This document shows, in pieces, positions 1-64,000 of a stretch of DNA of 64,000 nt (position 1 is the first letter of the stretch; every line of letters begins with the position of its first letter). The notes beneath the pieces are model-generated. The model made no database searches. It was not told where the DNA came from and worked only from the letters and a program-made list of their open reading frames with translations. The stretch is from Thermoanaerobaculia bacterium. Lineage in GTDB: Bacteria > Acidobacteriota > Thermoanaerobaculia > Multivoradales > Multivoraceae. The translations under genes were made by a program, and so were the position numbers. The DNA is taken from NCBI GenBank assembly GCA_963664405.1, contig OY761158.1, forward strand, positions 2,816,001-2,880,000, given 5' to 3'.

Positions 1-493
1 CGCCACCGAAGAGGCCGGTCTTGCCACCGCGGGTATAGGGCTCCAGAAGATCGATGACCTTGATGCCGGTCTCGAACATCTCCGTCTCGGTCGACTGCTC
101 CTCGAAGGGCGGCGCTTCGCGATGAATCGACCATCGCTCGGTGTGCTCGACCTCACCGAGTGTGTCGACAGGCTCGCCGAGCACGTTGAGGACCCGCCCC
201 AGAGTGCCGGGTCCAACCGGAACCGTGATGGGCTCTCCGCGGTCGACCGCCGACATGCCTCGAACGAGGCCCTCTGTGGGCTGCATGGCGATTGCTCGGA
301 CGAGGTTCTCGCCCAGGTGCTGGGCGATCTCGGCGACGAGTTTCACGGGAACCCCGGTTTCGGTGCCTGGGTCGTTGATCTCGATGGCATTGAGGATTGG
401 GGGTAGACCGCCGGCGCCCTCGAACGAGATGTCGAGGACAGGGCCAATGACCTGTACCACCTTTCCGATTAGCTTCTCTTGGCTGTCGCTCAT
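1..493 (-). CDS. atpD: F0F1 ATP synthase subunit beta (5' part; runs off window)
   Basis: ATG at 493 reads [24 protein letters not shown]...[25 protein letters not shown]; lies downstream of atpG. Confidence 0.97.
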
Positions 494-524
494 GTTCTTC
501 CTCGTAGCTCTGTCTGCCTCATCC

Positions 525-1379
525 TCAGCCTTCGAGCGCCTGGGCGCCGGAGACGACTTCGATGAGCTCCGTGGTAATCGCGGCTTGCCGCGATCGGTTG
601 TAAGTCAGGGTCAGACGATCGATGAGCTCTCCGGCGTTCTTGGTCGCGCCGTCCATCGCCGTCATCCGCGCGGCGTGCTCCGCGGCTTGAGAATCCAAGA
701 GCATGCGATGCACCTGGGTGGTTACGTAGCCCGGAACCACTTCACCCAGAATCTCCGAACGGGAGGGCTCGAAGATGTAGTCTCGGCTCTCTGCCGACTC
801 TGCGCCCGCGCTCTCGGTCACCAGGGGTAGGAGCCGCTCGAGCGTTTGCTTTTGAGTCATCACCGAGATGAACTGGTTGTAGATGATGTAGACGGCATCG
901 TACTCGTGCTGGGTATAGGCCTCGGAGATGTCCTTGGCGATCTCCTCCGCCACCTTGAGAGTGACGTTCGTGAAGAGCGAGGTATGGGCAGCCCTGATCG
1001 GCTGGGGCCAATTCTTGAAGAAATCAGCGCCTCGCCTGCCCAAGAGCAGGAGCTCGACTTCGTCGCGCTCGCTCAACTCCTGGCGTGCCTGCCGGATGAT
1101 GTTGGTGTTGAAGGAGCCGCACAGGCCCTTGTCGCCCGTGACGACGGCGAGGAGGATCTTCTTTTCCTCTCGCTGTTCCAGCAAAGGGTGTCCGCCCTCG
1201 CCCAAAGAGGAGAGGTTGCTCACGACCACGCGCAGCTTCTCGGCGTAGGGCCGCGCCGCCAGGATGCGATCCTGACTGCGGCGCAAACGTGCCGCCGCCA
1301 CCATCTTCATGGCACGGGTGATCTGTTGGATGTTCTTGACCGAGCGAATTCGCCGGCGAAGATCGATGAGACTTGCCAT
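525..1379 (-). CDS. atpG: F0F1 ATP synthase subunit gamma
   Basis: [23 protein letters not shown] and [16 protein letters not shown] motifs. Confidence 0.98.
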
Positions 1380-1431
1380 GACTAAAAGAGAGCGTGTTGT
1401 TTGAAGAGCGCTGAGCTAGTGAGATCGGCGC

Positions 1432-2967
1432 TCAGGCGACCTTTGCTTCCGGCTGCTCCTCCAGGTACACGCCGCGGGCTTCTGCCATGGCTTCCTGGAG
1501 AGACGTGGAAAGCTGGTCGGAGATTTTCCCCTCGCGAGTGATCTCGTCGAGGAGCTCCTTTTTCTGCTCTTTTAAGTAACGATGCATATGGGCTTCGAAG
1601 CTCCTCACATGCTCGACCTCGATCGAGTCGAGGAGCCCCTTGGTGCCGGCAAAAACCGAGAGCACCTGGAGCTCGACAGGCATCGGTACGTACTGGTCCT
1701 GCTTCAGAATCTCGACCAACCGCTCGCCACGCGCCAGCTGGGCTTGGGTGACCTGATCGAGGTCCGAGCCGAACTGGGAGAAGGCAGCCAATTCTCGAAA
1801 CTGTGCGAGCTCCAGACGTAGAGTACCCGCCGTCTTGCGCATGGCGTTGGTTTGAGCCGCTCCGCCCACTCGCGACACCGAGATACCGACGTTGACCGCA
1901 GGCCGCTGACCCGAGTTGAAGAGGTCGCTTTCCAGGAAGATCTGCCCGTCGGTGATGGAAATCACATTGGTCGGGATGTAAGCCGAGACGTCCCCGGCCT
2001 GGGTCTCGATGATCGGTAGCGCTGTGAGCGATCCGCCGCCGTTGGCTTCAGAAAGCTTCGCCGCCCGCTCGAGCAACCGAGAGTGGAGATAAAAGACGTC
2101 TCCCGGATAAGCCTCTCGCCCCGGCGGTCGCCGTAGCAGGAGCGAGATTTCCCGGTATGAGGCGGCCTGCTTCGAAAGGTCATCGTAGATAACCAGTGCG
2201 TGGCCGCCGTTGTAGAGAAAGTACTCGCCCATAGCGCATCCCGCGTAGGGGGCGATGTACTGCAGCGGTGCCGGCTCCGATGCCGAGGCGGCGACCACGA
2301 TGGTGTGATCCATGGCCCCGTGGTCTTCCAGCGTCTTCACGATCTGGGCGATCGTCGACCGCTTCTGGCCGATAGCGACGTAGATGCAGATGACGCCGGT
2401 GTCTTTGTTGTTGATGATGGCATCGATCGCGACCGCGGTCTTACCGGTCTGGCGGTCACCGATGATCAGCTCACGCTGGCCGCGACCGATCGGAATCATT
2501 GTGTCGATGGCCTTGAGCCCAGTCTGCAGCGGCTCCTTCACCGGTTGGCGGTCGATGACGCCGGGTGCGATCCGTTCCAGCGGATAGTTCTCAGAGGAGG
2601 CGATGGGACCTTTTCCGTCCACCGGCCTGCCGAGCGGATCCACCACACGGCCAACCAGCGCCTGGCCCACGGGTACCTCCAGAACGCGACCCGTACGACG
2701 GACCTCGTCGCCCTCCTGGATCCCTCTGGACGCGCCCATGAGGACGGCGCCGATTTGATCCTCCTCCAGGTTCAGGGCGAGGCCGTAGATCTCGTTCGGA
2801 AATGCGAGAAGCTCGCCCGCCATGGCGCCTTCGAGGCCATAGACGCGCGCGATGCCGTCGCCGACACTGAGAACGGTCCCGACTTCTGCGACGTCGACGT
2901 CAGCCTCGTAGCCCTCCAGGTGTCGCTGGAGGATCGCGGTTATCTCGTCAGCTCTAATCTGTTCCAT
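1432..2967 (-). CDS. atpA: F0F1 ATP synthase subunit alpha
   Basis: [10 protein letters not shown], Walker [30 protein letters not shown]; GGAG upstream of ATG 2967. Confidence 0.98.
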
Positions 2968-2979
2968 TGAACTCAACTC

Positions 2980-3519
2980 CTATGGCTGTGCCATGGCGGT
3001 CGCGAGACGGTTCAGTTGCCCGTTGAGACTGGCGTCGTAGCGTCGGCTGCCGATTCGAGCGACGAACCCGCCCAAGAGCTCGGGGTTCGCGCCGAAGGTC
3101 AACCTGACCCGCTGTTGCAGCATGCGCTCGAGCACGGTCGCGAGACGGTTCTCCTGGGCTTCCTCGAGCGGCCGCGCGGCGGTGATATCGGCGGTGACGA
3201 CACCGCTTTGCCGGTCATGTATCTCGTCGACAGATGCGAGAACCAACTCGATGTGACCGAGCCGGTAATTCTTCACTAATAGATCGAACAGCCTCTGGGT
3301 GAGGCGGCCTAGCTCGAGCTCTTTTCCTATTGCTTCGAGAACGCTGTCCTTGGCTGCTCGCGGAACGCCGGGGTTCGCCGCCATCCGCAAGATCTCGGGG
3401 ACCTGCCGGCAGGCCTCCGCCAGTCGCGCCAGATCGTCGCGGGCGGCTTTGCCCTCTTCCTGCCCGCCTGCGGCGGCGAGAAAGGCTCTGGCGTAGGGTC
3501 GGGCGATGCGGACGCTCAT
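2980..3519 (-). CDS. atpH: F0F1 ATP synthase subunit delta
   Basis: IARPYARA N-terminus, LLGGFVARIGSRRYDASL C-terminus; operon position. Confidence 0.95.
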   Translation of the reverse strand: MSVRIARPYARAFLAAAGGQEEGKAARDDLARLAEACRQVPEILRMAANPGVPRAAKDSVLEAIGKELELGRLTQRLFDLLVKNYRLGHIELVLASVDEIHDRQSGVVTADITAARPLEEAQENRLATVLERMLQQRVRLTFGANPELLGGFVARIGSRRYDASLNGQLNRLATAMAQP

Positions 3520-4103
3520 TCCACCTCCCGCTCGAGGCGGGTCACACTATCGTCGAAGATGCGGTCTAGGTCGCTGGGCTCGATCTCGTCTTGGATCTGC
3601 TGCCGCGCGAGGTCGGCGGCGATGCGAGCGGTGTGCGCTGTCAGTTCTTCTCGTGCCTGATCCACTCGAAGGCGGATCTCCTCCTGTGTTCGCGTCAGGA
3701 GCCGTTCACGCTCGAACTCTGCTTGGGCGAGGATCTCCTCTCTTTCGCGGTGCGCATCAGCCTCCGCACGCGTGAGGATCTCATCCATCTCTTGCTTCAG
3801 CTCCGCGATCTGGCCTTCGAGGGAGGCCTTCATGTTCTCGGCGTCCTGCCGCTGCTGGCGCGATCTTTCCAGATCTTCCCGGATCCCCTTGGCTCGCGTT
3901 TCCAGAAAACTGCGGATCGGGGGTACAACGAAATACCCCAGAACGCCGAGAAAGAGAAGCAGGTTTGCCCACAGCCAGATCCACCGAGGAAGCCCCAGAA
4001 ACGTGTCTGAGCCCTCGCCTCCCTCTGAGGCGAGAAGAGTAGGACTCAGGAGTGCCGCTAGCAGCGCTGCCTGCACCCAAACGAGGCGCTGTCTTTTCTT
4101 CAC
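3516..4103 (-). CDS. atpF: F0 ATP synthase subunit b
   Basis: Hydrophobic N-terminal segments then charged coiled coil; immediately upstream of atpH with a 4-bp overlap. Confidence 0.88.
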   Translation of the reverse strand: MKKRQRLVWVQAALLAALLSPTLLASEGGEGSDTFLGLPRWIWLWANLLLFLGVLGYFVVPPIRSFLETRAKGIREDLERSRQQRQDAENMKASLEGQIAELKQEMDEILTRAEADAHREREEILAQAEFERERLLTRTQEEIRLRVDQAREELTAHTARIAADLARQQIQDEIEPSDLDRIFDDSVTRLEREVE

Positions 4104-4522
4104 GCCGGTCTTCCGAGCAGGTTGGCAGCCATCTGCCTTGCTATCGACTGCGCTCTCTCGCCGAGAGTCTGTCGCTCATGTGCTACCTGGGACTCGAGCT
4201 CGAGACGAGCCTCGTTGAGCTCGCCTTGAACCTGTGTTTTGACCTCGGACAGCATCGCGAGTCTCTTGTCCTGCGCCTCTCGGCGCTGCTGCTCGCGCTG
4301 CGCCATCGCTTCGCGGCGCGCCTCGGCAAGCCGCGTGCGCTCCTCATCGATCGATTTCGCGGTCTCGTTCAGGGCCTCGTCGTAAATGGTCTGAGCGCTG
4401 CTGACGCGAGTTTCTCTCTCGTCGAGCAGCCGCATCATTGGACTGAAGAAAAACACTCGCAGGATGACGTAGGTAATCCAGAAGATCCCCATAATCACCA
4501 GGAGACTGGCGTCGAAACTCAC
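4100..4522 (-). CDS. atpF2: F0 ATP synthase subunit b'
   Basis: One TM helix, FFSPMMRLLDERE, coiled coil; first gene of the operon. Confidence 0.85.
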   Translation of the reverse strand: MSFDASLLVIMGIFWITYVILRVFFFSPMMRLLDERETRVSSAQTIYDEALNETAKSIDEERTRLAEARREAMAQREQQRREAQDKRLAMLSEVKTQVQGELNEARLELESQVAHERQTLGERAQSIARQMAANLLGRPA

Positions 4523-4713
4523 CGCGCTGGATCCTTTGACTTGAGATGCCCCGATACGTCCCAGAAGAGGGGCCAGAAACGCGCGGAATTTACCATGGCC
4601 CTAGCGGAGGGTCAAGCAAGGAAGACGCTCCAAAGTCGGTCGCTGGGGTACTCCCTTTCAAGGTCAATATAATTAGGCCGAGCAGCCTGGATGACGACAC
4701 TCCCGAGGTCGAA

Positions 4714-5313
4714 ATGAGCTCCGAATACGACGCCTTTCTCGGCCCATCGAAACCCTCGCTCGAGTCCTCACATCTGGATGTGGTCAGAGCCCATTTTCGT
4801 GAGGCCAGCCTTCCCTATACCTCTTCTCCTTTGCCCTGGTTCGCTTGGGCCATCGTACTCCCGGCCTCCGCCTTTGCTACTCCTTTTGTCGCCGAGAGAT
4901 TCAGCTGGATCGGAGTGCTCCTGCAGTGGTCCCTGACCATTCTTCTCGGAGGGGCCTTCGAGATCGGCTCGATGCGGCAGCAGAGGGGCCCCTTGGTTTC
5001 GAGGGCGATCTCCTCCTGGGTCTTTGGCGTGCAGGCCAATCTCTCACTGGTAGCGATCGCTCTCTCCTGTCTGCTGCTTTGGCAGCAGGCGGCCTGGGCG
5101 CTCCCTGGACTCTGGCTCTTGTTACTCGGGCACTCCTTCGCAGCATTCGGCGGCCTTTCGTTCCCGGGTCTGCGCCAGATGGGGCTGCTCTACCAGCTTG
5201 GCGGCTTCATAGCCTTGTGGCCCAGCGGGCATCCGCTTCTGGTGCTAGGGCTGACGACTTTCGTTGCCAACATGTGGATGGCGACTACAGTGCTGCGCCG
5301 CCGGGATACTTGA
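4714..5313 (+). CDS. hypothetical integral membrane protein
   Basis: About six hydrophobic segments; TATAAT near 4668 and GAGG upstream of ATG 4714. Confidence 0.65.
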   Translation: MSSEYDAFLGPSKPSLESSHLDVVRAHFREASLPYTSSPLPWFAWAIVLPASAFATPFVAERFSWIGVLLQWSLTILLGGAFEIGSMRQQRGPLVSRAISSWVFGVQANLSLVAIALSCLLLWQQAAWALPGLWLLLLGHSFAAFGGLSFPGLRQMGLLYQLGGFIALWPSGHPLLVLGLTTFVANMWMATTVLRRRDT

Positions 5314-5899
5314 AGGTCAACGACCGACTCAGCCAGTCGCTCAAGGAGACTCCCTTCATCGCTGAAAGCACGGGCAGGCCGGCAAGGGCTAGAGTGATAA
5401 GGGCGCCGAGCCATCTGAGGGCGGCTTGCCGGAAGCTGAGCGGACGTTGAAGGCGGTCCTGGGAGGACAGTCTGAACCAGGCCATTCCGGCCGTCTGCCC
5501 CCAGAAGGCCAGGGAGACAACCGTGTAGAGAAATGAGAAGGCGAGGAGCAGTAGCGCCAACGCTGGCCAATGATCGAGCTGTGGTTGAACCGCCATCGCC
5601 GAGAGCCCGAGTGAGACGCCGGCGAATACGCCGGCGTGAATGAGGAGGTCGGCGGCTCCGCTCAAGTAGCGCGAGGCGAGGCTCGCGATCACCGGCTCGT
5701 CTTCACTGACGAGCTCTTCGCCTCCTTCGGGCGAGTCCTCCTCCTGGGAGCCCTCAGGGTCGAAGAGACCCGCCTGCTCTGGAGATGGCTGAGGCACCGT
5801 CGAAAGGCGCTCGACGTAGGCTTCTTCGGGACCCTCTAAGGGCAGGTCGAAGAGAAGCGGCTCGACGTCGGCCGGCTGTCTGCGCTGTTTCTTCTTCAA
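5285..5899 (-). CDS. RDD family protein
   Basis: ASLASRYLSGAADLL, FWGQTAGM, RQAALRW pattern; acidic N-terminal tail. Confidence 0.8.
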   Translation of the reverse strand: MKKKQRRQPADVEPLLFDLPLEGPEEAYVERLSTVPQPSPEQAGLFDPEGSQEEDSPEGGEELVSEDEPVIASLASRYLSGAADLLIHAGVFAGVSLGLSAMAVQPQLDHWPALALLLLAFSFLYTVVSLAFWGQTAGMAWFRLSSQDRLQRPLSFRQAALRWLGALITLALAGLPVLSAMKGVSLSDWLSRSLTFKYPGGAAL

Positions 5900-7689
5900 C
5901 GGCGGAAGGCCAACTCACCGACGTAGATATCGTAAAGAAGGTCTCTGGGGTACTCGAGATAGGTCTTGACGAAGAGACTCAAGCGCGCGATTTGCTCGTC
6001 GTCGGGGCTCAAGCGGCTCGCTTCCTCGGCATGCTCCTCGGCAGCCTGAGGCTCGCCGCGTCGTAGCTCGCGGACGGTGAGGTTGTAGTAGCTGCTCGTC
6101 AAGAGCGATACAACGTCGCGGTTTCCTGGATCTTGATCCAGGTGGCGCCACAGGCTCGGCAGTGCGAGCTCCCACTGGCGCTGCTGATAAAGGTCGATCT
6201 GCTGCGCAAGGGGCTCGAGCTGCCGCATCGAATCGTCGAGCAGAGCCGCTTCGGCGGCGGAGAGCGGCGCCATCAAAGAGGCCTTTGTGAACAGTTGCGC
6301 GGCCTGCAAATACTCGCGGTCGTCATAGGCCGTTCGCCCATCGGAGATGAGGCTCCGGTGACGCTCTTCCTCCTCGCCGGTGAGCAGTGGGGCCTCGGGC
6401 TCGACGCGCGCCTCCAGTTCCGCCTCCCATTGAGCGAGCAGTCGTCTTGCCTCCAGGAAGTCCTTGTCGGAGGAGCCGATCGCCATCAGAAGGCCCATCG
6501 CTTCATCTTGACTTCCGTCGGCGTAGAGCTGAGTGATCCTTGCGATGCGCTCGGCATCGGCGTCGGTCGCTTCGTCCACCACGTTGGGGAAGAGACGCCC
6601 CCAGTTACTGAAAAGCAGCCAGGCGGCGATCAGCACAATGGCGAAAACGCCGCTGCCAATCGCGAAGAACGGGTTGATCGGCTTTCCCTTGGCCCTCGCC
6701 GACATACGGTAGGTCGGGTCGGCGACGCGGGGAGGCTGATCGACATCAGCACTCGCGGGCTCGGCGTCCGCAGCAGCGGGCCGCTCGGCGGCTGCTTCTG
6801 TCCCGTCTACTCCCTCTTGGTCCGCCTGCGCTTCGCCTACCGCTGAGCTCGCGTCGCCCGACTGCAGCCCCTCGAGGTAGTCTCGCGCGGCTACGTTGTT
6901 CGGCTGGATGCGGAGAACGCGGTTGAAGGCCGCGATTGCGTCTTCGGTGCGGCCGTCTTCGGAGAAGCCCACCGCCTGATGGAAGATCTCTTCAACCTGG
7001 CGGTCTCGCTCTTCGTTCAACTGGCGCGCGAGGTCGATTCGGCGTGTTGCCTCTTCGTGATCGATGTCGATGAGAAAGATTCGTGACCAGGAGTCGATTG
7101 CTTCCTGGTAGCGCTCGTCGTCGAAAGCAGCCTGGCCTTCACCAAGGAGCGTTTCGATTTTGTCCGAGCCGTCACGGTCGGTGTCGGGAGTGCTCGGCAC
7201 CGGATCGTCGTTTGAGAGAGGGCTCTGCAAGTCTGCGACGATCGCGGTTTCTTCCGTGCCTGTCGCTTGACTGTCCGTCGCCTCTTGAGCGGCAGCTTCG
7301 GATGCGGGCGCTTCGGTAGCGGGCGGCGGCGCCGGAGCGGACGCGGGTCCGGTCTCCACGGGCGGCGGTTCGCCCTCCGCCATGGGTGCCTCCAGTTCTT
7401 CCTTGCTCAGTCGCACCGTCTTCAACACCTCCGGCTCGGAGGGTGCGGCGGCCTCTGCAGCCGGTGCGGCTGTCAGGTCGCCTGTCTCGACGGGTCCAGT
7501 AGCATCTGCCAATCGTTGCTGCAAGACCAAGGCGGGAGTGAAAAGAGGATCCAGCCGCAACATGAAGTCGCAGCCGAGGCGAGCCTCCTGCACTTTTCCA
7601 TCAGCCGCCAGCTGCGACGTCTGCTCCAGGGTGCCAAGAACCCGCTCCTGGATCTGAGGGTCTAGATTGGGATCTCCTGGATAGCTCAT
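5896..7689 (-). CDS. membrane-anchored tetratricopeptide repeat protein
   Basis: TPR-like repeats (YQEAIDSWSRIFLIDIDH, AIAAFNRVLRIQPNN), Pro/Ala linkers, central TM helix. Confidence 0.75.
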   Translation of the reverse strand: MSYPGDPNLDPQIQERVLGTLEQTSQLAADGKVQEARLGCDFMLRLDPLFTPALVLQQRLADATGPVETGDLTAAPAAEAAAPSEPEVLKTVRLSKEELEAPMAEGEPPPVETGPASAPAPPPATEAPASEAAAQEATDSQATGTEETAIVADLQSPLSNDDPVPSTPDTDRDGSDKIETLLGEGQAAFDDERYQEAIDSWSRIFLIDIDHEEATRRIDLARQLNEERDRQVEEIFHQAVGFSEDGRTEDAIAAFNRVLRIQPNNVAARDYLEGLQSGDASSAVGEAQADQEGVDGTEAAAERPAAADAEPASADVDQPPRVADPTYRMSARAKGKPINPFFAIGSGVFAIVLIAAWLLFSNWGRLFPNVVDEATDADAERIARITQLYADGSQDEAMGLLMAIGSSDKDFLEARRLLAQWEAELEARVEPEAPLLTGEEEERHRSLISDGRTAYDDREYLQAAQLFTKASLMAPLSAAEAALLDDSMRQLEPLAQQIDLYQQRQWELALPSLWRHLDQDPGNRDVVSLLTSSYYNLTVRELRRGEPQAAEEHAEEASRLSPDDEQIARLSLFVKTYLEYPRDLLYDIYVGELAFRR

Positions 7690-7788
7690 GTCACGGCCAC
7701 TGCGCAAAGAACACAAGCGATGGTAACAGAGGGCGTTGGCGGCGGACAATCCGAGCGGCCCTCTGCGGCTCGCGAATATACTCCACGC

Positions 7789-8733
7789 GTGACCTTGCTG
7801 GAGACCGTCCCCAACCTGAGCGAGGGCCGCGATCAGAAGGTGATCGACTCGGTCACGGAGGCCTTGGCGTCAGCTGTCGGGGTGCGCGTGCTCGACGTCT
7901 CCTCGGACCCGGATCACAACCGCTCGGTGATCAGTGCGGTTGGAGAGGCAGCTTGTCTCGAGGCCGGCCTTCTGCGAATGTACGAAACAGCGCTGGCTGG
8001 AGTCGACCTCTCGCTGCACTCAGGTGCTCACCCCAGAGTGGGAGCCGTCGACGTAGTTCCCTTCGTGCCAATCGAAGGAAGCTCGATGGCCTCGGCGGTC
8101 GCGGCGGCTCGGAGTCTCGGGCGTAGAGTGGCCCAGGAGCTCGACATTCCGGTATTTCTGTACGGTGAGGCTACCGAGTGCGGTGAGCCACGACGCCCTG
8201 TCTCGGTGCGCCGTGGCGGAGTCGAAGCTCTCGCCGGCCGTCTGGCAGCGGGCCGGATCCGGCCCGACTTCGGCCCCGTCGAGTTGGATCGTCGGCGTGG
8301 TGCGACCTTGGTTGGGGCACGCGGGCCGATGGTTGCATTCAATGTGACGCTCTCGGTGTCCGGGTCGGAGCCGGCGCAAACCATCGCTCGGGCTATCCGA
8401 GAGCGCGATGGAGGCATGCCGGGGGTTCAGGCTCTGGGTCTCGCCTTTTCTCGCCGACGAGGTGCCCAAGTCAGCGTCAATCTCTTCGAGGCGGCCGGAA
8501 CCACGCTCTACTCAGTGCTTACCCGTATCCAGGAAGAGGCGCTGGCTGTTGGGGTCGAAGTTAGAGAGAGCGAGATCGTGGGCCTGGTGCCGGAGGCCGC
8601 CCTTCTCGGGGCTACTGCCCAAGCTCTCCAGCTACCTCAGCTCCGCCGCCGCCAGGTGCTGGAGTCGTACCTCGAGCGAAGCCCGCTGCCAGCCGCCGCG
8701 GCAGGCCCTCGAAGCTTCCCGAAGACATCGTGA
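7789..8733 (+). CDS. ftcD: glutamate formimidoyltransferase
   Basis: ETVPNLSEGRD, DPDHNRSV, HPRVGAVDVVPFVP, SEIVGLVP; GTG start. Confidence 0.9.
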   Translation: MTLLETVPNLSEGRDQKVIDSVTEALASAVGVRVLDVSSDPDHNRSVISAVGEAACLEAGLLRMYETALAGVDLSLHSGAHPRVGAVDVVPFVPIEGSSMASAVAAARSLGRRVAQELDIPVFLYGEATECGEPRRPVSVRRGGVEALAGRLAAGRIRPDFGPVELDRRRGATLVGARGPMVAFNVTLSVSGSEPAQTIARAIRERDGGMPGVQALGLAFSRRRGAQVSVNLFEAAGTTLYSVLTRIQEEALAVGVEVRESEIVGLVPEAALLGATAQALQLPQLRRRQVLESYLERSPLPAAAAGPRSFPKTS

Positions 8734-10075
8734 CGATAACTTCCCCTCGTGGTCCTTCTGCGAGAACGCCGGCGAGCAGCTCGTCGATCGAGTCCCAAAT
8801 GTGGGTCGCAACGCCGCTGCGCCCGAGCGCCCGGGCGAGCTCGTCGAAGTCGATCCGTTCACTATCGTTCAATCGCTTGGCGTGGAAAACAGGTGCCAGG
8901 TGGACCACGTCGGCGCAAGAGAAGGCCTGAAGGTAGGCGTCGCGGAGGAAGCTTCGGCCGCTGGTCAGCGAGCGTGGCTCGAAGACGGCGACGACGGAGC
9001 GCCCCGGGAAGCCCTGGCGGATCGCGACGAGGGTGGTCTCGATCTCAGTTGGGTGATGAGCGAAGTCGTCGATCACGACCACTTCCTCTTCCTCCAGTAC
9101 GACCTCCAAGCGGCGGTGCGCTCCCTGAAACGTACGGAAGGCCTCCTGAATGCCTTCGATCGGTAGATTGTCTCGACGAGCCAGCGCCCAGACTGCCAGC
9201 GCGTTGCGAAGGTTGTGCTCCCCCGGCACCTGTAGGCTCAGATCGACCGCGCCCTCGACTTTGTCGTTGACGCGAAATCGAGTGCCTTCAGCGGTCAGCT
9301 CGGGCGGAGCCAGCGGATGTACGTCCTGCTCTTTACCGAGACCGTAGGTCGTTACCTGGCAGGGGGCGCCGGGGAGAAGGTCAGCGACCCCAGTGGCCTC
9401 GCCATCGGCAATCAGTGCACCCTCGGCCGGCAAGATTGCGAGAAGGGAGGCGAAGGCGGCGCGAAAGCTCTCTGGATCGGGGTATAGATCGACATGATCG
9501 TGCTCTACCCCCGTCAAAATGACCGTTTCAGGGCGATAGTGGAGGAATTTTGGTCCTCGATCGAAGTAAGCGGCGTTGTATTCGTCACCTTCGACGAGAA
9601 ATCTACGCCCACGGCCCTTGGCAAAGCTCGTTGGCAAGTCGCGGGGCAGCCCGCCGATGAGATAGCCGGGATCCTCACCACATAGGTGGTAGACCCAGGC
9701 AGCGAGAGTCGTGGTCGTGGTCTTGCCGTGAGTGCCGGCGATCACTACCGGTGAGCGGCCCTCGAGGAAGAAGTGGCCTAGGGCTTCTGGCATCGACATG
9801 CGCTCGAGGTCGAGGCTCTCCAGGGCCTCGGCCTGAGGGTTGGTTCGAGGCACGGCGTTGCCGACGATGACCAGATCCGGGAGCGGCTCGAGATGCCGCG
9901 GATCGAATCCCGGCAACGGCTGAATACCCTCGTTCTCCAGTAGAGTGCTCATCGGTGGGTACAGAGGGCCGTCCGATCCTCGCACCTGGTACCCTTCTTG
10001 CTTGAGAAGGCACGCGAGTGGAGCCACGCCGGTGCCGCCTATGGCGATAATGTGAATCGTACGGAGGTCTTTCAT
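8612..10075 (-). CDS. mpl: murein peptide ligase (Mpl/MurC family)
   Basis: IGGTG, GSDGPLYPPMS, GTHGKTTTT, EGDEY...YFDRGPKF, DDFAHHPT, FEPRS, MSSGSF. Confidence 0.88.
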   Translation of the reverse strand: MKDLRTIHIIAIGGTGVAPLACLLKQEGYQVRGSDGPLYPPMSTLLENEGIQPLPGFDPRHLEPLPDLVIVGNAVPRTNPQAEALESLDLERMSMPEALGHFFLEGRSPVVIAGTHGKTTTTTLAAWVYHLCGEDPGYLIGGLPRDLPTSFAKGRGRRFLVEGDEYNAAYFDRGPKFLHYRPETVILTGVEHDHVDLYPDPESFRAAFASLLAILPAEGALIADGEATGVADLLPGAPCQVTTYGLGKEQDVHPLAPPELTAEGTRFRVNDKVEGAVDLSLQVPGEHNLRNALAVWALARRDNLPIEGIQEAFRTFQGAHRRLEVVLEEEEVVVIDDFAHHPTEIETTLVAIRQGFPGRSVVAVFEPRSLTSGRSFLRDAYLQAFSCADVVHLAPVFHAKRLNDSERIDFDELARALGRSGVATHIWDSIDELLAGVLAEGPRGEVIVTMSSGSFEGLPRRLAAGFARGTTPAPGGGGAEVAGELGQ

Positions 10076-10109
10076 TAACATCACGCTGCGGATTGGACGC
10101 TGGGTTTAC

Positions 10110-10277
10110 CTAGTGGACCGTAACACCCAGACGTTGAGCGCCTGAGCGGCCCTCGCGGCCGATCTCTGCGTTACGCTTCCTCGACATAGTCCCCGATATG
10201 CCTGCGTCAGCGCGCCTTGATCTCGACCACGAATGACTCACTCAGCCACTAAACGTTCGAGTGTTACGGTCCACGAG
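10110..10277 (-). repeat. ~167-bp palindromic intergenic element, copy A
   Basis: Perfect 14-bp inverted repeat GTGGACCGTAACAC (10113-10126 / 10261-10274); the minus-strand core CAAGGCGCGCTGACGCAGGCATATCGGGGACTATGTCGAGGAAGCGTAACGCAG matches copies B and C. Confidence 0.9.
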
Positions 10278-10368
10278 TCGTTTATTGCGTTTTTACAGAG
10301 AGCGGGCTAGCGTCGGCTGGCCGCGACCCATCGTCATGGGAGTATCCCACGGCGCTCGAGGAGCAGAA

Positions 10369-11403
10369 ATGAGTGACCTTTCCAAGACCATCAAATGCGC
10401 CTTTCTCCTGCTGGCTCTTTTCTTCGTTGCCGTCGGAGCGTCTTCTCAAGAGGTGGCCGCGAAGGCCCCCCGTGCTGTGCTCGTCCAAGCGATTCACGAC
10501 TTCGGAGAGGTTGTCTACGGTCATAAAGTGAGCCACGAGTTCAAGGTGCGAAACACCGGCAACGCCATGCTCGAGATAGCTCGAGTCAACTCGACCTGCA
10601 ACTGTACTGTTGTCGACTTCGACGCCAAGATCCCCCCCGGTGGGGAGGGGAAGATAAGCGTGGTCGTCAGCACGGAGACGCAGGGCGGGCCTTTCGCTGT
10701 GCTAATGACCGCCGTCACCAACGATCCGGATAGGCCCCGGATCGAGATGTCGCTAAAGGCGGAGATCAAGTACCGCATCAAGGCGAAGCCCGGCTACGTG
10801 CGCTATATCGTCGTTCAAGGTTTCGAGGGCGACAGTCTAGTCGCGCAGACGCTGTGGCCGGCGGACGGTAAACCGATATCGATCAAGCAGGTGGACTCTC
10901 CCTACGATTTTGTCGAGGCTACCTTTCGCGAGGCACGAGAGGAGGAGCGGGAGCCGGATATCAAGGGGCAGCAGTGGAGAATCGAGACCACCATCTCACC
11001 CGACGCGCCCGTGGGTCCCCTCACTGGGTTTCTCGACGTGCATATCGAGAACTCGGAACAGAAACTCGCCAGACTGCCACTGAGCGGGTTCGTTCGTCCG
11101 ATGATTGCGGTGACCCCTCCGACCGTCGACCTGGGTAGTTTCGAGGTCGCAGAAGATGGCTATCGGGCCAGCGTTTACGTCAAGTCTTTCACTACCGAAG
11201 AGATCGTCATCAGCGCGGCCGAGACTACAGTCGAAGGGATCGATGCGGAGATCCGAGAAGACGAGCCAGGGAGGACCTATTACGTCATCGTCAGGGTTAG
11301 CCCCGAGGCCGCCAAAGGCGACTTCAAGGGACTCATACGAATCAAGACAGAAAGTCCGAAGAAGCCCGTGGTCGAAGTGCCCTTGAAAGGGACAGTGCTC
11401 TAG
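10369..11403 (+). CDS. DUF1573 domain Ig-like exported protein
   Basis: Signal peptide; HDFG...FKVRNTGNAMLEI..V.STCNCT...IPPGGEGKI; GAGGAG RBS. Confidence 0.82.
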   Translation: MSDLSKTIKCAFLLLALFFVAVGASSQEVAAKAPRAVLVQAIHDFGEVVYGHKVSHEFKVRNTGNAMLEIARVNSTCNCTVVDFDAKIPPGGEGKISVVVSTETQGGPFAVLMTAVTNDPDRPRIEMSLKAEIKYRIKAKPGYVRYIVVQGFEGDSLVAQTLWPADGKPISIKQVDSPYDFVEATFREAREEEREPDIKGQQWRIETTISPDAPVGPLTGFLDVHIENSEQKLARLPLSGFVRPMIAVTPPTVDLGSFEVAEDGYRASVYVKSFTTEEIVISAAETTVEGIDAEIREDEPGRTYYVIVRVSPEAAKGDFKGLIRIKTESPKKPVVEVPLKGTVL

Positions 11404-11443
11404 GAGCTCTGGCAGTGGGCGGTCCTGACCCTCGGTCGCCGCG

Positions 11444-12274
11444 TTACAACTTCTCCGGGTCTCCCCATAGATCGCCCTCGCTCTTGGGGCTGGCTGGCCG
11501 CCGCTCGCGCCGTTTCTCGACGCTGGCCACCTGTTCCAGAACGGGGGTGAGCACTTCTTGCTGCTTCTGATGGAGGATTCGAAGGCCGTCGAATGCGAGG
11601 TCGACGAGGGCATTGAGCTCCTCCCTCGAGAAGCTTCTCTCCTCGCCAGTGCCCTGAATCTCGACGACCTGCCCCGAGCCGGTGCCGACGATGTTCATAT
11701 CCACTTCGGCACTCGAGTCTTCGGCGTAGTCGAGGTCGAGCGAGGGGGCACCCTTGACCAGGCCTACCGAGATTGCCGCGAGGCTGTCCAGCATCGGCCA
11801 TCGGTCCAGATCACCGGCGGCGAGGGCCTGCGCGAGGGCTTGCACAACGGCGACGTAGCCGCAGCAGATCGAGGCTGTCCGTGTCCCGCCGTCAGCCTGT
11901 AGCACGTCGCAGTCGACAGTGACCGTGAGACCTGGCATGGCTCGCAGGTCCACGACAGCGCGCAGGCTGCGACCGATCAGACGTTGAATCTCCGAGGTCC
12001 TTCCCGAAGGCCGTCCTCGGGACACCTCGCGCTGCGAGCGGGTGTGGGTCGCGCGAGGCAGCATCGCGTACTCGGCGGTCAGCCAGCCTTTGCCGCTGTC
12101 CTCGAGAAAGCGGGGCACGCGCCGTTCTACGGATGCCGTAGCCAGCACTCGAGTGTCACCTACGTCGATGAGAGCCGAGCCCTCTGCGAACTTATTCACG
12201 CCGAGCTGAATGGAGACCGGCCGCAGCTGATCTAGCAGGCGGCCATTCGAGCGAGTGTGGTTCTTCATGGTCAT
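11444..12274 (-). CDS. rph: ribonuclease PH
   Basis: [48 protein letters not shown]. Confidence 0.97.
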
Positions 12275-12342
12275 TTGGGTTCTTGCCTCTCTCCGGTCGC
12301 ATCGGGGGTTGCCCCATGGTCTCAACAATGATCCGTCCGAGC

Positions 12343-12939
12343 TCAGGACGAGACGAGCCGGCGGTCGGGTCTTAGGGGACGCGAGGTGTCGATGTGGCCA
12401 CCGAAAGTGGGCGGCTGGCGGCCGTTCCACAGAATCACAACGGACCCAATTGTCTGCACATTCTCCACTAAGGTGTGGACGACGCTGTAAAGAGTCAGCA
12501 TCTCGGTGGTTGAGCCCGTTACCGGCGGCGTCGCATGCTCCGAGGATCGAAGGTCGACGAAAGCAACGCCTTCCTCGGTGAGATGGAAACTGCCGAGAGT
12601 GACGTCAGCCGGCAGCCCGGCAGGCAGCAGCCCAGATTGAGGGCCGGCGAGCAGCTCGTTGACCAAGAGGGTCCCCAATGCCCGAGGATCTTCGACCTCT
12701 GGGAGCAACCGCGGCTCGGGATATAGCTTGCTCTCTTCCCCTGGAAAGTAGAGCACGACGCGGGCTGTAGCAGCGGACTCGGCCAGCTTATCGATCTCCT
12801 GAGCTGGGTCAGGCTGTAGCGTCGACTCAGCCTCTCTTTCCTCCTGCCGCGCAGGCGGGCGGGGGCTGCGAAGCAGAAGAGCAGAGGTGATGAGGATTGC
12901 GGCGGCGATGACGAGGGTCAGGGCTAGACGACGATTCAT
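12343..12939 (-). CDS. GerMN domain-containing protein
   Basis: N-terminal TM; [38 protein letters not shown]. Confidence 0.85.
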
Positions 12940-14480
12940 GGTCTTCCCACTGCCGCCTGTCGGTCGTCTTGCTCGAGCAGCGCATTGAAGCGGACTACCG
13001 CCTTCACCACCGCGTCGACGAGTTGGGCTCGGTAGGCAGGGTCGAGGAGCTCAGCCTCCTCGTCTGGGTTGGTGATGAAGCCGAGCTCGAGAAGAACCGC
13101 CGGCATGGTTGCGCCAACGAGCACCGCAAAAGGGGCCTGACGGACCCCACGATTGGTCAGGCCGAGCGTCTGACTCAGCTCGTATTGGATGAGGCTTCCG
13201 AGTTGCTGGCTGGCGGCAAGGTGCTGGCTCTGAGCAAGGTCCCAGAGGAGCAGCTGAAGACCCTCGTCGGGAGCTTCGCTGACCTCGTTGTCACCGCTCT
13301 CGTTCTCGGCTGCGGCGATCTCGAGAGCTCGTTCGTCGCTGGCGTCGACACTGAGGAAGTAGGTTTCCGCTCCATGAGCGCTGCGATCGGGAGACGCGTT
13401 GAGGTGGAGCGAGATGAAGAGATTGGCTTGATTCTGGTTGGCGAGGGCGGTGCGAGTCGCGAGCGGAAGATCGGCATCGTCATTGCGAGTGAGCACTACG
13501 TTCACTGCGAGTCGCTCCTCTAGCTTGCGCTTGAGGGCCTTTGCCAAGATGAGGGTCAACGCCTTCTCCTCACTACCCGCGGGGCCCAATGCGCCCTGCT
13601 CCACGCCGCCGTGACCGGGATCCAAAACCACGGTTCGCAGCGCCCCTCCGCTCGGCTCACCCTGGCCGGGAGGTGGGCGATCGGTCAAGGTGCCTGCGGT
13701 GTTGAAGGTGCCGGAGAGCGAGAGGTCGAGTACCAGTCGTAGGCCACGACTCGAGGTAGCTCCTGGAGATCGAGCCAGAACATAGGGCTCGGCAGCGGCT
13801 GCGCCGGGCTCGAGTTGGAGACGGATGCTATGTTCGTCGACCTTGACGCTCCGTAGCAGAGAGCGACTAGGATGGGGTCTTCCTTGGATCAATTGGAGGC
13901 GATCGATAGGGATCTCGATATCGACGATTTGCCCCTTGTCATTGACCGTATAGCTTGGCGTCTGGTCGAACTGAAGCACGACAGTCGTGATGCCTTGGAT
14001 GTGCACCACTTGGACTTCGACGTTGATCTCGCGAGGGCGTTGGCGGCCAACGCTGAGCTGGCGGAGCGAGCTGTCCCAGCGCAGCTCCAGACCGAGAAGA
14101 TCGCCGTAACTCTTCTTCAGAGCGTCGAGGGGAACTCGCACTCCATTTTCGGTGAGGACCGGTACCTGCGACAGCACTATGATTTCGCGCCCTACGGTCA
14201 TCGCGCCCGCCCCCGGCCCGAGTAGGACCGCGGTGTCCGCGATGAGAAGTCGATGACTCTCATTGAGGGGCCCGACTTGGAGCTGGCCGCCGAGCCGATC
14301 GACGATCGGCTGAAGAAGGAAGAGAGGTCCTGAGAGGCCGGGCGAGAACGCGATCGGGACCTGCTCGTTCCCGATCAACAGGGTGGCGCCAAACGACGGA
14401 AGCTCGGCCACGGAGGGCGGCTGGGCATTCGAGCAGAGGGCGAAGGAGGTGACCGCGAGGGTCAGAAGGAGGGCTCTCAC
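12936..14480 (-). CDS. amiC: N-acetylmuramoyl-L-alanine amidase (Amidase_3)
   Basis: VVLDPGHGG, EKALTL, FISLHLNA, MPAVLLELGFITN; signal peptide. Confidence 0.9.
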   Translation of the reverse strand: MRALLLTLAVTSFALCSNAQPPSVAELPSFGATLLIGNEQVPIAFSPGLSGPLFLLQPIVDRLGGQLQVGPLNESHRLLIADTAVLLGPGAGAMTVGREIIVLSQVPVLTENGVRVPLDALKKSYGDLLGLELRWDSSLRQLSVGRQRPREINVEVQVVHIQGITTVVLQFDQTPSYTVNDKGQIVDIEIPIDRLQLIQGRPHPSRSLLRSVKVDEHSIRLQLEPGAAAAEPYVLARSPGATSSRGLRLVLDLSLSGTFNTAGTLTDRPPPGQGEPSGGALRTVVLDPGHGGVEQGALGPAGSEEKALTLILAKALKRKLEERLAVNVVLTRNDDADLPLATRTALANQNQANLFISLHLNASPDRSAHGAETYFLSVDASDERALEIAAAENESGDNEVSEAPDEGLQLLLWDLAQSQHLAASQQLGSLIQYELSQTLGLTNRGVRQAPFAVLVGATMPAVLLELGFITNPDEEAELLDPAYRAQLVDAVVKAVVRFNALLEQDDRQAAVGRP

Positions 14481-14538
14481 CGCAGGGTAGAATATCATCG
14501 CTCACCCACTGCCTGTGGTCTATGCTGCGTTTCAGATC

Positions 14539-16098
14539 ATGCAGAGGTCGGCTAATGGACTAGCGATCATCGCGCTTTCGCTGATTCTCGGCGTCGTATA
14601 CCTGTCGACGTTGCTCTCGGGGGTGGGGACCGGAGACATCGCTGAGATCCAGGCGATGAGTCCGCAGCTTGGTGTATGCCACGTTCCGGGCTACGCGATC
14701 GAAGTCAGTTTCGGCAGGGTGTTCAGCCTGCTGCCACTCGGGCACGACATCGCGTGGCGCCTCAACCTGATGATGGCCGTCTGCGGCGTTCTGGGGTGTC
14801 TGGCTCTCTACGGGGCGGTCCGGCGTGTGTCAGGTCGCATTCTTCCCGGCGTTGTCGCGGCGACACTGCTCGGTTTCAGCAGCATTTATTGGAGCTTCTC
14901 CGTAGCCGCCGAGGCCTACGTCTTTCACGGCATGTTCCTGCTCCTAGCCGTCTATACGACCGTGCGATTTTCGTTCTCGGATAGGCCCTTCTGGCTCTAC
15001 ACGACGGCGCTCTCTCTTGGCATCTGTGTCGGAGGACGACCCTCAGAGCTTTTTGTCCTGATCGGTTTCTTTGCGGCGATCGTCGGGTCGCGTACTAGGA
15101 GCGTCCTCGAGCCACGACGGATCGTCGCGTGCGTTGCCCTGTTCGTGCTGCCGTTTCTCTACTCGGTTGCCTTTCACCTGGCTCGCTACGACACGGCGTA
15201 TCCACACGCGCGTGACTACACTTTCGCCGAGCGGGTCGAGGGCAATCGATGGGAGGAAGAGTGGCTCGAGTCGAGCAGCATCCTCGACGCGGTCAAGTAC
15301 ACCCTGGGCTGGTCTTGGGCGGAAGAGGCGGCCGCGGACGACAACCTGAAGCATCTTGGCATCGGGGTGTCTCGCTACGCCAGGCTTCTCAGTGGAGCGG
15401 CGATCATTGCGGGGGACCGGCCGCCATCGACCCTGGTCGCGCAGGAGCGAGGCTTTGGCACCAGTCTGGGCTTGCCTGGAGTGCTTCTCGCTCTGGCCGG
15501 CGTGGGCTTCTTTCGAGGGCGCCGAAAGTGGGTGCTCCTGGGCCTCGGGCTCTTCCTGGGTAATCTGATCTTCTATCTATGGCATGTGCGCTGGGATGGA
15601 ATGACCTTCACCGTGCCGGGACTTGCCGGTCTGGCGTTCTTGGCAGGCCTGGGCGCGGCAGGTCCGGCAGGCGCGCAGCCGCGTCGTAGCTGGGCGCGGG
15701 CCGGCGTCGCGATCGGACTCTCGATGTCTGCAGTACTGCTTGCGACCAACTATCGACTGGTCGATCGCTCGGACCGGGGCGAGGTGCCGTTTTGGAGGGA
15801 CCGTGTGCCGGGCGAGAAGGCCCGGTACTTCCCCCGCGACAGCATCCTGATCCTGACTTACTGGCAGTCTACGACTTATCGCTATGCTCTTCACGTCGAG
15901 GCCGAGCGGTCCGACATCGTGATTGGCATCTACGACGAGAGTGACAACGACCAGTTTCTAGCCAAGGTTCGAGAGCTCGACCGACCGACCTTCATCTACA
16001 GTCCTTCCATCGAGAGTGGCGAAACGCCGCCAGAGCTCGCTCGTTACGGACTCGTGATGGTCCATGCGGGCGGGGGGGCTGACGGCCTGCCCTTTTGA
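14539..16098 (+). CDS. DUF2723/TMEM260-like GT-C membrane glycosyltransferase
   Basis: GDIAEI...LGVCHVPGY, AWRLNL, YWSFSVAAEAY; many TM helices. Confidence 0.72.
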   Translation: MQRSANGLAIIALSLILGVVYLSTLLSGVGTGDIAEIQAMSPQLGVCHVPGYAIEVSFGRVFSLLPLGHDIAWRLNLMMAVCGVLGCLALYGAVRRVSGRILPGVVAATLLGFSSIYWSFSVAAEAYVFHGMFLLLAVYTTVRFSFSDRPFWLYTTALSLGICVGGRPSELFVLIGFFAAIVGSRTRSVLEPRRIVACVALFVLPFLYSVAFHLARYDTAYPHARDYTFAERVEGNRWEEEWLESSSILDAVKYTLGWSWAEEAAADDNLKHLGIGVSRYARLLSGAAIIAGDRPPSTLVAQERGFGTSLGLPGVLLALAGVGFFRGRRKWVLLGLGLFLGNLIFYLWHVRWDGMTFTVPGLAGLAFLAGLGAAGPAGAQPRRSWARAGVAIGLSMSAVLLATNYRLVDRSDRGEVPFWRDRVPGEKARYFPRDSILILTYWQSTTYRYALHVEAERSDIVIGIYDESDNDQFLAKVRELDRPTFIYSPSIESGETPPELARYGLVMVHAGGGADGLPF

Positions 16099-16131
16099 CC
16101 GGCGCTCTCTAGCGGCGTATTCTCGACGGGC

Positions 16132-16785
16132 TTGTTGACCAGTCTTCTCCTCCCAGTGTCCAGTCTCACGGCCAACTTTGCACCAGAGACTCCGTTCGGG
16201 CGTCGCGTCTATCGCCTCACCTTCGTCGTGGGAGTGGTGGTGTTCGTCGGGCTGGCGCTTGCTGGAATTGCCTACTCGCTCCTTTTCGATCACCGACCGC
16301 CGGACCTTTCGACGAACTATTTGGCCCGTCACTTCCTTGCTCTCGCGGAACAGGAGGACCACGCCGCCCTCAGCGCCGAGCTGCGGATCACCGCCGAGAT
16401 CGATCCACAGCCCCAGATGCTTGAGAATTTGGCTCGTGCGGCGGCCCGGGCGAACGATCAGGAGAGCCTTCGCTTTGCGCTGACGCGTCTGATCGAAAGT
16501 GGCATGGCGACAGACGCCGGCTCGTATCTCGGGCTTGCTACCCTCCTTCTTCGGCAGCCGGATCTAAAGGTGGGAGACGCGACGAGCGCCGTCTCGTATC
16601 TCCAAGAGTCGCTGCGACTCGATCCGGACCAGGCGGTCGCAAACAACAACCTCGGGACAGCCTTTTTGCTGGTCGGCCAGCCAGATCAGGCTGCCGCGGC
16701 CTTTCGCCGTGCGCTCGAGCTGGATCCCGGCCTCGAGAGCGCCAAGACTGGGCTCGACCTAGCGACTGGAACGACGGCCCCATGA
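16132..16785 (+). CDS. membrane-anchored TPR protein
   Basis: One TM helix; ANNNLGTAF...AAAAFRRALELDPG TPR. Confidence 0.75.
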   Translation: MLTSLLLPVSSLTANFAPETPFGRRVYRLTFVVGVVVFVGLALAGIAYSLLFDHRPPDLSTNYLARHFLALAEQEDHAALSAELRITAEIDPQPQMLENLARAAARANDQESLRFALTRLIESGMATDAGSYLGLATLLLRQPDLKVGDATSAVSYLQESLRLDPDQAVANNNLGTAFLLVGQPDQAAAAFRRALELDPGLESAKTGLDLATGTTAP

Positions 16786-17867
16786 GTCGCCGTTCGGACA
16801 CTGCCGCACCTGAGCGGAGTATTCAGCAGGGCCTCGTTGGGCGTCTCTTCGTTCACCCTCTGTTCGACTATCTGCTGATCGGGGGCGGCTTGAGCCTCAT
16901 GACTCTTCCGATCGTGGCGGGGTGGACTGGCGGCCAGAACGTCTTTGCCGAGACAAGCCTTCCCTACATCCTCTTTGCCAGCACGATGGCTCACTTCGCG
17001 TCGTCTACCGTCAGGCTCTACACCAAGCCGCAAGCGACGGCTTCGTGGCCCTTTCTGACGATGGTCTTTCCCTTGCTGGCCCTTGCTGTGTTGACTCTCT
17101 GCATTTCGCAGCCCCAGCGTCTGGGCGCTCATCTGCAAGGCCTTTATCTGACCTGGTCTCCCTATCACTACGCGGCTCAGGCCTACGGCCTTACGGTGAT
17201 GTATTGCTATCGCTCCGGATGCCTCTTGCCGGCAGCCGACAAGAAGCTCCTCTGGTGGGTGAGCATGCTCCCCTTCTTTTTCTCTTTTCTGTTTTCGACC
17301 TATAGTGGGGCCCGCTGGCTCCTACCTGCCGCCGTCTTTTCCAACCCCGTCGTCGAGGCCGGCCTTGCAGCAATCCGGCCCGTTCTGAGTGTCCTTGTTT
17401 TTCTGGGGCCGGTGGCGGTCTTCTTCAAGGTCTGGCGAAGCGCCCCTGCAGTGATGCCACTGATCGGCCCTCTCATGCTCATTGCCAACGGCATCTGGTG
17501 GCTGCTGCTGAGTTTCGACGCCTTCGTCTGGGCGACCGTGTTTCACGGGCTGCAATATCTCGCGATTGTCGTCATCTTTCACCTCAAGGATCAACGCGAC
17601 CTCCCCGGCAACCATCATGGAACCGCCTTTCACGTGGTCAAATTTTACGGGCTCTGCCTGCTCTTGGGCTATGGCTTGTTCAAGTGCTTGCCTTTGGCGT
17701 ACGTCTGGGCGGGCTTCGGCTTCGGCGAGAGTCTGCTGCTGGTGACTGCGGCGATCAATCTCCACCACTTCATCGTCGACGCCTATATCTGGCGGCTCAA
17801 GAAGAGCGACCCGAATCGAAGGATTGTCGACGAGGGACTGGGACTAGGAGACGGTCAGACGGTCTGA
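16782..17867 (+). CDS. polytopic membrane protein with conserved His motifs, function unknown
   Basis: HFASS, YHYAAQAYG, FHGLQY, NLHHFIVDAYIW; ATGA overlap with the TPR gene. Confidence 0.75.
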   Translation: MSRRSDTAAPERSIQQGLVGRLFVHPLFDYLLIGGGLSLMTLPIVAGWTGGQNVFAETSLPYILFASTMAHFASSTVRLYTKPQATASWPFLTMVFPLLALAVLTLCISQPQRLGAHLQGLYLTWSPYHYAAQAYGLTVMYCYRSGCLLPAADKKLLWWVSMLPFFFSFLFSTYSGARWLLPAAVFSNPVVEAGLAAIRPVLSVLVFLGPVAVFFKVWRSAPAVMPLIGPLMLIANGIWWLLLSFDAFVWATVFHGLQYLAIVVIFHLKDQRDLPGNHHGTAFHVVKFYGLCLLLGYGLFKCLPLAYVWAGFGFGESLLLVTAAINLHHFIVDAYIWRLKKSDPNRRIVDEGLGLGDGQTV

Positions 17868-18503
17868 ACCGATGTTGGCGAGGACCTCCGCCGCGTTTCG
17901 GACGGCCAGCTCCAAGTCGAAGACGCCACCTTCCCTCGGGCCGCAGTAGTTCGATATCCCTCGGAGCTCGATGAAACGAACCCCGTGCCGCGCGGCTGCG
18001 ATCGCGACCGCGGCTCCCTCCATCCCTTCGGCAGCCGCTCCCATGGCAGCGCGCTCCAGCGCCAGGCGAGTCGAGCCGGCGCACACGCTCACCGTTGCTA
18101 GGCGACCGAGATGAATCGAAAAGCCCTCGCTCGGCGTGCACCCGAGGCAGCGCGCCAGCTCCGAATCGGTGGCTAGCCAAGAGGCGCCTGGCACTTCCAT
18201 GCCGGGCTTGTGGAATGGCACAAAGTGAGCGCCGTCGTCGAGTCCCTCGTCGACCACCGCGGTCTCGGTGGCGATGATGACGTCTCCGATATGCATGCCG
18301 CTCTCGGGATAGGCGCCTGCCACGCCGAAAGAGATGACGGCATCGACGCCTCCGCTTGCGAGACGAAGCGCGGTCGAGGTGGCTGCGCCGGTCTTGCCGA
18401 CACCGCAGACGAGGACCTCGATGTCATGCCGATCGGGGCGCTCTGCTTCGGTCGCGACCACTACTAGAATCGTTCCGGCTGCCATGCTCGAATCTTCGCC
18501 CAT
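17844..18503 (-). CDS. mqnB: futalosine hydrolase (PNP/MTA nucleosidase fold)
   Basis: VVATEAE, GVGKTGAA, FGVAGAYP, ATVSVCAG, MEGAAVA, ELRGISN. Confidence 0.8.
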   Translation of the reverse strand: MGEDSSMAAGTILVVVATEAERPDRHDIEVLVCGVGKTGAATSTALRLASGGVDAVISFGVAGAYPESGMHIGDVIIATETAVVDEGLDDGAHFVPFHKPGMEVPGASWLATDSELARCLGCTPSEGFSIHLGRLATVSVCAGSTRLALERAAMGAAAEGMEGAAVAIAAARHGVRFIELRGISNYCGPREGGVFDLELAVRNAAEVLANIGSDRLTVS

Positions 18504-18845
18504 TCCCGCTTCCCGGCGCCATGTTATCCAGCAGAGTCGCAAATCGTGAGGGTTCTGGGTTAAACTGCGGCTGACAGCTGGGATTTCACGTCGCCTGAAA
18601 CGCGCCGTCCCTAAGTAGAACGGCGTTTTTGGCTCGGCCCGGTATCCCGCCACGAAGAAAGGCTCGCTCACGACAGCTTGGTCGTGCGGGCACACCCACC
18701 AGGAAATCGACCACAAACTTAGCTCACACTAGTGTCCGGCCTCCTTTGGCCGGACCTTCGAGATGCCGCGATCGTTGCGGCCCTGTCTTTTCCACGCGTC
18801 CGGCGGGTTGAGATTTGGAAACCCCCGGACCTGGAGAAGAAGATA

Positions 18846-20171
18846 ATGAAAGAACATGCGAGTGCGCTACGCGCACGCCCCGACAATTCCGTCCCTCAAT
18901 CGAAGGACCTGCTTCCGCAGGGCGCCTTTAGCGAGCTGATCCCCGAGCTGCAACAGGCCGTCGCAGCCGAGGGCTACCTGACGCCCACGCCGATCCAGGA
19001 GCAGTGCATTCCGCACTTGTTGGATGGCCGGGATCTACTCGGCTGCGCCCAGACTGGAACCGGCAAGACCGCCGCTTTTACCCTGCCACTACTTCAAGGC
19101 TTCGCGGGCGATAACCGTCGCCCGCGCAAGGGGACCCCTCGAGCTCTGATTCTGGCCCCCACCCGCGAGCTCGCGGCGCAGATCGGGCAGAGCATCCGGA
19201 CCTACGGGCGCTTTCTGCGTCTCAGCCACACTGTGATCTTCGGTGGTGTCAACCAATTCCAACAGGTCAAGGCTCTGCGCAACGGAGTCGACATCCTCGT
19301 CGCCACTCCTGGGCGGTTGCTTGATCTGATGGAGCAAGGTTTCGTCCACCTCAGCGAGGTGGAGGTCTTCATTCTCGACGAGGCCGACCGGATGCTCGAT
19401 ATGGGCTTCGTTCCCGACGTAAGAAGGGTGTTGGCGAAGCTTCCCGTCGATCGCCAGACTCTCTTCTGCTCGGCGACGATGCCCCCCAGAGTCATGGAGC
19501 TCGCTCGCACCATGGTCCGCAATCCGGTGCGCGTGACGATTACGCCCGACCAGCCGGCAGTGGAGCGAATTAGCCAGAGAGTGCTCTTTGTCGGGAAGAG
19601 GGACAAGGATGCCTTATTGGTCTCGCTCTTGAGCGACCCGGGGATCGAGAAGGCGATCGTTTTCACTCAGATGAAGCATGCCGCCAACAAGGTGGTCGAC
19701 AAACTGCTGGCCGCCGGTATTGCGGGCGCCGCCATCCACGGCAACAAGAGCCAGCCGGCTCGCACCAAAGCCCTCGACGGCTTCAAGCAGGGGCGCTTCC
19801 GGGTACTGGTCGCCACCGACGTTGCTGCGCGCGGCCTGGATGTCGATGACATTACCCACGTCATCAACTATGACCTTCCTGTCGAGCCGGAGACCTACGT
19901 GCATCGGATCGGGCGCACCGCCAGAGCGGGTGCCAGCGGTGCCGCAATCTCGTTCTGTTGCGCCGAGGAGCGTGCGTATCTGCGAGCTATCGAGCGTCTT
20001 CTGGGCGAGCCAGTGCCTGCCGATCAGGAGCACCCCTACCATTCTGACGATGCGTTGCGGTCCACTCAGCCGGCACCGAGAAACTTCGGCCGCGGCGGAA
20101 GTCGCGGCAGCTCGCACGCACGTCCTCAGGGTAACCCTGCCCTCCACCGACGCAGGAACCGCAGACGCTAG
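18846..20171 (+). CDS. rhlE: DEAD-box RNA helicase (RhlE-like)
   Basis: PTPIQ, AQTGTGKT, PTRELA, DEADRMLDMGF, SAT, HRIGRTARAG. Confidence 0.9.
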   Translation: MKEHASALRARPDNSVPQSKDLLPQGAFSELIPELQQAVAAEGYLTPTPIQEQCIPHLLDGRDLLGCAQTGTGKTAAFTLPLLQGFAGDNRRPRKGTPRALILAPTRELAAQIGQSIRTYGRFLRLSHTVIFGGVNQFQQVKALRNGVDILVATPGRLLDLMEQGFVHLSEVEVFILDEADRMLDMGFVPDVRRVLAKLPVDRQTLFCSATMPPRVMELARTMVRNPVRVTITPDQPAVERISQRVLFVGKRDKDALLVSLLSDPGIEKAIVFTQMKHAANKVVDKLLAAGIAGAAIHGNKSQPARTKALDGFKQGRFRVLVATDVAARGLDVDDITHVINYDLPVEPETYVHRIGRTARAGASGAAISFCCAEERAYLRAIERLLGEPVPADQEHPYHSDDALRSTQPAPRNFGRGGSRGSSHARPQGNPALHRRRNRRR

Positions 20172-20259
20172 ACGGGAGCCAAGCCCGACAGAATCGGACG
20201 CGGTCCATTCGAATCCTTGAGGCGATCTGACGCCGGGTGTAGGATCCGAGGGTGCTCTT

Positions 20260-21489
20260 ATGATCTCAAATCCGGGCGCTGAAGGCGTCTCACCGGTCCG
20301 AGTGCTATTTGTCGCCCCAACGGGTGATCTCAGCGGCGGCGAGAATAGCCTCCTCGCGCTGCTCGAGCGCTTGGACCGAGATCTCGCAGAGCCGGTCGTG
20401 CTGGCGCCCTTCGAAGGTCGTTTCACCGAGAGATTGGGCGCCTCAGGCATCGAGGTACTCGTTCAGCACTTCCCCAACTTCTCGGCCGATGAGATCCGAC
20501 CCAGCAGACTCCCCAACCCGCATGACACGTGGACCGCCAGCCGCGAGATCGCCGAGATCATCCGTCGAAGAGAAATCCGCATCGCGCACATCAACTCTTA
20601 TCGCGTTGCTCTCGCCCCGAGCCTGGCGGCCCGTCGAGTCGGTGTGCCGGTGATTTGGCATGTACGCGAAATACCTGGTCGCAGGTGGGTCTCCGGGCTG
20701 GTGAGCCTTGCGGCTGTGAGCCTCGCAGATCGGGTGATCGTCGTTTCTGCGGCAACTGCCAACGGCTTGCGCAGACCCCTCCGCGGATCAGAGAGAATTC
20801 GAGTGGTCCACAACGGAATCGACGCCGAATCATTCCTCGATAGAGGTGCAAACTGGTCGACGATTCGGTCCGATATCGGCGTCCCGGAAACTGTGCCACT
20901 GGTATGCAACGTGGGCCAGATGATCGTGTGGAAAGGGCAGGATCTTCTCCTCGCCGCCGCCCGCGAGGTCCTCGACCACCTCCCCGACGTGCACTTCGTC
21001 TTTGTCGGCTCTACGCTTCGCATGAACGTGGGAGACTCGACAGCGAAAGGGGTTTTCGAGCAGCGCCTTGGCGAAATGGTCGATCGTCTGAACCTTCAAG
21101 GGCACGTTCATTTCCTCGGATATCGAGACGATGTATCGGCCATCCTTCAGGCTTCCGACCTCTACGTCCATACCGCCCGCCGTCCCGACGCTCTTCCCCG
21201 GGTCTTGCTGGAAGCCATGGCCTGTGCGACTCCGATCGTCGCTCCTTGCGGGGGAGGGATCCCCGAGATGATCGTGGACGGACAAGATGGCCGTCTCTAC
21301 CGCCAGGGATCGACGGCCGCGCTCGTGAGGGCGGTTCTCGAGTCGCTCCAGGACAGGGCCGAAGCCCAGGCGCTAGCGGCGCGCGCGCGCGCGACGGTGA
21401 AGAGCCGCTTCAGCCTCGAGGCTCACGTCGGCGCCATTCAGGGCATCTATCGAGAGCTGCTTTCGAGCCGGCGGGCAGTTACCCAGTAG
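20260..21489 (+). CDS. glycosyltransferase family 4
   Basis: LSGGE, WHVRE, VHNGID, WKGQD, LPRVLLEAMAC. Confidence 0.9.
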   Translation: MISNPGAEGVSPVRVLFVAPTGDLSGGENSLLALLERLDRDLAEPVVLAPFEGRFTERLGASGIEVLVQHFPNFSADEIRPSRLPNPHDTWTASREIAEIIRRREIRIAHINSYRVALAPSLAARRVGVPVIWHVREIPGRRWVSGLVSLAAVSLADRVIVVSAATANGLRRPLRGSERIRVVHNGIDAESFLDRGANWSTIRSDIGVPETVPLVCNVGQMIVWKGQDLLLAAAREVLDHLPDVHFVFVGSTLRMNVGDSTAKGVFEQRLGEMVDRLNLQGHVHFLGYRDDVSAILQASDLYVHTARRPDALPRVLLEAMACATPIVAPCGGGIPEMIVDGQDGRLYRQGSTAALVRAVLESLQDRAEAQALAARARATVKSRFSLEAHVGAIQGIYRELLSSRRAVTQ

Positions 21490-22025
21490 GCAGATGGAAA
21501 TCCCGCCTCGGACTCGTCCATCCCGTCGAGAACGACGATTTCGTAGTCGTGCGCGAGCAGATGCCTCAGGCCGTACTCGGTGAAGCGCCAGAAGTCTTGA
21601 GGGGCCATGTGGATCGCTTGGCGGAACGGAACTCCAAGCAGGAGGGTGCCTCCCGGACGAAGAATTCGCGTCATCTCGGCTAGGGCGGCGCGGTAGTCGT
21701 CGACATGCTCCAATACACCACGCAGAAGATGCAGTCGAAGCTTTCGGCTTCGATCTCCGGCATGCTCCGCACATCGACCACGAGGTCGGCACCGAATTCT
21801 GAGCCGACCTCCGAGGTCAGATAGGAGTGAGAGCGGGGGAAGTAGTCCTGGTAAAGACCACCCGCACCGTCCTCATCCCGGCCCGAGCCGAGGGACAGGA
21901 CGCTCCCGCCAATCGGCGCCGCATGTGGCGAATCACAGGTTCGATTCTCGTCGAGCCTTCGACGGGCCCCCGCGTCCGATGAGACGAGCACCCAAGGTCC
22001 GGAGTTTCGCTACCAGCTCGGTCAT
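21447..22025 (-). pseudogene. class I SAM-dependent methyltransferase, frameshifted
   Basis: AAGGAGG + ATG 22025; the frame breaks near 21935 and again near 21721 (IFC|GVLEHV); motifs VLSLGSG, RILRPGG, DFWRFT lie in different frames. Confidence 0.75.
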
Positions 22026-22081
22026 TTCTTGCCTCCTTTCAACAGCGGACGCCTGCGAGTTTAGCCGTCACCAGGGCGAAG

Positions 22082-23557
22082 TCATCGCCCGGCAGCCGGC
22101 AGCAGCCGCTTCCACCCGGCGAGCGCGGTAGCGGCAAGGACGATTCCGGCGAAGATGCCTCGCAACAGGAGAGGCTGCAGGAGCGAGCCGGCGATCAGGG
22201 GGACGAGCGAAGCTATGGTGAGAGCCGTCAGAGACCTCGTATGCCTACGCACCGCCGGCACGGTCCGGTGCGCCAGGACAATGGCCATGACTGTGTCGAG
22301 CGCCACTCGCCCGGTCCATGCAACCGCAGCTCCGAGGATGCCGAAGCGTGCCGTCATCCACCATGCGAGCGGCAGATACGGCAGCAGCTGGAGGAGATGG
22401 ATCTTGGTTGTGAGATCTGGACGACCCGCCCCCTGCACCAGAACATGAGGTACGCGGTTGACGCTACTCAGTAGGAGCCCGAACGAGAGGCAGCGGAGGA
22501 CCGGCCCGCTGCGCTCGGCAAACTCCTCACCAAGCCAGAGACGCATGATCTCGGGGGCAAAGGTCGCGAGTACGAAGGCGGCCGACCCCATCGCCACCAG
22601 CAATAGGTCGAATCCCCGCCGGTAGAGAGCTGACGCTCGTTGGCCACCGGCGCTCAGGTCGGTGCTGAAGGTCGGAAAAAGGACCGAAAGCACTGCGTTG
22701 GGGAGGTTGAGGAGACGAACGAGCAGCTGTCCGGGGGTGGCATAGAAGGAGACTGAGGTGGCGCCTACTATGAAACCTACGAACAACCGATCCACATAGA
22801 CAAGGAGCGGACCGATCAATCCGTCGACCGTGACCCAGCCGCCAAAGCCGAGCAAGGGGAGCGCGTGATGAGTGTCGATCTTCAAGCCCGAGGTTTGCCA
22901 TTCTACTTTCCTCGCGCACGCCACCGCGCTAACAAGACAGGTCAGAAGGCGGCCCGACAGCTGGACCATGACGATGTGATCGAGCCGAGCCGTCAGCGGC
23001 AGGACGGCAAGCGGTGCTAGATAAGTCCAAGCGCCTCCGAACGCCCGCAGGGAGCTCACCAGGCCGAAGCTGCGGTGAGCTTCGAGAACACCGCGGAATC
23101 CTGCCTCGGCGAGAAGGATGGGTACCGCCGTCGCCACCAAGAAGAAGGAGCGTCGGGCCTCGGGCACCAACTCCGCCGGCATTTTCAGGATGCGTTCCGC
23201 CAGAATCGGCGAGAGCAGCATGCCGAGGGCGGCGATAATGATACCGAGGGCGCCTATCATGGCCATCCCGGTCGTCACCAGAGACGGTATCGATTCGAAG
23301 TCGCGCTGTCCGATCCGGCGCGCGACACTGTGGGTCAGCGCGCGACCTATTCCCAGATCGAATACTCCGTAGTAGCCAATCAGGACGGCGATAACGAGAA
23401 GCAGTCCGAAGCGTGCAGTTCCCATGGCGCGCAACAGGAAGGGCACTGCCAGCAGAGCAGCGAGCATCGACACGATATGGCCGCCGACAGTGACGGCGAC
23501 ATCGCGGTCGACCCGCGCCGGCGCTGTGCCATCTGGGGAGGAGGTAGTTCGCTTCAA
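22082..23557 (-). CDS. wzx: Wzx-type polysaccharide flippase
   Basis: MG..RFGLL, FDLGIGRAL, LLVYVDRLFVG, LFPTFS; many TM helices. Confidence 0.88.
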   Translation of the reverse strand: MKRTTSSPDGTAPARVDRDVAVTVGGHIVSMLAALLAVPFLLRAMGTARFGLLLVIAVLIGYYGVFDLGIGRALTHSVARRIGQRDFESIPSLVTTGMAMIGALGIIIAALGMLLSPILAERILKMPAELVPEARRSFFLVATAVPILLAEAGFRGVLEAHRSFGLVSSLRAFGGAWTYLAPLAVLPLTARLDHIVMVQLSGRLLTCLVSAVACARKVEWQTSGLKIDTHHALPLLGFGGWVTVDGLIGPLLVYVDRLFVGFIVGATSVSFYATPGQLLVRLLNLPNAVLSVLFPTFSTDLSAGGQRASALYRRGFDLLLVAMGSAAFVLATFAPEIMRLWLGEEFAERSGPVLRCLSFGLLLSSVNRVPHVLVQGAGRPDLTTKIHLLQLLPYLPLAWWMTARFGILGAAVAWTGRVALDTVMAIVLAHRTVPAVRRHTRSLTALTIASLVPLIAGSLLQPLLLRGIFAGIVLAATALAGWKRLLPAAGR

Positions 23558-24279
23558 GGAAGGAGTCGAGCGTTCCGGGTGTGCCGCTTGGTGGAGACCT
23601 CGGCCATCGTAACGTTGAGCACTCCCGTCTCTTTCTCGAAGGAGTCGGCGCCGGGCAGAATCCTCACCTCGAAACCATCGTCATCGAGCAAGCTTTCGAT
23701 GACGCGGTTGCAGCCGAACTTCTCGATGAGCTCTGGATCATCCAGATAGTAGTCATCGAAGACGACAAGGGTAGTAGGTCCGACGAGCGGAAGCACCGCC
23801 TCCCAATCTCCTCGAATGGTTTCCAGCGAATGGCCACCGTCGATGAAGATCAGATCGAAATCGAGTTTCGAGGAGGTGTGCTCGGCGACGAAGGGCGGCA
23901 AGGTCGAGGAAGAGAAGCCCTGATAGAGCTCCACTCGTGGACCGACTGCGCTCAGCGAGCGCCGAACCTCCTCGATCCCCGGAGGCAGCTTGGACAATTC
24001 GGATTCGAGGAGCTCGGAATCCATCTGCTCGAAGAGGTCGAAGCCGAAGTAGCGAACTTCGTCTGGCTGGTGAAACACGAGGGCCGTTTGAATCAGCTCA
24101 CGAGCGCGACGGCCCGTATAGACGCCGATCTCGAGGATCGTTTTGCAGCGACGGCGGAAGGCGAGCTCGAGAATCGCCGAGTATCGCGGGTTTGCTGATC
24201 TGGGATACGCCACCTTGGTTCTGTAGAAGAACCGAGAGAGGTGGACGAAGCGCCGCAGTACCATGCGAATCGACGCCAT
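23554..24279 (-). CDS. class I SAM methyltransferase (Methyltransf_24-like)
   Basis: ILEIGVYTG, YFGFDLF, DLIFIDGGHS, VVFDDY; upstream part of the track ORF is antisense to a GT gene. Confidence 0.82.
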   Translation of the reverse strand: MASIRMVLRRFVHLSRFFYRTKVAYPRSANPRYSAILELAFRRRCKTILEIGVYTGRRARELIQTALVFHQPDEVRYFGFDLFEQMDSELLESELSKLPPGIEEVRRSLSAVGPRVELYQGFSSSTLPPFVAEHTSSKLDFDLIFIDGGHSLETIRGDWEAVLPLVGPTTLVVFDDYYLDDPELIEKFGCNRVIESLLDDDGFEVRILPGADSFEKETGVLNVTMAEVSTKRHTRNARLLP

Positions 24280-24326
24280 TGTACTTGGGAATTGCAGAGA
24301 CGGAACAGCCTCGAAATAGGACCTTC

Positions 24327-24347
24327 CTCGAGACCCCGATACAATCC
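24327..24347 (+). promoter_or_regulatory. putative -10 (TACAAT) element, exactly repeated at 26685-26705
   Basis: CTCGAGACCCCGATACAATCC occurs twice, each time upstream of a GT gene. Confidence 0.5.
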
Positions 24348-24360
24348 CGGCGGGCCGGGA

Positions 24361-25503
24361 ATGAAGGCCATCCTCATCACTACCACCGAGTTCTCGCCCT
24401 TCCGAGCCGGGATTGGCACCTACACATGCGAGATCGCTGCCGCGGCTCAGGCGCTGGGAGGCGCGGTGACGGTCTTCGCGCCGAGCTACGGGACCGACCC
24501 GGCGGATTCGGACCGACTGCGCTACCCCTTCGAGGTCATTCGTTACCCCGGTGAGACTTACGATCGGCGGGCTCTTCCGGGCCTGCTCCTCCGGCTTTGG
24601 CGAGTGGTTGGTGAAAGGCCCTGGGACCTGATCCACGCGGTCGACTGGCCGACCGTCCTGGCGCTGGGCCTGATCCGCCGACTGCGGCCGCTGGAGTACC
24701 GAGCCACGGTCTATGGCTCGGAGCTTCTCGGGGTCGTCGACTCGCTGCACGTGCGCATACTTGCCGGAGGGCGTCTCTTTGCCGCCTGCGAACGGGTGCT
24801 GGCTATCAGCGACTTCACCTCCGACCTCCTCAGCCGGCGCTGTCCTTTCGTCCAGCCCGAGAAGGTCGCGATCACACCCCTCGGCGTAGCGGAGCGTTTC
24901 TTCGAGCCGCCGGATGCGGCCGCCCGGTCGGCTGTGACGAAGCGGCTCTCGATACCTGACGACCGCCAGGTGCTGCTCACGGTGGCACGGCTGGTGCCTC
25001 GCAAGGGTCACCGAGTGGCCTTGAAGGCGCTTCGCCTGCTCCCCGGCGACGTCAAACAAGGTCTCGTCTACGTTATTGCTGGGCGGGGGGATCCTGTCTA
25101 TGAGGAAGAGCTGCGCCGACTGGCGGCCGAGACCGAGGTGCGTGTGATCTTCGCCGGCGCTGTCGGCGATGCCGAATTGGTCGCCCTCTACGGCGTTGCC
25201 GACATCTTCCTCTTACCCGGAGAGCCAGACCCCAAGAGTGTGGAGGGCTTCGGGCTGGTCTACCTCGAGGCCGCGGCGCAAGGAACGCCGGCGGTGGCTT
25301 CGCGCTTGGGTGCCATTCCCGAGGTAGTGCGCCATCAGGAAACCGGACTACTGGTCGAAGCTTGCGACCACGAGGGCTTGGCGGCGGCGCTTGCAGATCT
25401 GCTGAATCACCCGACTCGGCTCGCCGGCATGGGCGCCGCGGCACGCGAACGGGCCCGGGACTACACCTGGGAGCGATGTGCGCGCCTGAGCTATGAGCTC
25501 TGA
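24361..25503 (+). CDS. glycosyltransferase family 4, copy 1
   Basis: EFSP..GIGTY, VARLVPRKGH, EGFGLVYLEAAA. Confidence 0.92.
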   Translation: MKAILITTTEFSPFRAGIGTYTCEIAAAAQALGGAVTVFAPSYGTDPADSDRLRYPFEVIRYPGETYDRRALPGLLLRLWRVVGERPWDLIHAVDWPTVLALGLIRRLRPLEYRATVYGSELLGVVDSLHVRILAGGRLFAACERVLAISDFTSDLLSRRCPFVQPEKVAITPLGVAERFFEPPDAAARSAVTKRLSIPDDRQVLLTVARLVPRKGHRVALKALRLLPGDVKQGLVYVIAGRGDPVYEEELRRLAAETEVRVIFAGAVGDAELVALYGVADIFLLPGEPDPKSVEGFGLVYLEAAAQGTPAVASRLGAIPEVVRHQETGLLVEACDHEGLAAALADLLNHPTRLAGMGAAARERARDYTWERCARLSYEL

Positions 25504-25634
25504 GCGTCGCGGGGTGACGCTCGCTCAGACTCCTGCCTGGGTTCGCCGCGGTGCCGAGCTTGGGTCCGCTATACTGATCACGGCTCGGTGTTGACCGGCT
25601 GGCTTTATCACGGCGCGAACTGACTCCGGGCATC

Positions 25635-26492
25635 ATGCTGAGAAACAAGCGACTTATCCTCGCTCTTTTGATCTCTGTCGGGGTTGCGCTCGTCTCCGTC
25701 TCGGGCCGTCTCGGACCGAGCTATCGACAGCTCCGGTTCCGCCTCAGCGGAACCGTCTCGGTGAACGGCGACACCATGCGCCTCGACCCATCCGACTCCG
25801 TGATCACCCCCTTCATGGTCGAGACGGGGACGTGGGAGCCGACGGAGACGGCCATCTTTCGGGAGCACACGGGGCCTGGCGACACTGTCATCGATGTCGG
25901 CGCCAACGTCGGCTACTACACTCTGCTCGGCGCAAGCCTGGTCGGTGAAGAGGGCAGAGTCATCGCCTTTGAGCCTGACCCCGCTGCTTTCGACCTACTG
26001 ATGGGGAACGTGGCGAGCAACGGATATCGCAATGTGACCCTCGAACAGAAGGCGGTTTCCAACGAGGAAGGCACCCTCGATCTCTACATCGCCGAGGCCA
26101 ACAAGGGAGATCATCGAATCTATCAGCCTGGAGGGCGCGAGCACGTGGAGGTGGAGACGGTATCGCTCGACGGCTACCTGGCGAATTCTCCCGGACGCGT
26201 CGACTTCCTCAAGATCGACACCCAGGGTGCCGAGGGGGCTATCCTTGCGGGCGCCATCGACACCTTGACTCGCAACCAAGATATCGTGCTTGTCGTCGAG
26301 TTCTGGCCCGCCAGTATGCGCGAGCTCGGCTACGACCCCGCCGCCGTGCTCGAGACCCTGACCGATCTCGGCTTCCACCTCTCCTACATCGATGAGCAGT
26401 TCGGCACCGTCACCCCCGTCGATGCGAGGATGGTTCTGAAGAATCTCACTGTCGAGAACAAAAAGTGGAGCAATCTACTCTGCAAACGCTGA
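25635..26492 (+). CDS. FkbM family methyltransferase
   Basis: WEPTET, IDVGANVGYY, AFEP, LKIDTQGAE; N-terminal hydrophobic anchor. Confidence 0.9.
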   Translation: MLRNKRLILALLISVGVALVSVSGRLGPSYRQLRFRLSGTVSVNGDTMRLDPSDSVITPFMVETGTWEPTETAIFREHTGPGDTVIDVGANVGYYTLLGASLVGEEGRVIAFEPDPAAFDLLMGNVASNGYRNVTLEQKAVSNEEGTLDLYIAEANKGDHRIYQPGGREHVEVETVSLDGYLANSPGRVDFLKIDTQGAEGAILAGAIDTLTRNQDIVLVVEFWPASMRELGYDPAAVLETLTDLGFHLSYIDEQFGTVTPVDARMVLKNLTVENKKWSNLLCKR

Positions 26493-26684
26493 GGAGCTCT
26501 CTTTCGTTCAAACCGCCTTGTCACGGTTCACACGCAGTCCATCCCGTACCTGATGAAGTCTCGAGGCAAGCTCTGCTAGCGCGAGATCGTCCCAAACATC
26601 GCGGTCGGCCCGCGCCCGGCCCGTTGCCATCTGGCGAGGAATAGTAAGGAAGCGACACCTCCTAATCTCCTCGATCGGACCCTT

Positions 26685-26705
26685 CTCGAGACCCCGATAC
26701 AATCC
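26685..26705 (+). promoter_or_regulatory. second copy of the TACAAT-containing 21-mer
   Basis: Identical to 24327-24347, with degenerate similarity on both flanks. Confidence 0.5.
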
Positions 26706-26789
26706 GGCCGGGAGCCCCGGAACGATTGCCATCGCAAGGAAGACACGGCTTGACCCAGACTCATCGCTCCTAGAGGCTGATGCTGAATC

Positions 26790-27887
26790 ATGGAGATTCT
26801 CTACTATCTTGCCGACCAAAACCCCCATCGCGACCGCAGTCTAGGGATCTCGCAGTACACCTTGGGACTCATCGATGGAGTCGCTCGCCTCGGCTCCCAT
26901 CGAGTCTGGAGTCTCGAATCGACCTCTTCGATCCAGGCTTTGATGAGTGATCGCAGGATCCGACTGCCATGGAAGACGGACCGCTTGGCCGGGCGGCTTG
27001 TGGCCGATTATCTGGGAGCGCTGGACCCCCGGCTGCCGAGAGTCGAGATCCACCACTACCCTAAGGGATTTCTTTCTCCTACTCCGCGGCGGCGAGGCGC
27101 CCTCGTCGGAACCGTCTGCGACACGATTCTCGTGCACTATGCCGAGAGGTACCCGCGCGAGCGCAGCCGCTTGGCCTACCAGTACCTCTGCTGCGTCCTG
27201 GCCTCCTCGCTGAGGCGCTTTGATCTCGTCTGCACTCTGTCGCAATTCTCGAAGCGGTGCATCGAGGACTTCTGCCGCAAACGCACGATTACGCCTCCGA
27301 GGATCGTAGTCACCTATCTCGGCGCGCGTTGGGAGGAAGAGGCTGGTTCGGCCCTGTCCAGAGCCGCCCGAGGAGACTATGTCATCCACCTAGCCTCCAT
27401 TCATCCACACAAGGGTACTCGGCGCCTCCTGGACCTCTGGCGGGCGTACCGAGCGCACAACCCTGAGGCGCCTCGCCTTCTGTTGGTCGGCTCGATGACG
27501 CCCGAGGCTCGGGCCGAGGCAGAGTCGATCCCCGGGACGCAGTGCCAGTCGGGGGTGAGCGACGCCCATCTTGAGGAACTGCTGCGCGAGGCCCAGCTGC
27601 TCCTCCTCCCCTCCGAGATCGAGGGCTTCGGCCTTCCGGCGCTAGAAGCGCTCTATCTGGGGACGCCGACTGTCTTCCCGAGCGACACGGCAATCGAGGA
27701 GGTGCTCGGCAAAGACGACTCGGGACGATTCGAGCTCGGTGAGACAGACTCCTTCATGACAGCGGTCGATCGGACGCTGTTGACCGAGCCGGCCGAGGTC
27801 AAAGAGCGAGCCGTTGCCCTCGCCGACAGGTTCTCTTGGGCAAGATGTGTCGACAGGACGATCGCGGCGTACTCCGAGCTCCTCTGA
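26790..27887 (+). CDS. glycosyltransferase family 4
   Basis: SLGISQY, HPHKG, PSEIEGFGLPALEA, FSWARC. Confidence 0.88.
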   Translation: MEILYYLADQNPHRDRSLGISQYTLGLIDGVARLGSHRVWSLESTSSIQALMSDRRIRLPWKTDRLAGRLVADYLGALDPRLPRVEIHHYPKGFLSPTPRRRGALVGTVCDTILVHYAERYPRERSRLAYQYLCCVLASSLRRFDLVCTLSQFSKRCIEDFCRKRTITPPRIVVTYLGARWEEEAGSALSRAARGDYVIHLASIHPHKGTRRLLDLWRAYRAHNPEAPRLLLVGSMTPEARAEAESIPGTQCQSGVSDAHLEELLREAQLLLLPSEIEGFGLPALEALYLGTPTVFPSDTAIEEVLGKDDSGRFELGETDSFMTAVDRTLLTEPAEVKERAVALADRFSWARCVDRTIAAYSELL

Positions 27888-27900
27888 GGCCGGCGACCCC

Positions 27901-29043
27901 ATGAAGGCGATCCTCATCACCACCACCGAGTTCTCGCCCTACCGAGGAGGAATCGGTACTTACACCTACGAGATCGCTGCCGCGGCTCAGGCGCTGGGAG
28001 GCGCGGTGACGGTCTTCGCGCCGAGCTACGGGACCGACCCGGCGGATTCGGACCGACTGCGCTACCCCTTCGAGGTCATTCGTTACCCCGGTGAGACTTA
28101 CGATCGGCGGGCTCTTCCGGGCCTGCTCCTCCGGCTTTGGCGAGTGGTTGGTGAAAGGCCCTGGGATCTGATCCACGCGGTCGACTGGCCGACCGTCCTG
28201 GCGCTGGGCCTGATCCGCCGACTGCGGCCGCTGGAGTACCGAGCCACGGTCTATGGCTCGGAGCTTCTCGGGGTCGTCGACTCGCTGCACGTGCGCATAC
28301 TTGCCGGAGGGCGTCTCTTTGCCGCCTGCGAACGGGTGCTGGCTATCAGCGACTTCACCTCCGACCTCCTCAGCCGGCGCTGTCCTTTCGTCCAGCCCGA
28401 GAAGGTCGCGATCACACCCCTCGGCGTAGCGGAGCGTTTCTTCGAGCCGCCGGATGCGGCCGCCCGGTCGGCTGTGACGAAGCGGCTCTCGATACCTGAC
28501 CACCGCCAGGTGCTGCTCACGGTTGCACGGCTGGAGCCTCGCAAGGGTCACCGAGTGGCATTGAAGGCGCTTCGCCTGCTCCCCGGCGACGTCAAACAAG
28601 GTCTCGTCTACGTTATTGCTGGGCGGGGGGATCCTGTCCATGAGGAAGAGCTGAGCCGACTGGCGGCCGAGACCGAGGTGCGTGTGATCTTCGCCGGCGC
28701 TGTCGGCGATGCCGAATTGGTCGCCCTCTACGGCGTTGCCGACCTCTTCCTCTTACCCGGAGAGCCAGACCCCAAGAGTGTGGAGGGCTTCGGGCTGGTC
28801 TACTTGGAGGCAGCGGCGCAAGGAACGCCAGCAGTGGCTTCGCGGTTGGGTGCCATTCCTGAGGTAGTGCGCCATCAGGAGAGCGGCGTTCTGGTCGAAC
28901 CATGCGATCACGAGGGATTGGCGATGGTGCTGGCAGATCTTTTGCGGGACCCGGGGCAGCTCGAGAGTCTGGGCACCCTAGGTCGTGAACGGGCTCGGGA
29001 TTACACCTGGGAGAGATGTGCCCGTTTGACCTATGACCTCTGA
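27901..29043 (+). CDS. glycosyltransferase family 4, copy 2
   Basis: Same length as 24361-25503, offset 3540 bp, near-identical sequence. Confidence 0.92.
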   Translation: MKAILITTTEFSPYRGGIGTYTYEIAAAAQALGGAVTVFAPSYGTDPADSDRLRYPFEVIRYPGETYDRRALPGLLLRLWRVVGERPWDLIHAVDWPTVLALGLIRRLRPLEYRATVYGSELLGVVDSLHVRILAGGRLFAACERVLAISDFTSDLLSRRCPFVQPEKVAITPLGVAERFFEPPDAAARSAVTKRLSIPDHRQVLLTVARLEPRKGHRVALKALRLLPGDVKQGLVYVIAGRGDPVHEEELSRLAAETEVRVIFAGAVGDAELVALYGVADLFLLPGEPDPKSVEGFGLVYLEAAAQGTPAVASRLGAIPEVVRHQESGVLVEPCDHEGLAMVLADLLRDPGQLESLGTLGRERARDYTWERCARLTYDL

Positions 29044-29872
29044 GCTGAGGATACTCTTGGACCCTCTCGATCAGATGCAAGAACCACAAGAGCTTCCCGC
29101 CCGACCCATCCTCGGCACGCCGGTGGTCTTGACGGATTACCGAGGCGCGTTTGAATGCGTGTCGGCCTGGGCCAAGCTCCGCGAGCAGCCACGCCTTGTA
29201 GATGCTGCCAACACTCACGTCGTGGCGATGGCCCGCCAGCGCCGGAGCTTCTACGAAACGATGAATCGCTTCGATCTGGTCTTGCCGGATGGAATGCCTT
29301 TGGTTTGGGTCCTCAATCGGCGCTACCGCGCCCGACTCGAGGATCGGGTCTACGGTCCGACGCTCATGGAGCGCGTGTTCGATTGGTCTCAGGAGCCCGG
29401 CCATGGCCATCTCCGTCATTACCTGCTTGGAAGCAGTGACCAGATTCGTGAGAAGGCGTCCGAGACTCTTTCAAGACGCTTCCCCGCCGCCGTTATCGAT
29501 TCTGGTTATTCGCCACCTTTTGGTGGCTGGGATGCGAACGAGGACCGGGCGATCCTCGATCGGATTGCCGATTCGGGGGCCAACCTCATCTGGGTCGGCT
29601 TCGGATGCCCCAAACAGGAAGAGTTCTTGGCGCGCTTGCGGCCTCGACTCCCGGTAGGGGTGTATTTGGCGGTCGGCGCTGCCTTCGCCTTCCATGCCGG
29701 TACCGTCCCCCAGGCACCGAAATGGCTCCAGAGGATCGGGATGGAGTGGTCTTTTCGCTTGCTGATGGAGCCTCGCCGCCTATTCAAGCGCTACTTCGTA
29801 TACAACTCTCTCTTCGTTTTCTATTTGCTTCGGGACGGACTATTCGGCAGGCCGAATCGCAGTCGCGGATGA
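29033..29872 (+). CDS. WecB/TagA/CpsF family glycosyltransferase (GT26)
   Basis: PDGMPLVW, RVYGPTLM, WVGFGCPKQE, VGAAF, GMEWSFRLLMEPRRL. Confidence 0.93.
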   Translation: MTSELRILLDPLDQMQEPQELPARPILGTPVVLTDYRGAFECVSAWAKLREQPRLVDAANTHVVAMARQRRSFYETMNRFDLVLPDGMPLVWVLNRRYRARLEDRVYGPTLMERVFDWSQEPGHGHLRHYLLGSSDQIREKASETLSRRFPAAVIDSGYSPPFGGWDANEDRAILDRIADSGANLIWVGFGCPKQEEFLARLRPRLPVGVYLAVGAAFAFHAGTVPQAPKWLQRIGMEWSFRLLMEPRRLFKRYFVYNSLFVFYLLRDGLFGRPNRSRG

Positions 29873-29917
29873 GCGTTGAGCCATCGCCGGCCGAACGATC
29901 GGTTATCCTGCGCTTCC

Positions 29918-30634
29918 GTGACGAGCCGATCGCCCGATTTGGTGCTTTGCGAGGGTTCGCCGTCCTTCGTCTTGCGTCAGTACCGGGTCGGTTCGGCAAA
30001 GAACTTCGCCTACCTCCTCGTTGACTCGGCGTCCAAGCAGGCTTTCTTGGTCGATCCAGCCTGGCAGCCACTCGAGCTCTTAGACGAAAGTGCGGCCCAA
30101 GGCGTCCGGCTCTCCGGCGTTCTGCTGACTCACACTCACGCGGATCATATGGGGGGAGTGCTTCGCAGGCGATCGCTGCCAGGGGTCGGCGAGCTTTTCG
30201 AAAAAATGCGCCTGCCGATATACGTTCACCACCGCGAAGCGGACCGAGTGGTGCGCTTTTGTGGGGTGAATCCCGAGTCGGTTCGCCCGCTGTCCGACTC
30301 CGATACGGTCCCGCTCGGTTCTTCGGAGCTTGTCTGCCTGCACACACCGGGGCACAGCCCCGGCAGCGCCTGCTACCTCGCCGACGGGCGACTCATCTCC
30401 GGCGACACACTGTTCGTGCGCAACATCGGTAACGTCGAGCATACGCAGGGTGACATCGATGCGATGTATCACTCCCTCTGTCGATTGGCGGCGCTCCCCA
30501 CCGAAACCAAGATCTACCCCGGTCACGACTATGGCGACGCACCCAGCTCGACGATCGGGCTCGAGCTGAGGCAGAACGCGTATATGCGCCCGATGCAGCT
30601 CGAACAGTTCCGAATCTTGATGGGCCGCTTGTAA
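29918..30634 (+). CDS. MBL-fold metallo-hydrolase (glyoxalase II-like)
   Basis: NFAYL, THTHADH, HTPGHSPGS, SGDTLF, YPGHDY. Confidence 0.9.
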   Translation: MTSRSPDLVLCEGSPSFVLRQYRVGSAKNFAYLLVDSASKQAFLVDPAWQPLELLDESAAQGVRLSGVLLTHTHADHMGGVLRRRSLPGVGELFEKMRLPIYVHHREADRVVRFCGVNPESVRPLSDSDTVPLGSSELVCLHTPGHSPGSACYLADGRLISGDTLFVRNIGNVEHTQGDIDAMYHSLCRLAALPTETKIYPGHDYGDAPSSTIGLELRQNAYMRPMQLEQFRILMGRL

Positions 30635-30658
30635 CAAGTGAGATATAGTTGCTTGTTG

Positions 30659-31042
30659 ATGAGACGCTCCCGCCTTTTCGCCAGCACTCTTACGCTGGTC
30701 TTTGCGATGCTGGCTTCGCTTGCACCGCCGGATCTGGCGTGCTGCAGCGGACTGGCGGAGATGCATGAGGTTCAGGTCTCTGCGATGGACTGCGCCGAGA
30801 GCATGGACTGTTGCCAGCCGGGCAACGTCAGCCCTGCGGCTCAGCGCTGTTGTAGTGGAGACGAGAGTCGCACCAACACTCCCAGCCGCGTCGCGACCCT
30901 ACGAGGGTTGCCGAGTGATGTCAGCGCTGAGCTGGCGATATACGGACAAGGGGGGGCCGACTCGGCCTTCAGACGGCCGCTGTCTGATCCTCCATTCCCA
31001 CTCGAGCCTCTCTTCCGTCTGCACTCGGCACTCTTGATCTAG
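30659..31042 (+). CDS. Cys-rich exported leader protein upstream of the metal-efflux operon
   Basis: Signal-peptide-like N-terminus, three CC pairs plus one Cys, C-terminus PPFPLEPLFRLHSALLI. Confidence 0.7.
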   Translation: MRRSRLFASTLTLVFAMLASLAPPDLACCSGLAEMHEVQVSAMDCAESMDCCQPGNVSPAAQRCCSGDESRTNTPSRVATLRGLPSDVSAELAIYGQGGADSAFRRPLSDPPFPLEPLFRLHSALLI

Positions 31043-31121
31043 CGCTCTCCTGAGACGAAACGCCTCTGCGGAGCCGGCGTTCGGTTCCGCGGGAACGAAT
31101 CTCTGTCTTGTGGAGGAGTGC
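31042..31121 (+). promoter_or_regulatory. SD-sequestering stem-loop between leader and tolC
   Basis: GCGCTCTCC/TGAGAC (31042-31056) pairs with GTCTTG/GGAGGAGTGC (31105-31121); inner stem 31066-31076 with 31082-31092. Confidence 0.65.
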
Positions 31122-31122
31122 A

Positions 31123-32475
31123 ATGCCGAAAGTGACGGCCGTTGTCGGTTCTTATCTATGCGTTTGCGTGACAGCCCTGTGGCCGGCGGCGGCTCGTGAG
31201 CTGGATGCGAGTGAGACTTCGCTCAACGAGCCCGATCTCGAAGCGGAGATCCTCGAGCTCGCTGCTCCCCTCGATCGAGAAGCTCTTGTCGCTGCGGTTC
31301 TGAACAGGAACAAGGCGATCGAGGCGGCGCGGAGAGCGTGGCTGGCCAGCGCGGAGGTCCCCAGCCAAGCTCGCGGCCTTCAAAACCCGAGGCTCTCGTA
31401 TTCCTTCGCTCCGCAGAGTGTCGGCTCGGACAGCGTCCGCTATGGGCAGCGTATCGATTTCTCGCAGCGCCTTCCCTATCCCGGCAAGAGGCGGTTGCAG
31501 CGAGAGATTGCTGAGGCGGTAGCTGCGACTGCCGGTCACGATCTCGAGGCGATTCGTCTGAGCCTCGCCACGGTTAGCTCCCTTCTCTACGACGACTACT
31601 ACGTCGTCGAGCGCGCGATCGAGATCAATGAGGAGTACATTGAGCTACTGGCCTCGTTTCAGCGTATCGCGACCGCTCGCTATGCCGCCGGTGAGGAGTC
31701 GCAACAGGCGCCACTACAAGCCGAGGTAGAAGCCGCGCACCTGCTCCACGAAGGCGTACTGCTAGAGACCGAGCGGGCGATTCTGGTGGCAAGGATCAAT
31801 ACTCTTCTGCATCGCAGGCCGAGTGAATCGCTTCCTCCACCACCCAGGGAGTTGGCGCCCCCGGCGGCGCGAGCGGCTGAAGAGCGGAGCCTCGAGGAGG
31901 AGGCCATCGCGACGAGACCCGAGATACAGAGCGTCACCTCTACGCTGGAAGCTCGTCGGCTCGAGATCGAGCTCACCGAGCGTGCCTTTCGCCCCGACTT
32001 CGAAGTCATGGGCTCCTACAGCACGATGTGGAACCAGAGCGAGCATCGCGCCATGGTCGGAGCCGGCATCAACCTTCCGATCTACCGCAGCAAGCTGCGC
32101 GCTGCGAAGGCCGAGGCGGAAGCTCTCCTCGGAGTCATCGAGAGCGAGCGCGAAGTGCTCATCGATCGCGTCAGGGCCGAGGTCGCCATCGTCGCTCTAC
32201 TGCTCGAGGAGGCGGAGCACGTCCTCACACTCTTTCGGTCTCGTCTGCTTCCCGCCGCCGCCGATCAGACCTCCGCGGCACTTGCCGGGTTTCGCACCGG
32301 CCAGAACAGCTTTCTCTCCCTGATCGAGGCCGAGCGCAATCAGCGCACGGTTCGTCTCGACTACGAGCGAGCGAGGGCCGACGTTCACCGGCGCCTTGCC
32401 GAGCTGGATGGGGCATTGGGGAGGTCGCCGGATGCCGAGAGTCGTGACCAGCCTTCTCGAGGAGATCAGCCATGA
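31123..32475 (+). CDS. TolC/CusC family outer membrane efflux protein
   Basis: Signal peptide, QRLPYPGKRRL, ARYAAG..SQQ, RPDF, INLPIY; GGAGGAG RBS. Confidence 0.9.
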   Translation: MPKVTAVVGSYLCVCVTALWPAAARELDASETSLNEPDLEAEILELAAPLDREALVAAVLNRNKAIEAARRAWLASAEVPSQARGLQNPRLSYSFAPQSVGSDSVRYGQRIDFSQRLPYPGKRRLQREIAEAVAATAGHDLEAIRLSLATVSSLLYDDYYVVERAIEINEEYIELLASFQRIATARYAAGEESQQAPLQAEVEAAHLLHEGVLLETERAILVARINTLLHRRPSESLPPPPRELAPPAARAAEERSLEEEAIATRPEIQSVTSTLEARRLEIELTERAFRPDFEVMGSYSTMWNQSEHRAMVGAGINLPIYRSKLRAAKAEAEALLGVIESEREVLIDRVRAEVAIVALLLEEAEHVLTLFRSRLLPAAADQTSAALAGFRTGQNSFLSLIEAERNQRTVRLDYERARADVHRRLAELDGALGRSPDAESRDQPSRGDQP

Positions 32476-34580
32476 ACCATCCAACGAAGATCGCTGCCGG
32501 TGCCTTTTTGCTTGCGACTCTCAACGTCTTGATCGCTTGTAGCGACGGTAGACAGCCGCCGGGTGAGCCGAGCGCGTCGAGCCGTGTGGGAGGGCTCGAT
32601 GTGCGTCTGTGGCTGGACCCCGACCCGCCGAAGCAGCAAGGACTCTTGTGGCTCGAGCTCCGCGATGAGGATGGGGGTGCCGTCGACGCTGCCCAAGTCG
32701 ATGTGGGCTGGCTGATGCCGGCGATGGGCGCGATGCCCGAGATGAGAGGGAAAGCGGAGATCGAGGAGGTCGGGTCGGGTCTTTACCGTGCGCAGCTCGA
32801 CCTACCGATGAATGGGTCGTGGACTCTCCCGGTCAACATTCGCACCTCTCGGACTTCTGTCATCGCCGAGTACACGCTGAATGTGGGTAGCGCGGGCCTA
32901 CGCGAAGTTGGGGCGCACGCTCTCAACCAAGGCTCGCCGGAGGGCGTGCAGCCGCCGACCGCAGAATACCCCCAGGTCGTGCTCGACGCCCTGCGCGAGA
33001 CGTTGCGGGTGTACGAGGAAGTCCGCACCCAATTGACCCAGGACAGGATGGACGGCCTTTCCACCAGAGCCGAGCGATTGGCACAGAGCTTCGTCACTGC
33101 GCGCTCCGCGCTGGGAAACGAAGGGGCTCCAGCGAGCCTCGCCCTGGTCGACGAAGGGGAGCGTTCATCGTCGTCACTGGCCGCCGTCGATGACCTCGAG
33201 ACGGCTCGGGTCGCTTTCGGCGAAGTGAGCCGCTCGCTCTTCGCTCTCGCGGCGGCAGATCCTCGCCTGGTCGAAGGATGGCAGAGCTTCTCGTGCCCGA
33301 TGACGTCTACCTTCCCCAGGTGGATGCAGCCGGCCGGCGAGTTGGAGAATCCCTATATGGGCCAGGCGATGCCGGGTTGCGGCTCGCCCGCCGACTGGAG
33401 CCTTCCACAGCCGGAGGGCGTCGCTGAGCTCGAGGCCCACGCACAGCACGTTCATGGAGGTCTCGACGAGGGCGACGAGATCGCTCACTACACCTGTTCG
33501 ATGCACCCATCGGTAAAGCGCGGGGCCGCCGGGACCTGTCCGATCTGCGCGATGGATCTTGTTGGCGTGACGCGCCGAGAAGTCGAGACCGGAACCTTCG
33601 TCGTGAGTGCAGAGCGTCGACAGGAGATCGGAGTCCGAACGGAGGCAGTGGGCACACAGGCGATGAATCTCAAGATCCGTGCGGTAGGGAGGGTGACCTA
33701 TGACGAGACGTTGCTTTCCGAGGTGACGGTGAAGGTCGGTGGCTTTGTAGGGCGGCTCTCGGTCGACCAGACTGGCCAGTTGGTGCGCCAGGGCGAGGTT
33801 CTCTTCGAGCTCTACAGCCCCGAGCTCTACGCCTCGCAGGAGGAGCTCCTGGCTGCGCTTGCGAGTCAGCAAGCCGCGCGATCCACCCAAGCGCCCGATC
33901 GTGCCGACTATCTGGTCGACGCCGCGCGTCAGCGCCTTAGGCTCTGGGATCTGAGCGACTCGCAGATCGAGGCGATCGCGGAGAGCGGGCAGCCGCTGAG
34001 GGATCTGCCGATTCTTTCCTCCTCTTCGGGCTACGTGGTCGAGAAGATGGTTGTGCAGGGTTCCTCGATAAATCCTGGGCAGACTCTCTATCGCATTGCC
34101 GGTCTGGATCGAGTGTGGATCGAGGCCGAGGTCTACGAGTCGGATCTGCCGCTGATCGAGGTCGGCCAGCTGGCCGAGATCTCCCTTCCTTACCTTGGGG
34201 GAAAGCGCTTCGAGGGCCGAGTCGCCTTCGTCTATCCGTACCTCCATGCCGAGACTCGCACTGGCACCGTCCGTATCGAGTTGGCCAACCCTGGGCTGGA
34301 GCTCAAGCCGGAGATGTATGCCGATGTGAGCTTCGCCATCGAGCGCGGCGAGCGACTCACGGTGCGAGATGAGGCGGTGCTCTATGCCGGTGAGCGACGT
34401 CTCGTCTTTGTCGACCTGGGGGAGGGCCGCCTACAGCCCCGCGAGGTGGAGATCGGCGTTCACGCCGGCGACCGCTATGAAGTGCTCGCGGGCCTCGAAG
34501 TGGGCGAGAAGGTCGTCGTTTCGGGGAACTTTCTGATCGCTGCCGAAAGCCGGCTCAAATCGGCCACGGAGAAATGGTGA
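32472..34580 (+). CDS. cusB: CusB-type RND periplasmic adaptor with extra N-terminal metal-binding domains
   Basis: LIAC lipobox, MPAMGAMPEM, CPM...ENPYMG..MPGCG, YTCSMHP..CPICAMDL, LYSPEL, SGNFLIAAESRL. Confidence 0.85.
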   Translation: MNHPTKIAAGAFLLATLNVLIACSDGRQPPGEPSASSRVGGLDVRLWLDPDPPKQQGLLWLELRDEDGGAVDAAQVDVGWLMPAMGAMPEMRGKAEIEEVGSGLYRAQLDLPMNGSWTLPVNIRTSRTSVIAEYTLNVGSAGLREVGAHALNQGSPEGVQPPTAEYPQVVLDALRETLRVYEEVRTQLTQDRMDGLSTRAERLAQSFVTARSALGNEGAPASLALVDEGERSSSSLAAVDDLETARVAFGEVSRSLFALAAADPRLVEGWQSFSCPMTSTFPRWMQPAGELENPYMGQAMPGCGSPADWSLPQPEGVAELEAHAQHVHGGLDEGDEIAHYTCSMHPSVKRGAAGTCPICAMDLVGVTRREVETGTFVVSAERRQEIGVRTEAVGTQAMNLKIRAVGRVTYDETLLSEVTVKVGGFVGRLSVDQTGQLVRQGEVLFELYSPELYASQEELLAALASQQAARSTQAPDRADYLVDAARQRLRLWDLSDSQIEAIAESGQPLRDLPILSSSSGYVVEKMVVQGSSINPGQTLYRIAGLDRVWIEAEVYESDLPLIEVGQLAEISLPYLGGKRFEGRVAFVYPYLHAETRTGTVRIELANPGLELKPEMYADVSFAIERGERLTVRDEAVLYAGERRLVFVDLGEGRLQPREVEIGVHAGDRYEVLAGLEVGEKVVVSGNFLIAAESRLKSATEKW

Positions 34581-37500
34581 TGGGTGCGGGCGACTCCCAA
34601 GGGCCGGTCGCGAGTGTCATTGGCGCTAGTGCTCGCAACCCACTGCTCACCATTCTGCTGGCTGGCGCGCTCGGAGTCTGGGGCTGGTATGCCCTGACTC
34701 ACGGTCCTCTGGACGCGATTCCGGATCTTTCGGATGTGCAGGTGATCGTCTTCACCGAGTGGCCGGGCCAGAGCCCGGATCTGGTGGAGGACCAGATCAC
34801 CTACCCGATCTCGAGCACTCTTCTAGCCGCTCCCCGGATCAAGTTCGTGCGCGGACAGTCCTTCTTCGGCCTTTCCTTCGTCTACGCCATCTTCGACGAC
34901 GGAACCGATATGTACTGGGCTCGCTCGCGCGTGCTCGAGTATCTGAGCGAGGTGCGGGGGGAGCTGCCGGCGGGAGTCGTCCCGACCCTCGGCCCCGACG
35001 CCACCGGCGTCGGCTGGGTCTTTGAGTACGCCCTCGTCGACCGCACCGGCCAGCACGATCTGCAAGAGCTGCGCAGCCTGCAGGATTGGAACTTGCGTTT
35101 CGCCCTCGAGAGTGTGCCAGGGGTTGCCGAGGTCGCTTCGATCGGCGGCTTCGTCAAGCAGTACCAGGTCACTCTGGACCCCAACAAGCTGGTGGCCTAC
35201 GGCATCCCGGTCGGCCGGGTGATCGAGGCGGTCAGGGAGGCGAATCAGCAAGTCGGGGGAAGAGTGCTCGAGATCTCCGGCCACGAGCATATGGTCAGAG
35301 GTAGAGGTTATGTCAGCGACAGAGCCGACCTCGAGCTCGCTCCGCTCGGTGTCTCCGAGGGCGGGGTTCCGATCACCATCAGAGATGTGGCCGAGGTGAC
35401 TATCGGGCCCGATATGCGACGCGGCCTGGCGGAGCTCGATGGCCGGGGTGAGGTGGTCGGCGGTATTGTGGTGATGCGCTATGGGGAGAACGCGCTGCGG
35501 GTGATCGAGGCGGTCAAGGCACGACTCGCCGAGATCGAGCCGGGTCTCCCCGCCGGTGTCGAGGTGGTTACCACCTATGACCGCTCCGGCCTCATCGAGG
35601 ACTCGATCGACACGCTGCGGGAGACGCTGCTCCAGGAGATGGTGGTGGTGAGCGTCGTCATTTTTCTTTTTCTACTGCATGCCAGAAGCGCCCTGGTGCC
35701 GATCATCACCTTGCCGCTGGCGGTTCTGCTCGCCTTTGTACCGATGTTCTATCAGGGTCTGACCATCAACATCATGTCGCTCGGCGGCATCGCGGTCGCA
35801 ATCGGAGCGATGGTCGACGCCGCGGTCATCCTGATCGAGAACATCCACAAGAAGCTCGAGGACCCCAGGAGTGGGACTCGCCGCCTCGAGCTCGTGATCG
35901 AGGCCATGCAAGAGGTCGGACCGACCATCTTCTTCTCTCTCCTCGTCATCACCGTCTCCTTCTTGCCGGTCTTCACCCTCGAGGGGGTGGAGGGCCGCCT
36001 GTTCAAGCCGCTCGCCTTCACCAAGACCTACTCGATGGCCTTTGCCTCGGTACTCGCTGTCACCCTGACCCCGGCACTGGCCGCGCTTCTCGTTCGAGGA
36101 CGAATCCGCGGCGAGCGGAGTAACCCGATCAACCGTCTGGTGGTCGCCCTCTATGTTCCGATCGTTCGCTTGGTGGTGCGCTTCCGCAAGACGACCATCC
36201 TGGTCGCCATCGTTCTGGTGGCCGTTACTGTGCCCGTCTTCCTGGGCCTGAGCACTGAGTTCATGCCACCTCTCAACGAGGGAGCGATCCTCTACATGCC
36301 GACGGCGCCCCCCGGCATGTCGATCACTGAGGCCGCTTCGATTCTGCAGTCGATGGACCGACAGCTCGCCAGCTTCCCCGAAGTCGAGCGGGTGTTCGGA
36401 AAGATGGGGCGCGCGCGCACCGCCACCGACTCGGCCCCGATCGGCATGGTCGAGACCGTGGTGACCCTGAAGCCAAAGGAAGAGTGGCGACCGGGTTTGA
36501 CCTGGGATGCACTGGTCGCGGAGATGGACGAGAAGTTGCGCTACCCAGGGATGCCTAATGTGTGGTGGATGCCGATCCAGACCCGCACCGAGATGCTCTC
36601 TACCGGCATTCGCAGTCAGTTGGGGATCAAGGTCTTCGGTGACGACTTGACCGAGATCGAGCACACCGCGATCGCCATCGAGCAGGCAATTGCGACCATA
36701 CCCGGCACCCGCAGCGCCTTTGCGGAGCGCTCCGCCGGCGGCTTCTTTGCCGACTTCACGGTAGACCGTGTCGCGGCGGCCCGTTACGGACTTTCGGTGG
36801 CCGACGTCAACGAAGTGGTGATGACTGCGATCGGAGGAATGAAGGTCTCAGAGACGATCGAAGGTCGCGAGCGCTACCCGATCAGTGTCCGCTACGCTCG
36901 CGAGTTTCGCGACTCGCCAGAGGCGCTTCGACGGGTGCTGGTGGCGACTCCGAGCGGCGCCCAGGTTCCGCTCGGGCAGCTCGCCACTTTGAGTTTCACC
37001 ACCGGCCCGCCGATGATTCGTAGCGAGGACGGCAAGCTGGTGGGCTTCGTGTTTGTCGATCTGGCAGGCCGGGCGATCGCCGACTATGTCGAAGAGGCTC
37101 GGGCCGTTGTAGCCCGTGAGGTGGATGTTGCGCCCGGCACCCGCATCGAGTGGGCGGGCCAGTTCCTCTATCTGGAGCGGGCGAAGGAACGTCTCAAGAT
37201 CGTCGTACCGGTCACTCTTCTCCTGGTCTTCCTGCTTCTCTACTTCCATACCGCTTCGGTAATAGAGACCGGCATCGTCCTCTTGGCCGTTCCCTTTTCC
37301 GTGGTCGGGGCGGTGTGGCTCCTCTGGTACCTCGACTACAACATGTCGGTGGCGGTGTGGGTCGGGCTCATCGCCCTCGCCGGTCTCGATGCCGAGACCG
37401 GCCTCGTAATGCTTCTCTATCTCAAGCTCGCCTGGCGGAGCCACCGGGCCGAAGGAGCCGCGCTCGCCTTCGACGACCTCAGAGAGGCTATCGTCGAGGG

Positions 37501-37720
37501 CGCGGCACGGCGCATTCGACCGAAGCTGATGGCGGTGTCGACGACTCTGCTCGGGCTGGCGCCGGTGATGTGGTCCAGCGGTACCGGAGCCGACGTGATG
37601 AAGCGGATCGCTGCGCCAATGGTCGGGGGGCTTGTGACATCCTTTGCTCTGCAACTGACGGTTTATCCAGCGATCTTCGCAATCTGGAAGGCACGAGACC
37701 TGGGTCGGTCGGATCTCTAG
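34574..37720 (+). CDS. cusA: CusA/CzcA family heavy-metal RND permease (Cu/Ag type)
   Basis: LDAIPDLSDVQVI, LGPDATGVGWV, IAIGAMVDAA-like motif, EFMPPLNEG..LYMP, MKRIAAPMVGG. Confidence 0.93.
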   Translation: MVMGAGDSQGPVASVIGASARNPLLTILLAGALGVWGWYALTHGPLDAIPDLSDVQVIVFTEWPGQSPDLVEDQITYPISSTLLAAPRIKFVRGQSFFGLSFVYAIFDDGTDMYWARSRVLEYLSEVRGELPAGVVPTLGPDATGVGWVFEYALVDRTGQHDLQELRSLQDWNLRFALESVPGVAEVASIGGFVKQYQVTLDPNKLVAYGIPVGRVIEAVREANQQVGGRVLEISGHEHMVRGRGYVSDRADLELAPLGVSEGGVPITIRDVAEVTIGPDMRRGLAELDGRGEVVGGIVVMRYGENALRVIEAVKARLAEIEPGLPAGVEVVTTYDRSGLIEDSIDTLRETLLQEMVVVSVVIFLFLLHARSALVPIITLPLAVLLAFVPMFYQGLTINIMSLGGIAVAIGAMVDAAVILIENIHKKLEDPRSGTRRLELVIEAMQEVGPTIFFSLLVITVSFLPVFTLEGVEGRLFKPLAFTKTYSMAFASVLAVTLTPALAALLVRGRIRGERSNPINRLVVALYVPIVRLVVRFRKTTILVAIVLVAVTVPVFLGLSTEFMPPLNEGAILYMPTAPPGMSITEAASILQSMDRQLASFPEVERVFGKMGRARTATDSAPIGMVETVVTLKPKEEWRPGLTWDALVAEMDEKLRYPGMPNVWWMPIQTRTEMLSTGIRSQLGIKVFGDDLTEIEHTAIAIEQAIATIPGTRSAFAERSAGGFFADFTVDRVAAARYGLSVADVNEVVMTAIGGMKVSETIEGRERYPISVRYAREFRDSPEALRRVLVATPSGAQVPLGQLATLSFTTGPPMIRSEDGKLVGFVFVDLAGRAIADYVEEARAVVAREVDVAPGTRIEWAGQFLYLERAKERLKIVVPVTLLLVFLLLYFHTASVIETGIVLLAVPFSVVGAVWLLWYLDYNMSVAVWVGLIALAGLDAETGLVMLLYLKLAWRSHRAEGAALAFDDLREAIVEGAARRIRPKLMAVSTTLLGLAPVMWSSGTGADVMKRIAAPMVGGLVTSFALQLTVYPAIFAIWKARDLGRSDL

Positions 37721-37759
37721 AGACGCGCGCCTTCGCGAAGCCGTGCCGGGGGAGTCCTT

Positions 37760-38621
37760 GTGAGCTCGACTTGGGAGATCGGCGTGAGAGTGGGCGCCTT
37801 CGCCGTGGTCTTTTCTCTGGTGGCGCTGTGGGAGATTCTCGGCGCGCGCCGTGCGCTCAGCTGCTCCCGCCGCCAACGCTTGGTTCGCCAACCTGGGGTT
37901 GGTGGTCGTGGACACGGTGGTGGTGCGCGTCCTCTTTCCACTCACTCTGGTGGGTGTTGCGATGACGGCCGAGGCACGCGACTGGGGCCTCCTTCGGCAG
38001 CTTTCGGTGCCCTTCCCGGTGACGCTCGGTGTGTCGGTGGTTCTTCTCGACTTCGTCCTCTATCTGCAGCACCTGCTCTTCCACGCCGTGCCGGCACTGT
38101 GGCGCCTCCACATGGTGCACCATGCCGATCTCGACTTCGACCTCACCACCGGCCTCCGCTTCCACCCTGTTGAGATCGCCCTTTCGTTGGCGCTCAAGAT
38201 GGGAGTCGTCCTGCTGCTCGGCGCACCGCCGTTGGCCGCGCTCGTCTTCGAGGCGCTGCTCAACGGCACCGCGCTCTTCAACCACGGCAATGTGTCGTTG
38301 CCGGTCAGGCTCGAAAGGGTGACGAGGTGGTTGTTAGTGACTCCAGACATGCATCGAGTGCATCACTCGGTCGCGCGCCCAGAGACCAACAGCAACTTCG
38401 GCTTCTGTCTGTCGTGGTGGGACCGCCTCCTCGGCACCTATCGACAGAGCCCGAAGTCGGGTCACGACGGCATGCAGATCGGTCTTGACCACCTTCAAGA
38501 TCGCAGCCATCAGTCTCTGCCCTGGCTCCTCGCTCTCCCTCTGCGCGGCGACACAGGCTCTTATCCCTTTGGCTTCGGCAGGAAAAGACGACTCAGGAGA
38601 GGCCGAGGGAGAATAGGCTAG
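37760..38621 (+). pseudogene. sterol desaturase family protein, +1 frameshift at ~37880
   Basis: N-terminus (..ALWEILGARR..RQR) and body (WFANLGL, HLLFH, HMVHH, HRVHH, NSNFG) are in different frames, joined by CGC-T-TGG. Confidence 0.78.
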
Positions 38622-38784
38622 TGTCGTGTCCCGGAAATGCCTGCCTAATAGATCGAGGTCATTTCGTTCGCTGCCAAGGCGCGTCGAGGCAGGCATATTG
38701 AGAAATCTGTCGACGAGGCGTAACGAAGGCAGCGAGCGAAAGGGGCCGAGCTATTGGGTAGGCATTTCCGGGACACGACACTAA
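38618..38784 (+). repeat. ~167-bp palindromic intergenic element, copy B
   Basis: TAGTGTCGTGTCCCGGAAATGCCT is perfectly inverted at the right end; shared core. Confidence 0.92.
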
Positions 38785-38789
38785 GAACG

Positions 38790-39563
38790 ATGAAGCGTGA
38801 CGCAAGGAGACCGTTGAGCGTGGTGACGGCGGCCACCTTGCTTCTGACTTTGGCAATCTCGGCGAGTGGAGCGAAAGGCTCGCTCAGCGAGAACCTCCTG
38901 ATTGCCAGCGAAGCGCTCGGCTACGAGCTTCAGTACCGCGTCTACACGCCCGACAGCGAGGCGAAAGATCTGCCCGTGCTCTACGTCACCGATGGGCAGT
39001 GGTACATCAGCCGAGGGGAGATGCCCAGATTGCTCGACAAGCTCATCGAGAAGGGCCGAATCAAGCCGATCGTCGCAGTGTTCGTCGACAACCGGAATCC
39101 TCATGATCTCTCCGAGAATCGACGCAACCGCCAGTTCTTTTGCAATCGCGAATACGCTCATTTCTTCTCAGAGGAGTTGGTGCCGGCGATCGACCGTGAC
39201 TACCCGACCCGCCCTCGTCGCGAGGACCGCGTCGTTCTCGGTCTCTCCTTCGGCGCTTTGAGCTCGGCGTGCTTCGGGCTGCTCGCCCACCAGAGCTTCC
39301 AGGGCATTGCGATGCAGAGCCCCGCCCTGCATCCGGTTCCCGGAATCTACGATGCCTATTCCGACTCGCCGCCGCTCGATTTGCTCATTTTTCTCAGCAC
39401 CGGCACCGCCGGCGACAATCTCGACCAGGCGGTGCGGCTCAGAGAAGTGCTCAAGAAAAAGGGCTACGACCTTCGTTACATCGCCGTACCCCAGGGCCAC
39501 GACTGGCTCAACTGGGGCCCGTTACTCGACGATGTGCTCGAGTTCTACTTCCGAAGAAAGTGA
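38790..39563 (+). CDS. alpha/beta hydrolase, enterochelin-esterase-like
   Basis: VYTP, PVLYVTDG, ELVPAID, GLSFGA (GxSxG), GHDWLNW; signal peptide. Confidence 0.85.
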   Translation: MKRDARRPLSVVTAATLLLTLAISASGAKGSLSENLLIASEALGYELQYRVYTPDSEAKDLPVLYVTDGQWYISRGEMPRLLDKLIEKGRIKPIVAVFVDNRNPHDLSENRRNRQFFCNREYAHFFSEELVPAIDRDYPTRPRREDRVVLGLSFGALSSACFGLLAHQSFQGIAMQSPALHPVPGIYDAYSDSPPLDLLIFLSTGTAGDNLDQAVRLREVLKKKGYDLRYIAVPQGHDWLNWGPLLDDVLEFYFRRK

Positions 39564-39609
39564 TAGTTATCACTTCCTTCGGAAGCCGCACATGGCGCCG
39601 AGGACGGCG

Positions 39610-40227
39610 TTACTCCGCCACGCTGAAGGGCAGGACCCCGACCGTGTTACCCCACGCCAAGGCGAGGGCTCCCCCTGCGCTGGTGACATCACTGAAGAAG
39701 TAGGTCAGCTGATCGATCGCGATCTCGTTGGGAGTCACCATCATCGGCGCGCGAACGACGTCGTAGTCGCTGCTGTACCCGTAGGCGCCCCAGGTGACGC
39801 CGCCCGCTTCGATCTTCTCTCGATCCGGCGCCGGCAGGTAGTCCTGCTTCGAAAAGATGGCGGTCCATGCGCCCTCTTTGAGGTCGATGAAGAAGCTGTA
39901 CTCGCCCGCCGGAAGCTTGGTCTCGCCGATCATGAGGTCGAGCTCGGTCTTGATTCTGGTCGTGACATTGGCGCCGGCTCTCCACACCGGCGCACCCAAG
40001 TAGAGCGTCTTGCCATAGCTCTCGCCGGAGCCGAAGATGTCTGCGCGGCCGCGTAGAATCGGCCGGCTGTACTCGATCTCGATCCAGGCGTCACCGATCT
40101 GGGTGGCCACAGATCCTTGGGGGCTCTTGGGCATTCCACCCTGAGCGGAGGCTACTCCGCCCAAGAGGACAGCCAGAGCGAAGGTGGTAGCGATCAACAG
40201 GACTGCGTTCTTTGGAAGCGTGCGCAT
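39610..40227 (-). CDS. DUF2911 domain-containing exported protein
   Basis: SP.G, IEYSRPILRGR, VWRAGAN.TT, LPAGEYS, WGAYGY. Confidence 0.88.
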   Translation of the reverse strand: MRTLPKNAVLLIATTFALAVLLGGVASAQGGMPKSPQGSVATQIGDAWIEIEYSRPILRGRADIFGSGESYGKTLYLGAPVWRAGANVTTRIKTELDLMIGETKLPAGEYSFFIDLKEGAWTAIFSKQDYLPAPDREKIEAGGVTWGAYGYSSDYDVVRAPMMVTPNEIAIDQLTYFFSDVTSAGGALALAWGNTVGVLPFSVAE

Positions 40228-40317
40228 GAACATCTCCTGAGCTAGTGGTGAGGCGTTTTTTGGGTCGAAAGCCGAGCCTAGCGGATTCCGCAGGCTGGCG
40301 CATAGTTCAGTCTCATC

Positions 40318-41328
40318 CTATCTCCGCGCCGCCACCATCTGCAGCGCGACGTCGATCGCTGCGAGCATGCTCTGCGGTCGCGCCGTACCCGTGCCCGCGA
40401 TGTCGAAGGCGGTCCCGTGATCCACCGAAGTCCGAATAATGGGCAACCCGATGCTGACGTTGACACCGTTGTCGAAGGCCAGCAACTTCATCGGAATGTG
40501 CCCCTGGTCGTGGTACATGGCGACAACGATGTCGTAGGCGCCGTTGACCGCGCGCATGAATACGGTATCCGGGGGCTGCGGCAAAGAGACGTTGAGGCCA
40601 CGCGCGCGCGCAGCCTCGATCGCGGGAACGATCTCTCGCGCCTCTTGGTCGCCGAAGAGTCCGCCCTCGCCGGCGTGTGGATTGAGGCCGGCAATGCCGA
40701 TGCGTGGCTCTGCGACGCCCAACAGAAGACAGGATTCGTGAGCCATATCGATCACTTGACCAATACGTCGGCGCTCCACGAGTTGCACTGCTTCCGCGAG
40801 AGGAATGTGGGTACTGACGTGCACGATGCGGAGCTGAGGAGCGACCAGCAGCATCGTTACCTGCTTTGCCCCGGTGCGCTCTGCCAGTAATTCGGTATGG
40901 CCAGGGTAGTGATGCCCGGCCAGATTCATCGCTTCTTTGTTGAGGGGCGCGGTAACGACCGCCTCGACCGCTTCGGCCATTGCCAGGTCGCAGGCGCGGC
41001 AGACGTAGTCGACGGCCGCCTTGCCCGCCACCCGGCTGACTCGGCCGGGTGGGCACTGGCTCGGTGGAGCGTTCTCGAGATCGAGGAGGGTGACGCTTCC
41101 TGGAGCGTATCTACCCTCTGCCGGCTCCTCCACGACTTCGAAGGGCGGGCTCCAGTCGACCCACTCCGAGGCTCGCTGCAGCTGACGGAGATCGCCAATG
41201 ACCAGCGGCCGGCAACGCTCGAGAAGCGTCGGCACTTGCAGCGCCTTGAGCACCACTTCGGCGCCGACGCCGGCGGGATCACCCATGGTCAGAGCGAGAA
41301 TCGGCCTGGATGAATCCGCTGTAGGCAA
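40318..41328 (-). CDS. pdxA: 4-hydroxythreonine-4-phosphate dehydrogenase family (PdxA/PdxA2)
   Basis: TMGDPAGVG, TAPLNK, GHTE, GLNPHAGE, AMYHDQG, RTSVDHGTAFDIAG; AGGAG before TTG 41328. Confidence 0.92.
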   Translation of the reverse strand: MPTADSSRPILALTMGDPAGVGAEVVLKALQVPTLLERCRPLVIGDLRQLQRASEWVDWSPPFEVVEEPAEGRYAPGSVTLLDLENAPPSQCPPGRVSRVAGKAAVDYVCRACDLAMAEAVEAVVTAPLNKEAMNLAGHHYPGHTELLAERTGAKQVTMLLVAPQLRIVHVSTHIPLAEAVQLVERRRIGQVIDMAHESCLLLGVAEPRIGIAGLNPHAGEGGLFGDQEAREIVPAIEAARARGLNVSLPQPPDTVFMRAVNGAYDIVVAMYHDQGHIPMKLLAFDNGVNVSIGLPIIRTSVDHGTAFDIAGTGTARPQSMLAAIDVALQMVAARR

Positions 41329-41403
41329 TCCGTTCTTCTCCTCTCCGACGATACCAACCCGTCGAGCGAGAAGGCACGCGAGATCGAGTATTCTTTTTGC
41401 CAA

Positions 41404-42711
41404 ATGGGTGAGCTCCTTCTCCCGGCGCCGTCGCCGGCGCGGCTACGCCAAGCCCTGGAGAGAGGCGAAGTGACTCTCGTCGAGCATGTCGAGGGTGTAC
41501 TGGCCCGCGTCGAGAGGCACGAGCTTCGAGTTCGAGCCCTGGTGCCAGAGACTCGCCGGCGAGAACGTGTGCTGGGTGAGGCCGAGGCACTCCGCGACCG
41601 ATTCCCCGAGCCGTCGGAACAAACTCCCCTGTATGGCGCCCTGGTTGGTATCAAGGACATCTTCACGGTAGCGGGCCTGCCGACCGCATGCGGCTCGGCT
41701 CTTCCTCCCGAGGCCTTCGAGTCCGCGGAGGCCTCCTGTGTCACACGCTTTCGTGCGGCCGGTGGACTGGTTCTGGGCAAGACGATCACTACCGAGTTCG
41801 CCTTCTTTAGTCCCGGCGCCACCACTAATCCCCACGATGCGGGCCACACCCCCGGCGGCTCGAGTAGCGGATCGGCGGCCGCCGTGGCCAGCGGCTACGT
41901 ACCGATCGCCTTCGGTTCTCAGACCGTCGGCTCGGTGATCCGTCCCGCTGCTTTCTGCGGAGTGGTGGGGTTCAAGCCTAGCTATGGACGCATTCCCGGC
42001 GACGGCATGTTGTCGTTCTCGAGGTCCGTCGACTGCCCCGGGCTTCTGGCCGTCGATCTCGCCACCGTTTTCGCGGTCGCCGCGGTGGTGATCGAGGACT
42101 GGTCCTCGACGGTAGCGAGCGCTGACATGCCCACGGTCGGCGTGCCGACTGGCGTCTACTTGGACCAGGTTGAGGCGGGAGCGCGGGCCGCGTTCGAAAG
42201 CCAGCTGGCGTTGCTCGCGAGATCCGGTGTCGAAGTGAAGCAGGTCGCCCTTCTGGACGACTACGGCGAGATTGCGGACCGTCATCAGGACTTGATTGCG
42301 GCGGAGTTCGCGCGCACCCACTCCGACCGTTTCGCGCGCTGGGGCTCGCTCTACTCGGGCCACAGTGCCGGGCTCTACGATCGTGGGCTCCGCCTCGGCG
42401 AGCACGCGATTCTCAGCGGGCGACAAAGCTCGAGAGACCTGAGATCGCGCTTAGAGTCCCTTATGGACGAGCACGGCATCGATTTGTGGGCGACGCCGGC
42501 GGCAACCGGCCCGGCGCCGAGCGGACTCGACAGCACCGGCGACCCGAGAATGAACTTGATCTGGACCCACGCCCTCATGCCAGCACTCACCTTTCCCATG
42601 TCGAACGATGGGGGGTTGCCGCTGGGGCTTCAGTTGGCGGCTCGGGTTGGTGACGATGAACGTCTTCTGGTCTGGGCCCAGGCCTGTGCTGCGGCCTTGG
42701 GAACGGCTTGA
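41404..42711 (+). CDS. amidase signature family protein
   Basis: GIKD, GKTITTEFA, PGGSSSGSAAAVA, GSQTVGSVIRPAAFCG. Confidence 0.92.
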   Translation: MGELLLPAPSPARLRQALERGEVTLVEHVEGVLARVERHELRVRALVPETRRRERVLGEAEALRDRFPEPSEQTPLYGALVGIKDIFTVAGLPTACGSALPPEAFESAEASCVTRFRAAGGLVLGKTITTEFAFFSPGATTNPHDAGHTPGGSSSGSAAAVASGYVPIAFGSQTVGSVIRPAAFCGVVGFKPSYGRIPGDGMLSFSRSVDCPGLLAVDLATVFAVAAVVIEDWSSTVASADMPTVGVPTGVYLDQVEAGARAAFESQLALLARSGVEVKQVALLDDYGEIADRHQDLIAAEFARTHSDRFARWGSLYSGHSAGLYDRGLRLGEHAILSGRQSSRDLRSRLESLMDEHGIDLWATPAATGPAPSGLDSTGDPRMNLIWTHALMPALTFPMSNDGGLPLGLQLAARVGDDERLLVWAQACAAALGTA

Positions 42712-42718
42712 TGGGCCG

Positions 42719-44263
42719 CTATTGCGGCGGTTCCAGCGGCGGCTGCGGGTCCAACGGTTTCAGGTCCCGTCCCCCAAGACCGGGATAGTCCGGCGCCAGC
42801 TTGGCGGCGCGCCAGACTCCGAGGCCCAGTTCGCCGCCGCCACCCCAAGGGTCGGATCCGTCGCGCTGTTTCACGCTGCCGGAGTACGGGTTGCCGAAGT
42901 TCCACACCGTTTCTCCCTGCGGCGTGACTTCGAACAGGCGGCCCTCGGGTCCCGAAGTAGCGAAGGTGTTGCCGTTGGCGAGACGATGGGCACCGGAGAT
43001 GAACGGGGCGAAGAACGACTCACGGTCGCCGGTGGCGTAGGTCCAGACGGTCTCGGCCGGCCCCCAGGCCGCGCCTTCAGCGTGCGTGTAGCTGCCGTCC
43101 GTGGCCAGGGGCGAGGTGATCTCTTCTATCGAGGAGTATTTGCCGTCCGGTCGTTCGTTGCCGTTGTTGAAGATGGTGAGGTTTCCTGCGCCCTCCATTC
43201 CGGGCGGGATCCACTGCACGTCGTGGGGGTAGAAGAGTTTCTTGTCTCCGGGCCCGCCGCGGCCGTACATCTCAGGATTGCCCCAGCGGTAGAGGAGATC
43301 TCCTTTCGGCCCTGCCGACTCCTCGGTCGACTTCGGTCTGGCGATGATCCAGATCTCCCCGAGCTCCGGCACCGCCATCGCGATCTGGTCGAGCTCGGGA
43401 TTCCAGTCGACGGCGTTGATGTGCAAGAAGTCTGAACGCTGCTTCTCCTGCTCGGCGTCGTCCGGAACGTAACCGAGTGCCTTGAGCTCGGCGAGCTGCT
43501 CTTCGTCGATCTCGAGGGGAGGGCCGCCGGCGTTGATGTCGAGGCGCTCGGGATGCTCCGACGGTTCGCCGAAGTTCGGCAGATCGGGATCCTGGTTTTG
43601 GAGAAGGTGGTCCCAGACGTTCCATTTCCAGACGATGCGAGCGTCGTCCGGGGGCAGTGGCTCGATCTCGACCAGGAAGTCGGGCCACAGCCCCTTCTCC
43701 GGAATCAAGTCGGCTCGTCGCCCTCGAGATCGCGCCTCCTCGGGTGACTTGACTTCCCACCCGATCGCAAGAAAGTTGCCGTTCGCTAGTGGCTCGACGT
43801 CGTGGTGCAGGATCCTGGTCTCGTCCGAGAGCTTCCACTCCCAGAGTAGCTCGCCCTCCCAGCTGAACTTCTGCACCAGGCCCATCGCGCCGCCGACCAG
43901 GAACGACTTGTCGTCAGGGTTGCGGCCCGGCCGCAGCAGACTCCCGTCTTCGAGCAGGTAGAGAGAGTGCGGTGCGTAGTCGCTCTCCCACATGTGGACC
44001 GCTCTGGCCTGACGGTCGAGGAGGTAAGTGTTGCCCGAGCTGAGTGGCGAATAGAGGACATAGCCCGGCGCGGCGTCGTCGGTCGAGAGGATGAGGCCTC
44101 GAGGCGTCGGCGGCTTCTTCGCTCGCTCGCTCGAGTCTGGCGCCTTGGCCTCCGCGAGGTCGCCTCCACTAACCGTCTCCTCACTCTCGGGGGTGGAACA
44201 TGCCAGGGAGAGAGCCAGGGTAAGGATCGCCCAATTGTGCCGGCGTGCGGAGGGGTTCATCAT
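42719..44263 (-). CDS. aryl-sulfate sulfotransferase (ASST-like) lipoprotein
   Basis: LACS lipobox, PGYVL, HHD, HINAV, LYRWGNP, PHD, FNNG, ISGAHRLANGNT. Confidence 0.8.
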   Translation of the reverse strand: MMNPSARRHNWAILTLALSLACSTPESEETVSGGDLAEAKAPDSSERAKKPPTPRGLILSTDDAAPGYVLYSPLSSGNTYLLDRQARAVHMWESDYAPHSLYLLEDGSLLRPGRNPDDKSFLVGGAMGLVQKFSWEGELLWEWKLSDETRILHHDVEPLANGNFLAIGWEVKSPEEARSRGRRADLIPEKGLWPDFLVEIEPLPPDDARIVWKWNVWDHLLQNQDPDLPNFGEPSEHPERLDINAGGPPLEIDEEQLAELKALGYVPDDAEQEKQRSDFLHINAVDWNPELDQIAMAVPELGEIWIIARPKSTEESAGPKGDLLYRWGNPEMYGRGGPGDKKLFYPHDVQWIPPGMEGAGNLTIFNNGNERPDGKYSSIEEITSPLATDGSYTHAEGAAWGPAETVWTYATGDRESFFAPFISGAHRLANGNTFATSGPEGRLFEVTPQGETVWNFGNPYSGSVKQRDGSDPWGGGGELGLGVWRAAKLAPDYPGLGGRDLKPLDPQPPLEPPQ

Positions 44264-44338
44264 GGCTTGGATCAGCTTCTCACGGATACAGCGCCCACGG
44301 CGGGTAGACTATGCCACCTTGATCCAGGAGGTTCACGA

Positions 44339-46849
44339 ATGTACGCCAAGCGCACCACAGCCCTCCTCTGTATCGTCCTGACGATTCTTCTAGTGACACC
44401 CGGGCACAGCGTGGTCACCCCTTCCAACCCGAACGGAGCTGAGCTCGCCCTGGCGCTCCAGAAGCTCTCGGTTCTGGGTAGCGTTCTCTACGTCGCAGCT
44501 CACCCGGACGATGAGAACACGGCACTTCTCGGCTACCTGGCTCGGGGTCGCTTGGCGCGAACGGCCTATCTCTCGCTGACTCGAGGTGATGGGGGGCAGA
44601 ACCTCATCGGCACCGAGCTTGGGCCGTTGCTTGGGTTGATCCGAACTCAGGAGCTGCTGGCGGCCAGGCATTTCGATGGTGCCGAGCAGTTCTTTACCCG
44701 TGCCATCGACTTCGGCTACTCGAAGTCGGTCGACGAGACGCTCGCGACCTGGGGCAAGCAGGAAGTGCTTGGCGATGTGGTCAGAATCATCCGGCGATTC
44801 CGACCCGACGTCATCATCACGCGCTTTCCCGCCGATGGCCGCGGCGGCCACGGCCATCACACTGCATCGGCGGTCCTCGCCATGGAGGCATTCGAGGCCG
44901 CGGCCGATGCGGAGAAGTTTCCCGAGCAGCTGCAGGGGCCCGAGGCGCTACAGCCCTGGCAAGCGACTCGCTTGATGTGGGATCGGTCGCGCTTCTTCGC
45001 CGGAGGTGCGGATTCGGGCTCCGGCGTGGAGGTCGATCTCGGAACCTACAGCCCCTTGCTCGGGCTATCGTTTACCGAGCTTGCCGCCCTCGGGCGCAGC
45101 ATGCACAAGAGCCAGGGTTTTGGCAGCGCCGGCAGTCGCGGCAGTCGCGTGAGCCGACTCGAGCATCGGTTGGGTATCGAGGCGCAGACAGATCTCTTCG
45201 ACGGCGTCGACACTACCTGGTCGCGAGTCACTGGCGGCGCCGAAGTCGGCGACATCCTGCGCCGTGCGGCGGAGAGCTTCGATGCGTCGCAACCGGCGAA
45301 GATCGTGCCCCAGTTGCTGAGAGCCGAGGAGCTTCTCGCGGCGCTGTCGCAAGCGCAGTCTCCCGCCGACTGGGTCGGGCCGAAATTGGCGGAGCTTCGA
45401 GAGGCCATTCGCGGGGCCTGCGGTCTGTGGCTCGAAGTCACCACCGACCGTGAGAGCGGGACTCCGGGCGCCGGCCTAAAACTCGAGTTAGCGGCGATCA
45501 ACCGATCCGAAGTGCCCGTTCGCCTGGTCGGTGTGAGCCTACCTTTTCATGGCGATGTCGATCTCGGAGAGGAGCTCGAGGCCAACCAGAACTGGAGTCT
45601 CGAGGTCGACTCCGTGGTTCCGGTGGATCAACAATCGACGGCTCCATACTGGTTGCGCCAGCCCACCGACGGAGCTCTCTTCCGGGTGTCAGAGCCGAAC
45701 CTGATCGGCCTCGCCGAGTGGCTGCCACTGCAAGCGCGTTTCGATCTTCGCATTGGTGATCGCGACCTCAGCTACGAGGTCCCGCTCCTTTATCGCTCCA
45801 GCGACCGGGTCGAAGGCGAGATGTACCGGACCTTCGAAGTCGTGCCCCCGATCTCCCTCAGTGTCGAGGAAGCGGTCTACGTTTTTGGCGACGGTGCTGA
45901 GCGAAGCATCGGAGTGAACCTACGCAGTACCGGTTCTCCGGCTCGAGGAGATCTTCGCCTGCGGCTACCGGCGGGTTGGAGCGGGGTGCCGGCGTCGGTT
46001 TCCTTCGATCTGAATGCCGGAACCGAGTCTCGCTTTTCCTTTTCCATACGGCCCCCGAAGGACTCTTCAACGGGAACGCTGACTGCAGAGGCGACCCTGG
46101 AGGGAAGCAGGGCGACTTTGAGCTCGGGAGTGAGAGCGATCAGCTATCGCCACATCCCGCCACAGACACTGCTCCCACCCGCCGAGGCTCGACTGGTGCG
46201 AATGCAGCTCGAGCGTCTCGGTGAGCGAATCGGTTATGTGATGGGAGCGGGAGACGAGATCCCGGGGGCTCTGCGTCAGGTCGGCTACCAGGTCACCCTG
46301 CTCACCGACAACGATCTCGCCGCCGCCGATCTCACTCCTTTCGACGCCATCATCATCGGGATCAGGGCCTACAACTCGCGACCCGCGGTGCTACAGCACA
46401 ACGCCAGGCTCCTCGAGTACGTGAAGAAGGGCGGTACGGTGGTCGCTCAGTACAACACCGCCTCTCGCTTCGGCGGCGGCCCCCCGGAGCTCGGGCCCTA
46501 CCCCTTTCACGTCTCGCGAGACCGGGTCTCGGTCGAGGACGCCGAAGTAACGCTTCTTCTGCCGGAGCATCCGCTCCTCACCACCCCCAATCAGATCACC
46601 GAGGCCGACTTCTCCGGCTGGGTGCAGGAACGCGGTCTCTACTTCCCCGATACCTGGGACGAGCGCTACGACGCCCTCCTGGCTTCGCACGACCCCGGCG
46701 AGCCCGATCGCAGTGGCGGGCTGCTCTATACGACCTACGGCAAGGGCGTTTACATCTACACCGGCTATTCCTTCTTTCGTGAGCTCCCTGCCGGTGTGCC
46801 GGGTGCCTACCGACTCTTTGTCAACCTGATTTCCGCTCGCCAGCAGTAG
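44339..46849 (+). CDS. PIG-L/LmbE family deacetylase with C-terminal accessory domains
   Basis: AHPDDE, TRGDGGQN, RTQEL, DFGYSK, HGHH, WVQERGLY; AGGAGG RBS; signal peptide. Confidence 0.9.
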   Translation: MYAKRTTALLCIVLTILLVTPGHSVVTPSNPNGAELALALQKLSVLGSVLYVAAHPDDENTALLGYLARGRLARTAYLSLTRGDGGQNLIGTELGPLLGLIRTQELLAARHFDGAEQFFTRAIDFGYSKSVDETLATWGKQEVLGDVVRIIRRFRPDVIITRFPADGRGGHGHHTASAVLAMEAFEAAADAEKFPEQLQGPEALQPWQATRLMWDRSRFFAGGADSGSGVEVDLGTYSPLLGLSFTELAALGRSMHKSQGFGSAGSRGSRVSRLEHRLGIEAQTDLFDGVDTTWSRVTGGAEVGDILRRAAESFDASQPAKIVPQLLRAEELLAALSQAQSPADWVGPKLAELREAIRGACGLWLEVTTDRESGTPGAGLKLELAAINRSEVPVRLVGVSLPFHGDVDLGEELEANQNWSLEVDSVVPVDQQSTAPYWLRQPTDGALFRVSEPNLIGLAEWLPLQARFDLRIGDRDLSYEVPLLYRSSDRVEGEMYRTFEVVPPISLSVEEAVYVFGDGAERSIGVNLRSTGSPARGDLRLRLPAGWSGVPASVSFDLNAGTESRFSFSIRPPKDSSTGTLTAEATLEGSRATLSSGVRAISYRHIPPQTLLPPAEARLVRMQLERLGERIGYVMGAGDEIPGALRQVGYQVTLLTDNDLAAADLTPFDAIIIGIRAYNSRPAVLQHNARLLEYVKKGGTVVAQYNTASRFGGGPPELGPYPFHVSRDRVSVEDAEVTLLLPEHPLLTTPNQITEADFSGWVQERGLYFPDTWDERYDALLASHDPGEPDRSGGLLYTTYGKGVYIYTGYSFFRELPAGVPGAYRLFVNLISARQQ

Positions 46850-46900
46850 TGCGGCGCGGCTTCCGGAAATGATCGCTGTCATTTCCTCCAACTGCACATC

Positions 46901-48184
46901 ATGGCGCCACCGTTGAGCTCTTCCTCCGCGGTTAGACACTTCTACGGCTGGCCTCTCGCCGTTGTCGTCTGGCTGCTCTACGGGCTCCAGGTCGCGGGTT
47001 TCTATAGCTGGGGCTTCTACCTTCCGGAGATGTCCGAGGAGCTCGGCATCTCGAGGGCCAGCGGCGGACTCGTCTTTGGTGTGTCACTCTTCTGTGCGGG
47101 GGCGGCTGCTCCTCTGGTGGGGATGGCGATCACCCGCTTCGGCCTCCGACGGGTGATGACCGCCGGGTTTGCCGTCAGTGCCTTCGGCTACCTCGCCACC
47201 AGCCGAGCGCAGGGCTTCTGGCAACTCCTCGTCGTCTACGGCATCTTTACCGCCGGCACCCATGCCTTCGCAGCGGTTCTGCCTACGCAGACGGTGGCCT
47301 CGATCTGGTTTCTCCGTTACCGAGCTCGCGTGCTGGCGGGTCTACTCACCGCTGGGGGCATCGCCGCCCCCTTCATCTTCTGGTTCGACGCGTGGATCCT
47401 GCAGACCGCGACCTGGAGGACGGGCTGGGTGGTCATCGGTATTCTCAATTTCGTCCTTGCGATGATCGCCTACGCCTTCGTTCGTGATTCCCCGGAGAGT
47501 CTGGGCCAGCTTCGCGACGGCGCCGCCGCTGAGACAGAAGTCGCTCGCCCGACGGCTGCGAGCCCGCCGCCGGGCATCGACAGCGGGTTCACCGCGCGCG
47601 AGGCGATTCGCACTCCGCAGTTCGTGCTCTTGTTGATCTGCGGTCTCGGCTACGGGCTTCCTTGGGGGGTTTTAGGTAACCACAGTCGACTCCACCTTCA
47701 GGATCTCGGTTTCGAGATCGAGGCGGCGGCGGCGATTCTCTCTTCGATGGCGCTGGTCAGCATCGTTGGCCGAGTGACGGGGGGCTTCGGCGACTTCGTC
47801 TCCCCGTCCCGGTTGTTGGGGATAGCGCTGATACTCGAGGGGTCGGGTACCGGCTTGTTCCTGATCGCCACCACTCCAGGGCGCGCCTATGCGGCAGTGA
47901 TGCTGGTCGGGCTGGGTTTCGGCATGGCCTACATCAGTCAGGCTGCCACACTCGCCCGCTTCTTTGGCCGCAGAGCCTTCGCGACAACGACGGGAGTTCG
48001 ATACTTTGCCGGGGCCTTCTTTTTTGCCTTTGCCCCCGGGCTAACCGGCCGTCTCTACGACCAGACCGGCAGCTACACCATTCCCTTCCTCACCTTGATG
48101 ACGATCAGCCTGGTCGGGGCGGCCGTCGCCTTCGTCATGCCGCCGCCGGCACCGCGGACTATTCCGTCGCCGGAAAACCGGTGA
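46901..48184 (+). CDS. MFS transporter
   Basis: FYGW N-terminus, RFGLRRVM, about 12 TM helices, G.LYDQTGSY. Confidence 0.88.
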   Translation: MAPPLSSSSAVRHFYGWPLAVVVWLLYGLQVAGFYSWGFYLPEMSEELGISRASGGLVFGVSLFCAGAAAPLVGMAITRFGLRRVMTAGFAVSAFGYLATSRAQGFWQLLVVYGIFTAGTHAFAAVLPTQTVASIWFLRYRARVLAGLLTAGGIAAPFIFWFDAWILQTATWRTGWVVIGILNFVLAMIAYAFVRDSPESLGQLRDGAAAETEVARPTAASPPPGIDSGFTAREAIRTPQFVLLLICGLGYGLPWGVLGNHSRLHLQDLGFEIEAAAAILSSMALVSIVGRVTGGFGDFVSPSRLLGIALILEGSGTGLFLIATTPGRAYAAVMLVGLGFGMAYISQAATLARFFGRRAFATTTGVRYFAGAFFFAFAPGLTGRLYDQTGSYTIPFLTLMTISLVGAAVAFVMPPPAPRTIPSPENR

Positions 48185-48770
48185 GGCCCTCATCCATCTG
48201 GATGCGAAAGGCACCCAGAGCCATCGATACCATTTTGTACTGGCCGACCGTGAAGACGACGTCCATCAGCTGTTTTTCGTCGTATCTCGCATCGAGGTAG
48301 GCCCAGGTCCGGTCCGAGATTGTCGCGCTGCGGTCGAGCTCGTCCGCCGCTCGCAACAGAGCACGGTCGAAGCTCGACCAGCCTTGAGCCTCGGGTCCTT
48401 TGATGATGCCAGCGAGCTCCTCGTCGGTGACACCGAGCCCCTTCGCGGAGCGACTGTGGTAGCCCCATTCGTACTGCGCACCGTTGATGAACGCGGTGCG
48501 GAGAATGAGCAGCTCACGATCGCGCGCCGGCAGGGTGCTGCCGTTCAGAACATAGCCACCGAAAGGCCCCCATGCCTTCATCAGATCCGGATGTTGGGAG
48601 AGGGTCTTGATGAGATTGAGGGGTGACTGCGACGACTCGAGAGGCGGAATCCTCGGTCCCGGTGGCTGCTTCTGTGCATGCGCCTGTGGAGCGGAGGCGA
48701 CGAGACCCAGAATCAGAGCTGGCGCCATGCCTTTTGTGAACATCGATCGAAGCGACATGTGGTCCTTCAT
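48159..48770 (-). CDS. carboxymuconolactone decarboxylase/AhpD-like protein
   Basis: PRIPPL, RELLILRTA, YEWGYH, LLRAADEL, FTVGQY; AGGAG RBS. Confidence 0.85.
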   Translation of the reverse strand: MKDHMSLRSMFTKGMAPALILGLVASAPQAHAQKQPPGPRIPPLESSQSPLNLIKTLSQHPDLMKAWGPFGGYVLNGSTLPARDRELLILRTAFINGAQYEWGYHSRSAKGLGVTDEELAGIIKGPEAQGWSSFDRALLRAADELDRSATISDRTWAYLDARYDEKQLMDVVFTVGQYKMVSMALGAFRIQMDEGLTGFPATE

Positions 48771-48875
48771 TAGAGCTCCTGTTCTTCGCGGCGCGACCGG
48801 CGCCACCATCCTTGGGTACGTTTTCGGATCCCCTCATTAGAGGGCTGCGTGCGCCGCATGTCAAGGCTGGCGGGG

Positions 48876-49733
48876 TCATTGGTATCGAGAGAGGGCCTCC
48901 GCGACCGCGGCCGGGTAGCTGCCCCCGAACTTGATCGCATGCACGACCAGAGGGGCCAGCTGATGCAGTGGCACCCTGTCTCTCCATCCCTCCTGCAGCG
49001 GAAACGCCTCCTGATAGGCGGAGAAGCACTCGGGCCCGAAGCCGCCGAAGAGGCGCATCATCGCCAGGTCGAACTCGCGGTGGCTGCTGTGAGCGGCCGG
49101 ATCGATGAGCCAGTTGCGGCCACCGGCGCCGACCAATCGATTGCCGGCCCAGAGGTCGCCATGGAGTCGTGCCGGCGGCTCGGGGTCGCCGCCAAGCTCC
49201 TCGAGTCTTCCGGCCACGCCCGCGAGCTGCCGCAAGGTCTGATGAGGCAGTGCGCCGCCGTCTTGGGCAAGCCGTGCAAGTGGCTGCAAACGCTGAGTTG
49301 CATAGAACTCGATCCAGCTCGAGCAGGGTTCGTTGGGGATCCCCCTGCTGCCGGTGGAGCGCCGGTCTTCGCGCCCGAAACAAGGTGCTCCGCTTTGATG
49401 CAGAGCTGCCAGTGACCGCCCCAGGGAGGCTTCGGTGTCGGGCTCAGCCGCGCCCTCTTCGATCCACTCGAGCACCAAGAACGGTGGGTCGTCCGACACG
49501 GCAAGAACGTTTGGAACATCGATGGCGTTGGAGTCGCCTATCCAGACCAGCCCGGCAGCCTCGGTACTGAAGTGGTTGGGCGGCGGTGTCGCGTGGGTCT
49601 TGGCGAAGACGCGACGTTCATCCGCCAGATCGAGGCGATACGACATCGCGACATCTCCGCCGTGGACGCGGGCGACGGCCGAGATCTCGCTTCCGAGCTC
49701 GTAGGCAATGCGGTCGAGCAAGCTGTCTGCCAC
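48876..49733 (-). CDS. fructosamine kinase family protein
   Basis: HGGDV, EAAGL, LHGDLWAGN, IDPAA, HREFDLAMM.LFGG. Confidence 0.92.
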   Translation of the reverse strand: MADSLLDRIAYELGSEISAVARVHGGDVAMSYRLDLADERRVFAKTHATPPPNHFSTEAAGLVWIGDSNAIDVPNVLAVSDDPPFLVLEWIEEGAAEPDTEASLGRSLAALHQSGAPCFGREDRRSTGSRGIPNEPCSSWIEFYATQRLQPLARLAQDGGALPHQTLRQLAGVAGRLEELGGDPEPPARLHGDLWAGNRLVGAGGRNWLIDPAAHSSHREFDLAMMRLFGGFGPECFSAYQEAFPLQEGWRDRVPLHQLAPLVVHAIKFGGSYPAAVAEALSRYQ

Positions 49734-49756
49734 TTTGCAGCCGACCTCAGCTGTGC

Positions 49757-50643
49757 CTACTCGGCGCCGTCGTAGGGAGGAGGCGCGCTTGGACCGAAGC
49801 CGAGGACGGTGGAGGGTGGCTCCAGGGCCGACGACAGATCCTCGAAGTCGTCGCCCGTGGCTAGAAATAGCTCAGTTTGGTAGCCCGGCTTCGTTGTCCA
49901 GTTGGCGCCCACGATCTTGAGATCGAGCTCAGCGACGAGGGTGAGGAAGTATTTCCAGTCGTAGTACACCGCCTGCGAAGGGTCGCAGTCGTTGACGAAG
50001 ACAGTGTGTTGGTGGGGAGCCAGCACTGGGAACCAGTCGCGGTTGAGGAAGAACCAGGTGGTGCGCAGGAGGCCCGTTTCGCCGATCATCTGCAGGCACT
50101 CACGTAGGTAGAACTCGGTCTGTCGCTGGTAGAGATGAGTGAAGATCGAATGAGCGTTGATCAGTGTGAAGTCCGAACCGTAGCAGTTGATCGCGAGAGT
50201 GTCGCGACGCGTATTCTGCGGTGCATAGGTCGGACTCCAAACATCGTGGTGATCGAAGACCACATCCACCCCGGGCATGCGAAGGTTGGTCCGACACCAA
50301 TCGATCATGCCGGCATGGACGTCAACACCGACGTAACGTTCGGGCGGGACTCGCTGAAGTAGCAGCTGGCGAGCATTGCGGCCGCAGCCGCAGCCGAAGT
50401 CGAAAACCCGTTTGTAGGCCTCCCTGGGTGCGAGGGCCCGATTGCGAGATCTCCCCAGACCGGGTCGCCGGAAGGGTTGTCGAAGACCGCCTTGTCGGTC
50501 GGGCCGACGATCTGCCGGTACTCGAGAGGCGGGAAGGGCAGCTCTCGTGGATCTGCCGCGCCCTCGGCTGGCTCGTGTGCGCTGCCCTTCCCACCAAAAG
50601 CTGCGAGGGCAGCGGCGAGGCTTCGCGGTCGACGTTTCTTCAT
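49757..50643 (-). pseudogene. class I SAM methyltransferase, -1 frameshift at ~50435
   Basis: LPFPPLEYRQIVG..FDNP in one frame, VFDFGCGCGR..SIFTHL in another; one extra C in GGGCCC joins them. Confidence 0.78.
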
Positions 50644-50678
50644 CCTCGCTCCGGCCCCGGGCTCCCGCTTCTTGGGCG

Positions 50679-50846
50679 CTAGAGACCAGCGTTTCCAAAG
50701 TTCGTGTGCAATAGCTCGAGGTCATTCTGTTCGCTGGCCAGGCGCGCCGACGCAGGCATATTGGGCAATATATCGAGGAGGCGCAACGCCGCCAGCGGGC
50801 AGAAGGGGCCGAGATATGTGCGCGAACTTTGGAAACGCTGGTCTAG
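50679..50846 (+). repeat. ~167-bp palindromic intergenic element, copy C
   Basis: Perfect 22-bp inverted repeat AGACCAGCGTTTCCAAAGTTCG (50683-50704 / 50823-50844); shared core. Confidence 0.92.
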
Positions 50847-50884
50847 TATAGATTGCTCAGGCCGCCTCGCGCAGTAGACCCGTG

Positions 50885-51127
50885 ATGAATGACTACGCGC
50901 CCACTCTCAGTAGCGGATCGTTCGCCCGATCTGCCCCACGGGGAGGTAGGCTGACGGTGTTACCAAGGCGCGAGCTCTTAGCCTGGTTCTCCGTTTTTCA
51001 CCTGCGCATTGCGCCGGTGCTCTTGGTGGTCCCTCTAGTGATCTTCGTCGTGTCCTGGCACACCGAGCCCTATCTCTTTGCCTATTCGGTCATAGCTCTG
51101 GTGCCTCTTCAACTAGCCTGGGCGTAG
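50885..51127 (+). CDS. small hydrophobic hypothetical protein
   Basis: Two TM-like segments; fills the gap before the next gene. Confidence 0.4.
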   Translation: MNDYAPTLSSGSFARSAPRGGRLTVLPRRELLAWFSVFHLRIAPVLLVVPLVIFVVSWHTEPYLFAYSVIALVPLQLAWA

Positions 51128-51171
51128 CGCGGCAAACTCTGGTCCGACATCCCTCGAAGGGAGTAGCCGAA

Positions 51172-52113
51172 ATGAGTGACAACTTCGATACGCCGATCTA
51201 TGTCTGCGGGGCCTTACGATCACCGAAACAGATGTTGGCTCAACAGGAGTACGGTGGCCATCTTTCGCTTCACGACGACCAGATGGCGAACCAGCTGGGC
51301 TTTCGAGCCGGTGCGATTGAAGGACCGACCCACTTCAGTCAGTTCGAGCCGCTGTTGGCGGAGGTGTGGGGGAAGGAGTGGTTCGAGACCGGGTGTCTTA
51401 GTGCTCACTACCGCAACATGGTGGTCGAGGGCGAGCAAGTTCGGGCCTACGTGGAACGACCTAGGAAGGCTCAGAATCTGGTGAGGATTCGCGCCGAGAA
51501 GGCGGACGGCACCGAGGTGCTCGTGGGCTCAGCCTCGATTGGCGGTGATCCACCGCAATCCGAGCTGGAGAGTCGCCTATCCGGTCTGCGCCTGCCCGGG
51601 CCCTTGGTCATCTTGCGTGACCTCGACGTCGGAATGCGGGGCGCGGAGGTCGAAGAGGTGCGGATGGACTTTGACCAGCACATGGGCAAAATGTATCCGT
51701 TCTCGCTCAACCAGAAGCTCGAATTCATCACCGAGTTGTCTCCCTGGTTCACCGAGAAAGGGGGGCCGAGCTCACCTTGGGGCCGGGCTATCATCCCTCT
51801 CGAGATGATCAGCGTGCTCGCCTCTTACTCCGGCCGCGGCGCTGGGTTCCCGAGTCATGGTCCCGCAGTCGGTCTGATCGCCGGCCAGCAGATTCGCAGG
51901 GTGAGAGGCCCTCTTTTCGTCGGCGAGGACTACCTCGTGGATCGCGAGATCATTGCCCTCAGCGAGAGTCGACGAACGGAGTCGACCTGGACCCGAGTCT
52001 CGATCCGCGAGCCCGGGTCGAATGACCTTGTTGCCGAGATGATCATGAACGGGGCTACCCTCAAGGACTCCTATCCCAACTACCAGCAGGAGTTGGCCGC
52101 GCTAACCCAATAA
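51172..52113 (+). CDS. hypothetical protein, probable double hotdog (MaoC-like) fold
   Basis: SLHDD..A.QLGF.AG.IEG.TH pattern; GGGAG RBS. Confidence 0.6.
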   Translation: MSDNFDTPIYVCGALRSPKQMLAQQEYGGHLSLHDDQMANQLGFRAGAIEGPTHFSQFEPLLAEVWGKEWFETGCLSAHYRNMVVEGEQVRAYVERPRKAQNLVRIRAEKADGTEVLVGSASIGGDPPQSELESRLSGLRLPGPLVILRDLDVGMRGAEVEEVRMDFDQHMGKMYPFSLNQKLEFITELSPWFTEKGGPSSPWGRAIIPLEMISVLASYSGRGAGFPSHGPAVGLIAGQQIRRVRGPLFVGEDYLVDREIIALSESRRTESTWTRVSIREPGSNDLVAEMIMNGATLKDSYPNYQQELAALTQ

Positions 52114-52134
52114 CGCGGTAGCGGTGGCCGAGAC

Positions 52135-52461
52135 TCAGCGAAAGCTCTCCATCGCGCGCTTGAGCGCTTTGACCAGACCCAGTCGGCGCAGCAGCGTCTT
52201 GGCCCCCTCTGATCTTCGAATGGTCAGCTCCAGTCGTTTCGCCAATCCGAAAGCCGCCAGCTCGGTGAGCTCGGGGCAGCGGGCGATGACGTCGGACGCG
52301 ACTTCGTCGAAGTCCGGAATCTCGGGATCGACGATGAAAAACCCATCATCGGCGTACGAGCGGATGCTCTTCCGCGTTTCCTCGTCGTAGGAGCTTTCTG
52401 CGAGCTGGCGCTCGAAGAAGGGCGAGTCGATCCAGGGGCGATTGAGCTGGGAAGGATCCAT
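52135..52461 (-). pseudogene. truncated phytanoyl-CoA dioxygenase-like N-terminus
   Basis: NRPWIDSPFF...YADDGFFIVD resembles a PhyH-family N-terminus; no HxD catalytic motif. Confidence 0.45.
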
Positions 52462-52489
52462 TACCGGCTGGAGCCTCGGCGGTCGGCGT

Positions 52490-53548
52490 CTACGGCAGAC
52501 GGTTCACCGCTTGCTCGGCAAGCGTGAGTGAGCGCTCGATTTGTATGGGCATGTTCTCGAGATCGATACCTTCCGTACTCTTCTTGCCTTCCATATAGCG
52601 GGCATAGACGCCGTGGGTGATCGCCGCCGACTTCCAGCGATTGAAGCCGACGTAGTAGCCGAGGTTGGAGAGCTCACGGCCGGTGCGATCTGCGTAGCGC
52701 TCGGCCAGCTCATCGCGTGGCGGAAAGCCCGGCGCGGCGGTCGGCCGTCGATCAGAGACTGTCGCAGTGTCTCCCGGTTGGGGCCAGTTGTTCAGCGCGT
52801 AGGCGAGGTCGGCCAGCGGGTCGCCCAGGGTCGAGATCTCCCAGTCGACCACAGCGGCGATGGTCGAGTCCGGTCCGACCAGGCAGTTGTGCAGGCTGTA
52901 GTCGCCGTGGACTACGCGAGCCGGTCCCTGATCCGGAAGGTTGTCGAGAAAGTACCTCTGTAGATCGTGGGCCCTGGGATCGTCGAACTCAGCCGGCTCG
53001 ATCGATGCCGTCCACGAGCGATACCAGGTTCGCAGCTGCCGCTCGACGTAGCCGTCTCTCTTGCCCAGATCGCCGAGACCGACCGCGTCGGGGTCGACGG
53101 CATGGAGGTCGGCGAGCACGTCGATGAACGAGTAAGCGAGCTTGGGCCGGTTCTCCTCCGGCACCCATTCCAAGGTGTGGGCCTCGGTGTAGAGCGGGCG
53201 CCCGTCGACCCGCCCCATGACATAGAACCAGGCCCCGGTTACGTCGGGACTCTCACAGAAGCCGAGCGCGACCGGTACCGGCACCGGCGTCGGCCCGAGG
53301 GCCGAGATCAGCGACCACTCTCGGCTCATATCGTGAGCCTTGGGCAGCAGAACTCCCTGGGGTGGCCGACGGATCACCGCCGACTGGCCGTTGGCGTCGT
53401 CGAGCCGATAAGTCAGGTTGGAGTGGCCGCCCTCGAGGCGTGTCCACTGCAAGGGTGGGGTGAGGCTGTCGATGTGCTCGGCGATCCAGGCCTCTACCGC
53501 CGGTTGATTGTAGCCTTCAGGGCCGGTGCTTTCATCGTGTGACGACAT
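52490..53548 (-). CDS. phosphotransferase family protein (APH/ACAD10-like)
   Basis: GGHSNLTY, RRPP, AHDMSRE, VHGDY, VDWEISTLGDPLADL. Confidence 0.92.
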   Translation of the reverse strand: MSSHDESTGPEGYNQPAVEAWIAEHIDSLTPPLQWTRLEGGHSNLTYRLDDANGQSAVIRRPPQGVLLPKAHDMSREWSLISALGPTPVPVPVALGFCESPDVTGAWFYVMGRVDGRPLYTEAHTLEWVPEENRPKLAYSFIDVLADLHAVDPDAVGLGDLGKRDGYVERQLRTWYRSWTASIEPAEFDDPRAHDLQRYFLDNLPDQGPARVVHGDYSLHNCLVGPDSTIAAVVDWEISTLGDPLADLAYALNNWPQPGDTATVSDRRPTAAPGFPPRDELAERYADRTGRELSNLGYYVGFNRWKSAAITHGVYARYMEGKKSTEGIDLENMPIQIERSLTLAEQAVNRLP

Positions 53549-53692
53549 CGCCGTTTCCTTAGAGTGTAGTGCTTGGCCGCTGGAGTCTATTCTTCTTACG
53601 GTGGCCGGGAGCATACATGGCTGCAGCTTCGTTCCTCCGGTGGGTGGACCACACTCACGAGGTCTTCCCTGCCGCCGTCAGACACTTTCTGA

Positions 53693-53872
53693 GTGACTCG
53701 GGCTCCGATTCTCCTCTCGCTTCTGCTGGTCTCACTCAGTGGGGAGGGAATCAAGTTCCCCCAGCAGGTACATCAAGTGATCGAAAACCTGTGGGTGACA
53801 ACCACCTCTTACACCGGGACCGAGATGAACCCGGATCTTCCGGATAGCCTGTTCGAGCTCCCGGGCAAGTAG
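53693..53872 (+). pseudogene. 59-aa ORF: signal-like N-terminus fused to a LolA-like C-terminus
   Basis: GTG-TRAPILLSLLLVSLSGEGIKFPQQ...EMNPDLPDSLFELPGK*; below the ORF-track cutoff. Confidence 0.45.
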
Positions 53873-53884
53873 CATTGGGCCTCG

Positions 53885-55837
53885 ATGAGCGATGACGCTC
53901 GATCCCTACTACACAGACACTTTGGGTTCCGGGATTTTCTCCCGGGCCAGCTCGAAGTGATCGGTTCCCTCTTCAAGGGTCACTCGGCGGCGGCTGTATT
54001 TCCGACCGGTGGCGGCAAGTCGCTCTGCTATCAGCTGCCTGCTCTGACCTTCGGCGGCCTGACGTTGGTGGTCTCACCGCTGATCGCGTTGATGAAGGAC
54101 CAGATCGACGCTCTTCTCGCTCGCGGCATAAAGGCGCGGCGCCTCGATTCGACACTTTCGGCCGATGAGTACCGAGAGGTGGTCGAGGCGCTGCGCAGCG
54201 GGGAGCTACAGCTCCTCTACGTGGCTCCGGAGCGTTTCAACAACGAGCGTTTCAGGGGCATGCTCGTTGACCTCGAGATCTCACTCTTCGCGGTCGACGA
54301 AGCACACTGTATTTCGGAGTGGGGCCATAACTTTCGTCCCGACTATCTGAAACTTGCTCGCTTCGCCCGTGAATGCGGCGCCAAGCGGGTCCTGGCGCTC
54401 ACCGCGACCGCCACCGAGGAAGTTCTCCGTGACGTCTGCCGCAGCTTCGAGATCGCCTCTGAGCATGCCATTCGAACAGTTTTCTATCGGGACAATCTGA
54501 GACTGCTGGCGAGAGGGGTCGAGGCTTTTGAGCGCGAGGCCTTGCTCGCGGCGAGGCTGAGGGAGCGTCCCGCCGGCGCGACGATCGTGTACGTGACTCT
54601 GCAACGCACGGCAGAGGCACTATGCGATCGACTGATCGCGGCGGGGCTCGACGCCCGCGCCTACCATGCAGGAATGAAGGACGATGATCGTGCGAAGGTT
54701 CAGGACTGGTTTTTCGCCTCGGAGGCCTCGATCGTCGTGGCGACGATCGCCTTCGGCATGGGTATCGACAAACCCGACATCCGCTATGTCTACCACTTCA
54801 ATCTGCCCAAGAGCCTCGAGGGTTATGCGCAGGAGATCGGCCGTGCGGGTCGCGACGGGAAGGCTTCGATATGCGAGATGCTGGTGTGTCAGGACGACCT
54901 CAACGCTCTCGAGAACTTCGCATACGGCGACACGCCGAGTCGCTCGGCGATCGACAGTTTCGTCGACGAGATCTTCGATCCGGGGCGGGGAGAGAGTTTC
55001 GACGTCAGCTTGTACCAGCTCTCGGCCAGGTGCGACATCCGGCTGCTGGTGGTGCGGACCCTACTGACCTACCTCGAGCTCGATGGCTATCTCGAGGGCG
55101 GGACGCCGCTCTACTCGACCTACCAGTTTCAACCGCGGATGAGCTCGGCAGAGATTCTGAGCGAGCTCGAGGGCGACCACAGGCTCTTCGTCGAGAGCGT
55201 CTTTCGTCGCTCGAAGAAGGGACGCACCTGGTTCACGCTCGATATCGACGAGGTGGCTCGCCATCTGGGAGCTCCGCGGACGCGGGTTCTGTTGGCCCTC
55301 GATGGTCTGCACGAGAGCGGTAGGTTGGAGGTGCGGGCTAAAGGCGTGCGACTAAGGTACCGCCTGTTGCGAGAACCGGTTTCCCGGGAAGAGCTTGTCG
55401 AGTCGCTTTGGGAGCGCATGGGTGTGCGCGAGCGTGCTGAGCTCGGCCGATTGTCCGAAGTGATCGATTGGGTCGTCCTCGACGGCTGCCAAGTCCGAGC
55501 GCTCGGTTCGCGCTTCGGAGATCAGGAAGAGGAGCCTTGCGGCCACTGCGCCTGGTGCGAAGGGGGCCGCAGTCCGGTGAAGGTGCCTCCACGGGCGGCG
55601 ACGAAGATCTCCGAAGCGGTATGGGCAGAGGCCGCGGCCCTCGCTCAGGAAGAGGAGGGTGCTCTCGACGAGCCCAGGGCCGTCGCCCGATTTCTATGTG
55701 GAGTCGGGTCTCCCTGGTTGAGTCGGGCGAAATTGACGAGCCATCGTCTATTCGGCTCTCTGCGAGAGGTCGGTTTCTCGCAGGTTCTGAAGCGCGCTCA
55801 GGACGGCTCGCTCAGTCGGCAGACGAAGACTTCATAG
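53885..55837 (+). CDS. recQ: RecQ family ATP-dependent DNA helicase
   Basis: PTGGGKSLCYQLP, VDEAHCISEWGHNFRPDY, ATIAFGMGIDK, QEIGRAGRDG, CGHC..C. Confidence 0.93.
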   Translation: MSDDARSLLHRHFGFRDFLPGQLEVIGSLFKGHSAAAVFPTGGGKSLCYQLPALTFGGLTLVVSPLIALMKDQIDALLARGIKARRLDSTLSADEYREVVEALRSGELQLLYVAPERFNNERFRGMLVDLEISLFAVDEAHCISEWGHNFRPDYLKLARFARECGAKRVLALTATATEEVLRDVCRSFEIASEHAIRTVFYRDNLRLLARGVEAFEREALLAARLRERPAGATIVYVTLQRTAEALCDRLIAAGLDARAYHAGMKDDDRAKVQDWFFASEASIVVATIAFGMGIDKPDIRYVYHFNLPKSLEGYAQEIGRAGRDGKASICEMLVCQDDLNALENFAYGDTPSRSAIDSFVDEIFDPGRGESFDVSLYQLSARCDIRLLVVRTLLTYLELDGYLEGGTPLYSTYQFQPRMSSAEILSELEGDHRLFVESVFRRSKKGRTWFTLDIDEVARHLGAPRTRVLLALDGLHESGRLEVRAKGVRLRYRLLREPVSREELVESLWERMGVRERAELGRLSEVIDWVVLDGCQVRALGSRFGDQEEEPCGHCAWCEGGRSPVKVPPRAATKISEAVWAEAAALAQEEEGALDEPRAVARFLCGVGSPWLSRAKLTSHRLFGSLREVGFSQVLKRAQDGSLSRQTKTS

Positions 55838-56415
55838 TCGCAGACGCCGCTTCTCATCGGGTAGGTCCGCTCCACCGTGAAGTATTCGCGAAGCTTGGCT
55901 TCATATTCGGAAGCCTTGCGAATGAAGTCGCCGCGGTCGAGATTCTGGATCAGGCTACCGACGAAGTTGCCGCGGTCGCGTGCCGGAACATCCTCCCAAG
56001 CGATGAGGCGACCGTCTGGACGGAGCGCTCGACGCAGTCCCGCCAATACACTGTCGACGGTGGCGTCGTCCAGATGATGAAGAACCCCACCGACCAGTGC
56101 GGCCTCGAAGGTGGCCTGACCCACCGCGAGCGATCGTAGGTCCATGGTCGCAAAGGTGTGGTTCGGCGCCTTTCGTCGCGCCGATACAAGCCGGCCGAAG
56201 TCCATGTCGACTCCGAAGTACGACTTCGAGTCGAAGTTTCGAGCCATCTCCCCGGTTCCGCAGCCCGCGTCGATGACTCTTTTAGCTGAAAGGAGCCCCT
56301 CCCGGCGAAGGACTTCCTTCTCGCCGCGAAAGCCCGCTTCGAGAATCCACCGTAGGAAGTGCCAAAGACGCGGCGACGTCGAGATGCCGTGAAGAAGCTT
56401 CTCGTGCAGTGTCAA
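55798..56415 (-). CDS. class I SAM-dependent methyltransferase
   Basis: VIDAGCGTG, YFGVD, VLHHL, LRPDG. Confidence 0.85.
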   Translation of the reverse strand: MTLHEKLLHGISTSPRLWHFLRWILEAGFRGEKEVLRREGLLSAKRVIDAGCGTGEMARNFDSKSYFGVDMDFGRLVSARRKAPNHTFATMDLRSLAVGQATFEAALVGGVLHHLDDATVDSVLAGLRRALRPDGRLIAWEDVPARDRGNFVGSLIQNLDRGDFIRKASEYEAKLREYFTVERTYPMRSGVCDYEVFVCRLSEPS

Positions 56416-56531
56416 GGGTTATGCCGCCCCCCGCAAAGGTCCATGACTCTCGACTTCAGGTCCGACTGTTCGCTGTGAGGGGTGTCGAGTTGACAGACCC
56501 GGGCCGTGTGCGGATACGCTAGCGAAACCTT

Positions 56532-57476
56532 ATGTTGGGGCCACCCACGATCACCTTTGTGATCCCAGTGTACAACGGCTCCGCCACGGTTGGAGACGTG
56601 GTCAAGGACATCCAGGAGCATTTCCGGGGGGAGGACTTCGAGATCGTCCTGGTCAACGACGGGTCGCAGGACGACAGCGAGAGCACCTGTCGCGAGCTCA
56701 GAGAAAGGTATCCAGGTCTCATCACCTACGTTCATCTCGCTCACAACTTCGGTGAGCATGCGGCCGTTCTTGCCGGTCTTAACCATGCTCAGGGCGACTA
56801 CGTCGCCGTTCTCGACGACGATGGTCAGAACCCGCCCCGGGAGGTTAGGCGTCTCTTCGAGGAGATCCAGAAAGGGTCTGCTGACGTGGTCTACGGGCGC
56901 TACCGATCGAAGCGCCACGGTCGGCTACGCAACCTCGGCAGTTGGTTCAATGACGCCATGGCCAACGCCATGCTCAAGAAGCCGCGAGACCTATATCTTT
57001 CGAGCTTCAAGATCATGAACCGGTTCTTGGTGGACCAGATAACCAAGTACAAGGGGCCCTTCCCCTACATTGACGGGCTCATTCTTCGCACTACCTCGAG
57101 TATCGGACAGATTGAAGTGGAACATGTCAGTCGCCCGACAGGGAAGTCGGGCTACACCGCCAAGAAGCTGGTGTCGCTGTGGCTGAATATGTTCTTGAAC
57201 TTCTCGATCGCTCCACTCAGGGCCGCTGTTTTTCTGGGGCTGATCACTTCGGCGTTCAGCATCTTGTTGTTGACAGGAATCGTGATCGACAAGATCTATA
57301 TCAACCCGAATCTCACTATCGGGATCCCGACCGTTCTGGTGGTACAGACCCTCTTTGCCGGGGTGCAGCTGGTGGTCCTTGGAACGATCGGAGAATACCT
57401 GGGTCGATTGTTCCTCGATCACTCGAAGCGGCCTCAATTCGTTGTTCGCTACTGTCGGGAAAGGTCCGAGCCCTGA
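56532..57476 (+). CDS. GT2 polyprenol-phosphate glycosyltransferase (ArnC/GtrB-like)
   Basis: IPVYN, VNDGS.D, NFGEH.A..AGL, LDDDGQNPP, two C-terminal TM helices, IGEYLGR. Confidence 0.9.
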   Translation: MLGPPTITFVIPVYNGSATVGDVVKDIQEHFRGEDFEIVLVNDGSQDDSESTCRELRERYPGLITYVHLAHNFGEHAAVLAGLNHAQGDYVAVLDDDGQNPPREVRRLFEEIQKGSADVVYGRYRSKRHGRLRNLGSWFNDAMANAMLKKPRDLYLSSFKIMNRFLVDQITKYKGPFPYIDGLILRTTSSIGQIEVEHVSRPTGKSGYTAKKLVSLWLNMFLNFSIAPLRAAVFLGLITSAFSILLLTGIVIDKIYINPNLTIGIPTVLVVQTLFAGVQLVVLGTIGEYLGRLFLDHSKRPQFVVRYCRERSEP

Positions 57477-58447
57477 GCAGCTTCTTTGATGGCAAGCGGG
57501 TGCTGATCACCGGTGGAGTCGGCTTTATTGGCAGCAACCTGGCGATCCGACTGGTGGACTGTGGAGCTCGTGTCTCGCTCATCGACTCCATGTTGCCGCA
57601 GTATGGGGCGATCTTGAGCAACATCGACCCCGTCCGCGACCGAGTGCATGTCAACTTCTCCGACGTACGCGACCGGCACACACTGCCGTACCTTGTCCGG
57701 GACCAAGAGGTGATCTTCAGCCTCGCCGGACAGGTGAGCCACTCAGACAGCATGCTCGACCCCCTGACCGACCTGGACATCAACTGTGCAAGCCAGCTCG
57801 CCCTGCTCGAAGCCTGTCGCGAGAACAATCCCGGCGCGCGCGTGGTCTCTGCCAGCACCAGGCAGCTCTACGGTCGGCCTCAGTATCTGCCGGTGGACGA
57901 GAACCACCCGCTCAATCCAGTAGACGTCAATGGCATCAACAAGCTCGCCTCAGAGTATTACTACACTCTCTATCATCAGGTTTACGGGCTGCACACAGTC
58001 AGCCTGCGTCTGACCAACACCTACGGTCCGAGAATGGACGTACGGAGCCTCAACAAGGGCTTCGTCGGCATCTTCGTGCAGCGAGCGATGCGAGGAGAGT
58101 CGATCAAGGTCTTCGGAGACGGGCAGCAACGCCGCGATTTCAACTTCGTCGACGACGTCGTCGACGCGCTGCTCCTGGCGGCCGAAGATGGTGAGCTTGC
58201 CGGCCAGGTCTTCAACCTCGGACATCCGGAGCCCAGAACTCTGTTGGAGTTCGTCGAGATTCTCCGTGAGATCGTCGCCTTCGAGTACAGCTTGGTTCCC
58301 TTTCCGGACCAGGCCAAGGCCATCGACATCGGCGACTACTACGGGTCTTTCGAGAAGTTCCATGCGGCCACGGGATGGTCACCGAAGACAGACCTGCGAG
58401 AAGGACTCGAAGCCACCATCCGATATCTGAGCGACACCTCGGACTGA
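57473..58447 (+). CDS. NAD-dependent epimerase/dehydratase
   Basis: [40 protein letters not shown]; start uncertain (CTG proposed). Confidence 0.9.
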
Positions 58448-58454
58448 CACTGTC

Positions 58455-59555
58455 TTGTCGTTCACCCCCTTCTTCGACTACAAGCGTCAATACTCCGCGC
58501 TCAAGGTCGAGCTCGACGATGCGATCCAGCGCGTCCTGAGCTCAGGGTCGCTGATCCTGGGTCCCGAATGCACCGCGTTCGAACAAGAGCTCGCCTCTTA
58601 CACCGGCAGCGGCCACGCGGTCGGCGTAGGTAGTGGTACCGATGCCTTGAACCTGGCGCTCCGAGCGTTGGGAGTAGGCGCGGGCGATGAAGTGGTGACG
58701 GTTGCAAATGCGGGGGTGCCACCGGTCGCCGCGATCTGCGCCACCCAGGCAAAACCGGTCTTTGTCGACGTGGAAGAGAGCACCTTGCTGCTGAGCCCTG
58801 CCAAGATCCTCCCTGCACTTTCGGAGCGGACGCGCTGCATTCTCGTCGTCCACCTGTATGGCCAGCCGGTCGATCTCGACCCTGTCCTCGAGATCGCAAG
58901 GGAGCACGACCTCGCTGTGGTGGAGGACTGTGCCCAGGCCCACGGCGCTACCTACCAGGGGAGGCACGTCGGCACTTTCGGCGATGTGGGTTGCTTCTCG
59001 TTCTACCCGACCAAGAACCTCGGCGCCTACGGTGACGGTGGCGCTTGTGTCACATCCAGCCCTGAGCTGGCGGAGCGAATTCGGGCCCTTCGCAACTACG
59101 GATGGAACGCCGATCGAAGCTCGGTGATCGAAGGTTTCAATTCACGCTTGGATGAGATTCAAGCAGCGATCCTGCGGGTAAAACTTCGACGCCTCTCGGA
59201 ATCCGTCGCTCAGCGGCGTCGAATCGCCGGCGAATACAGGCGCCGAATCGCGGGTTCGAAGCACGGCCTGCTTGGATCAACTCCGCAAGCGAGTCACGCG
59301 TATCATCTCTTCGTGATCAGGGCCTCGAATCGCCCGCACCTGGTCGAGGTTCTTCGTGAAAGGGGCATCGGGTTTGGTATCCACTATCCGGTTCCCGTCC
59401 ACTTGATGCCGGCATACGAACCTCTCGGCTGCCAGCCCGGTGACCTCCCCGTCAGCGAAGCGGCTGCCGAAGCAATCGTGTCGCTCCCCATGTTTCCGGA
59501 GCTCGAAGATTCCGAGATCGCCAACGTTGCCGACGCCCTGCTCTTCTCCCAGTGA
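58455..59555 (+). CDS. DegT/DnrJ/EryC1/StrS sugar aminotransferase
   Basis: [42 protein letters not shown]. Confidence 0.95.
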
Positions 59556-60346
59556 ACACTCCCGAGTACCGAGTCATGGCGGAGGTCGAGGACGACCACT
59601 GGTGGTACGTGGGCCTGCGAGATCTGTTGCGGCGTCTACTGGCGGCTGAGAAGTATGGTGTCGGTGACGGGCCGAAAGTGCTCGATGCAGGGTGCGGGAC
59701 CGGAGCTACGCTGCGGCTCTTGTCCGAGATCCTCGACCCTACCTACTTGGGAGGCTTCGACACCTCGCCCGACGCTCTGGCGCTGGCTCAGGTCAAGGCT
59801 CCGGGAGCCGACATCTACTGTGGCGACATTCGAGAGCCGGAGATCAAGGTAGATTCGCTCGATCTCATTACTTCTCTCGACGTGCTCTATATCCCCGGAC
59901 TCGCCGCCTCGGAGCCCGGGTTTCGGAAGCTCGTAGACCGGCTCCGGGTCGGGGGGCTGGTTATTTTGAACGTCCCAGCATTCGACTGGCTGCGTAGCAC
60001 GCATGACCTCGCTCTCCACACCTCGCAGCGGTTCACCGCCCGCGAGCTGCGGGGTTTCTTCGACAGACTCGGTCTCAGGACCGAGCTTCTCAGCTATCGA
60101 TTATTCTTTCTCTTCCCCGCGGTCCTGGCGGTACGGCTGCCACAGCGGCTCGTACAGCGCCCCGCCAAAGCGGAGTCGGCACGATCAGAGCTCAACTGGC
60201 AGCTACCTCGCGCGCTGAATTCGGCGCTCCTCGCGGTGCAGCATGCTGAGAACCGATTGATCTCAAAAGGGGCCAGGCTACCTTGGGGCACTTCGGTCTT
60301 CGCCGTGGGTCGGAAGACGGGCAGTGGAGCTGGCGCGTCCTCGTGA
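59552..60346 (+). CDS. class I SAM-dependent methyltransferase
   Basis: [30 protein letters not shown]. Confidence 0.9.
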
Positions 60347-61836
60347 GACTCCCCCCTGCAAAGCGGATCGAGGCCGCCCTGACCGATCGGCGCGTTTTCC
60401 TGGTGATGGCACTCTTGATCTTGGTGAGCAAGTGGCCGGTGCTCGACCAGCCACCGGTTTGGGACTCGTCGATGAGCGTTTTCCCCGCCGCCATCACACT
60501 CGCCCATAACGGTCTCGATCTGGCTGCGTTGCTTCGTGAGCCTGGCTATTTTCTGGGTGGTCCCACCCAGCACTCGCTGTCGCTGGTGACCTGGCTGACG
60601 GCGTTGGCCTATCGCTCGCTCGGCGATCGCCCACAGGTGGTTCTTCCCGTCCTCCACCTGCTGCACTTCGCGATCGGGGCGCTGGCCATGACCGCTCTAT
60701 GGCGCATCGGCCGAGCTCTGCTCGGAGCGCTTCCGGCCCTGGCCGTAGTCGGGGCCATGTTCCTGTTCCCGCCGCTCTTCGTTCAGCTCGGCTATATGTA
60801 TCTGGAGATGCCGGTACTGGCGTCTACTGCGTTGGCTGTCGAGGCCTGGATTAGAGGCAAGAACGGCAAGGCCGCGATCTGGGCGACGATGGCTTCGTTG
60901 GTCAAGCCGACGGGAGCCATTGTCGCCGGCGCTTTGGCTCTCGCGAGCCTGCTGAGCGGGGGGCCGTGGCGGAGCAGGTTCTCGAAGGCCGGAGTCTTGC
61001 TGAGTGGACCTCTGGCTGCCGCGCTCCTGACTTTCGCTCTCAAGCCGGCGGGAATACCCGGCTTTGGACGGCTGCGAACGACGGTGATCTATATAACATC
61101 GGTCCCCGATCTCGCCGTGCTCCTCGTGCTCTTCCTGCTTCTTTCCGCCTTATGGCGGCCGTGGCGAGGGGAAGGACCCGCTGCCAGGGCGCAGCTCGCG
61201 TTCGCATCGCTCTTCGTCACTTTCTTCACCTTCTTTTCGCTGCTTGTCCCCCTGGGCCGGTCGGTCCCGATCCTTCCGCGTTACTACATACTGATCTTCC
61301 CCTTCGTCTGGCTCGGGCTCGCAGCCATGCTGCAACCCCGAATTTCTCCGCGCTTGTCGGCCGTGCTTCTAGCGGTGCTGGCGGCTTTCTTCCTCACCAA
61401 TTTGTCGGGGCGCCTGTATCCCAACAACACGATCAACAACTTCGCAATCATCGAGCGGTCGATGGCCTATCGCGATCTGCTCGAGCTACAGAGCCGAGGG
61501 GCAGAGGAGCTGAGTGCACGCTCAGTTGAGGCGCCTGTCTTCTTCGATCTACCTCTGCACTTCAAGCTCGAGTACCCGGAGATGGGCTACAAGGCGACCC
61601 GTCCCGTCAACGGGTACTGTCTACTCAATCAGCCTCCCTACCAGGGGGGGCGCTTGGAGGACTTTCCCGACGCCTTCTTCTTGCTGCACGAATATCCGTG
61701 GTTGGGGGGAGAGATCGCCGGCAGGGTTGCCGGGCAGGCGATGTCGGATCCGTCGCGGATTGTGCAATTCGACCAGCTGCAAGCCGGCGAGTTCACTAGC
61801 GGCTTGATCGGCGTGCGCACGCGGCAGCGAGAGTAG
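60343..61836 (+). CDS. GT-C (ArnT/PMT-like) membrane glycosyltransferase
   Basis: PVWD loop after TM1, YLEMP, LVK, PRYY; many TM helices; GTGA overlap. Confidence 0.6.
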   Translation: MRLPPAKRIEAALTDRRVFLVMALLILVSKWPVLDQPPVWDSSMSVFPAAITLAHNGLDLAALLREPGYFLGGPTQHSLSLVTWLTALAYRSLGDRPQVVLPVLHLLHFAIGALAMTALWRIGRALLGALPALAVVGAMFLFPPLFVQLGYMYLEMPVLASTALAVEAWIRGKNGKAAIWATMASLVKPTGAIVAGALALASLLSGGPWRSRFSKAGVLLSGPLAAALLTFALKPAGIPGFGRLRTTVIYITSVPDLAVLLVLFLLLSALWRPWRGEGPAARAQLAFASLFVTFFTFFSLLVPLGRSVPILPRYYILIFPFVWLGLAAMLQPRISPRLSAVLLAVLAAFFLTNLSGRLYPNNTINNFAIIERSMAYRDLLELQSRGAEELSARSVEAPVFFDLPLHFKLEYPEMGYKATRPVNGYCLLNQPPYQGGRLEDFPDAFFLLHEYPWLGGEIAGRVAGQAMSDPSRIVQFDQLQAGEFTSGLIGVRTRQRE

Positions 61837-61862
61837 TTCGCCGAAAGCTCCGACCTCGCCGC

Positions 61863-62780
61863 TTACCGTACGCCGGCTTCGCTCATCACCGATTCGCACT
61901 TTCCGCGGATCTCGGAGGCGATCTCGAAGGGGTCGGCCTCGACGATGTCTTTGCGGAAGAGCTCGACCGAAAGCGGCCCTCTGTAGTCTTTCTCCGCCAG
62001 CTTCTGAAGGATGCGCACCACCGGTGCGATGCCGTCGCCGGGTATCAACCTCGAGTCGTTATCGATCAGCTCGCGCGGGGTATCGAGAATGTCTTGAAAG
62101 TGGACGTGGCCAAGCTCGCCGGGCTCGAGCAGGTCGAGATCCTCGAACTTACTGGTTCCGGCCCAGAAGTGGAAGAAGTCGAGCATCGGCCGTACGTTCG
62201 GATGCGCGGCCTCTCGGATCATCGCCAGCGCCGTCGTCAGCGTCGCCAGGTGGGTTGATTTCCAGGTGAACTCGATCATCGCGGTCAGCCCATGCTCTCC
62301 GGCGATCTCGCCCGCCTCCCGAATGCAATCGGGAGTCGCCGCGTAGTCTTCCAGGGTGATCTCGCGGCTTGTTACCGACGGCGTGTAGATCTTCTCCAGA
62401 CCGAGGCTCGCGTACTGAGCGCAGCGGCGACGCCAGGTCTCGAGCCTCTCTTTTCGCTCTTCACTCGGAAGCCAAAGGTCGCGCACCATGGCGGCGCCGC
62501 AGACCGGCTTGATGCCGAGGTCGCCGAAGAGAGTGCTGGCGCTGTCCAACGTCTCACTCTCGAGGAACTCGTCGAGTAGACGGCCGTTCAACTCGGCGTA
62601 ACGGATACCGGCCTTCGCCCATCCCTCCAAGGACCCTCGAAATCCGGCCGCCCGCGACGTGTTCTGGTGGATGCTAAGAAGCATGTTCTCAGACTCCTCT
62701 GTTAGTGCCGCCTGCCCAGGTGCGAGGCGTACCAGCGGTGCTAGCATCGAGCCGAGCACGAAAGTTCTTCGAGTAGGCAC
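61863..62780 (-). CDS. sugar phosphate isomerase/epimerase (xylose isomerase-like TIM barrel), Tat signal
   Basis: TRRTF, IEF, LDFFHF, HVHFQD, RLIPGDG, LSVELF. Confidence 0.85.
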   Translation of the reverse strand: MPTRRTFVLGSMLAPLVRLAPGQAALTEESENMLLSIHQNTSRAAGFRGSLEGWAKAGIRYAELNGRLLDEFLESETLDSASTLFGDLGIKPVCGAAMVRDLWLPSEERKERLETWRRRCAQYASLGLEKIYTPSVTSREITLEDYAATPDCIREAGEIAGEHGLTAMIEFTWKSTHLATLTTALAMIREAAHPNVRPMLDFFHFWAGTSKFEDLDLLEPGELGHVHFQDILDTPRELIDNDSRLIPGDGIAPVVRILQKLAEKDYRGPLSVELFRKDIVEADPFEIASEIRGKCESVMSEAGVR

Positions 62781-62897
62781 GATTTGTAGAGCTGCTTGCC
62801 TGCGCGGCTGGCGTCGGGCGCCGTCGCGGCGCCTTGTTATCCAGCCAGCAGAAACGATAGCACTCGTGTCGGTGAGCTCTTTCGGAGGTGACGAACA

Positions 62898-63695
62898 ATG
62901 AAGCAGGCTCCTATCTTACTAGCGTTGATCATCGCTCTGCCAGTCCAGGCACAGCTCGCGGCGCCGAACGCTGCGGGTGTGACGTTCGGACACGTGCACC
63001 TCAACGTTGCCGACATCGAGCTCCATAAGAGAATCTGGGTCGAGCACTTCGACGGAATCCTGGTCCAGAAGGGGCCACTGACGACTGTGAAATTGCCCGG
63101 TTTTCTGCTCGTCCTCACTGAGCGGGAATCGACAGGTAGCTCGCAGGGGACGGTCATGGACCACTTTGGGTTCAAGGTTCGCGATATCGAAGCGGTGCAT
63201 GCGGCCTGGCGCGAAGCAGGTTTCGAGGTCCAGAGCGAATTTACCGGCGCCGAGGGCTTCGCCAACTCTTATCTCCTTGCACCGGACGGTGTGAGATTGG
63301 AGCTGCAGGAAGACCCGAGCCTCCCCGAGAGCGTGATCGGCTACCACATCCATTTTTGGACTGACGATTTTCGGGACCTTCTCGATTGGTACGTCGACAC
63401 CTTCTCGGCGGTGAAGCGCAAGCGCGGCACGATCGAGACGACGGCGGATGTCCCAGGCATGAACATGAGCTTCGCGAGGTGCCGGACCGAGTGCGCGCCG
63501 ACGCAGGGCCGGGCGATCGATCACATTGGATTCGAAGTAGACGATCTCGACGCCTTCGCGAAAGTGCTCGGGCAGCGAGGCGTCGAGCTCGAGTTCCCAC
63601 CTCGCTCAATCGAGAGCATCGGGCTCAAAATCGCGTTCTTCACCGACCCATCCGGTGTGCGTGTCGAGTTGACGGAAGGGCTCGATCTCTACTGA
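62898..63695 (+). CDS. VOC (glyoxalase-like) family exported protein
   Basis: GHVHLNV, DHFGF.V, PDGVRLEL, DHIGFEV, DPSGVRVELTEGL; signal peptide; GGAGG RBS. Confidence 0.88.
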   Translation: MKQAPILLALIIALPVQAQLAAPNAAGVTFGHVHLNVADIELHKRIWVEHFDGILVQKGPLTTVKLPGFLLVLTERESTGSSQGTVMDHFGFKVRDIEAVHAAWREAGFEVQSEFTGAEGFANSYLLAPDGVRLELQEDPSLPESVIGYHIHFWTDDFRDLLDWYVDTFSAVKRKRGTIETTADVPGMNMSFARCRTECAPTQGRAIDHIGFEVDDLDAFAKVLGQRGVELEFPPRSIESIGLKIAFFTDPSGVRVELTEGLDLY

Positions 63696-63721
63696 CCCGG
63701 ATGGGACTGTGAGTCGAAGCC

Positions 63722-64000
63722 ATGCCGTCCGGGCAACACCTTCCACGCTTCTTTACCAGAAGAGGTGTGCACATTCTCGGTCTTGCCCTGGCCGTAGCGC
63801 TGGCATACGGCAACATCCTGTCCAACACCTTCGTGTGGGACGATCGAGACTACCTGGTCAATTGGCAGTCCGTTAAGTCGCTCGACCATATCGGCGAGCT
63901 CCTCGGCGGCGACAATCCTCACGCTGGAAGCTATCGGCCGCTGACCAGCATCTACTACGCACTCTCCGTCACCGCCTACGGAGACAACGTTTTCGGCTAC
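63722..64000 (+). CDS. TMTC-like GT-C membrane protein (5' part; runs off window)
   Basis: Translated by hand: AYGNILSNTFVWDD...YRPLT..YAL....YG.NVFGY. Confidence 0.72.
   Translation, partial: MPSGQHLPRFFTRRGVHILGLALAVALAYGNILSNTFVWDDRDYLVNWQSVKSLDHIGELLGGDNPHAGSYRPLTSIYYALSVTAYGDNVFGY

Follow-up and report, generated by a model that had tools for sequence, protein, structure and literature searches.

The window analysed here, a stretch of 64,000 nucleotides, carries three copies of a short hairpin element, and we conclude, with a probability of roughly 0.6, that this element is a MITE of the IS630 type which is moved via its ends and whose conserved core, foldable on one strand only, is reused between other arms. 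As an element it is of a known kind, and the novelty is its conserved middle. The conservation of the core, its combinations with different arms, its G.A juxtapositions and its tolerance of G.T mismatches only are the unusual part, and they are established statistically.

Three hairpin elements in the window

Defined by sequence, fold and clustering, element A (10110..10277, minus strand), element B (38618..38784, plus strand) and element C (50679..50846, plus strand) belong to the subfamilies sf1, sf4 and sf0, with 35, 11 and 142 copies in the genome, respectively. The first-pass annotation had described them as hairpins of about 167 nt with 54-nt cores and with the end tetramers CTAG/CGAG, CTAG/CTAA and CTAG/CTAG, and its coordinates, core sequences and tetramers were all reproduced. 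The CTAG half-sites lie at 10110-10113, 38618-38621, 50679-50682 and 50843-50846, and the variant ones are CGAG at 10274-10277 and CTAA at 38781-38784, the flanks of B being CTAG...CTAA. At the left junction of C there are two additional bases (CTAG-AG-ACC...) relative to the sf0 consensus. By Pfam matches and crude gene calls, A is placed between a Mur-ligase gene (8612-10084, minus strand) and a DUF1573 gene (10369-11403, plus strand), and the crude gene calls put B between the plus-strand genes 37851-38621 and 38820-39563.

All three are near-perfect hairpins of ~167 nt. Folded as RNA on the strand defined by the core, with 200 shuffles each, they reach -97.9 kcal/mol for A (z -10.3), -113.8 kcal/mol for B (z -14.8) and -102.3 kcal/mol for C (z -10.1), and 0 of 200 shuffles was as good in each case. 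A repeat search recovered the inverted arms of the elements together with the common core, an imperfect apical hairpin of ~70 nt whose conservation far exceeds that of the arms. In A the core spans 10150..10217 on the minus strand (68 nt; repeat search and alignments) and has 78% complementarity with that of C on the other strand; in B it spans 38667..38735 (plus strand, approximate limits from alignments and the position of AGGCGCG), and in C 50730..50798 (plus strand, approximate limits from alignments and a pattern match), where it fits the cross-phylum pattern AGGCGCNNYGASGMAGGCRTA-N8-16-YGASGAR-N2-3-GYRACG. The proposed comparison with Rfam matched no family, as Rfam 15 gave no match at gathering score in the window, and the one match at E <= 1 on L003, to a miRNA model, lies outside the element and is attributed to chance. 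Nor is a mobilising enzyme found within the window, as had been noted from the start.

Copies, subfamilies and genomic setting

The three copies had been taken to imply a non-autonomous mobile element with many more copies in the genome, and this is borne out by 245 core matches detected by nhmmer in the 6.78-Mb genome (125 plus-strand and 120 minus-strand) and by a paralogous empty site. On average there is one copy per 27.7 kb, the window with three in 64 kb being slightly denser. Short (166-168 bp in its own genome), non-coding and dispersed in many copies, the element has the size and copy number of prokaryotic MITEs.

The copies form clusters of 142, 35, 22, 16, 11 and 8 members, with 11 others (two pairs and seven singletons). 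In the genome A is near-identical to 34 other copies and B to 10, and C is a member of the 142-copy cluster; the arms of A, B and C differ because each belongs to a different subfamily. The arms thus diverge between subfamilies, but not between copies in general as first described, and the ends have common features, namely an AGTG start after CT in six of seven subfamilies and recurrent GT at positions 7-8 and C at position 11. The claim that the element reverses the ordinary MITE pattern must be restricted in the same way: it holds between subfamilies, with an identity of 0.78 in the central 56 nt versus 0.53 in the arms, and fails within a subfamily, where the whole element is 89-98% identical.

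Regarding the genomic setting, 208 of the 245 copies fall between genes according to the crude gene calls, and gaps between convergent genes are enriched, holding 72 copies (29%) while making up 596 of 3520 gaps (17%). This setting, together with the very stable RNA fold and the occurrence of a single copy at a purD-side locus that two Bifidobacterium species share, would suit RNA elements that serve the host, for instance by ending transcription, stabilising mRNA or encoding small RNAs, and are retained by the cell, their mobility being secondary. We regard this as the least probable of the explanations considered, and indeed as improbable. Enrichment at gene ends is expected from purifying selection on any insertion; element orientation bears no relation to that of flanking genes (67 sense, 63 antisense), yet a good hairpin forms in one orientation only; neither a promoter-like site nor a T-run terminator was seen in copy C; and copy numbers vary wildly among related genomes, from 0 to 88 strict-pattern matches.

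Target site and ends

Bounds of the form CTAG...CTAG are present in 169 of 217 full-length copies, and all six subfamily consensi have CTAG on both sides. The copy at G000:C1:6225673-6225839 lies inside another repeat, and the paralogues of that repeat have a single CTAG, giving a paralogous empty site in the same genome. Terminal inverted repeats, a target signature and an empty site, as in MITEs, are accordingly all present. Discordant flanks occur as CTAG...CTAA in nine copies and TTAG...CTAA in two, and since the two flanks do not match in these variants, a 4-bp duplication is argued against. For IS630/ISY100, the available portion of PMC2170065 describes insertion into TA with TA duplication, and its reference list cites a preference of IS630 for TA within CTAG. 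CTAG flanks with discordant outer bases fit a TA duplication, although insertion into CT^AG without any duplication gives identical strings. In the flank tetramers, the inner AG/CT bases had changed 3 and 0 times on the left, compared with 15 and 14 for the outer ones, and 2 and 2 times on the right, compared with 9 and 16; as the inner bases vary less than the outer, this is unlike plain TA duplication followed by random decay, and junction insertions of the form CT+NN+AG account for part of the difference. Both ends and flanks are symmetric (CT|AG...CT|AG), and a palindromic derivative of the IS200/IS605 type (PATE-like), for which asymmetric ends and insertion 3' of a fixed tetra- or pentanucleotide, on one side alone, are expected, was rejected.

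IS630-family insertion sequences bounded by CTAG occur in the same genome (L001), in G034 (two types), in G095 and in G334. The ends in G095 (CTAGTGGAGTGGAAAG..., with bounds CTAGTGGAGTGG...) and G334 (CTAGTGTAGTGTTACA..., with bounds CTAGTGTAGTGT...) share their first 12-14 bases with the MITE ends of L238 (CTAGTGGAGTGTAAAT), of L166/L170 (CTAGTGTAGTGTCTCC) and of the present subfamily sf3 (CTAGTGTTGTGTCTCC), and the MITE ends are in this sense like those of IS630-family insertion sequences. In comparison with the IS630 ends of G000 and G034, the best score was also reached by 36 of 300 shuffles, so this resemblance does not exceed chance. The CTAG bounds, the empty site and the CTAG|AGTG ends of the IS630 family in related genomes lead us to class the element as an IS630-type MITE; the first-pass annotation had been unable to assign it to a named family, which still holds as regards Rfam but not as regards the kind of element.

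A search of the same genome with 40-nt ends of the six subfamilies returned no insertion sequence, and hence no autonomous element, with the ends of any of them, and gave only deletion derivatives, mini-elements, hybrids and one composite. PF13358 (DDE_3) has just two loci there, one of them 5'-truncated, and these start with AGTAC... and not with AGTG.... A co-occurring transposase had been proposed as a check, and PF13358 is indeed present in five of six copy-rich genomes tested (G000, G034, G039, G095 and G369); it is likewise present in all three tested genomes without the strict core pattern, so the co-occurrence does not discriminate, and it is absent from G004, which has 13 BLAST matches to the element in an assembly that is 94% complete and in 190 contigs. 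Among 40 related genomes, relatives of the IS630 transposase of the present genome (E <= 1e-20) were found in 4, the core in 13 and both in 2.

Two kinds of derivative bear on what is recognised. A core-less, CTAG-bounded mini-element of 29 bp with the same ends is found at ~9 further loci, and a 2.7-kb composite between MITE ends is found at two loci with different CTAG flanks. Together with the CTAG/TA target and the IS630-like AGTG termini, these indicate ordinary end recognition by a DDE transposase, against the earlier suggestion that the element is recognised by its fold.

A core conserved across phyla and foldable on one strand

The core pattern was found in at least 105 stretches of the searched genome contigs, in at least seven named groups; among the matches listed are Acidobacteriota/Thermoanaerobaculia, Gemmatimonadota, Omnitrophota, Desulfuromonadales/Geobacteraceae, Bdellovibrio, Gammaproteobacteria, Myxococcota and Bifidobacterium. 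Elsewhere the core is set between AGTG-type arms, between GAGC-type arms, a class whose target signature differs, or in hairpins of ~100 nt, and the length of ~157-168 nt is kept despite quite different arms. The distribution is patchy: of 401 genomes from the phylum, 9 have the strict pattern.

Conservation of the fold, and not of sequence alone, had been put forward on three copies and is supported by covariation in the larger set. Double changes occur in 39 of 47 pairs of the element across subfamilies and genomes, where 89.3% of cells pair versus 65.7% in shuffled and 39-45% in slid alignments, and in 12 of the 19 pairs in the cross-phylum core, where 91.9% pair versus 73.2% shuffled and 22-52% slid. 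One core pair, for example, alternates between C-G (22 sequences) and G-C (7), a second one between A-U (13) and G-C (12), and conserved G.A juxtapositions flank covarying Watson-Crick pairs in the core.

The mismatches show the same with respect to strand. Transition mismatches between the arms of the six consensi are 37 G.T versus 4 A.C, and those in the arms of 65 distinct elements of other genomes are 214 versus 61, the bias being present in each arm class (107:32, 46:14 and 61:15); like the arms, the core tolerates G.T and not A.C. Because arm mismatches are G.T rather than A.C, the hairpin stays foldable on one strand only, and the plus-strand RNA has the better minimum free energy in all six consensi, the advantage being 14-37 kcal/mol, as it also has in 62 of the 65 elements of other genomes.

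All this could in principle arise around a core that has no function, i.e. the leftover interior of one successful ancestral MITE that spread horizontally and exchanged its ends through nesting or recombination; the G.T excess would then be mutational, for instance from C-to-T change on one strand, and not due to selection on the fold. Such events do leave traces, as in an sf0/sf1 hybrid at G000:C1:3644743-3644874 and in a ~245-bp variant of sf0, in 11 copies, with another repeat inserted at an internal CTAG; the patchy occurrence fits horizontal spread, and every G.T mismatch can be written as a plus-strand C-to-T change. We think this explanation rather doubtful, since independent positions of the core covary, G.A juxtapositions are retained where a plain palindrome would pair, and from Bifidobacterium to Omnitrophota the core retains ~80% identity while the arms cannot be aligned. 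Moreover, the strand bias follows the orientation of the element though the copies lie both ways to replication and transcription, and to produce such a bias some process would have to read the element itself.

Recognition by ends or by fold

In Tc1/mariner cut-and-paste, as far as it is described in the available portion of PMC2170065, no single-stranded or hairpin intermediate is required, and the strand-specific fold is thus unaccounted for by the mobilisation model. It would be accounted for if an enzyme acting on single-stranded DNA, either a HUH Y1/Y2 nuclease or a tyrosine recombinase, read the plus-strand apical hairpin, cut at the stem base at a fixed distance and inserted the element into the centre of the palindromic CT^AG without duplication; the arms would then need only to pair and would be free to diverge. 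G.T tolerance along the entire stem, a constant length with different arms, and a conserved core with diverging arms all agree with this, and so do the inner AG...CT, which behave as part of the element with junction insertions between CT and AG, and a modest replichore bias, the plus strand being on the leading-strand template in 147 of 245 copies (Fisher p = 0.002). In addition, several subfamilies with different ends look young together (mean identity 95-98.5%) in a genome with just one intact IS630-like gene, and strict end-specific transposases would need several enzymes. Candidate enzymes exist in the form of 13 Y1_Tnp-like and 7 full-length Y2_Tnp genes, and an IS91-like element (Y2 transposase and integrase genes) is situated in the apical loop of MITE copies. 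We still hold fold-based mobilisation to be unlikely. The mini-elements share ends and flanks and lack the core; the composite moved as a unit with 2.5 kb separating the core halves; the ends match those that IS630-family insertion sequences carry in related genomes; and the different target signature of the second arm class fits a swap of transposase, not one fold-reading enzyme. A copy is found within 1 kb of only one of the 13 Y1 genes, and the IS91-like element has its own ends, its other five copies being outside MITEs.

As for the IS91-like element in the apical loop, the two composite copies may derive from one insertion, and a fragment of its end is found in a third MITE, in the opposite orientation.

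Returning to an IS630-type MITE moved by its ends, the outer arms would be terminal inverted repeats of the IS630/Tc1-mariner kind, inserting in CTAG, or more loosely YTAR, with the central TA apparently duplicated, and a putative transposase would cut and paste the element in trans as double-stranded DNA. The core would act while its strand is single-stranded, as RNA or as single-stranded DNA, and is most likely a putative protein-binding hairpin that aids the spread or persistence of the element; this would explain why it has been repeatedly retained or coupled anew to transposase-specific ends.

Comparison with known repeat families

MITEs derived from IS630/Tc1-mariner elements include the bacterial RUP of Streptococcus pneumoniae and the plant Stowaway. 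The present element resembles them in being small, non-coding and multi-copy, with terminal inverted repeats, a TA/CTAG target and long-hairpin folding, and with IS630-family insertion sequences of the same termini in related genomes. Unlike them, it has its interior and not its ends best conserved between subfamilies, this interior is also found with a second end class and in short hairpins of other phyla, the hairpin is preserved on one strand only, and the same genome yielded no cognate autonomous element. The attC sites of integrons are imperfect hairpins recognised by structure on one strand, with sequences differing between copies; they have conserved outer R''/R' boxes, a variable middle and cassette arrays beside an integrase, whereas the present element conserves its middle, and its copies are scattered one by one over CTAG sites.

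Correia/NEMIS of Neisseria and ERIC and YPAL of enterobacteria are palindromic intergenic repeats of 100-170 bp, inserted at TA and forming robust RNA hairpins, and for some of these families a functional site in the centre has been suggested. To our knowledge, each of these families is confined to one genus or family, while the present core, compared with them by description, spans several phyla and kinds of arms. ERIC is among the MITE families tabulated in the available portions of PMC3184786 and PMC10969869.

REP/REPIN sequences with their RAYT (Y1) transposases, the subject of PMC3116915 and PMC3733652, are likewise abundant intergenic hairpins. They are processed in single-stranded form, and so fold strand-specifically, with compensatory evolution of the arms, to which the present element can be likened. 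REPs are 20-40 nt long, with one end bearing a GTAG or CGTC tag, conserved arms and a free loop, and each RAYT gene has its own REPs on both sides. The present element has CTAG|AGTG ends, its loop region is the conserved part, and a REP/REPIN-RAYT system was rejected for want of a GTAG/CGTC tag at the ends and with 1 of 13 Y1_Tnp loci near a copy.

Chunjie, a MITE from Geobacter uraniireducens, as given in the available portions of PMC3184786 and PMC10969869, is A+T-rich and 178-235 bp long, with 21-bp terminal inverted repeats and 9-bp direct repeats. It is similar in being a MITE with a very stable RNA fold, and the present core also occurs in Geobacteraceae; unlike Chunjie as described there, the present element is G+C-rich, ~166 bp long and located in CTAG/TA.

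Three hairpins in the window and their subfamilies in the genome

The positions of three hairpins in the window, together with the core sequences quoted for them in the first-pass annotation, proved correct on re-reading: element A at 10110-10277 on the minus strand, and elements B at 38618-38784 and C at 50679-50846 on the plus strand. Each of them is a single long, almost perfect hairpin. The RNA fold energies are -97.9, -113.8 and -102.3 kcal/mol for A, B and C, with z-scores of -10.3, -14.8 and -10.1 respectively, and for none of the three did any of 200 dinucleotide shuffles fold as well. A repeat search of the window recovers the inverted arms and the common middle of all three. The comparison with Rfam, also proposed in that annotation, gave no family at gathering score in the window, and a permissive Rfam search of 3.2 kb around C returned one chance miRNA match, which lies outside the element. 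Copy C showed no promoter-like site. Contigs of related strains, taken from four DNA runs and compared with positions 38000-51500, skip about 276 and about 776 bases around B and C, with diverged flanks and no clean joint, and no conclusion is drawn from these gaps.

The window occupies G000:C1:2816001-2880000 in a genome of one contig, 6.78 Mb long and with 62.6% G+C. BLAST of the three copies against this genome produced 968 HSPs, merged into 268 loci, and a profile of the 96-nt middle found 245 copies, 125 plus and 120 minus, a count unchanged after one profile iteration; the many copies genome-wide that had been expected from the window alone are indeed present. Clustering at a threshold of at least 88% over at least 140 nt gave subfamilies of 142, 35, 22, 16, 11 and 8 copies, plus two pairs and seven singletons, and C falls in the largest (sf0), A in the second (sf1) and B in the fifth (sf4). 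The arms are thus not peculiar to each copy, as had been thought: the three window copies represent three subfamilies, each multi-copy. Mean pairwise identity inside the subfamilies is 0.89-0.985, and a comparison of their consensi gives an identity of 0.53 for the outer 32 nt of the arms and of 0.78 for the central 56 nt. Some 245 long palindromes, about 0.6% of the genome, are places where Thermoanaerobaculia-like genomes are prone to assembly breaks, deletions and mis-annotation.

Borders and target site

CTAG stands at both borders of every subfamily consensus, and the similarity ends there. Borders of the form CTAG...CTAG are found in 169 of 217 full-length copies, the commonest variants being CTAG...CTAA (9), TTAG...CTAG (4) and TTAG...CTAA (2). 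Empty CTAG sites, which the first-pass annotation had suggested looking for, exist as paralogous sites for two copies within the same genome and carry one CTAG; the copy at 6225673-6225839 splits another dispersed repeat, whose other copies have one CTAG at that place. Such borders and empty sites are the known signature of IS630/Tc1-mariner elements. In the excerpts of PMC2170065, ISY100 inserts in vitro into TA, which is duplicated, and a preference of IS630 for TA within CTAG is cited in the reference list of the same paper.

By position, the flanking tetramers vary in 15, 14, 3 and 0 copies on the left and in 2, 2, 9 and 16 copies on the right, so that the inner two bases are much less variable than the outer two. 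The outermost bases can differ from the left to the right border, and this speaks against a 4-bp duplication. Several border variants, copy C included, are junction insertions of the form CT+NN+AG. Insertion may instead have taken place into CT^AG without duplication, by an element ending AG...CT, and this would give identical border strings.

Ends of the element and the search for a transposase

For mobilisation of the IS630/Tc1-mariner type, our main model, the own genome offers two loci with PF13358 (DDE_3). The first, L001 (G000:C1:5163317-5166760, at about 863-2107 of this extract), is an IS630-family element of about 1.25 kb with CTAG...CTAG borders, the HTH and DDE reading frames of which are out of frame and joined at a run of seven C; the second, L002, is a 5'-truncated relative, 88% identical, with this run kept. 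The run in L001 may serve programmed frameshifting or transcriptional slippage. The ends of both loci begin AGTAC..., and their resemblance to the MITE ends is within the range of chance (best score reached by 36 of 300 shuffles). With the 40-nt ends of six subfamilies as BLAST queries, no autonomous partner was found in the own genome, and the only longer element with MITE ends that turned up in it is a 2.7-kb composite.

This composite is an sf0-like MITE carrying a 2536-bp IS91-like element in its apical loop, and it occupies two loci with unlike CTAG flanks (G000:C1:6272000-6275500 and 6758800-6761600). The insert codes for two proteins, Y2_Tnp + Zn_Tnp_IS91 (398 aa) and Phage_integrase (299 aa); being an IS91-like element with its own ends, it was rejected as the autonomous partner. 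Five more copies of a related IS91-like type sit outside MITEs. A fragment of the same IS91-like end is found, in opposite orientation, within the loop of a third MITE (G000:C1:2170967-2171108), and these occurrences in MITE loops may represent loop-targeted insertion.

Among 40 related genomes, the core was detected by BLAST in 13 and a relative of the L001 transposase (E <= 1e-20) in four, with an overlap of two. Among the copy-rich genomes, G034 has 8 matches to PF13358 and G039, G095 and G369 have 2 each, with none found in G004; three tested genomes that lack the strict core pattern have PF13358 too. The best link of the MITE to the IS630 family is provided by the elements of this family in the related genomes G095, with borders CTAGTGGAGTGGAAAG.../...CACGCCACTAG, and G334, with borders CTAGTGTAGTGTTACA.../...ACACTACACTAG. 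Their first 12-14 bases are common to MITE copies in public Thermoanaerobaculia assemblies (L238, L166, L170), and the ends are similar to the own subfamily sf3. What is more, the sf3 terminus folded back on itself forms a 29-bp mini-element, CTAG-TGTTGTGTCTCCGACATGGCA-CTAG, with a 10-bp stem, a 3-nt loop and no core. It is found outside the window at about nine further loci (e.g. G000:C1 515321-515349, 970853-970881, 1386499-1386527, 2162933-2162961 and 5442154-5442182), and two more such ends adjoin MITE copies. The occurrence of mini-elements and composite at several CTAG sites indicates that the ends suffice for movement. Because of the likeness to the G095 and G334 ends, the mini-elements and the composite, the arms are read as putative IS630-type terminal inverted repeats.

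Other known systems were considered as well. Chunjie, with 9-bp repeats, an A+T-rich composition and a length of 178-235 bp as given in the excerpts of PMC3184786 and PMC10969869, is unlike the present element, and membership of the same family was rejected on repeats, base composition and length. A co-occurring HUH/RAYT nuclease had also been proposed at first pass; Y1 genes are present in the genome without linkage to the copies, only 1 of 13 being near one, and a linkage of the RAYT type was discarded. Since the GTAG/CGTC tag of REP/REPIN is absent too, a REP/REPIN-like identity was rejected. Group II intron RT genes and DDE_Tnp_1 genes are also present in the genome and are not linked to the element.

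The core as a module across bacteria

MITEs are usually viewed as degenerate insertion sequences whose ends alone are important. The present element is in kind probably an IS630-type MITE, and the MITE itself is ordinary. Its pattern is the reverse of the usual one: the interior is conserved, exchangeable between kinds of ends, structured, and found in several phyla.

A degenerate core pattern was derived from the alignment (AGGCGCNNYGASGMAGGCRTA, 8-16 nt, YGASGAR, 2-3 nt, GYRACG), and at least 105 stretches in a species-representative genome collection match it. Among the matches listed, most are from Thermoanaerobaculia or Acidobacteriota assemblies, and the other groups are Gemmatimonadota, Omnitrophota, Desulfuromonadales/Geobacteraceae, Bdellovibrio, Gammaproteobacteria, Myxococcota and two Bifidobacterium species. 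Of 401 genomes sampled evenly from the phylum, 9 contain the pattern, the richest with 88, 34, 24 and 6 matches, and the pattern read backwards as a control has no match in this sample. Viral contigs and plasmids gave no matches to the core pattern.

Three kinds of arms surround the core among the matches listed. The first has CTAG|AGTG... ends as in the own genome, includes the Geobacteraceae copies, and is represented by an exact sf0-type copy in another assembly (L193). The second has GAGCYTGTGAA... ends beside TCA-like triplets, and the related genome G034 holds 89 matches to such ends, corresponding to about 45 copies. This GAGC/TNA end class may resemble the IS5-group (IS5/IS1031) elements; no IS5-like partner for it was identified in G034, where a 3.3-kb pair of GAGC-type ends was rejected as partner, with ordinary genes lying between. 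Most copies with AGTG-type or GAGC-type arms have a total length of 157-168 nt. The third kind, seen in Omnitrophota, Bifidobacterium, Gammaproteobacteria and some Gemmatimonadota, is a short hairpin of about 100 nt. A single hairpin of about 107 nt with the same core occurs in Bifidobacterium imperatoris and B. felsineum (L200 5640-5790; L226), apparently at the same locus in both species, with similar flanks; in L200 it lies between purD and an NlpC/P60-like gene.

The literature gave no description of this core, or of a MITE core common to different end classes; supplementary files and ISfinder were outside the scope of this search, and an earlier description under another name is possible. 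The new part, worth following, is a conserved, exchangeable core, foldable on one strand and spanning several phyla.

Constraint on the fold and on one strand

In an alignment of 20 elements from seven own subfamilies and seven other genomes, RNAalifold predicted 47 pairs, 39 of them with changes on both sides. Pairing holds in 89.3% of cells, against 65.7% after shuffling (reached by 0 of 500 shuffles) and 39-45% with slid partners. The pairing signal of the arms alone is what inverted repeats give anyway, and covariation in the core across phyla is more telling than that of whole elements. The cross-phylum core alignment (30 sequences) has 19 predicted pairs, and the covariation claimed for the core at first pass was borne out there in a RNAalifold-type analysis, with double changes in 12 of the 19; 91.9% pair, against 73.2% shuffled and 22-52% slid. 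The covarying pairs include C-G 22 / G-C 7, A-U 13 / G-C 12 and C-G 25 / U-A 4, at positions left free by the search pattern. They are flanked by conserved GA dinucleotides on both strands (5' CGA[C/G]G... opposite ...CGA[G/C]GAG), and a plain palindrome would not retain such opposed dinucleotides.

Moreover, the whole stem bears the signature of selection on one single strand. When elements were oriented by the core and aligned to their own reverse complement with a symmetric score, the transition mismatches between the arms of six consensi were 37 G.T against 4 A.C, and 17 against 1 in the subfamily-specific outer 35 nt. In 65 distinct elements of other genomes, the arms beyond the central ~60 nt have 214 G.T against 61 A.C, or 107:32, 46:14 and 61:15 by arm class, the classes being set by a simple regex and the class 'other' including some misfiled class-1 and class-2 copies. 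The RNA of the plus strand has the better energy in all six consensi, by 14-37 kcal/mol, and in 62 of the 65 elements. The mismatch bias is reversed, at 1:6, in a single copy from the related genome G005. This strand-specific constraint is real in the statistics, and mobilisation leaves it unexplained, because Tc1/mariner cut-and-paste, as described in the excerpts of PMC2170065, needs no hairpin or single-stranded intermediate.

Genomic placement and possible function

Gene context was taken from a codon-bias gene caller, so that the neighbour counts are approximate. Within tandem gene pairs, 67 copies are sense and 63 antisense (p = 0.79), and the orientation of the element is unrelated to neighbouring genes. 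Convergent gaps are enriched (72 of 245 copies vs 596 of 3520 gaps) and divergent gaps depleted (43 of 245 vs 874 of 3520), as expected of tolerated insertions. With origin and terminus placed by cumulative GC skew, 147 of 245 copies have their plus strand on the leading-strand template, a modest bias (Fisher p = 0.002), which fits either a strand preference during insertion or the loss of copies whose lagging-strand template carries the better hairpin.

The strand-specific constraint suggests that the plus strand has a function in its folded form, as RNA or as single-stranded DNA. We tentatively propose, with a probability of roughly one in three, that the apical hairpin of about 70 nt is an undescribed functional single-stranded module (RNA or ssDNA), with conserved tandem G.A motifs and covarying pairs, which has been repeatedly joined with ends from two or more DDE transposon families across at least seven bacterial phyla. 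Such a module would either recruit a conserved host factor boosting the transposition or survival of its carrier, or be the unit read by a fold-reading enzyme. A functional core would mean that a widespread structured motif is absent from Rfam, and would offer a clue to the success of some MITEs, for example through host-factor binding, ssDNA hairpins at replication forks or action as RNA.

Other repeats in the genome

An sf0 variant of about 245 bp is present in 11 copies (e.g. G000:C1 481085-481330, 657300-657544 and 706532-706780), eight of which were inspected in sequence, with a small repeat (GAGCCTGCGAAGCAGGCGAGTAG...) inserted at a CTAG created within the MITE, and two copies have a second small insertion on the right side. 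At G000:C1:3644743-3644874, an sf0 left end and half is joined to an inverted sf1 half, a hybrid which suggests recombination within or near the shared core. Nested and deleted derivatives of the MITE also occur.

A small CTAG-flanked palindrome, CTAG-CTTTCGAAAATGATA...TCATTTTTGAAAG-CTAG, is located at G000:C1:6225836-6225880, with paralogues e.g. at about 194230, inside a dispersed repeat of at least 17 copies; with this second CTAG-flanked palindrome family, CTAG appears as a landing site common to several small repeat families. A 2376-bp element with at least 20 full-length copies, 99.9-100% identical (e.g. G000:C1:594351-596726), has the look of an insertion sequence that multiplied very recently. 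The 13 matches to Y1_Tnp (PF01797), which have no linkage to the MITE, are weak (22-40 bits, e.g. at 6395600, 2208475 and 412965) and lie in open frames of 303-443 aa, a length well above that of the classical IS200 or RAYT proteins. Within the window, 24361-24660 and 27901-28200 form a 300-nt direct repeat of 96% identity, 3540 nt apart, which covers the beginning of two paralogous genes of 381 aa (24361-25503 and 27901-29043); these have more stretches in common upstream.

Follow-up and report, generated by a model that had tools for sequence, protein, structure and literature searches.

Results

Organization of the locus and type of the pump

The window, by which we mean the whole stretch of 64,000 nucleotides that was analysed, carries a short leader ORF followed by three genes of an efflux pump (Table 1). 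The named relatives of the window TolC belong to the Thermoanaerobaculia/Acidobacteriota. The RND transporter reached 1132 bits with E. coli CusA versus 545 bits with ZneA, and the periplasmic Met triad that forms the Cu(I)/Ag(I) site, M573/M623/M672, was retained. Together with the TIGR00914 match, these properties identify the operon behind the leader as a CusCBA-type operon of the Cu(I)/Ag(I) kind, as the original prediction had it.

Table 1. Features of the leader, the intergenic hairpin and the pump genes in the window
Feature	Position	Strand	Remark
Putative sigma70 -10 hexamer TATAGT	30644..30649	+	ends 9 nt 5' of the leader ATG
Leader ORF, 127 aa, SilD/CusD-type, CutF-like	30659..31042	+	ATG 30659, TAG 31040-31042; C-terminus DPPFPLEPLFRLHSALLI
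Signal-peptide-like N-terminus, about residues 1-22	30659..30724	+	hydropathy; predicted helix 3-20
Cys-rich segment, putative metal/redox sensor	30740..30853	+	C28C29, C45, C51C52, C64C65, Met35/43/49, His36
PP at -17/-16 (SDPP)	30989..30994	+	RAPP/RGPP position in relatives; Arg-Ala/Gly missing
Stop-anchored tail PLFRLHSALLI + TAG, candidate termination-arrest element	31007..31042	+	predicted helix 117-126
Anti-SD 5' arm, begins in the stop codon	31042..31058	+	MFE fold
Inner 12-bp hairpin, 31065-31076/31082-31093, three G-U pairs	31065..31093	+	MFE fold
3' arm with tolC SD GGAGGAG 31112-31118	31102..31121	+	tolC ATG 31123
TolC/CusC-like outer-membrane factor	31123..32475	+	Pfam OEP
CusB-like adaptor, YtkA and heavy-metal-binding domains	32472..34580	+	
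CusA-type RND transporter	34574..37720	+	TIGR00914 above cut-off

Homologous loci were collected through the TolC alignment, which gave 79 genome loci, mostly from Acidobacteriota and Myxococcota/delta-proteobacteria. Of these 79, 77 contained the adaptor and 71 contained CusA, several contigs ending early. Eight loci had no upstream DNA, and among the 71 usable ones an intact leader of 108-150 aa preceded tolC in 67 (Acidobacteriota, Myxococcota and others). As for the other four, one leader was cut by the contig end, two were 5'-damaged or frameshifted, and one kept only its last few codons, so that a damaged leader despite the presence of tolC was found in 3/71 loci, which counts against the switch proposed below. 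Six distant plasmid tolC loci comprised one with a tail-type leader, two with leaders of another ending and three with no leader. Unless stated otherwise, counts refer to a dereplicated set of 59 leaders, from which L045, L052 and L074 (cut or damaged) were excluded.

Promoter and upstream surroundings

CusRS, CueR or CsoR genes had been noted as missing from the neighbourhood, and no member of these families was found among the 70 window ORFs scanned (10 plus 60 of 137 candidates, the remainder being mostly antisense overlaps or already scanned). Neighbours were not conserved across loci either. The two nearest upstream ORFs of 66 loci included CsoR in 2, a P-type ATPase in 7, an ECF sigma factor in 3, a receiver domain in 1 and MerR in 0, while a divergent hybrid kinase stood upstream in four Myxococcus loci. 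Since the upstream genes are heterogeneous and the leader is kept, the leader is the fixed first gene. The metallo-hydrolase upstream (29876-30634) and the fatty-acid hydroxylase downstream (37851-38621) were ruled out as parts of the system, with matches in 2/79 and 1/79 loci, respectively.

At matching spacing, a -35-like or -10-like box was detected before 37/59 leaders, against 0/59 tolC starts and 3-4/59 shifted windows, and the median SD energy was -2.7 for leaders versus -7.2 for tolC. A consensus promoter scan requiring both boxes gave no hit in the window. These figures suggest a leaderless or near-leaderless leader transcript, which would start from its own promoter.

The leader ORF

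The leader had been described as a 127-aa ORF with a signal-like N-terminus and cysteines, and computational analysis establishes it as a real and conserved gene. A database protein 98% identical to it begins at the same position. Against a profile built without the window leader it scored 31 bits, the best of 500 shuffles reaching 9.9. In 18 pairs of related leaders the identity was 96% for the cysteines, 83% for the last 11 residues and 51% for the linker, with synonymous changes throughout, which shows selection at the protein level. The alternative start GTG 30638 was rejected, since the -10 box follows it and the protein in the database begins at 30659. A single-sequence database search with the leader returned its own near-copy alone among 29 candidates, and Pfam and NCBIfam held no family for the window leader or for SilD (see below). 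The profile of 44 leaders was more productive, matching 2,656 clusters (50% identity) at E <= 0.001 and 383 at 1e-10.

Intact homologs share a predicted signal peptide, Cys pairs, a variable linker and a conserved hydrophobic tail that always runs up to the stop codon. A basic n-region and a hydrophobic core were seen by hydropathy in the window leader and all 67 intact homologs, a conservation that is not independent, since homolog start codons were chosen partly for a signal-like N-terminus. C64/C65 are invariant in the 44-sequence alignment. From the last CC to the C-terminus there are 56-82 residues (median 69 in 70 leaders; 64 in the window), the linker being free in sequence and held in length. 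The AlphaFold model of the leader (pLDDT 63, pTM 0.33) is mostly coil and contains no folded domain.

A two-part C-terminus

Among the best 150 profile hits, 86 contain RAPP/RGPP at 14-26 (mostly 19-20) residues from the end; a RAPP-like start falls at -20/-19 in 73, and proline occupies -17 in 114 and -16 in 91. The tail is better conserved than this part. The profile match reaches the last or second-last residue in all of the best 150 hits, with P-11 in 133 and L-2 in 149, and the consensus is P-[LI]-[FY]-x-x-[HN]-C-S-[LFY]-L-I abutting the stop. R[AG][PG]P was found in only 6/59 tolC leaders and PP at -19..-14 in 21/59, whereas a relaxed tail, [LFYI][LR][ILNTSVR]-stop, ended 54/59 leaders and 143 of the best 150 hits. 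The tail proposed originally, PL(F/Y)xLHxxLLI, is therefore conserved as an element but was too narrow as worded (4/59 and 0/150). Equally, the candidate motif is not just the "different arrest motif" expected there. Judged from the sequences compared, the tail has been added to an element of the RAPP type, of which the window keeps the PP, and it has outlasted RAPP in many lineages. The slope of Cys spacing against RAPP position was 0.58. This value falls between 0 and 1, the predictions of the two models in which the spacing is anchored on the stop or on RAPP, so that a clear anchoring on the stop is not seen, a point against the switch proposed below.

Apart from this, the last sense codon ended in C/T in 59/59 leaders versus 146/324 background genes, a rule broken by CusD.

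The Prc/Tsp protease prefers non-polar C-termini. A non-polar and strictly terminal tail could accordingly mark the C-terminus for degradation by a tail-specific protease of the periplasm instead of being an arrest element, and CutF is degraded after export (PMC9973294). We give this explanation hardly any credence: the conservation extends 11 residues back and includes fixed Pro, aromatic and His/Asn positions, 18/59 leaders carry Arg at -2, and a hairpin at the stop codon would be left unexplained.

A hairpin over the tolC Shine-Dalgarno sequence

Leader and tolC are separated by a spacer of 80 nt. The hairpin predicted to run from the stop codon and to bury the whole tolC SD was recovered as the MFE fold (z = -2.46; equally stable in 4/200 shuffles), and its inner stem was present as well, with 12 bp by MFE instead of the 11 bp first given. 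RNAalifold on a 17-sequence MAFFT alignment yielded no consensus structure, and because the arms are too diverged for this alignment-based method, swap and per-locus tests were used. For the arm swap, 10 near-duplicates were removed from 72 loci. Cognate arms paired at -20.2 versus -15.0 kcal/mol for non-cognate arms, and the cognate combination was among the best 5% in 19/62 loci. The control gene pairs, which came from the same loci with genes called by a rough script and with related loci not independent, gave -16.2 versus -16.1 kcal/mol and 3/58. The window by itself ranked at 0.049, the strength of the test coming from the homologs. A closing helix of at least 6 bp was found in 42/59 spacers, compared with 12/34 control intergenic regions and 391/1160 shuffles, and 17/59 loci have no closing helix by MFE. 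Outside the SD core these helices use all pair types. The arms co-vary by both computations, as the check suggested along with the hairpin had asked for. The stretch that pairs best with the tolC RBS over the 59 leaders lies at +3 to +14 past the stop; when 30 nt of coding context were folded along, the SD often paired with tail codons, and the stop-proximal partner exceeded 0.5 in 33/72.

Rfam gave 0 matches at gathering score in the window and 0 at E <= 10 for 30600-31250, and no intrinsic terminator was found in the leader-tolC intergenic region. Rho-dependent termination after the leader, as for CruR, could be the main control, with the hairpin as a polymerase pause site. The last 90 nt of the leader have C>G in 59/59 cases (mean skew 0.23), and the published regulation is visible at the RNA level (PMC7563307, PMC10304878). 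The skew is mostly driven by the amino acids, though, the share of C at third positions being 0.55 versus 0.47 and 0.52 elsewhere, selection for a rut site is weak, and the pairing of the arm is specific for the SD side; we regard this explanation as very improbable.

The energy needed to open the tolC RBS was computed with a ribosome placed at chosen leader codons, with a footprint that reached 14 nt beyond the first base in the P-site. Median opening energies were 13.5 kcal for the free RNA, 14.3 kcal with the P-site at -17 and 9.5 kcal at the last codon. A drop of at least 3 kcal was obtained in 32/59 loci with the ribosome on the last codon (less than 3 in 27/59) and in 0/59 with the ribosome at -17. 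In the window the cost fell from 18.9 to 13.3 kcal/mol with the ribosome at the stop, and since 13.3 kcal/mol are still to be paid, the opening there is only partial. By computation, the geometry supports the idea that a ribosome at the leader end frees the tolC RBS, with modelled loosening from the last codons only.

The same geometry can be read with the sensing step moved upstream. A metal-sensitive pause at RAPP/PP, 16-20 codons before the stop, would keep the ribosome out of reach of the hairpin and the pump off, and metal would release the ribosome to the stop and turn the pump on. The tail would then be a spacer and dwell element that converts an importer-off into an exporter-on switch, a relay that is compatible with a cis-acting sensor. 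It draws on the RAPP/RGPP found in 86 of the best 150 hits, on the RAPP of CusD at -16, and on the distance from the last Cys to PP (about 46-47 in the window) or to the Arg of RAPP (46-50 in CusD), compared with 45 in CruR/CutF. With the ribosome at -17 the RBS stays closed in 59/59 loci, and in vitro the prolines of RAPP are where CruR is arrested (PMC12992588). We still hold the relay to be rather unlikely, because tail and hairpin persist in the many loci without R[AG][PG]P or PP, and because the window is devoid of the Arg.

SilD and CusD of Cupriavidus metallidurans

SilD is encoded in silDCBA on pMOL30 and CusD in cusDCBAF on the chromid. SilD was the only new full-length profile match besides the window among 8,924 ORFs, with 17.8-19.6 bits against a shuffle maximum of 9.9, a weak score for which convergence is possible. 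Behind its end, RPPPRPLAILHCCFRI-stop, a hairpin of 72 nt covers the silC SD (z -3.5). CusD was identified by the motifs quoted in PMC10304878, which matched a chromid ORF in strain FDAARGOS_675 that ends in RAPPPPHAILHCCFRT-stop and has a hairpin as in SilD. Like the window leader, both have about 130 aa, an N-terminal export signal (putative in the window), a stop-to-SD hairpin and a CusCBA-type pump downstream; their last Cys lies 62-67 residues from the end, PP is followed by P/H-x-x-L-H-C-C-F-R-I/T-stop, and the spacer is 72 nt. Unlike the window, they have a CxxxC-type motif in place of CC pairs, and CusD has a true RAPP. All features by which we define the SilD/CusD type here (a tail anchored on the stop codon, Cys 62-72 residues before the end, a hairpin from the stop to the SD, and CusCBA downstream; not a curated family) were found in the window, and on these shared features and the weak profile scores its leader is best filed with SilD/CusD. 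The tail also occurs at Sphaerotilus, Polaromonas, Variovorax and C. campinensis loci, while Methylophaga and Paraburkholderia leaders end in WRPP.

The function of SilD/CusD has been published as chaperone or as unknown. In unamended medium cusD alone is expressed and no two-component system lies nearby, and cus is induced by periplasmic Cu(I) (PMC10304878). Copper raises cusCBAF except cusD, and acute copper does not induce silDCBA (PMC7563307). These published cus data fit a leader role; being RNA and transcriptional-fusion data, they are also explained by a distant CopRS.

The leader might accordingly be a periplasmic Cu(I) chaperone or buffer after export, with the hairpin serving plain translational coupling and metal control coming from a distant two-component system. 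In the published reading CusD is a chaperone, an exported protein that binds Cu(I), taken to be a lipoprotein, with CopRS suggested as regulator (PMC10304878), a motif resembling a putative CopR box precedes one silD start (PMC7563307), and any ribosome completing the leader would melt the arm. To us the chaperone is nonetheless improbable, even more so than the upstream pause. The leader model shows no folded domain, a chaperone does not need a linker fixed in length and free in sequence or a tail fixed at the stop, and cusD is not co-induced with cusCBAF (PMC7563307), though they share one promoter entry (PMC13492112).

Discussion

In conclusion, the leader probably acts as a cis-acting sensor of the SilD/CusD branch of CutF-like proteins, gating tolC via the stop-codon hairpin. 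We infer export, metal binding, arrest and the sign of the switch from the layout described above. A housekeeping promoter would supply a constant leader-cusCBA mRNA, on which the intergenic hairpin, according to the computed structure and co-variation, would keep the tolC RBS shut. Export of the leader would be co-translational. Judged by its spacing, the Cys cluster, which lies 62-72 residues behind, should be past the tunnel and the translocon and in the periplasm by the time the ribosome arrives at the last codons. Periplasmic Cu(I)/Ag(I) may then alter the folding or the disulfides of the Cys cluster and with it the pulling force on the chain. The ribosome, its tunnel occupied by the hydrophobic tail, would dwell at the stop codon and cover the anti-SD arm, permitting translation of tolC and then of the overlapping cusB and cusA. 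Without metal the leader would be released, the hairpin would re-form, and the untranslated downstream mRNA would be lost by polarity or decay. We propose that the common arrest element is the tail rather than PP.

A wider reading can be offered only tentatively, and we would sooner doubt it than assume it. The tail, written as P-[LI]-[FY]-x-x-[HN]-[CS]-x-[LFY]-[LR]-[ILN]-stop, could be an undescribed motif for termination arrest, very widespread and controlled across the membrane by periplasmic Cu(I)/Ag(I), placed behind an older RAPP pause so that the CruR logic is flipped from import-off to export-on. In several Gram-negative phyla, the regulator that has been missing for CusCBA pumps might be this tail, and CusD/SilD might be sensors, not chaperones. 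In the literature searched, a two-part C-terminus with RAPP/PP 16-20 from the end and a stop-anchored tail was not found described, and neither was the tail as an arrest motif, of which subscription papers may hold a description; the logos of Fig. S6 and File S1 of PMC9973294 could display the tail in the SilD/CusD clusters already. No report of CusD/SilD tested as leaders was found in this literature, and subscription papers or supplements could hold one. C. metallidurans cusDCBAF offers a ready model, its regulator being stated as unidentified and its published expression pattern fitting a leader. Should arrest of the tail at the stop be controlled by a periplasmic metal, this would add a ligand-gated, transmembrane termination arrest and explain the induction of regulator-less heavy-metal pumps.

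Comparison with known leader systems

Exported Cys-rich leaders before copper genes are already a known class, and the general idea is largely anticipated. The analogy to CruR/CutF drawn in the original prediction is not new, as it had appeared in Ozturk 2023, where CutF-like leaders precede CusC/CusA/CusB, OEP/CusA/CusB are the commonest neighbours and SilD and CusD are labelled in the network (PMC9973294). The CutF-like list in that paper was drawn up by the rule of less than 150 aa, a Sec signal peptide by SignalP, PP within 15 residues of the end and a same-strand downstream gene at no more than 1000 nt. Length and tolC distance of the window leader (127 aa, 80 nt) fall within this rule, and its PP at -17/-16 falls outside the proline filter, which admits 16/59 tolC leaders and 96 of the best 150 hits.

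Several families resemble the leader in length and CC/PP layout, namely HYC_CC_PP (NF047658), DUF8199, DUF6769 and DUF6660, for which no paper was found that gives them a leader role. At the NF047658 cut-off of 28 bits neither the window leader nor any of 144/144 profile hits matched; the window scored 0 and the best homologs 14.7 and 15.9. Sub-threshold matches to these families were seen in 2/67 homologs, one of them nearly full length. The nearest named Atlas clusters stood at 0.93-0.94, with DUF8199 on 47% of its cluster.

Stop-codon arrest peptides are like the proposal in that conserved residues abut the stop and arrest occurs with the stop in the A site, and unlike the window in that their sequences are different, the genes behind them are sec genes and they do not sense metals (PMC10987492). 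Of the exported Cys-rich leaders before copper genes, CutF and CruR were the only ones found dissected in the literature searched, and the prolines of both stand at the very C-terminus. CruR/DUF2946 of Bordetella pertussis is likewise the first gene of a copper operon, with an export signal and a Cys motif that precedes a Pro pair by about 45 residues, and copper relieves its arrest; it differs by CXXC, a RAPP located three residues before the end, copper-off logic, an importer, Rho termination and a 162-nt spacer (PMC9426467). The window leader has no CxxC/CxxxC and SDPP instead of RAPP, so it falls outside the CruR and RAPP-like types, and DUF2946 gave no Pfam match for it or the 67 homologs with a Pfam copy that may not hold PF11162. 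CutF of Rhodobacter capsulatus shares with the window a Cys-containing uORF whose product is exported or, in the window, predicted to be, a stem-loop hiding the downstream SD, Cu-detoxification genes and a proposed metal-on logic (PMC9973294; 10.1101/2025.02.05.636593). Its C-terminus reads PEPEGPPPRL, so that only two residues follow the PPP (PMC8456105), whereas the window leader does without CxxxC and adds an 11-residue tail. With this tail and its stop-codon hairpin, the SilD/CusD type defines a second, testable leader architecture beside CutF and CruR.

Leader termini and the leader-tolC spacer

The final sense codon ended in C or T in all 59 dereplicated leaders, Leu at this position was encoded by CTC or CTT in every case (19/19), and no TAA stop codon was found among the 59 leaders. 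CusD, the tail-type ORF before cusCBAF of Cupriavidus metallidurans, was an exception to the last-codon pattern. A preference for certain P-site tRNAs during termination might underlie this bias.

A GTGTG(C/T)CC-like word, a pattern picked after viewing the alignment, was present in the leader-tolC spacers of 23 of the 59 loci (including L011, L015, L033, L035, L054, L061 and L078) compared with 4 of 58 control spacers. It frequently lay 14–21 nt past the leader stop codon, at an internal loop, and was not found in the window's own leader-tolC spacer. The word may be a protein-binding or tertiary element.

Distribution and genomic surroundings of leaders

The loci and other features are listed in the table below. 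The three damaged leaders may be natural mutants or assembly errors, and Myxococcus xanthus AM003 offers a tractable species with a tail-type leader. On plasmids, the Methylomonas leader ended PIRYRFCTFLN-stop, while both ORFs of Ca. Manganitrophus ended ASPLFFRPY-stop, which is unlike the tail-type ending. A second RND transporter gene was located immediately upstream of the leader in three homologous loci (L023, L066 and L073). The two domains of the window adaptor perhaps stand in for CusF.

Features in the window and in homologous tolC loci (local coordinates for L loci)
Locus	Positions	Host	Feature
L006	7790-7808		only final leader codons remain; tolC present
L052	1600-2049		damaged leader, adjoining transposase; tolC present
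L074	7184-7634		frameshifted leader; tolC present
L071	7292-7699	M. xanthus AM003	tail-type leader
L080	1876-2220	Ca. Manganitrophus plasmid	unannotated Cys-containing ORF, predicted exported, before tolC
L085	1527-1871	Ca. Manganitrophus plasmid	as L080
L084	1761-2225	Methylomonas plasmid	tail-type leader without annotation, 161 nt upstream of tolC
Window	32472-34580		adaptor gene; YtkA domain (N-terminal) plus a heavy-metal-binding domain
Window	24361-25505 and 27901-29045		1,145-nt duplication (94% identity) spanning two GT4 glycosyltransferase genes

Comparison with CutF

In two further loci (L091 and L093), CusCBA-type operons were headed by WRPP-ended leaders, with the last Cys 47–54 residues from the C-terminus. 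These leaders have the shorter architecture, which is CutF-like, and precede a pump of the same kind as the tail-type leaders.

Follow-up and report, generated by a model that had tools for sequence, protein, structure and literature searches.

Three copies of a mobile element in the window

Self-comparison of the window, by which we mean the whole 64,000-nucleotide stretch of DNA analysed here, recovers three copies of a single short element, designated A (minus strand), B and C (both plus strand). Copy C, a complete MITE (miniature inverted-repeat transposable element) of the subfamily that we term T1, occupies 50680-50845 on the plus strand and runs from TA to TA, with two extra bases after the left TA. 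Its left and right terminal inverted repeats (50680-50709 and 50819-50845) enclose an inner module of about 109 nt (50710-50818), which is common to subfamilies with different ends. The longest reading of a methyltransferase ORF (49757-50725, minus strand) begins within copy C, and its start probably lies further downstream. A fatty-acid hydroxylase ORF (37851-38621) uses the left TAG of copy B (subfamily T3; 38619-38783, plus strand) as its stop codon, and an esterase ORF comes next. Copy A (subfamily T2; about 10111-10276, minus strand) is situated upstream of a Mur ligase ORF, and its 5' TA has decayed. Within the hydroxylase ORF, a separate 60-nt stretch (38382-38443) displays high contig depth in three metagenomes; it could be a further repeat, or else a motif conserved in coding sequence.

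The first-pass annotation of this locus had interpreted the 109-nt stretch as a hairpin under selection on one strand. Selection on a one-strand fold is borne out, and extends beyond the three window copies, but the mobile nature of the element had been missed: the 109-nt stretch is the inner part of a 165-166-bp unit, and B and C diverge over the outer ~27 bp of this unit (10/23 positions identical, versus 24/30 inside, with another T1 copy standing for C). Profile searches of the 6.78-Mb genome returned 298 matches, 246 of them full length, which merge into 285 elements belonging to eight subfamilies (end types T1-T8) with different terminal inverted repeats and one core. The dominant length is 163-166 bp, with TAG..CTA ends and no transposase inside. 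Where both TA ends are present (208 copies), the base just inside the TA is G on the left in all 208 and C on the right in 206. The outer bases vary (left C201/T6/G1, with 7 exceptions; right G195/A11/C2, with 13 exceptions), TTAG/TTAG and CTAA/CTAA never occur, and left and right four-mers departing from CTAG never match each other. This combination of a fixed inner base, a free outer base and unmatched four-mers points to duplication of TA at YTAR rather than to a 4-bp duplication. Furthermore, alleles lacking the element were found for two of the window copies: a contig of run X8 joins 50669 to 50844 without copy C, and in contigs of runs X8 and X9 position 38608 is joined directly to 38777, copy B being missing (depth 2-4 in each case). 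The element is thus a MITE: short, non-coding and multicopy, with terminal inverted repeats, TA duplication, and both filled and empty alleles. It frequently abuts genes, as 131 of 327 adjacent gene 3' ends, called with our own simple gene caller, stop exactly on its TAG.

Comparison of the terminal sequences suggests that the element is likely to be mobilised in trans by IS630-type transposases. The end of copy B is identical at 18/21 positions to that of an IS630 element from another genome (L281), the T8 and T5 ends match an IS630 of this genome (L003) at 13/21, and the best match of the T1 end, to which copy C belongs, is likewise 13/21, with the IS630 end of L263. No autonomous element bearing the core was found in this genome, L003 and L004 being without it; nor was a transposase with ends close to those of T1, the commonest subfamily. 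Nor did 150 genomes of the class yield an autonomous parent with the core or with T1 ends, matches to the T1 end being at control level there. Two T1 copies (L001:1345-4050, that is G000:C1:6758844-6761548, and L002) carry a 2.5-kb insert in the apical loop, and were considered as candidate parents and rejected, the insert consisting of a tyrosine recombinase and an IS91 transposase placed in the apex. This insert is itself enclosed in a short hairpin that resembles attC and has AAC at the junction.

Several other variants and repeats of this genome and its relatives were recorded. L024 and about ten other T1 copies contain a 78-nt insert at CTAG just 5' of AGGC, which starts like the IS1182 end of this genome and contains GCGAAGC-type mini-hairpins; in one of these copies (L229) a multi-gene transposon of 3.4 kb is present as well. 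T1, T2, T4 and T7 copies, despite their different ends, have in common a 13-nt hairpin insert on the 3' arm, which suggests exchange of the core between copies; it also makes the 3' side resemble the GCC-AACG of ERIC. TAG ends are found in an IS1182-family element with seven near-identical copies (G000:C1:403457-405018 and six more sites), as well as in the ISAzo13 and ISNCY elements of this genome. A separate 68-bp tandem repeat family (G000:C1:5821393-5822188 and other sites) is built of TAGC...GAAATGAT...ATCATTTCC palindromes. Elements of 36-53 bp that consist of two ends only, the core being deleted, occur alongside full elements (L254/L258 in genome G146, and L051). Searches of plasmids gave one weak match for copy C, and also a Paracoccus MITE with IS5-type ends and no core.

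A core folding on one strand

The conserved core of copy C (50725-50804, plus strand) is a rod of three helices separated by two internal loops. The outer stem pairs 50725-50738 with 50791-50804 and leads to loop 1 (50740-50788), in which AGGC (50740-50743) lies opposite AACG (50785-50788). The inner stem (50744-50748 with 50780-50784) is followed by loop 2 (50749-50779), with GA (50749-50750) facing GA (50778-50779), a single pair that flips between copies (50751-50777), and GCA (50752-50754) facing GA (50775-50776). The apical stem (50755-50761 with 50768-50774) is capped by a variable loop (50762-50767). As first described, B (38647-38755) and C (50710-50818) align without gaps, with 88 of 109 positions identical, and three pairs of the outer stems (38662-38675/38728-38741 in B; 50725-50738/50791-50804 in C) have changed on both sides; in addition, one T-A pair has become T-G. 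The inner stems, the GA/GA motif and the single pair, which is G-C in B and C-G in A and C, also agree with that description. The plus strand of copy C folds at -51.8 kcal/mol (z -3.97), none of 200 shuffles folding as well, whereas the minus strand reaches -38.7 kcal/mol (z -1.71), with 12 of 200 shuffles as good; the difference between the strands is larger with RNA energies than with DNA energies.

Two earlier statements on loop 1 need qualification. AGGC and AACG, said to be invariant, are so in the three window copies, but across the family they are present in 191/208 and 192/208 copies of canonical length, and subfamily T6 has AGGA, mostly with GACG. They had also been described as unpaired; however, AGGC can contribute its G, and AACG its C, to an invariant G-C pair (59/60 rows), so that loop 1 is not wholly unpaired. 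Besides this pair, loop 1 holds a covarying position, its closing one. Among 143 rows, of which about 80 were fixed at this position by the search pattern, 137 have C·A there, 5 have A·G, 1 has A·A and none has C·G; in T6 it is A·G in 14/16 copies and A·A in 2/16. A switch between C·A and A·G that bypasses C·G points to a defined non-canonical geometry. Seven loop positions are 94-100% invariant in the 143 rows, while the stems turn over. A kink-turn consists of a 3-nt bulge next to tandem G·A/A·G pairs; by inspection of the alignments, neither GA has such a bulge on its 5' side, and this candidate was rejected. The context of the tandem GA and the apical loop were inspected for features that might separate DNA from RNA: the former is mixed and the latter lacks conservation. 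Loop 2 appears mirrored in T8 (L016, L017) and in a Geobacter family, with GCA on the 3' rather than the 5' strand.

Covariation over much larger samples is significant for most of the fold. Against a tree-based null, in which substitutions were reassigned to branches column by column in 25 replicates (a procedure that is not R-scape itself), 15 of 25 pairs are significant in alignment A4 (57 rows) and likewise in A5 (86 rows). Each alignment yields two further significant pairs, and three of these four lengthen the outer helix. Both alignments had been fitted to the model, and the main matches of A5 came from a pattern that fixes most loop bases. In a MAFFT-only alignment of 83 sequences the top 17 covarying pairs all fall on the same helices, and RNAalifold recovered 15 pairs from a 19-row MAFFT alignment, missing the apical stem. 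Paired cells make up 89.2% and 89.5% of two alignments, as against 25-53% when the partners are slid. The strand is also specified: on the motif strand G·T exceeds A·C by 90:13 and 157:17 in two alignments, and by 49:0 in seven subfamily consensuses. Tree-aware covariation, covariation in sequence-only alignments, the excess of G·T over A·C and the covarying non-canonical loop pair together uphold the view that selection acts on one strand. The accompanying suggestion that an internal loop binds a protein is plausible, the ligand being putative.

The core is not confined to this organism. A first covariance model (R1), built from 19 copies of this genome alone, detects the 78-nt core in 38 of the 120 further genomes searched within the phylum, and a second model (R2) in 21 of 100 other Pseudomonadota genomes. 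A pattern scan, whose pattern fixed most loop bases, retrieved at least 80 loci labelled as Pseudomonadota, Myxococcota, Binatia, Planctomycetota, Nitrospirae, Gemmatimonadetes, Omnitrophota, Acidimicrobiales and others. In several Pseudomonadota elements (L364, L356, L358, L359, L363) the core is extended. Rfam gave no match at the gathering threshold in the window, only chance matches with E-values of 3 and 0.3.

Exchangeable ends, fixed spacing and related repeats

Core-bearing elements possess ends resembling those of three transposon families, as typed with NCBIfam, namely IS630 (L109, 19/21), IS1182 (L130, 17/21) and IS5 (L058 and L112, 15/21). Of seven pairs with different ends that were compared, five retain inner arms identical at 23-26/30 positions (19 and 14 in the other two), and new subfamilies appear to arise when the outer ~27 bp are exchanged. 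Counted from the 5' TA to that G of AGGC which is paired, the spacing is 58-61 nt in 47/48 matches with detected TA ends (48 of 146 matches could be measured, within a search range of 15-130 and counting both arms of two-armed elements), and it spans 38 distinct end 12-mers and both one- and two-armed forms. Exceptions come from an unbiased Pseudomonadota set, in which 7/23 loci are at 58-59 and extended cores at 29-53, from Janthinobacterium (about 114, by eye) and from ERIC (about 27). Many relatives are two-armed elements of ~280 bp, in which one end, a core on the plus strand, a core on the minus strand and the other end follow each other; the two cores have diverged from one another and fold on one strand each, ~59 nt from their respective ends.

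Among described repeats, RUP of Streptococcus pneumoniae, an IS630-mobilised MITE, is comparable in being short, non-coding, intergenic and present in high copy, with IS630-like terminal inverted repeats, TA duplication and a long stem-loop (PMC2229807). The present element differs in being GC-rich and in having a covarying one-strand core that spans phyla and is combined with IS630-, IS5- and IS1182-type ends; the account of RUP drawn on here describes no such core. ERIC, or MITEEc1, of enterobacteria is listed with IS630 in ISfinder, according to the relevant part of PMC11602168. It shares with our element the rod shape, the better fold on one strand, and an AAGGY/AACGC loop followed in the same order by a GA-pair-GA motif, but it is 127 bp long, with other arms, the loop about 27 nt from its end and an extra apical stem. 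Length and arms thus rule out that the element is ERIC proper, only the loops being held in common. With filters off, R2 matched 5 of 13 K-12 ERIC loci, and in 40 kb of preselected loci three K-12 ERICs ranked first of 28, on the folding strand (E-values 1.9e-4, 0.005 and 0.057); in a search of the whole chromosome R2 found none, and R1 also gave no ERIC match. Common descent of ERIC and the core is no more than plausible, and one Pseudomonadota element that combines ERIC-like arms with the present core (L364) may bridge the two.

Part of the core family was probably already in print without interpretation. The 'predicted short RNA elements' Gmet_R1001-R1024 of Geobacter metallireducens are 111-116 nt long, and several rows of the published alignment correspond, by eye only, to the reverse complement of the CAAGGC...AACGCAG loop and its flanking stems (PMC2700814, Figure S1); the account in that source presents them as an unexplained BLAST family, without analysis of ends, mobility or structure (PMC2700814). 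CIR of Caulobacter resembles the present family in its two-armed build but has GANTC sites and no terminal repeats; bcr1 of Bacillus cereus resembles it in the compensatory changes within a mobile repeat but has 5-bp direct repeats, both being compared by description (PMC2229807, PMC3184786). The attC sites of integrons are likewise imperfect one-strand hairpins with G:T pairs and purine-rich unpaired parts, and in them G:T pairs and purine skew are selected on one strand of single-stranded DNA (PMC5027507, in the part bearing on this point). Our element has neither the RYYYAAC/GTTRRRY box nor cassette arrays nor an integrase link; AAC faces AGG rather than GTT, and the copies are dispersed, so that identity with attC was rejected and the likeness is one of analogy only. 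Also rejected were REP/REPIN sequences (RAYT-mobilised palindromes of 20-40 nt flanking a RAYT gene), in view of the 165-bp unit, the IS-type ends and the lack of any enriched family among 530 flanking genes. In the open-access full texts searched, we found no account of a core common to several IS families. A precedent for an active interior is the rice MITE in which internal sequence enhances transposition, as reported in the portion of PMC3660474 concerned.

Host context and the probable target of selection

The data do not support the idea that the core serves nearby genes as a cis-regulatory RNA. The folding strand is the sense strand in 77/141 co-oriented gaps, 23/41 tight gaps, 60/132 stop-codon junctions and 60/115 leaders, that is, without orientation bias; T1 alone is sense in 47/76, and the other subfamilies lean the opposite way. 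Unbiased orientation together with the existence of empty-site alleles argues against such a role, and no gene family is associated with it, none being enriched among 530 flanking genes (best p 0.006, uncorrected). A promoter and terminator scan found neither in or beside copy C, and expression in one RNA run amounts to one partial contig from a copy other than C, with none at B. With respect to replication, 118/285 elements of this genome have the motif on the leading-strand sequence (p=0.004, with the origin taken from GC skew) and 106/259 of the isolated copies do, with p 0.075 when a different terminus is used. Four other genomes, with dnaA as origin, give 85/148 (among the 150 matches listed of 389, two from a fifth genome being set aside), an opposite trend with p=0.08, and a replication-strand bias was rejected as a general trait, as it did not recur there. 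Private mutations fall in loops at 14/3566 and in the rest of the core at 111/18466 (p 0.14), and shared variants number 4 in loops and 79 in the rest of the core (private/shared contrast p 0.13), while private stem changes favour G·T by 36:17 (p=0.013). This lean, along with the non-significant loop contrast, leaves room for selection on resident copies or for strand-biased deamination. The mutation and orientation data are compatible with selection on spread.

A fold that is kept on one strand in many bacterial phyla, and next to ends from three transposon families unrelated to each other, is likely to aid the spread of the element rather than the regulation of its neighbours, and we infer that selection acts on that spread and not on host genes. 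The reading we prefer, with a probability of about 0.5, is that of a non-coding MITE, duplicating TA at YTAR and moved in trans by IS630-type transposases, whose core would fold on one strand, likely as single-stranded DNA, and would be read by a putative host protein at a fixed distance from the element end or cut site, thereby promoting transposition or persistence whichever transposase binds the ends. DNA appears favoured over RNA, by odds of about 2:1, mainly because of the fixed distance to the cut site, and also because of the symmetry of one core per end. Several considerations count against the preferred reading. DDE transposases act on duplex ends, so that a single-strand step does not obviously belong to the pathway; RNA motifs typically show loops rich in G·A and a switch between C·A and A·G; and other MITEs bearing the same IS5-type end are without the core. 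The searches that found neither an autonomous core-bearing element nor a transposase with ends near those of T1, the replication-strand bias that did not recur, and the exceptions to the spacing weigh on the same side. A broader version, which we hold tentatively and consider rather doubtful, would have a pan-bacterial module of single-stranded DNA (or RNA), unnamed until now, with two G·A loops of fixed geometry 59 nt from the end, through which a host factor boosts any DDE transposase, and onto which IS630, IS5 and IS1182 ends have repeatedly been grafted, ERIC being a shortened member.

The same constraint could be satisfied if the core worked as RNA on behalf of the element, a read-through transcript binding a protein or forming an R-loop and so promoting transposition or protecting the copy. 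About 7% of cells being G·U, the tandem G·A pairs and the covarying non-canonical pair all have the look of an RNA motif, and RNA energies part the strands the more strongly. Random landing orientation would be expected if only source copies were selected, and two-armed forms would present a core on whichever strand is transcribed. Copy C, however, has no promoter-like site inside or beside it, and DNA accommodates more readily a distance to the cut site that stays the same in three transposase families; we regard the RNA alternative as less likely. A core retained for its effect on the stability or translation of host mRNA, in the way reported for the ERIC of Yersinia, with RNase E, and for Correia elements, with RNase III, would suit the many gene ends that abut the element (131/327), as well as the weak sharing of both loops with ERIC, whose effects on mRNA depend on orientation in the portions of PMC2229807 and PMC10969869 that describe them. 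Against this speak the lack of sense bias in any site class, the empty B and C sites of related populations and the lack of any enriched neighbour family; moreover, host-level selection at scattered, recent insertions would not keep one motif across phyla, which leaves this explanation very improbable.

It is also conceivable, if improbable, that the core has no specific function, template switching at the fold-back having copy-corrected the arms in a manner that mimics compensation, and one-strand deamination (C to T, A to G) having produced the G·T bias. The 36:17 ratio of private stem changes, which sets C>T and A>G against G>A and T>C, accords with this, as do double changes in a few single copies and ends that appear to have been swapped on both arms simultaneously. 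Yet copy correction would erase the loops, seven positions of which are all but constant, and unpaired positions display no asymmetry of C>T over G>A (5/1308 versus 11/3124, on low counts); the spacing and the C·A/A·G switch would also be left unexplained.

The interiors of MITEs are usually taken for decayed filler, whereas here the interior is conserved and the ends are exchangeable, the former persisting across phyla and behind three unrelated transposase families, its spacing fixed and the geometry of its loops defined. Should the core prove to have no measurable effect, this would be a MITE family like any other, apart from an unusually long memory. Otherwise, the defined geometry provides exact mutations for testing how MITEs of bacteria come to outcompete the IS elements that are their parents; it may account for the one-strand rod form of ERIC-type repeats, and could lead to a portable transposition enhancer.
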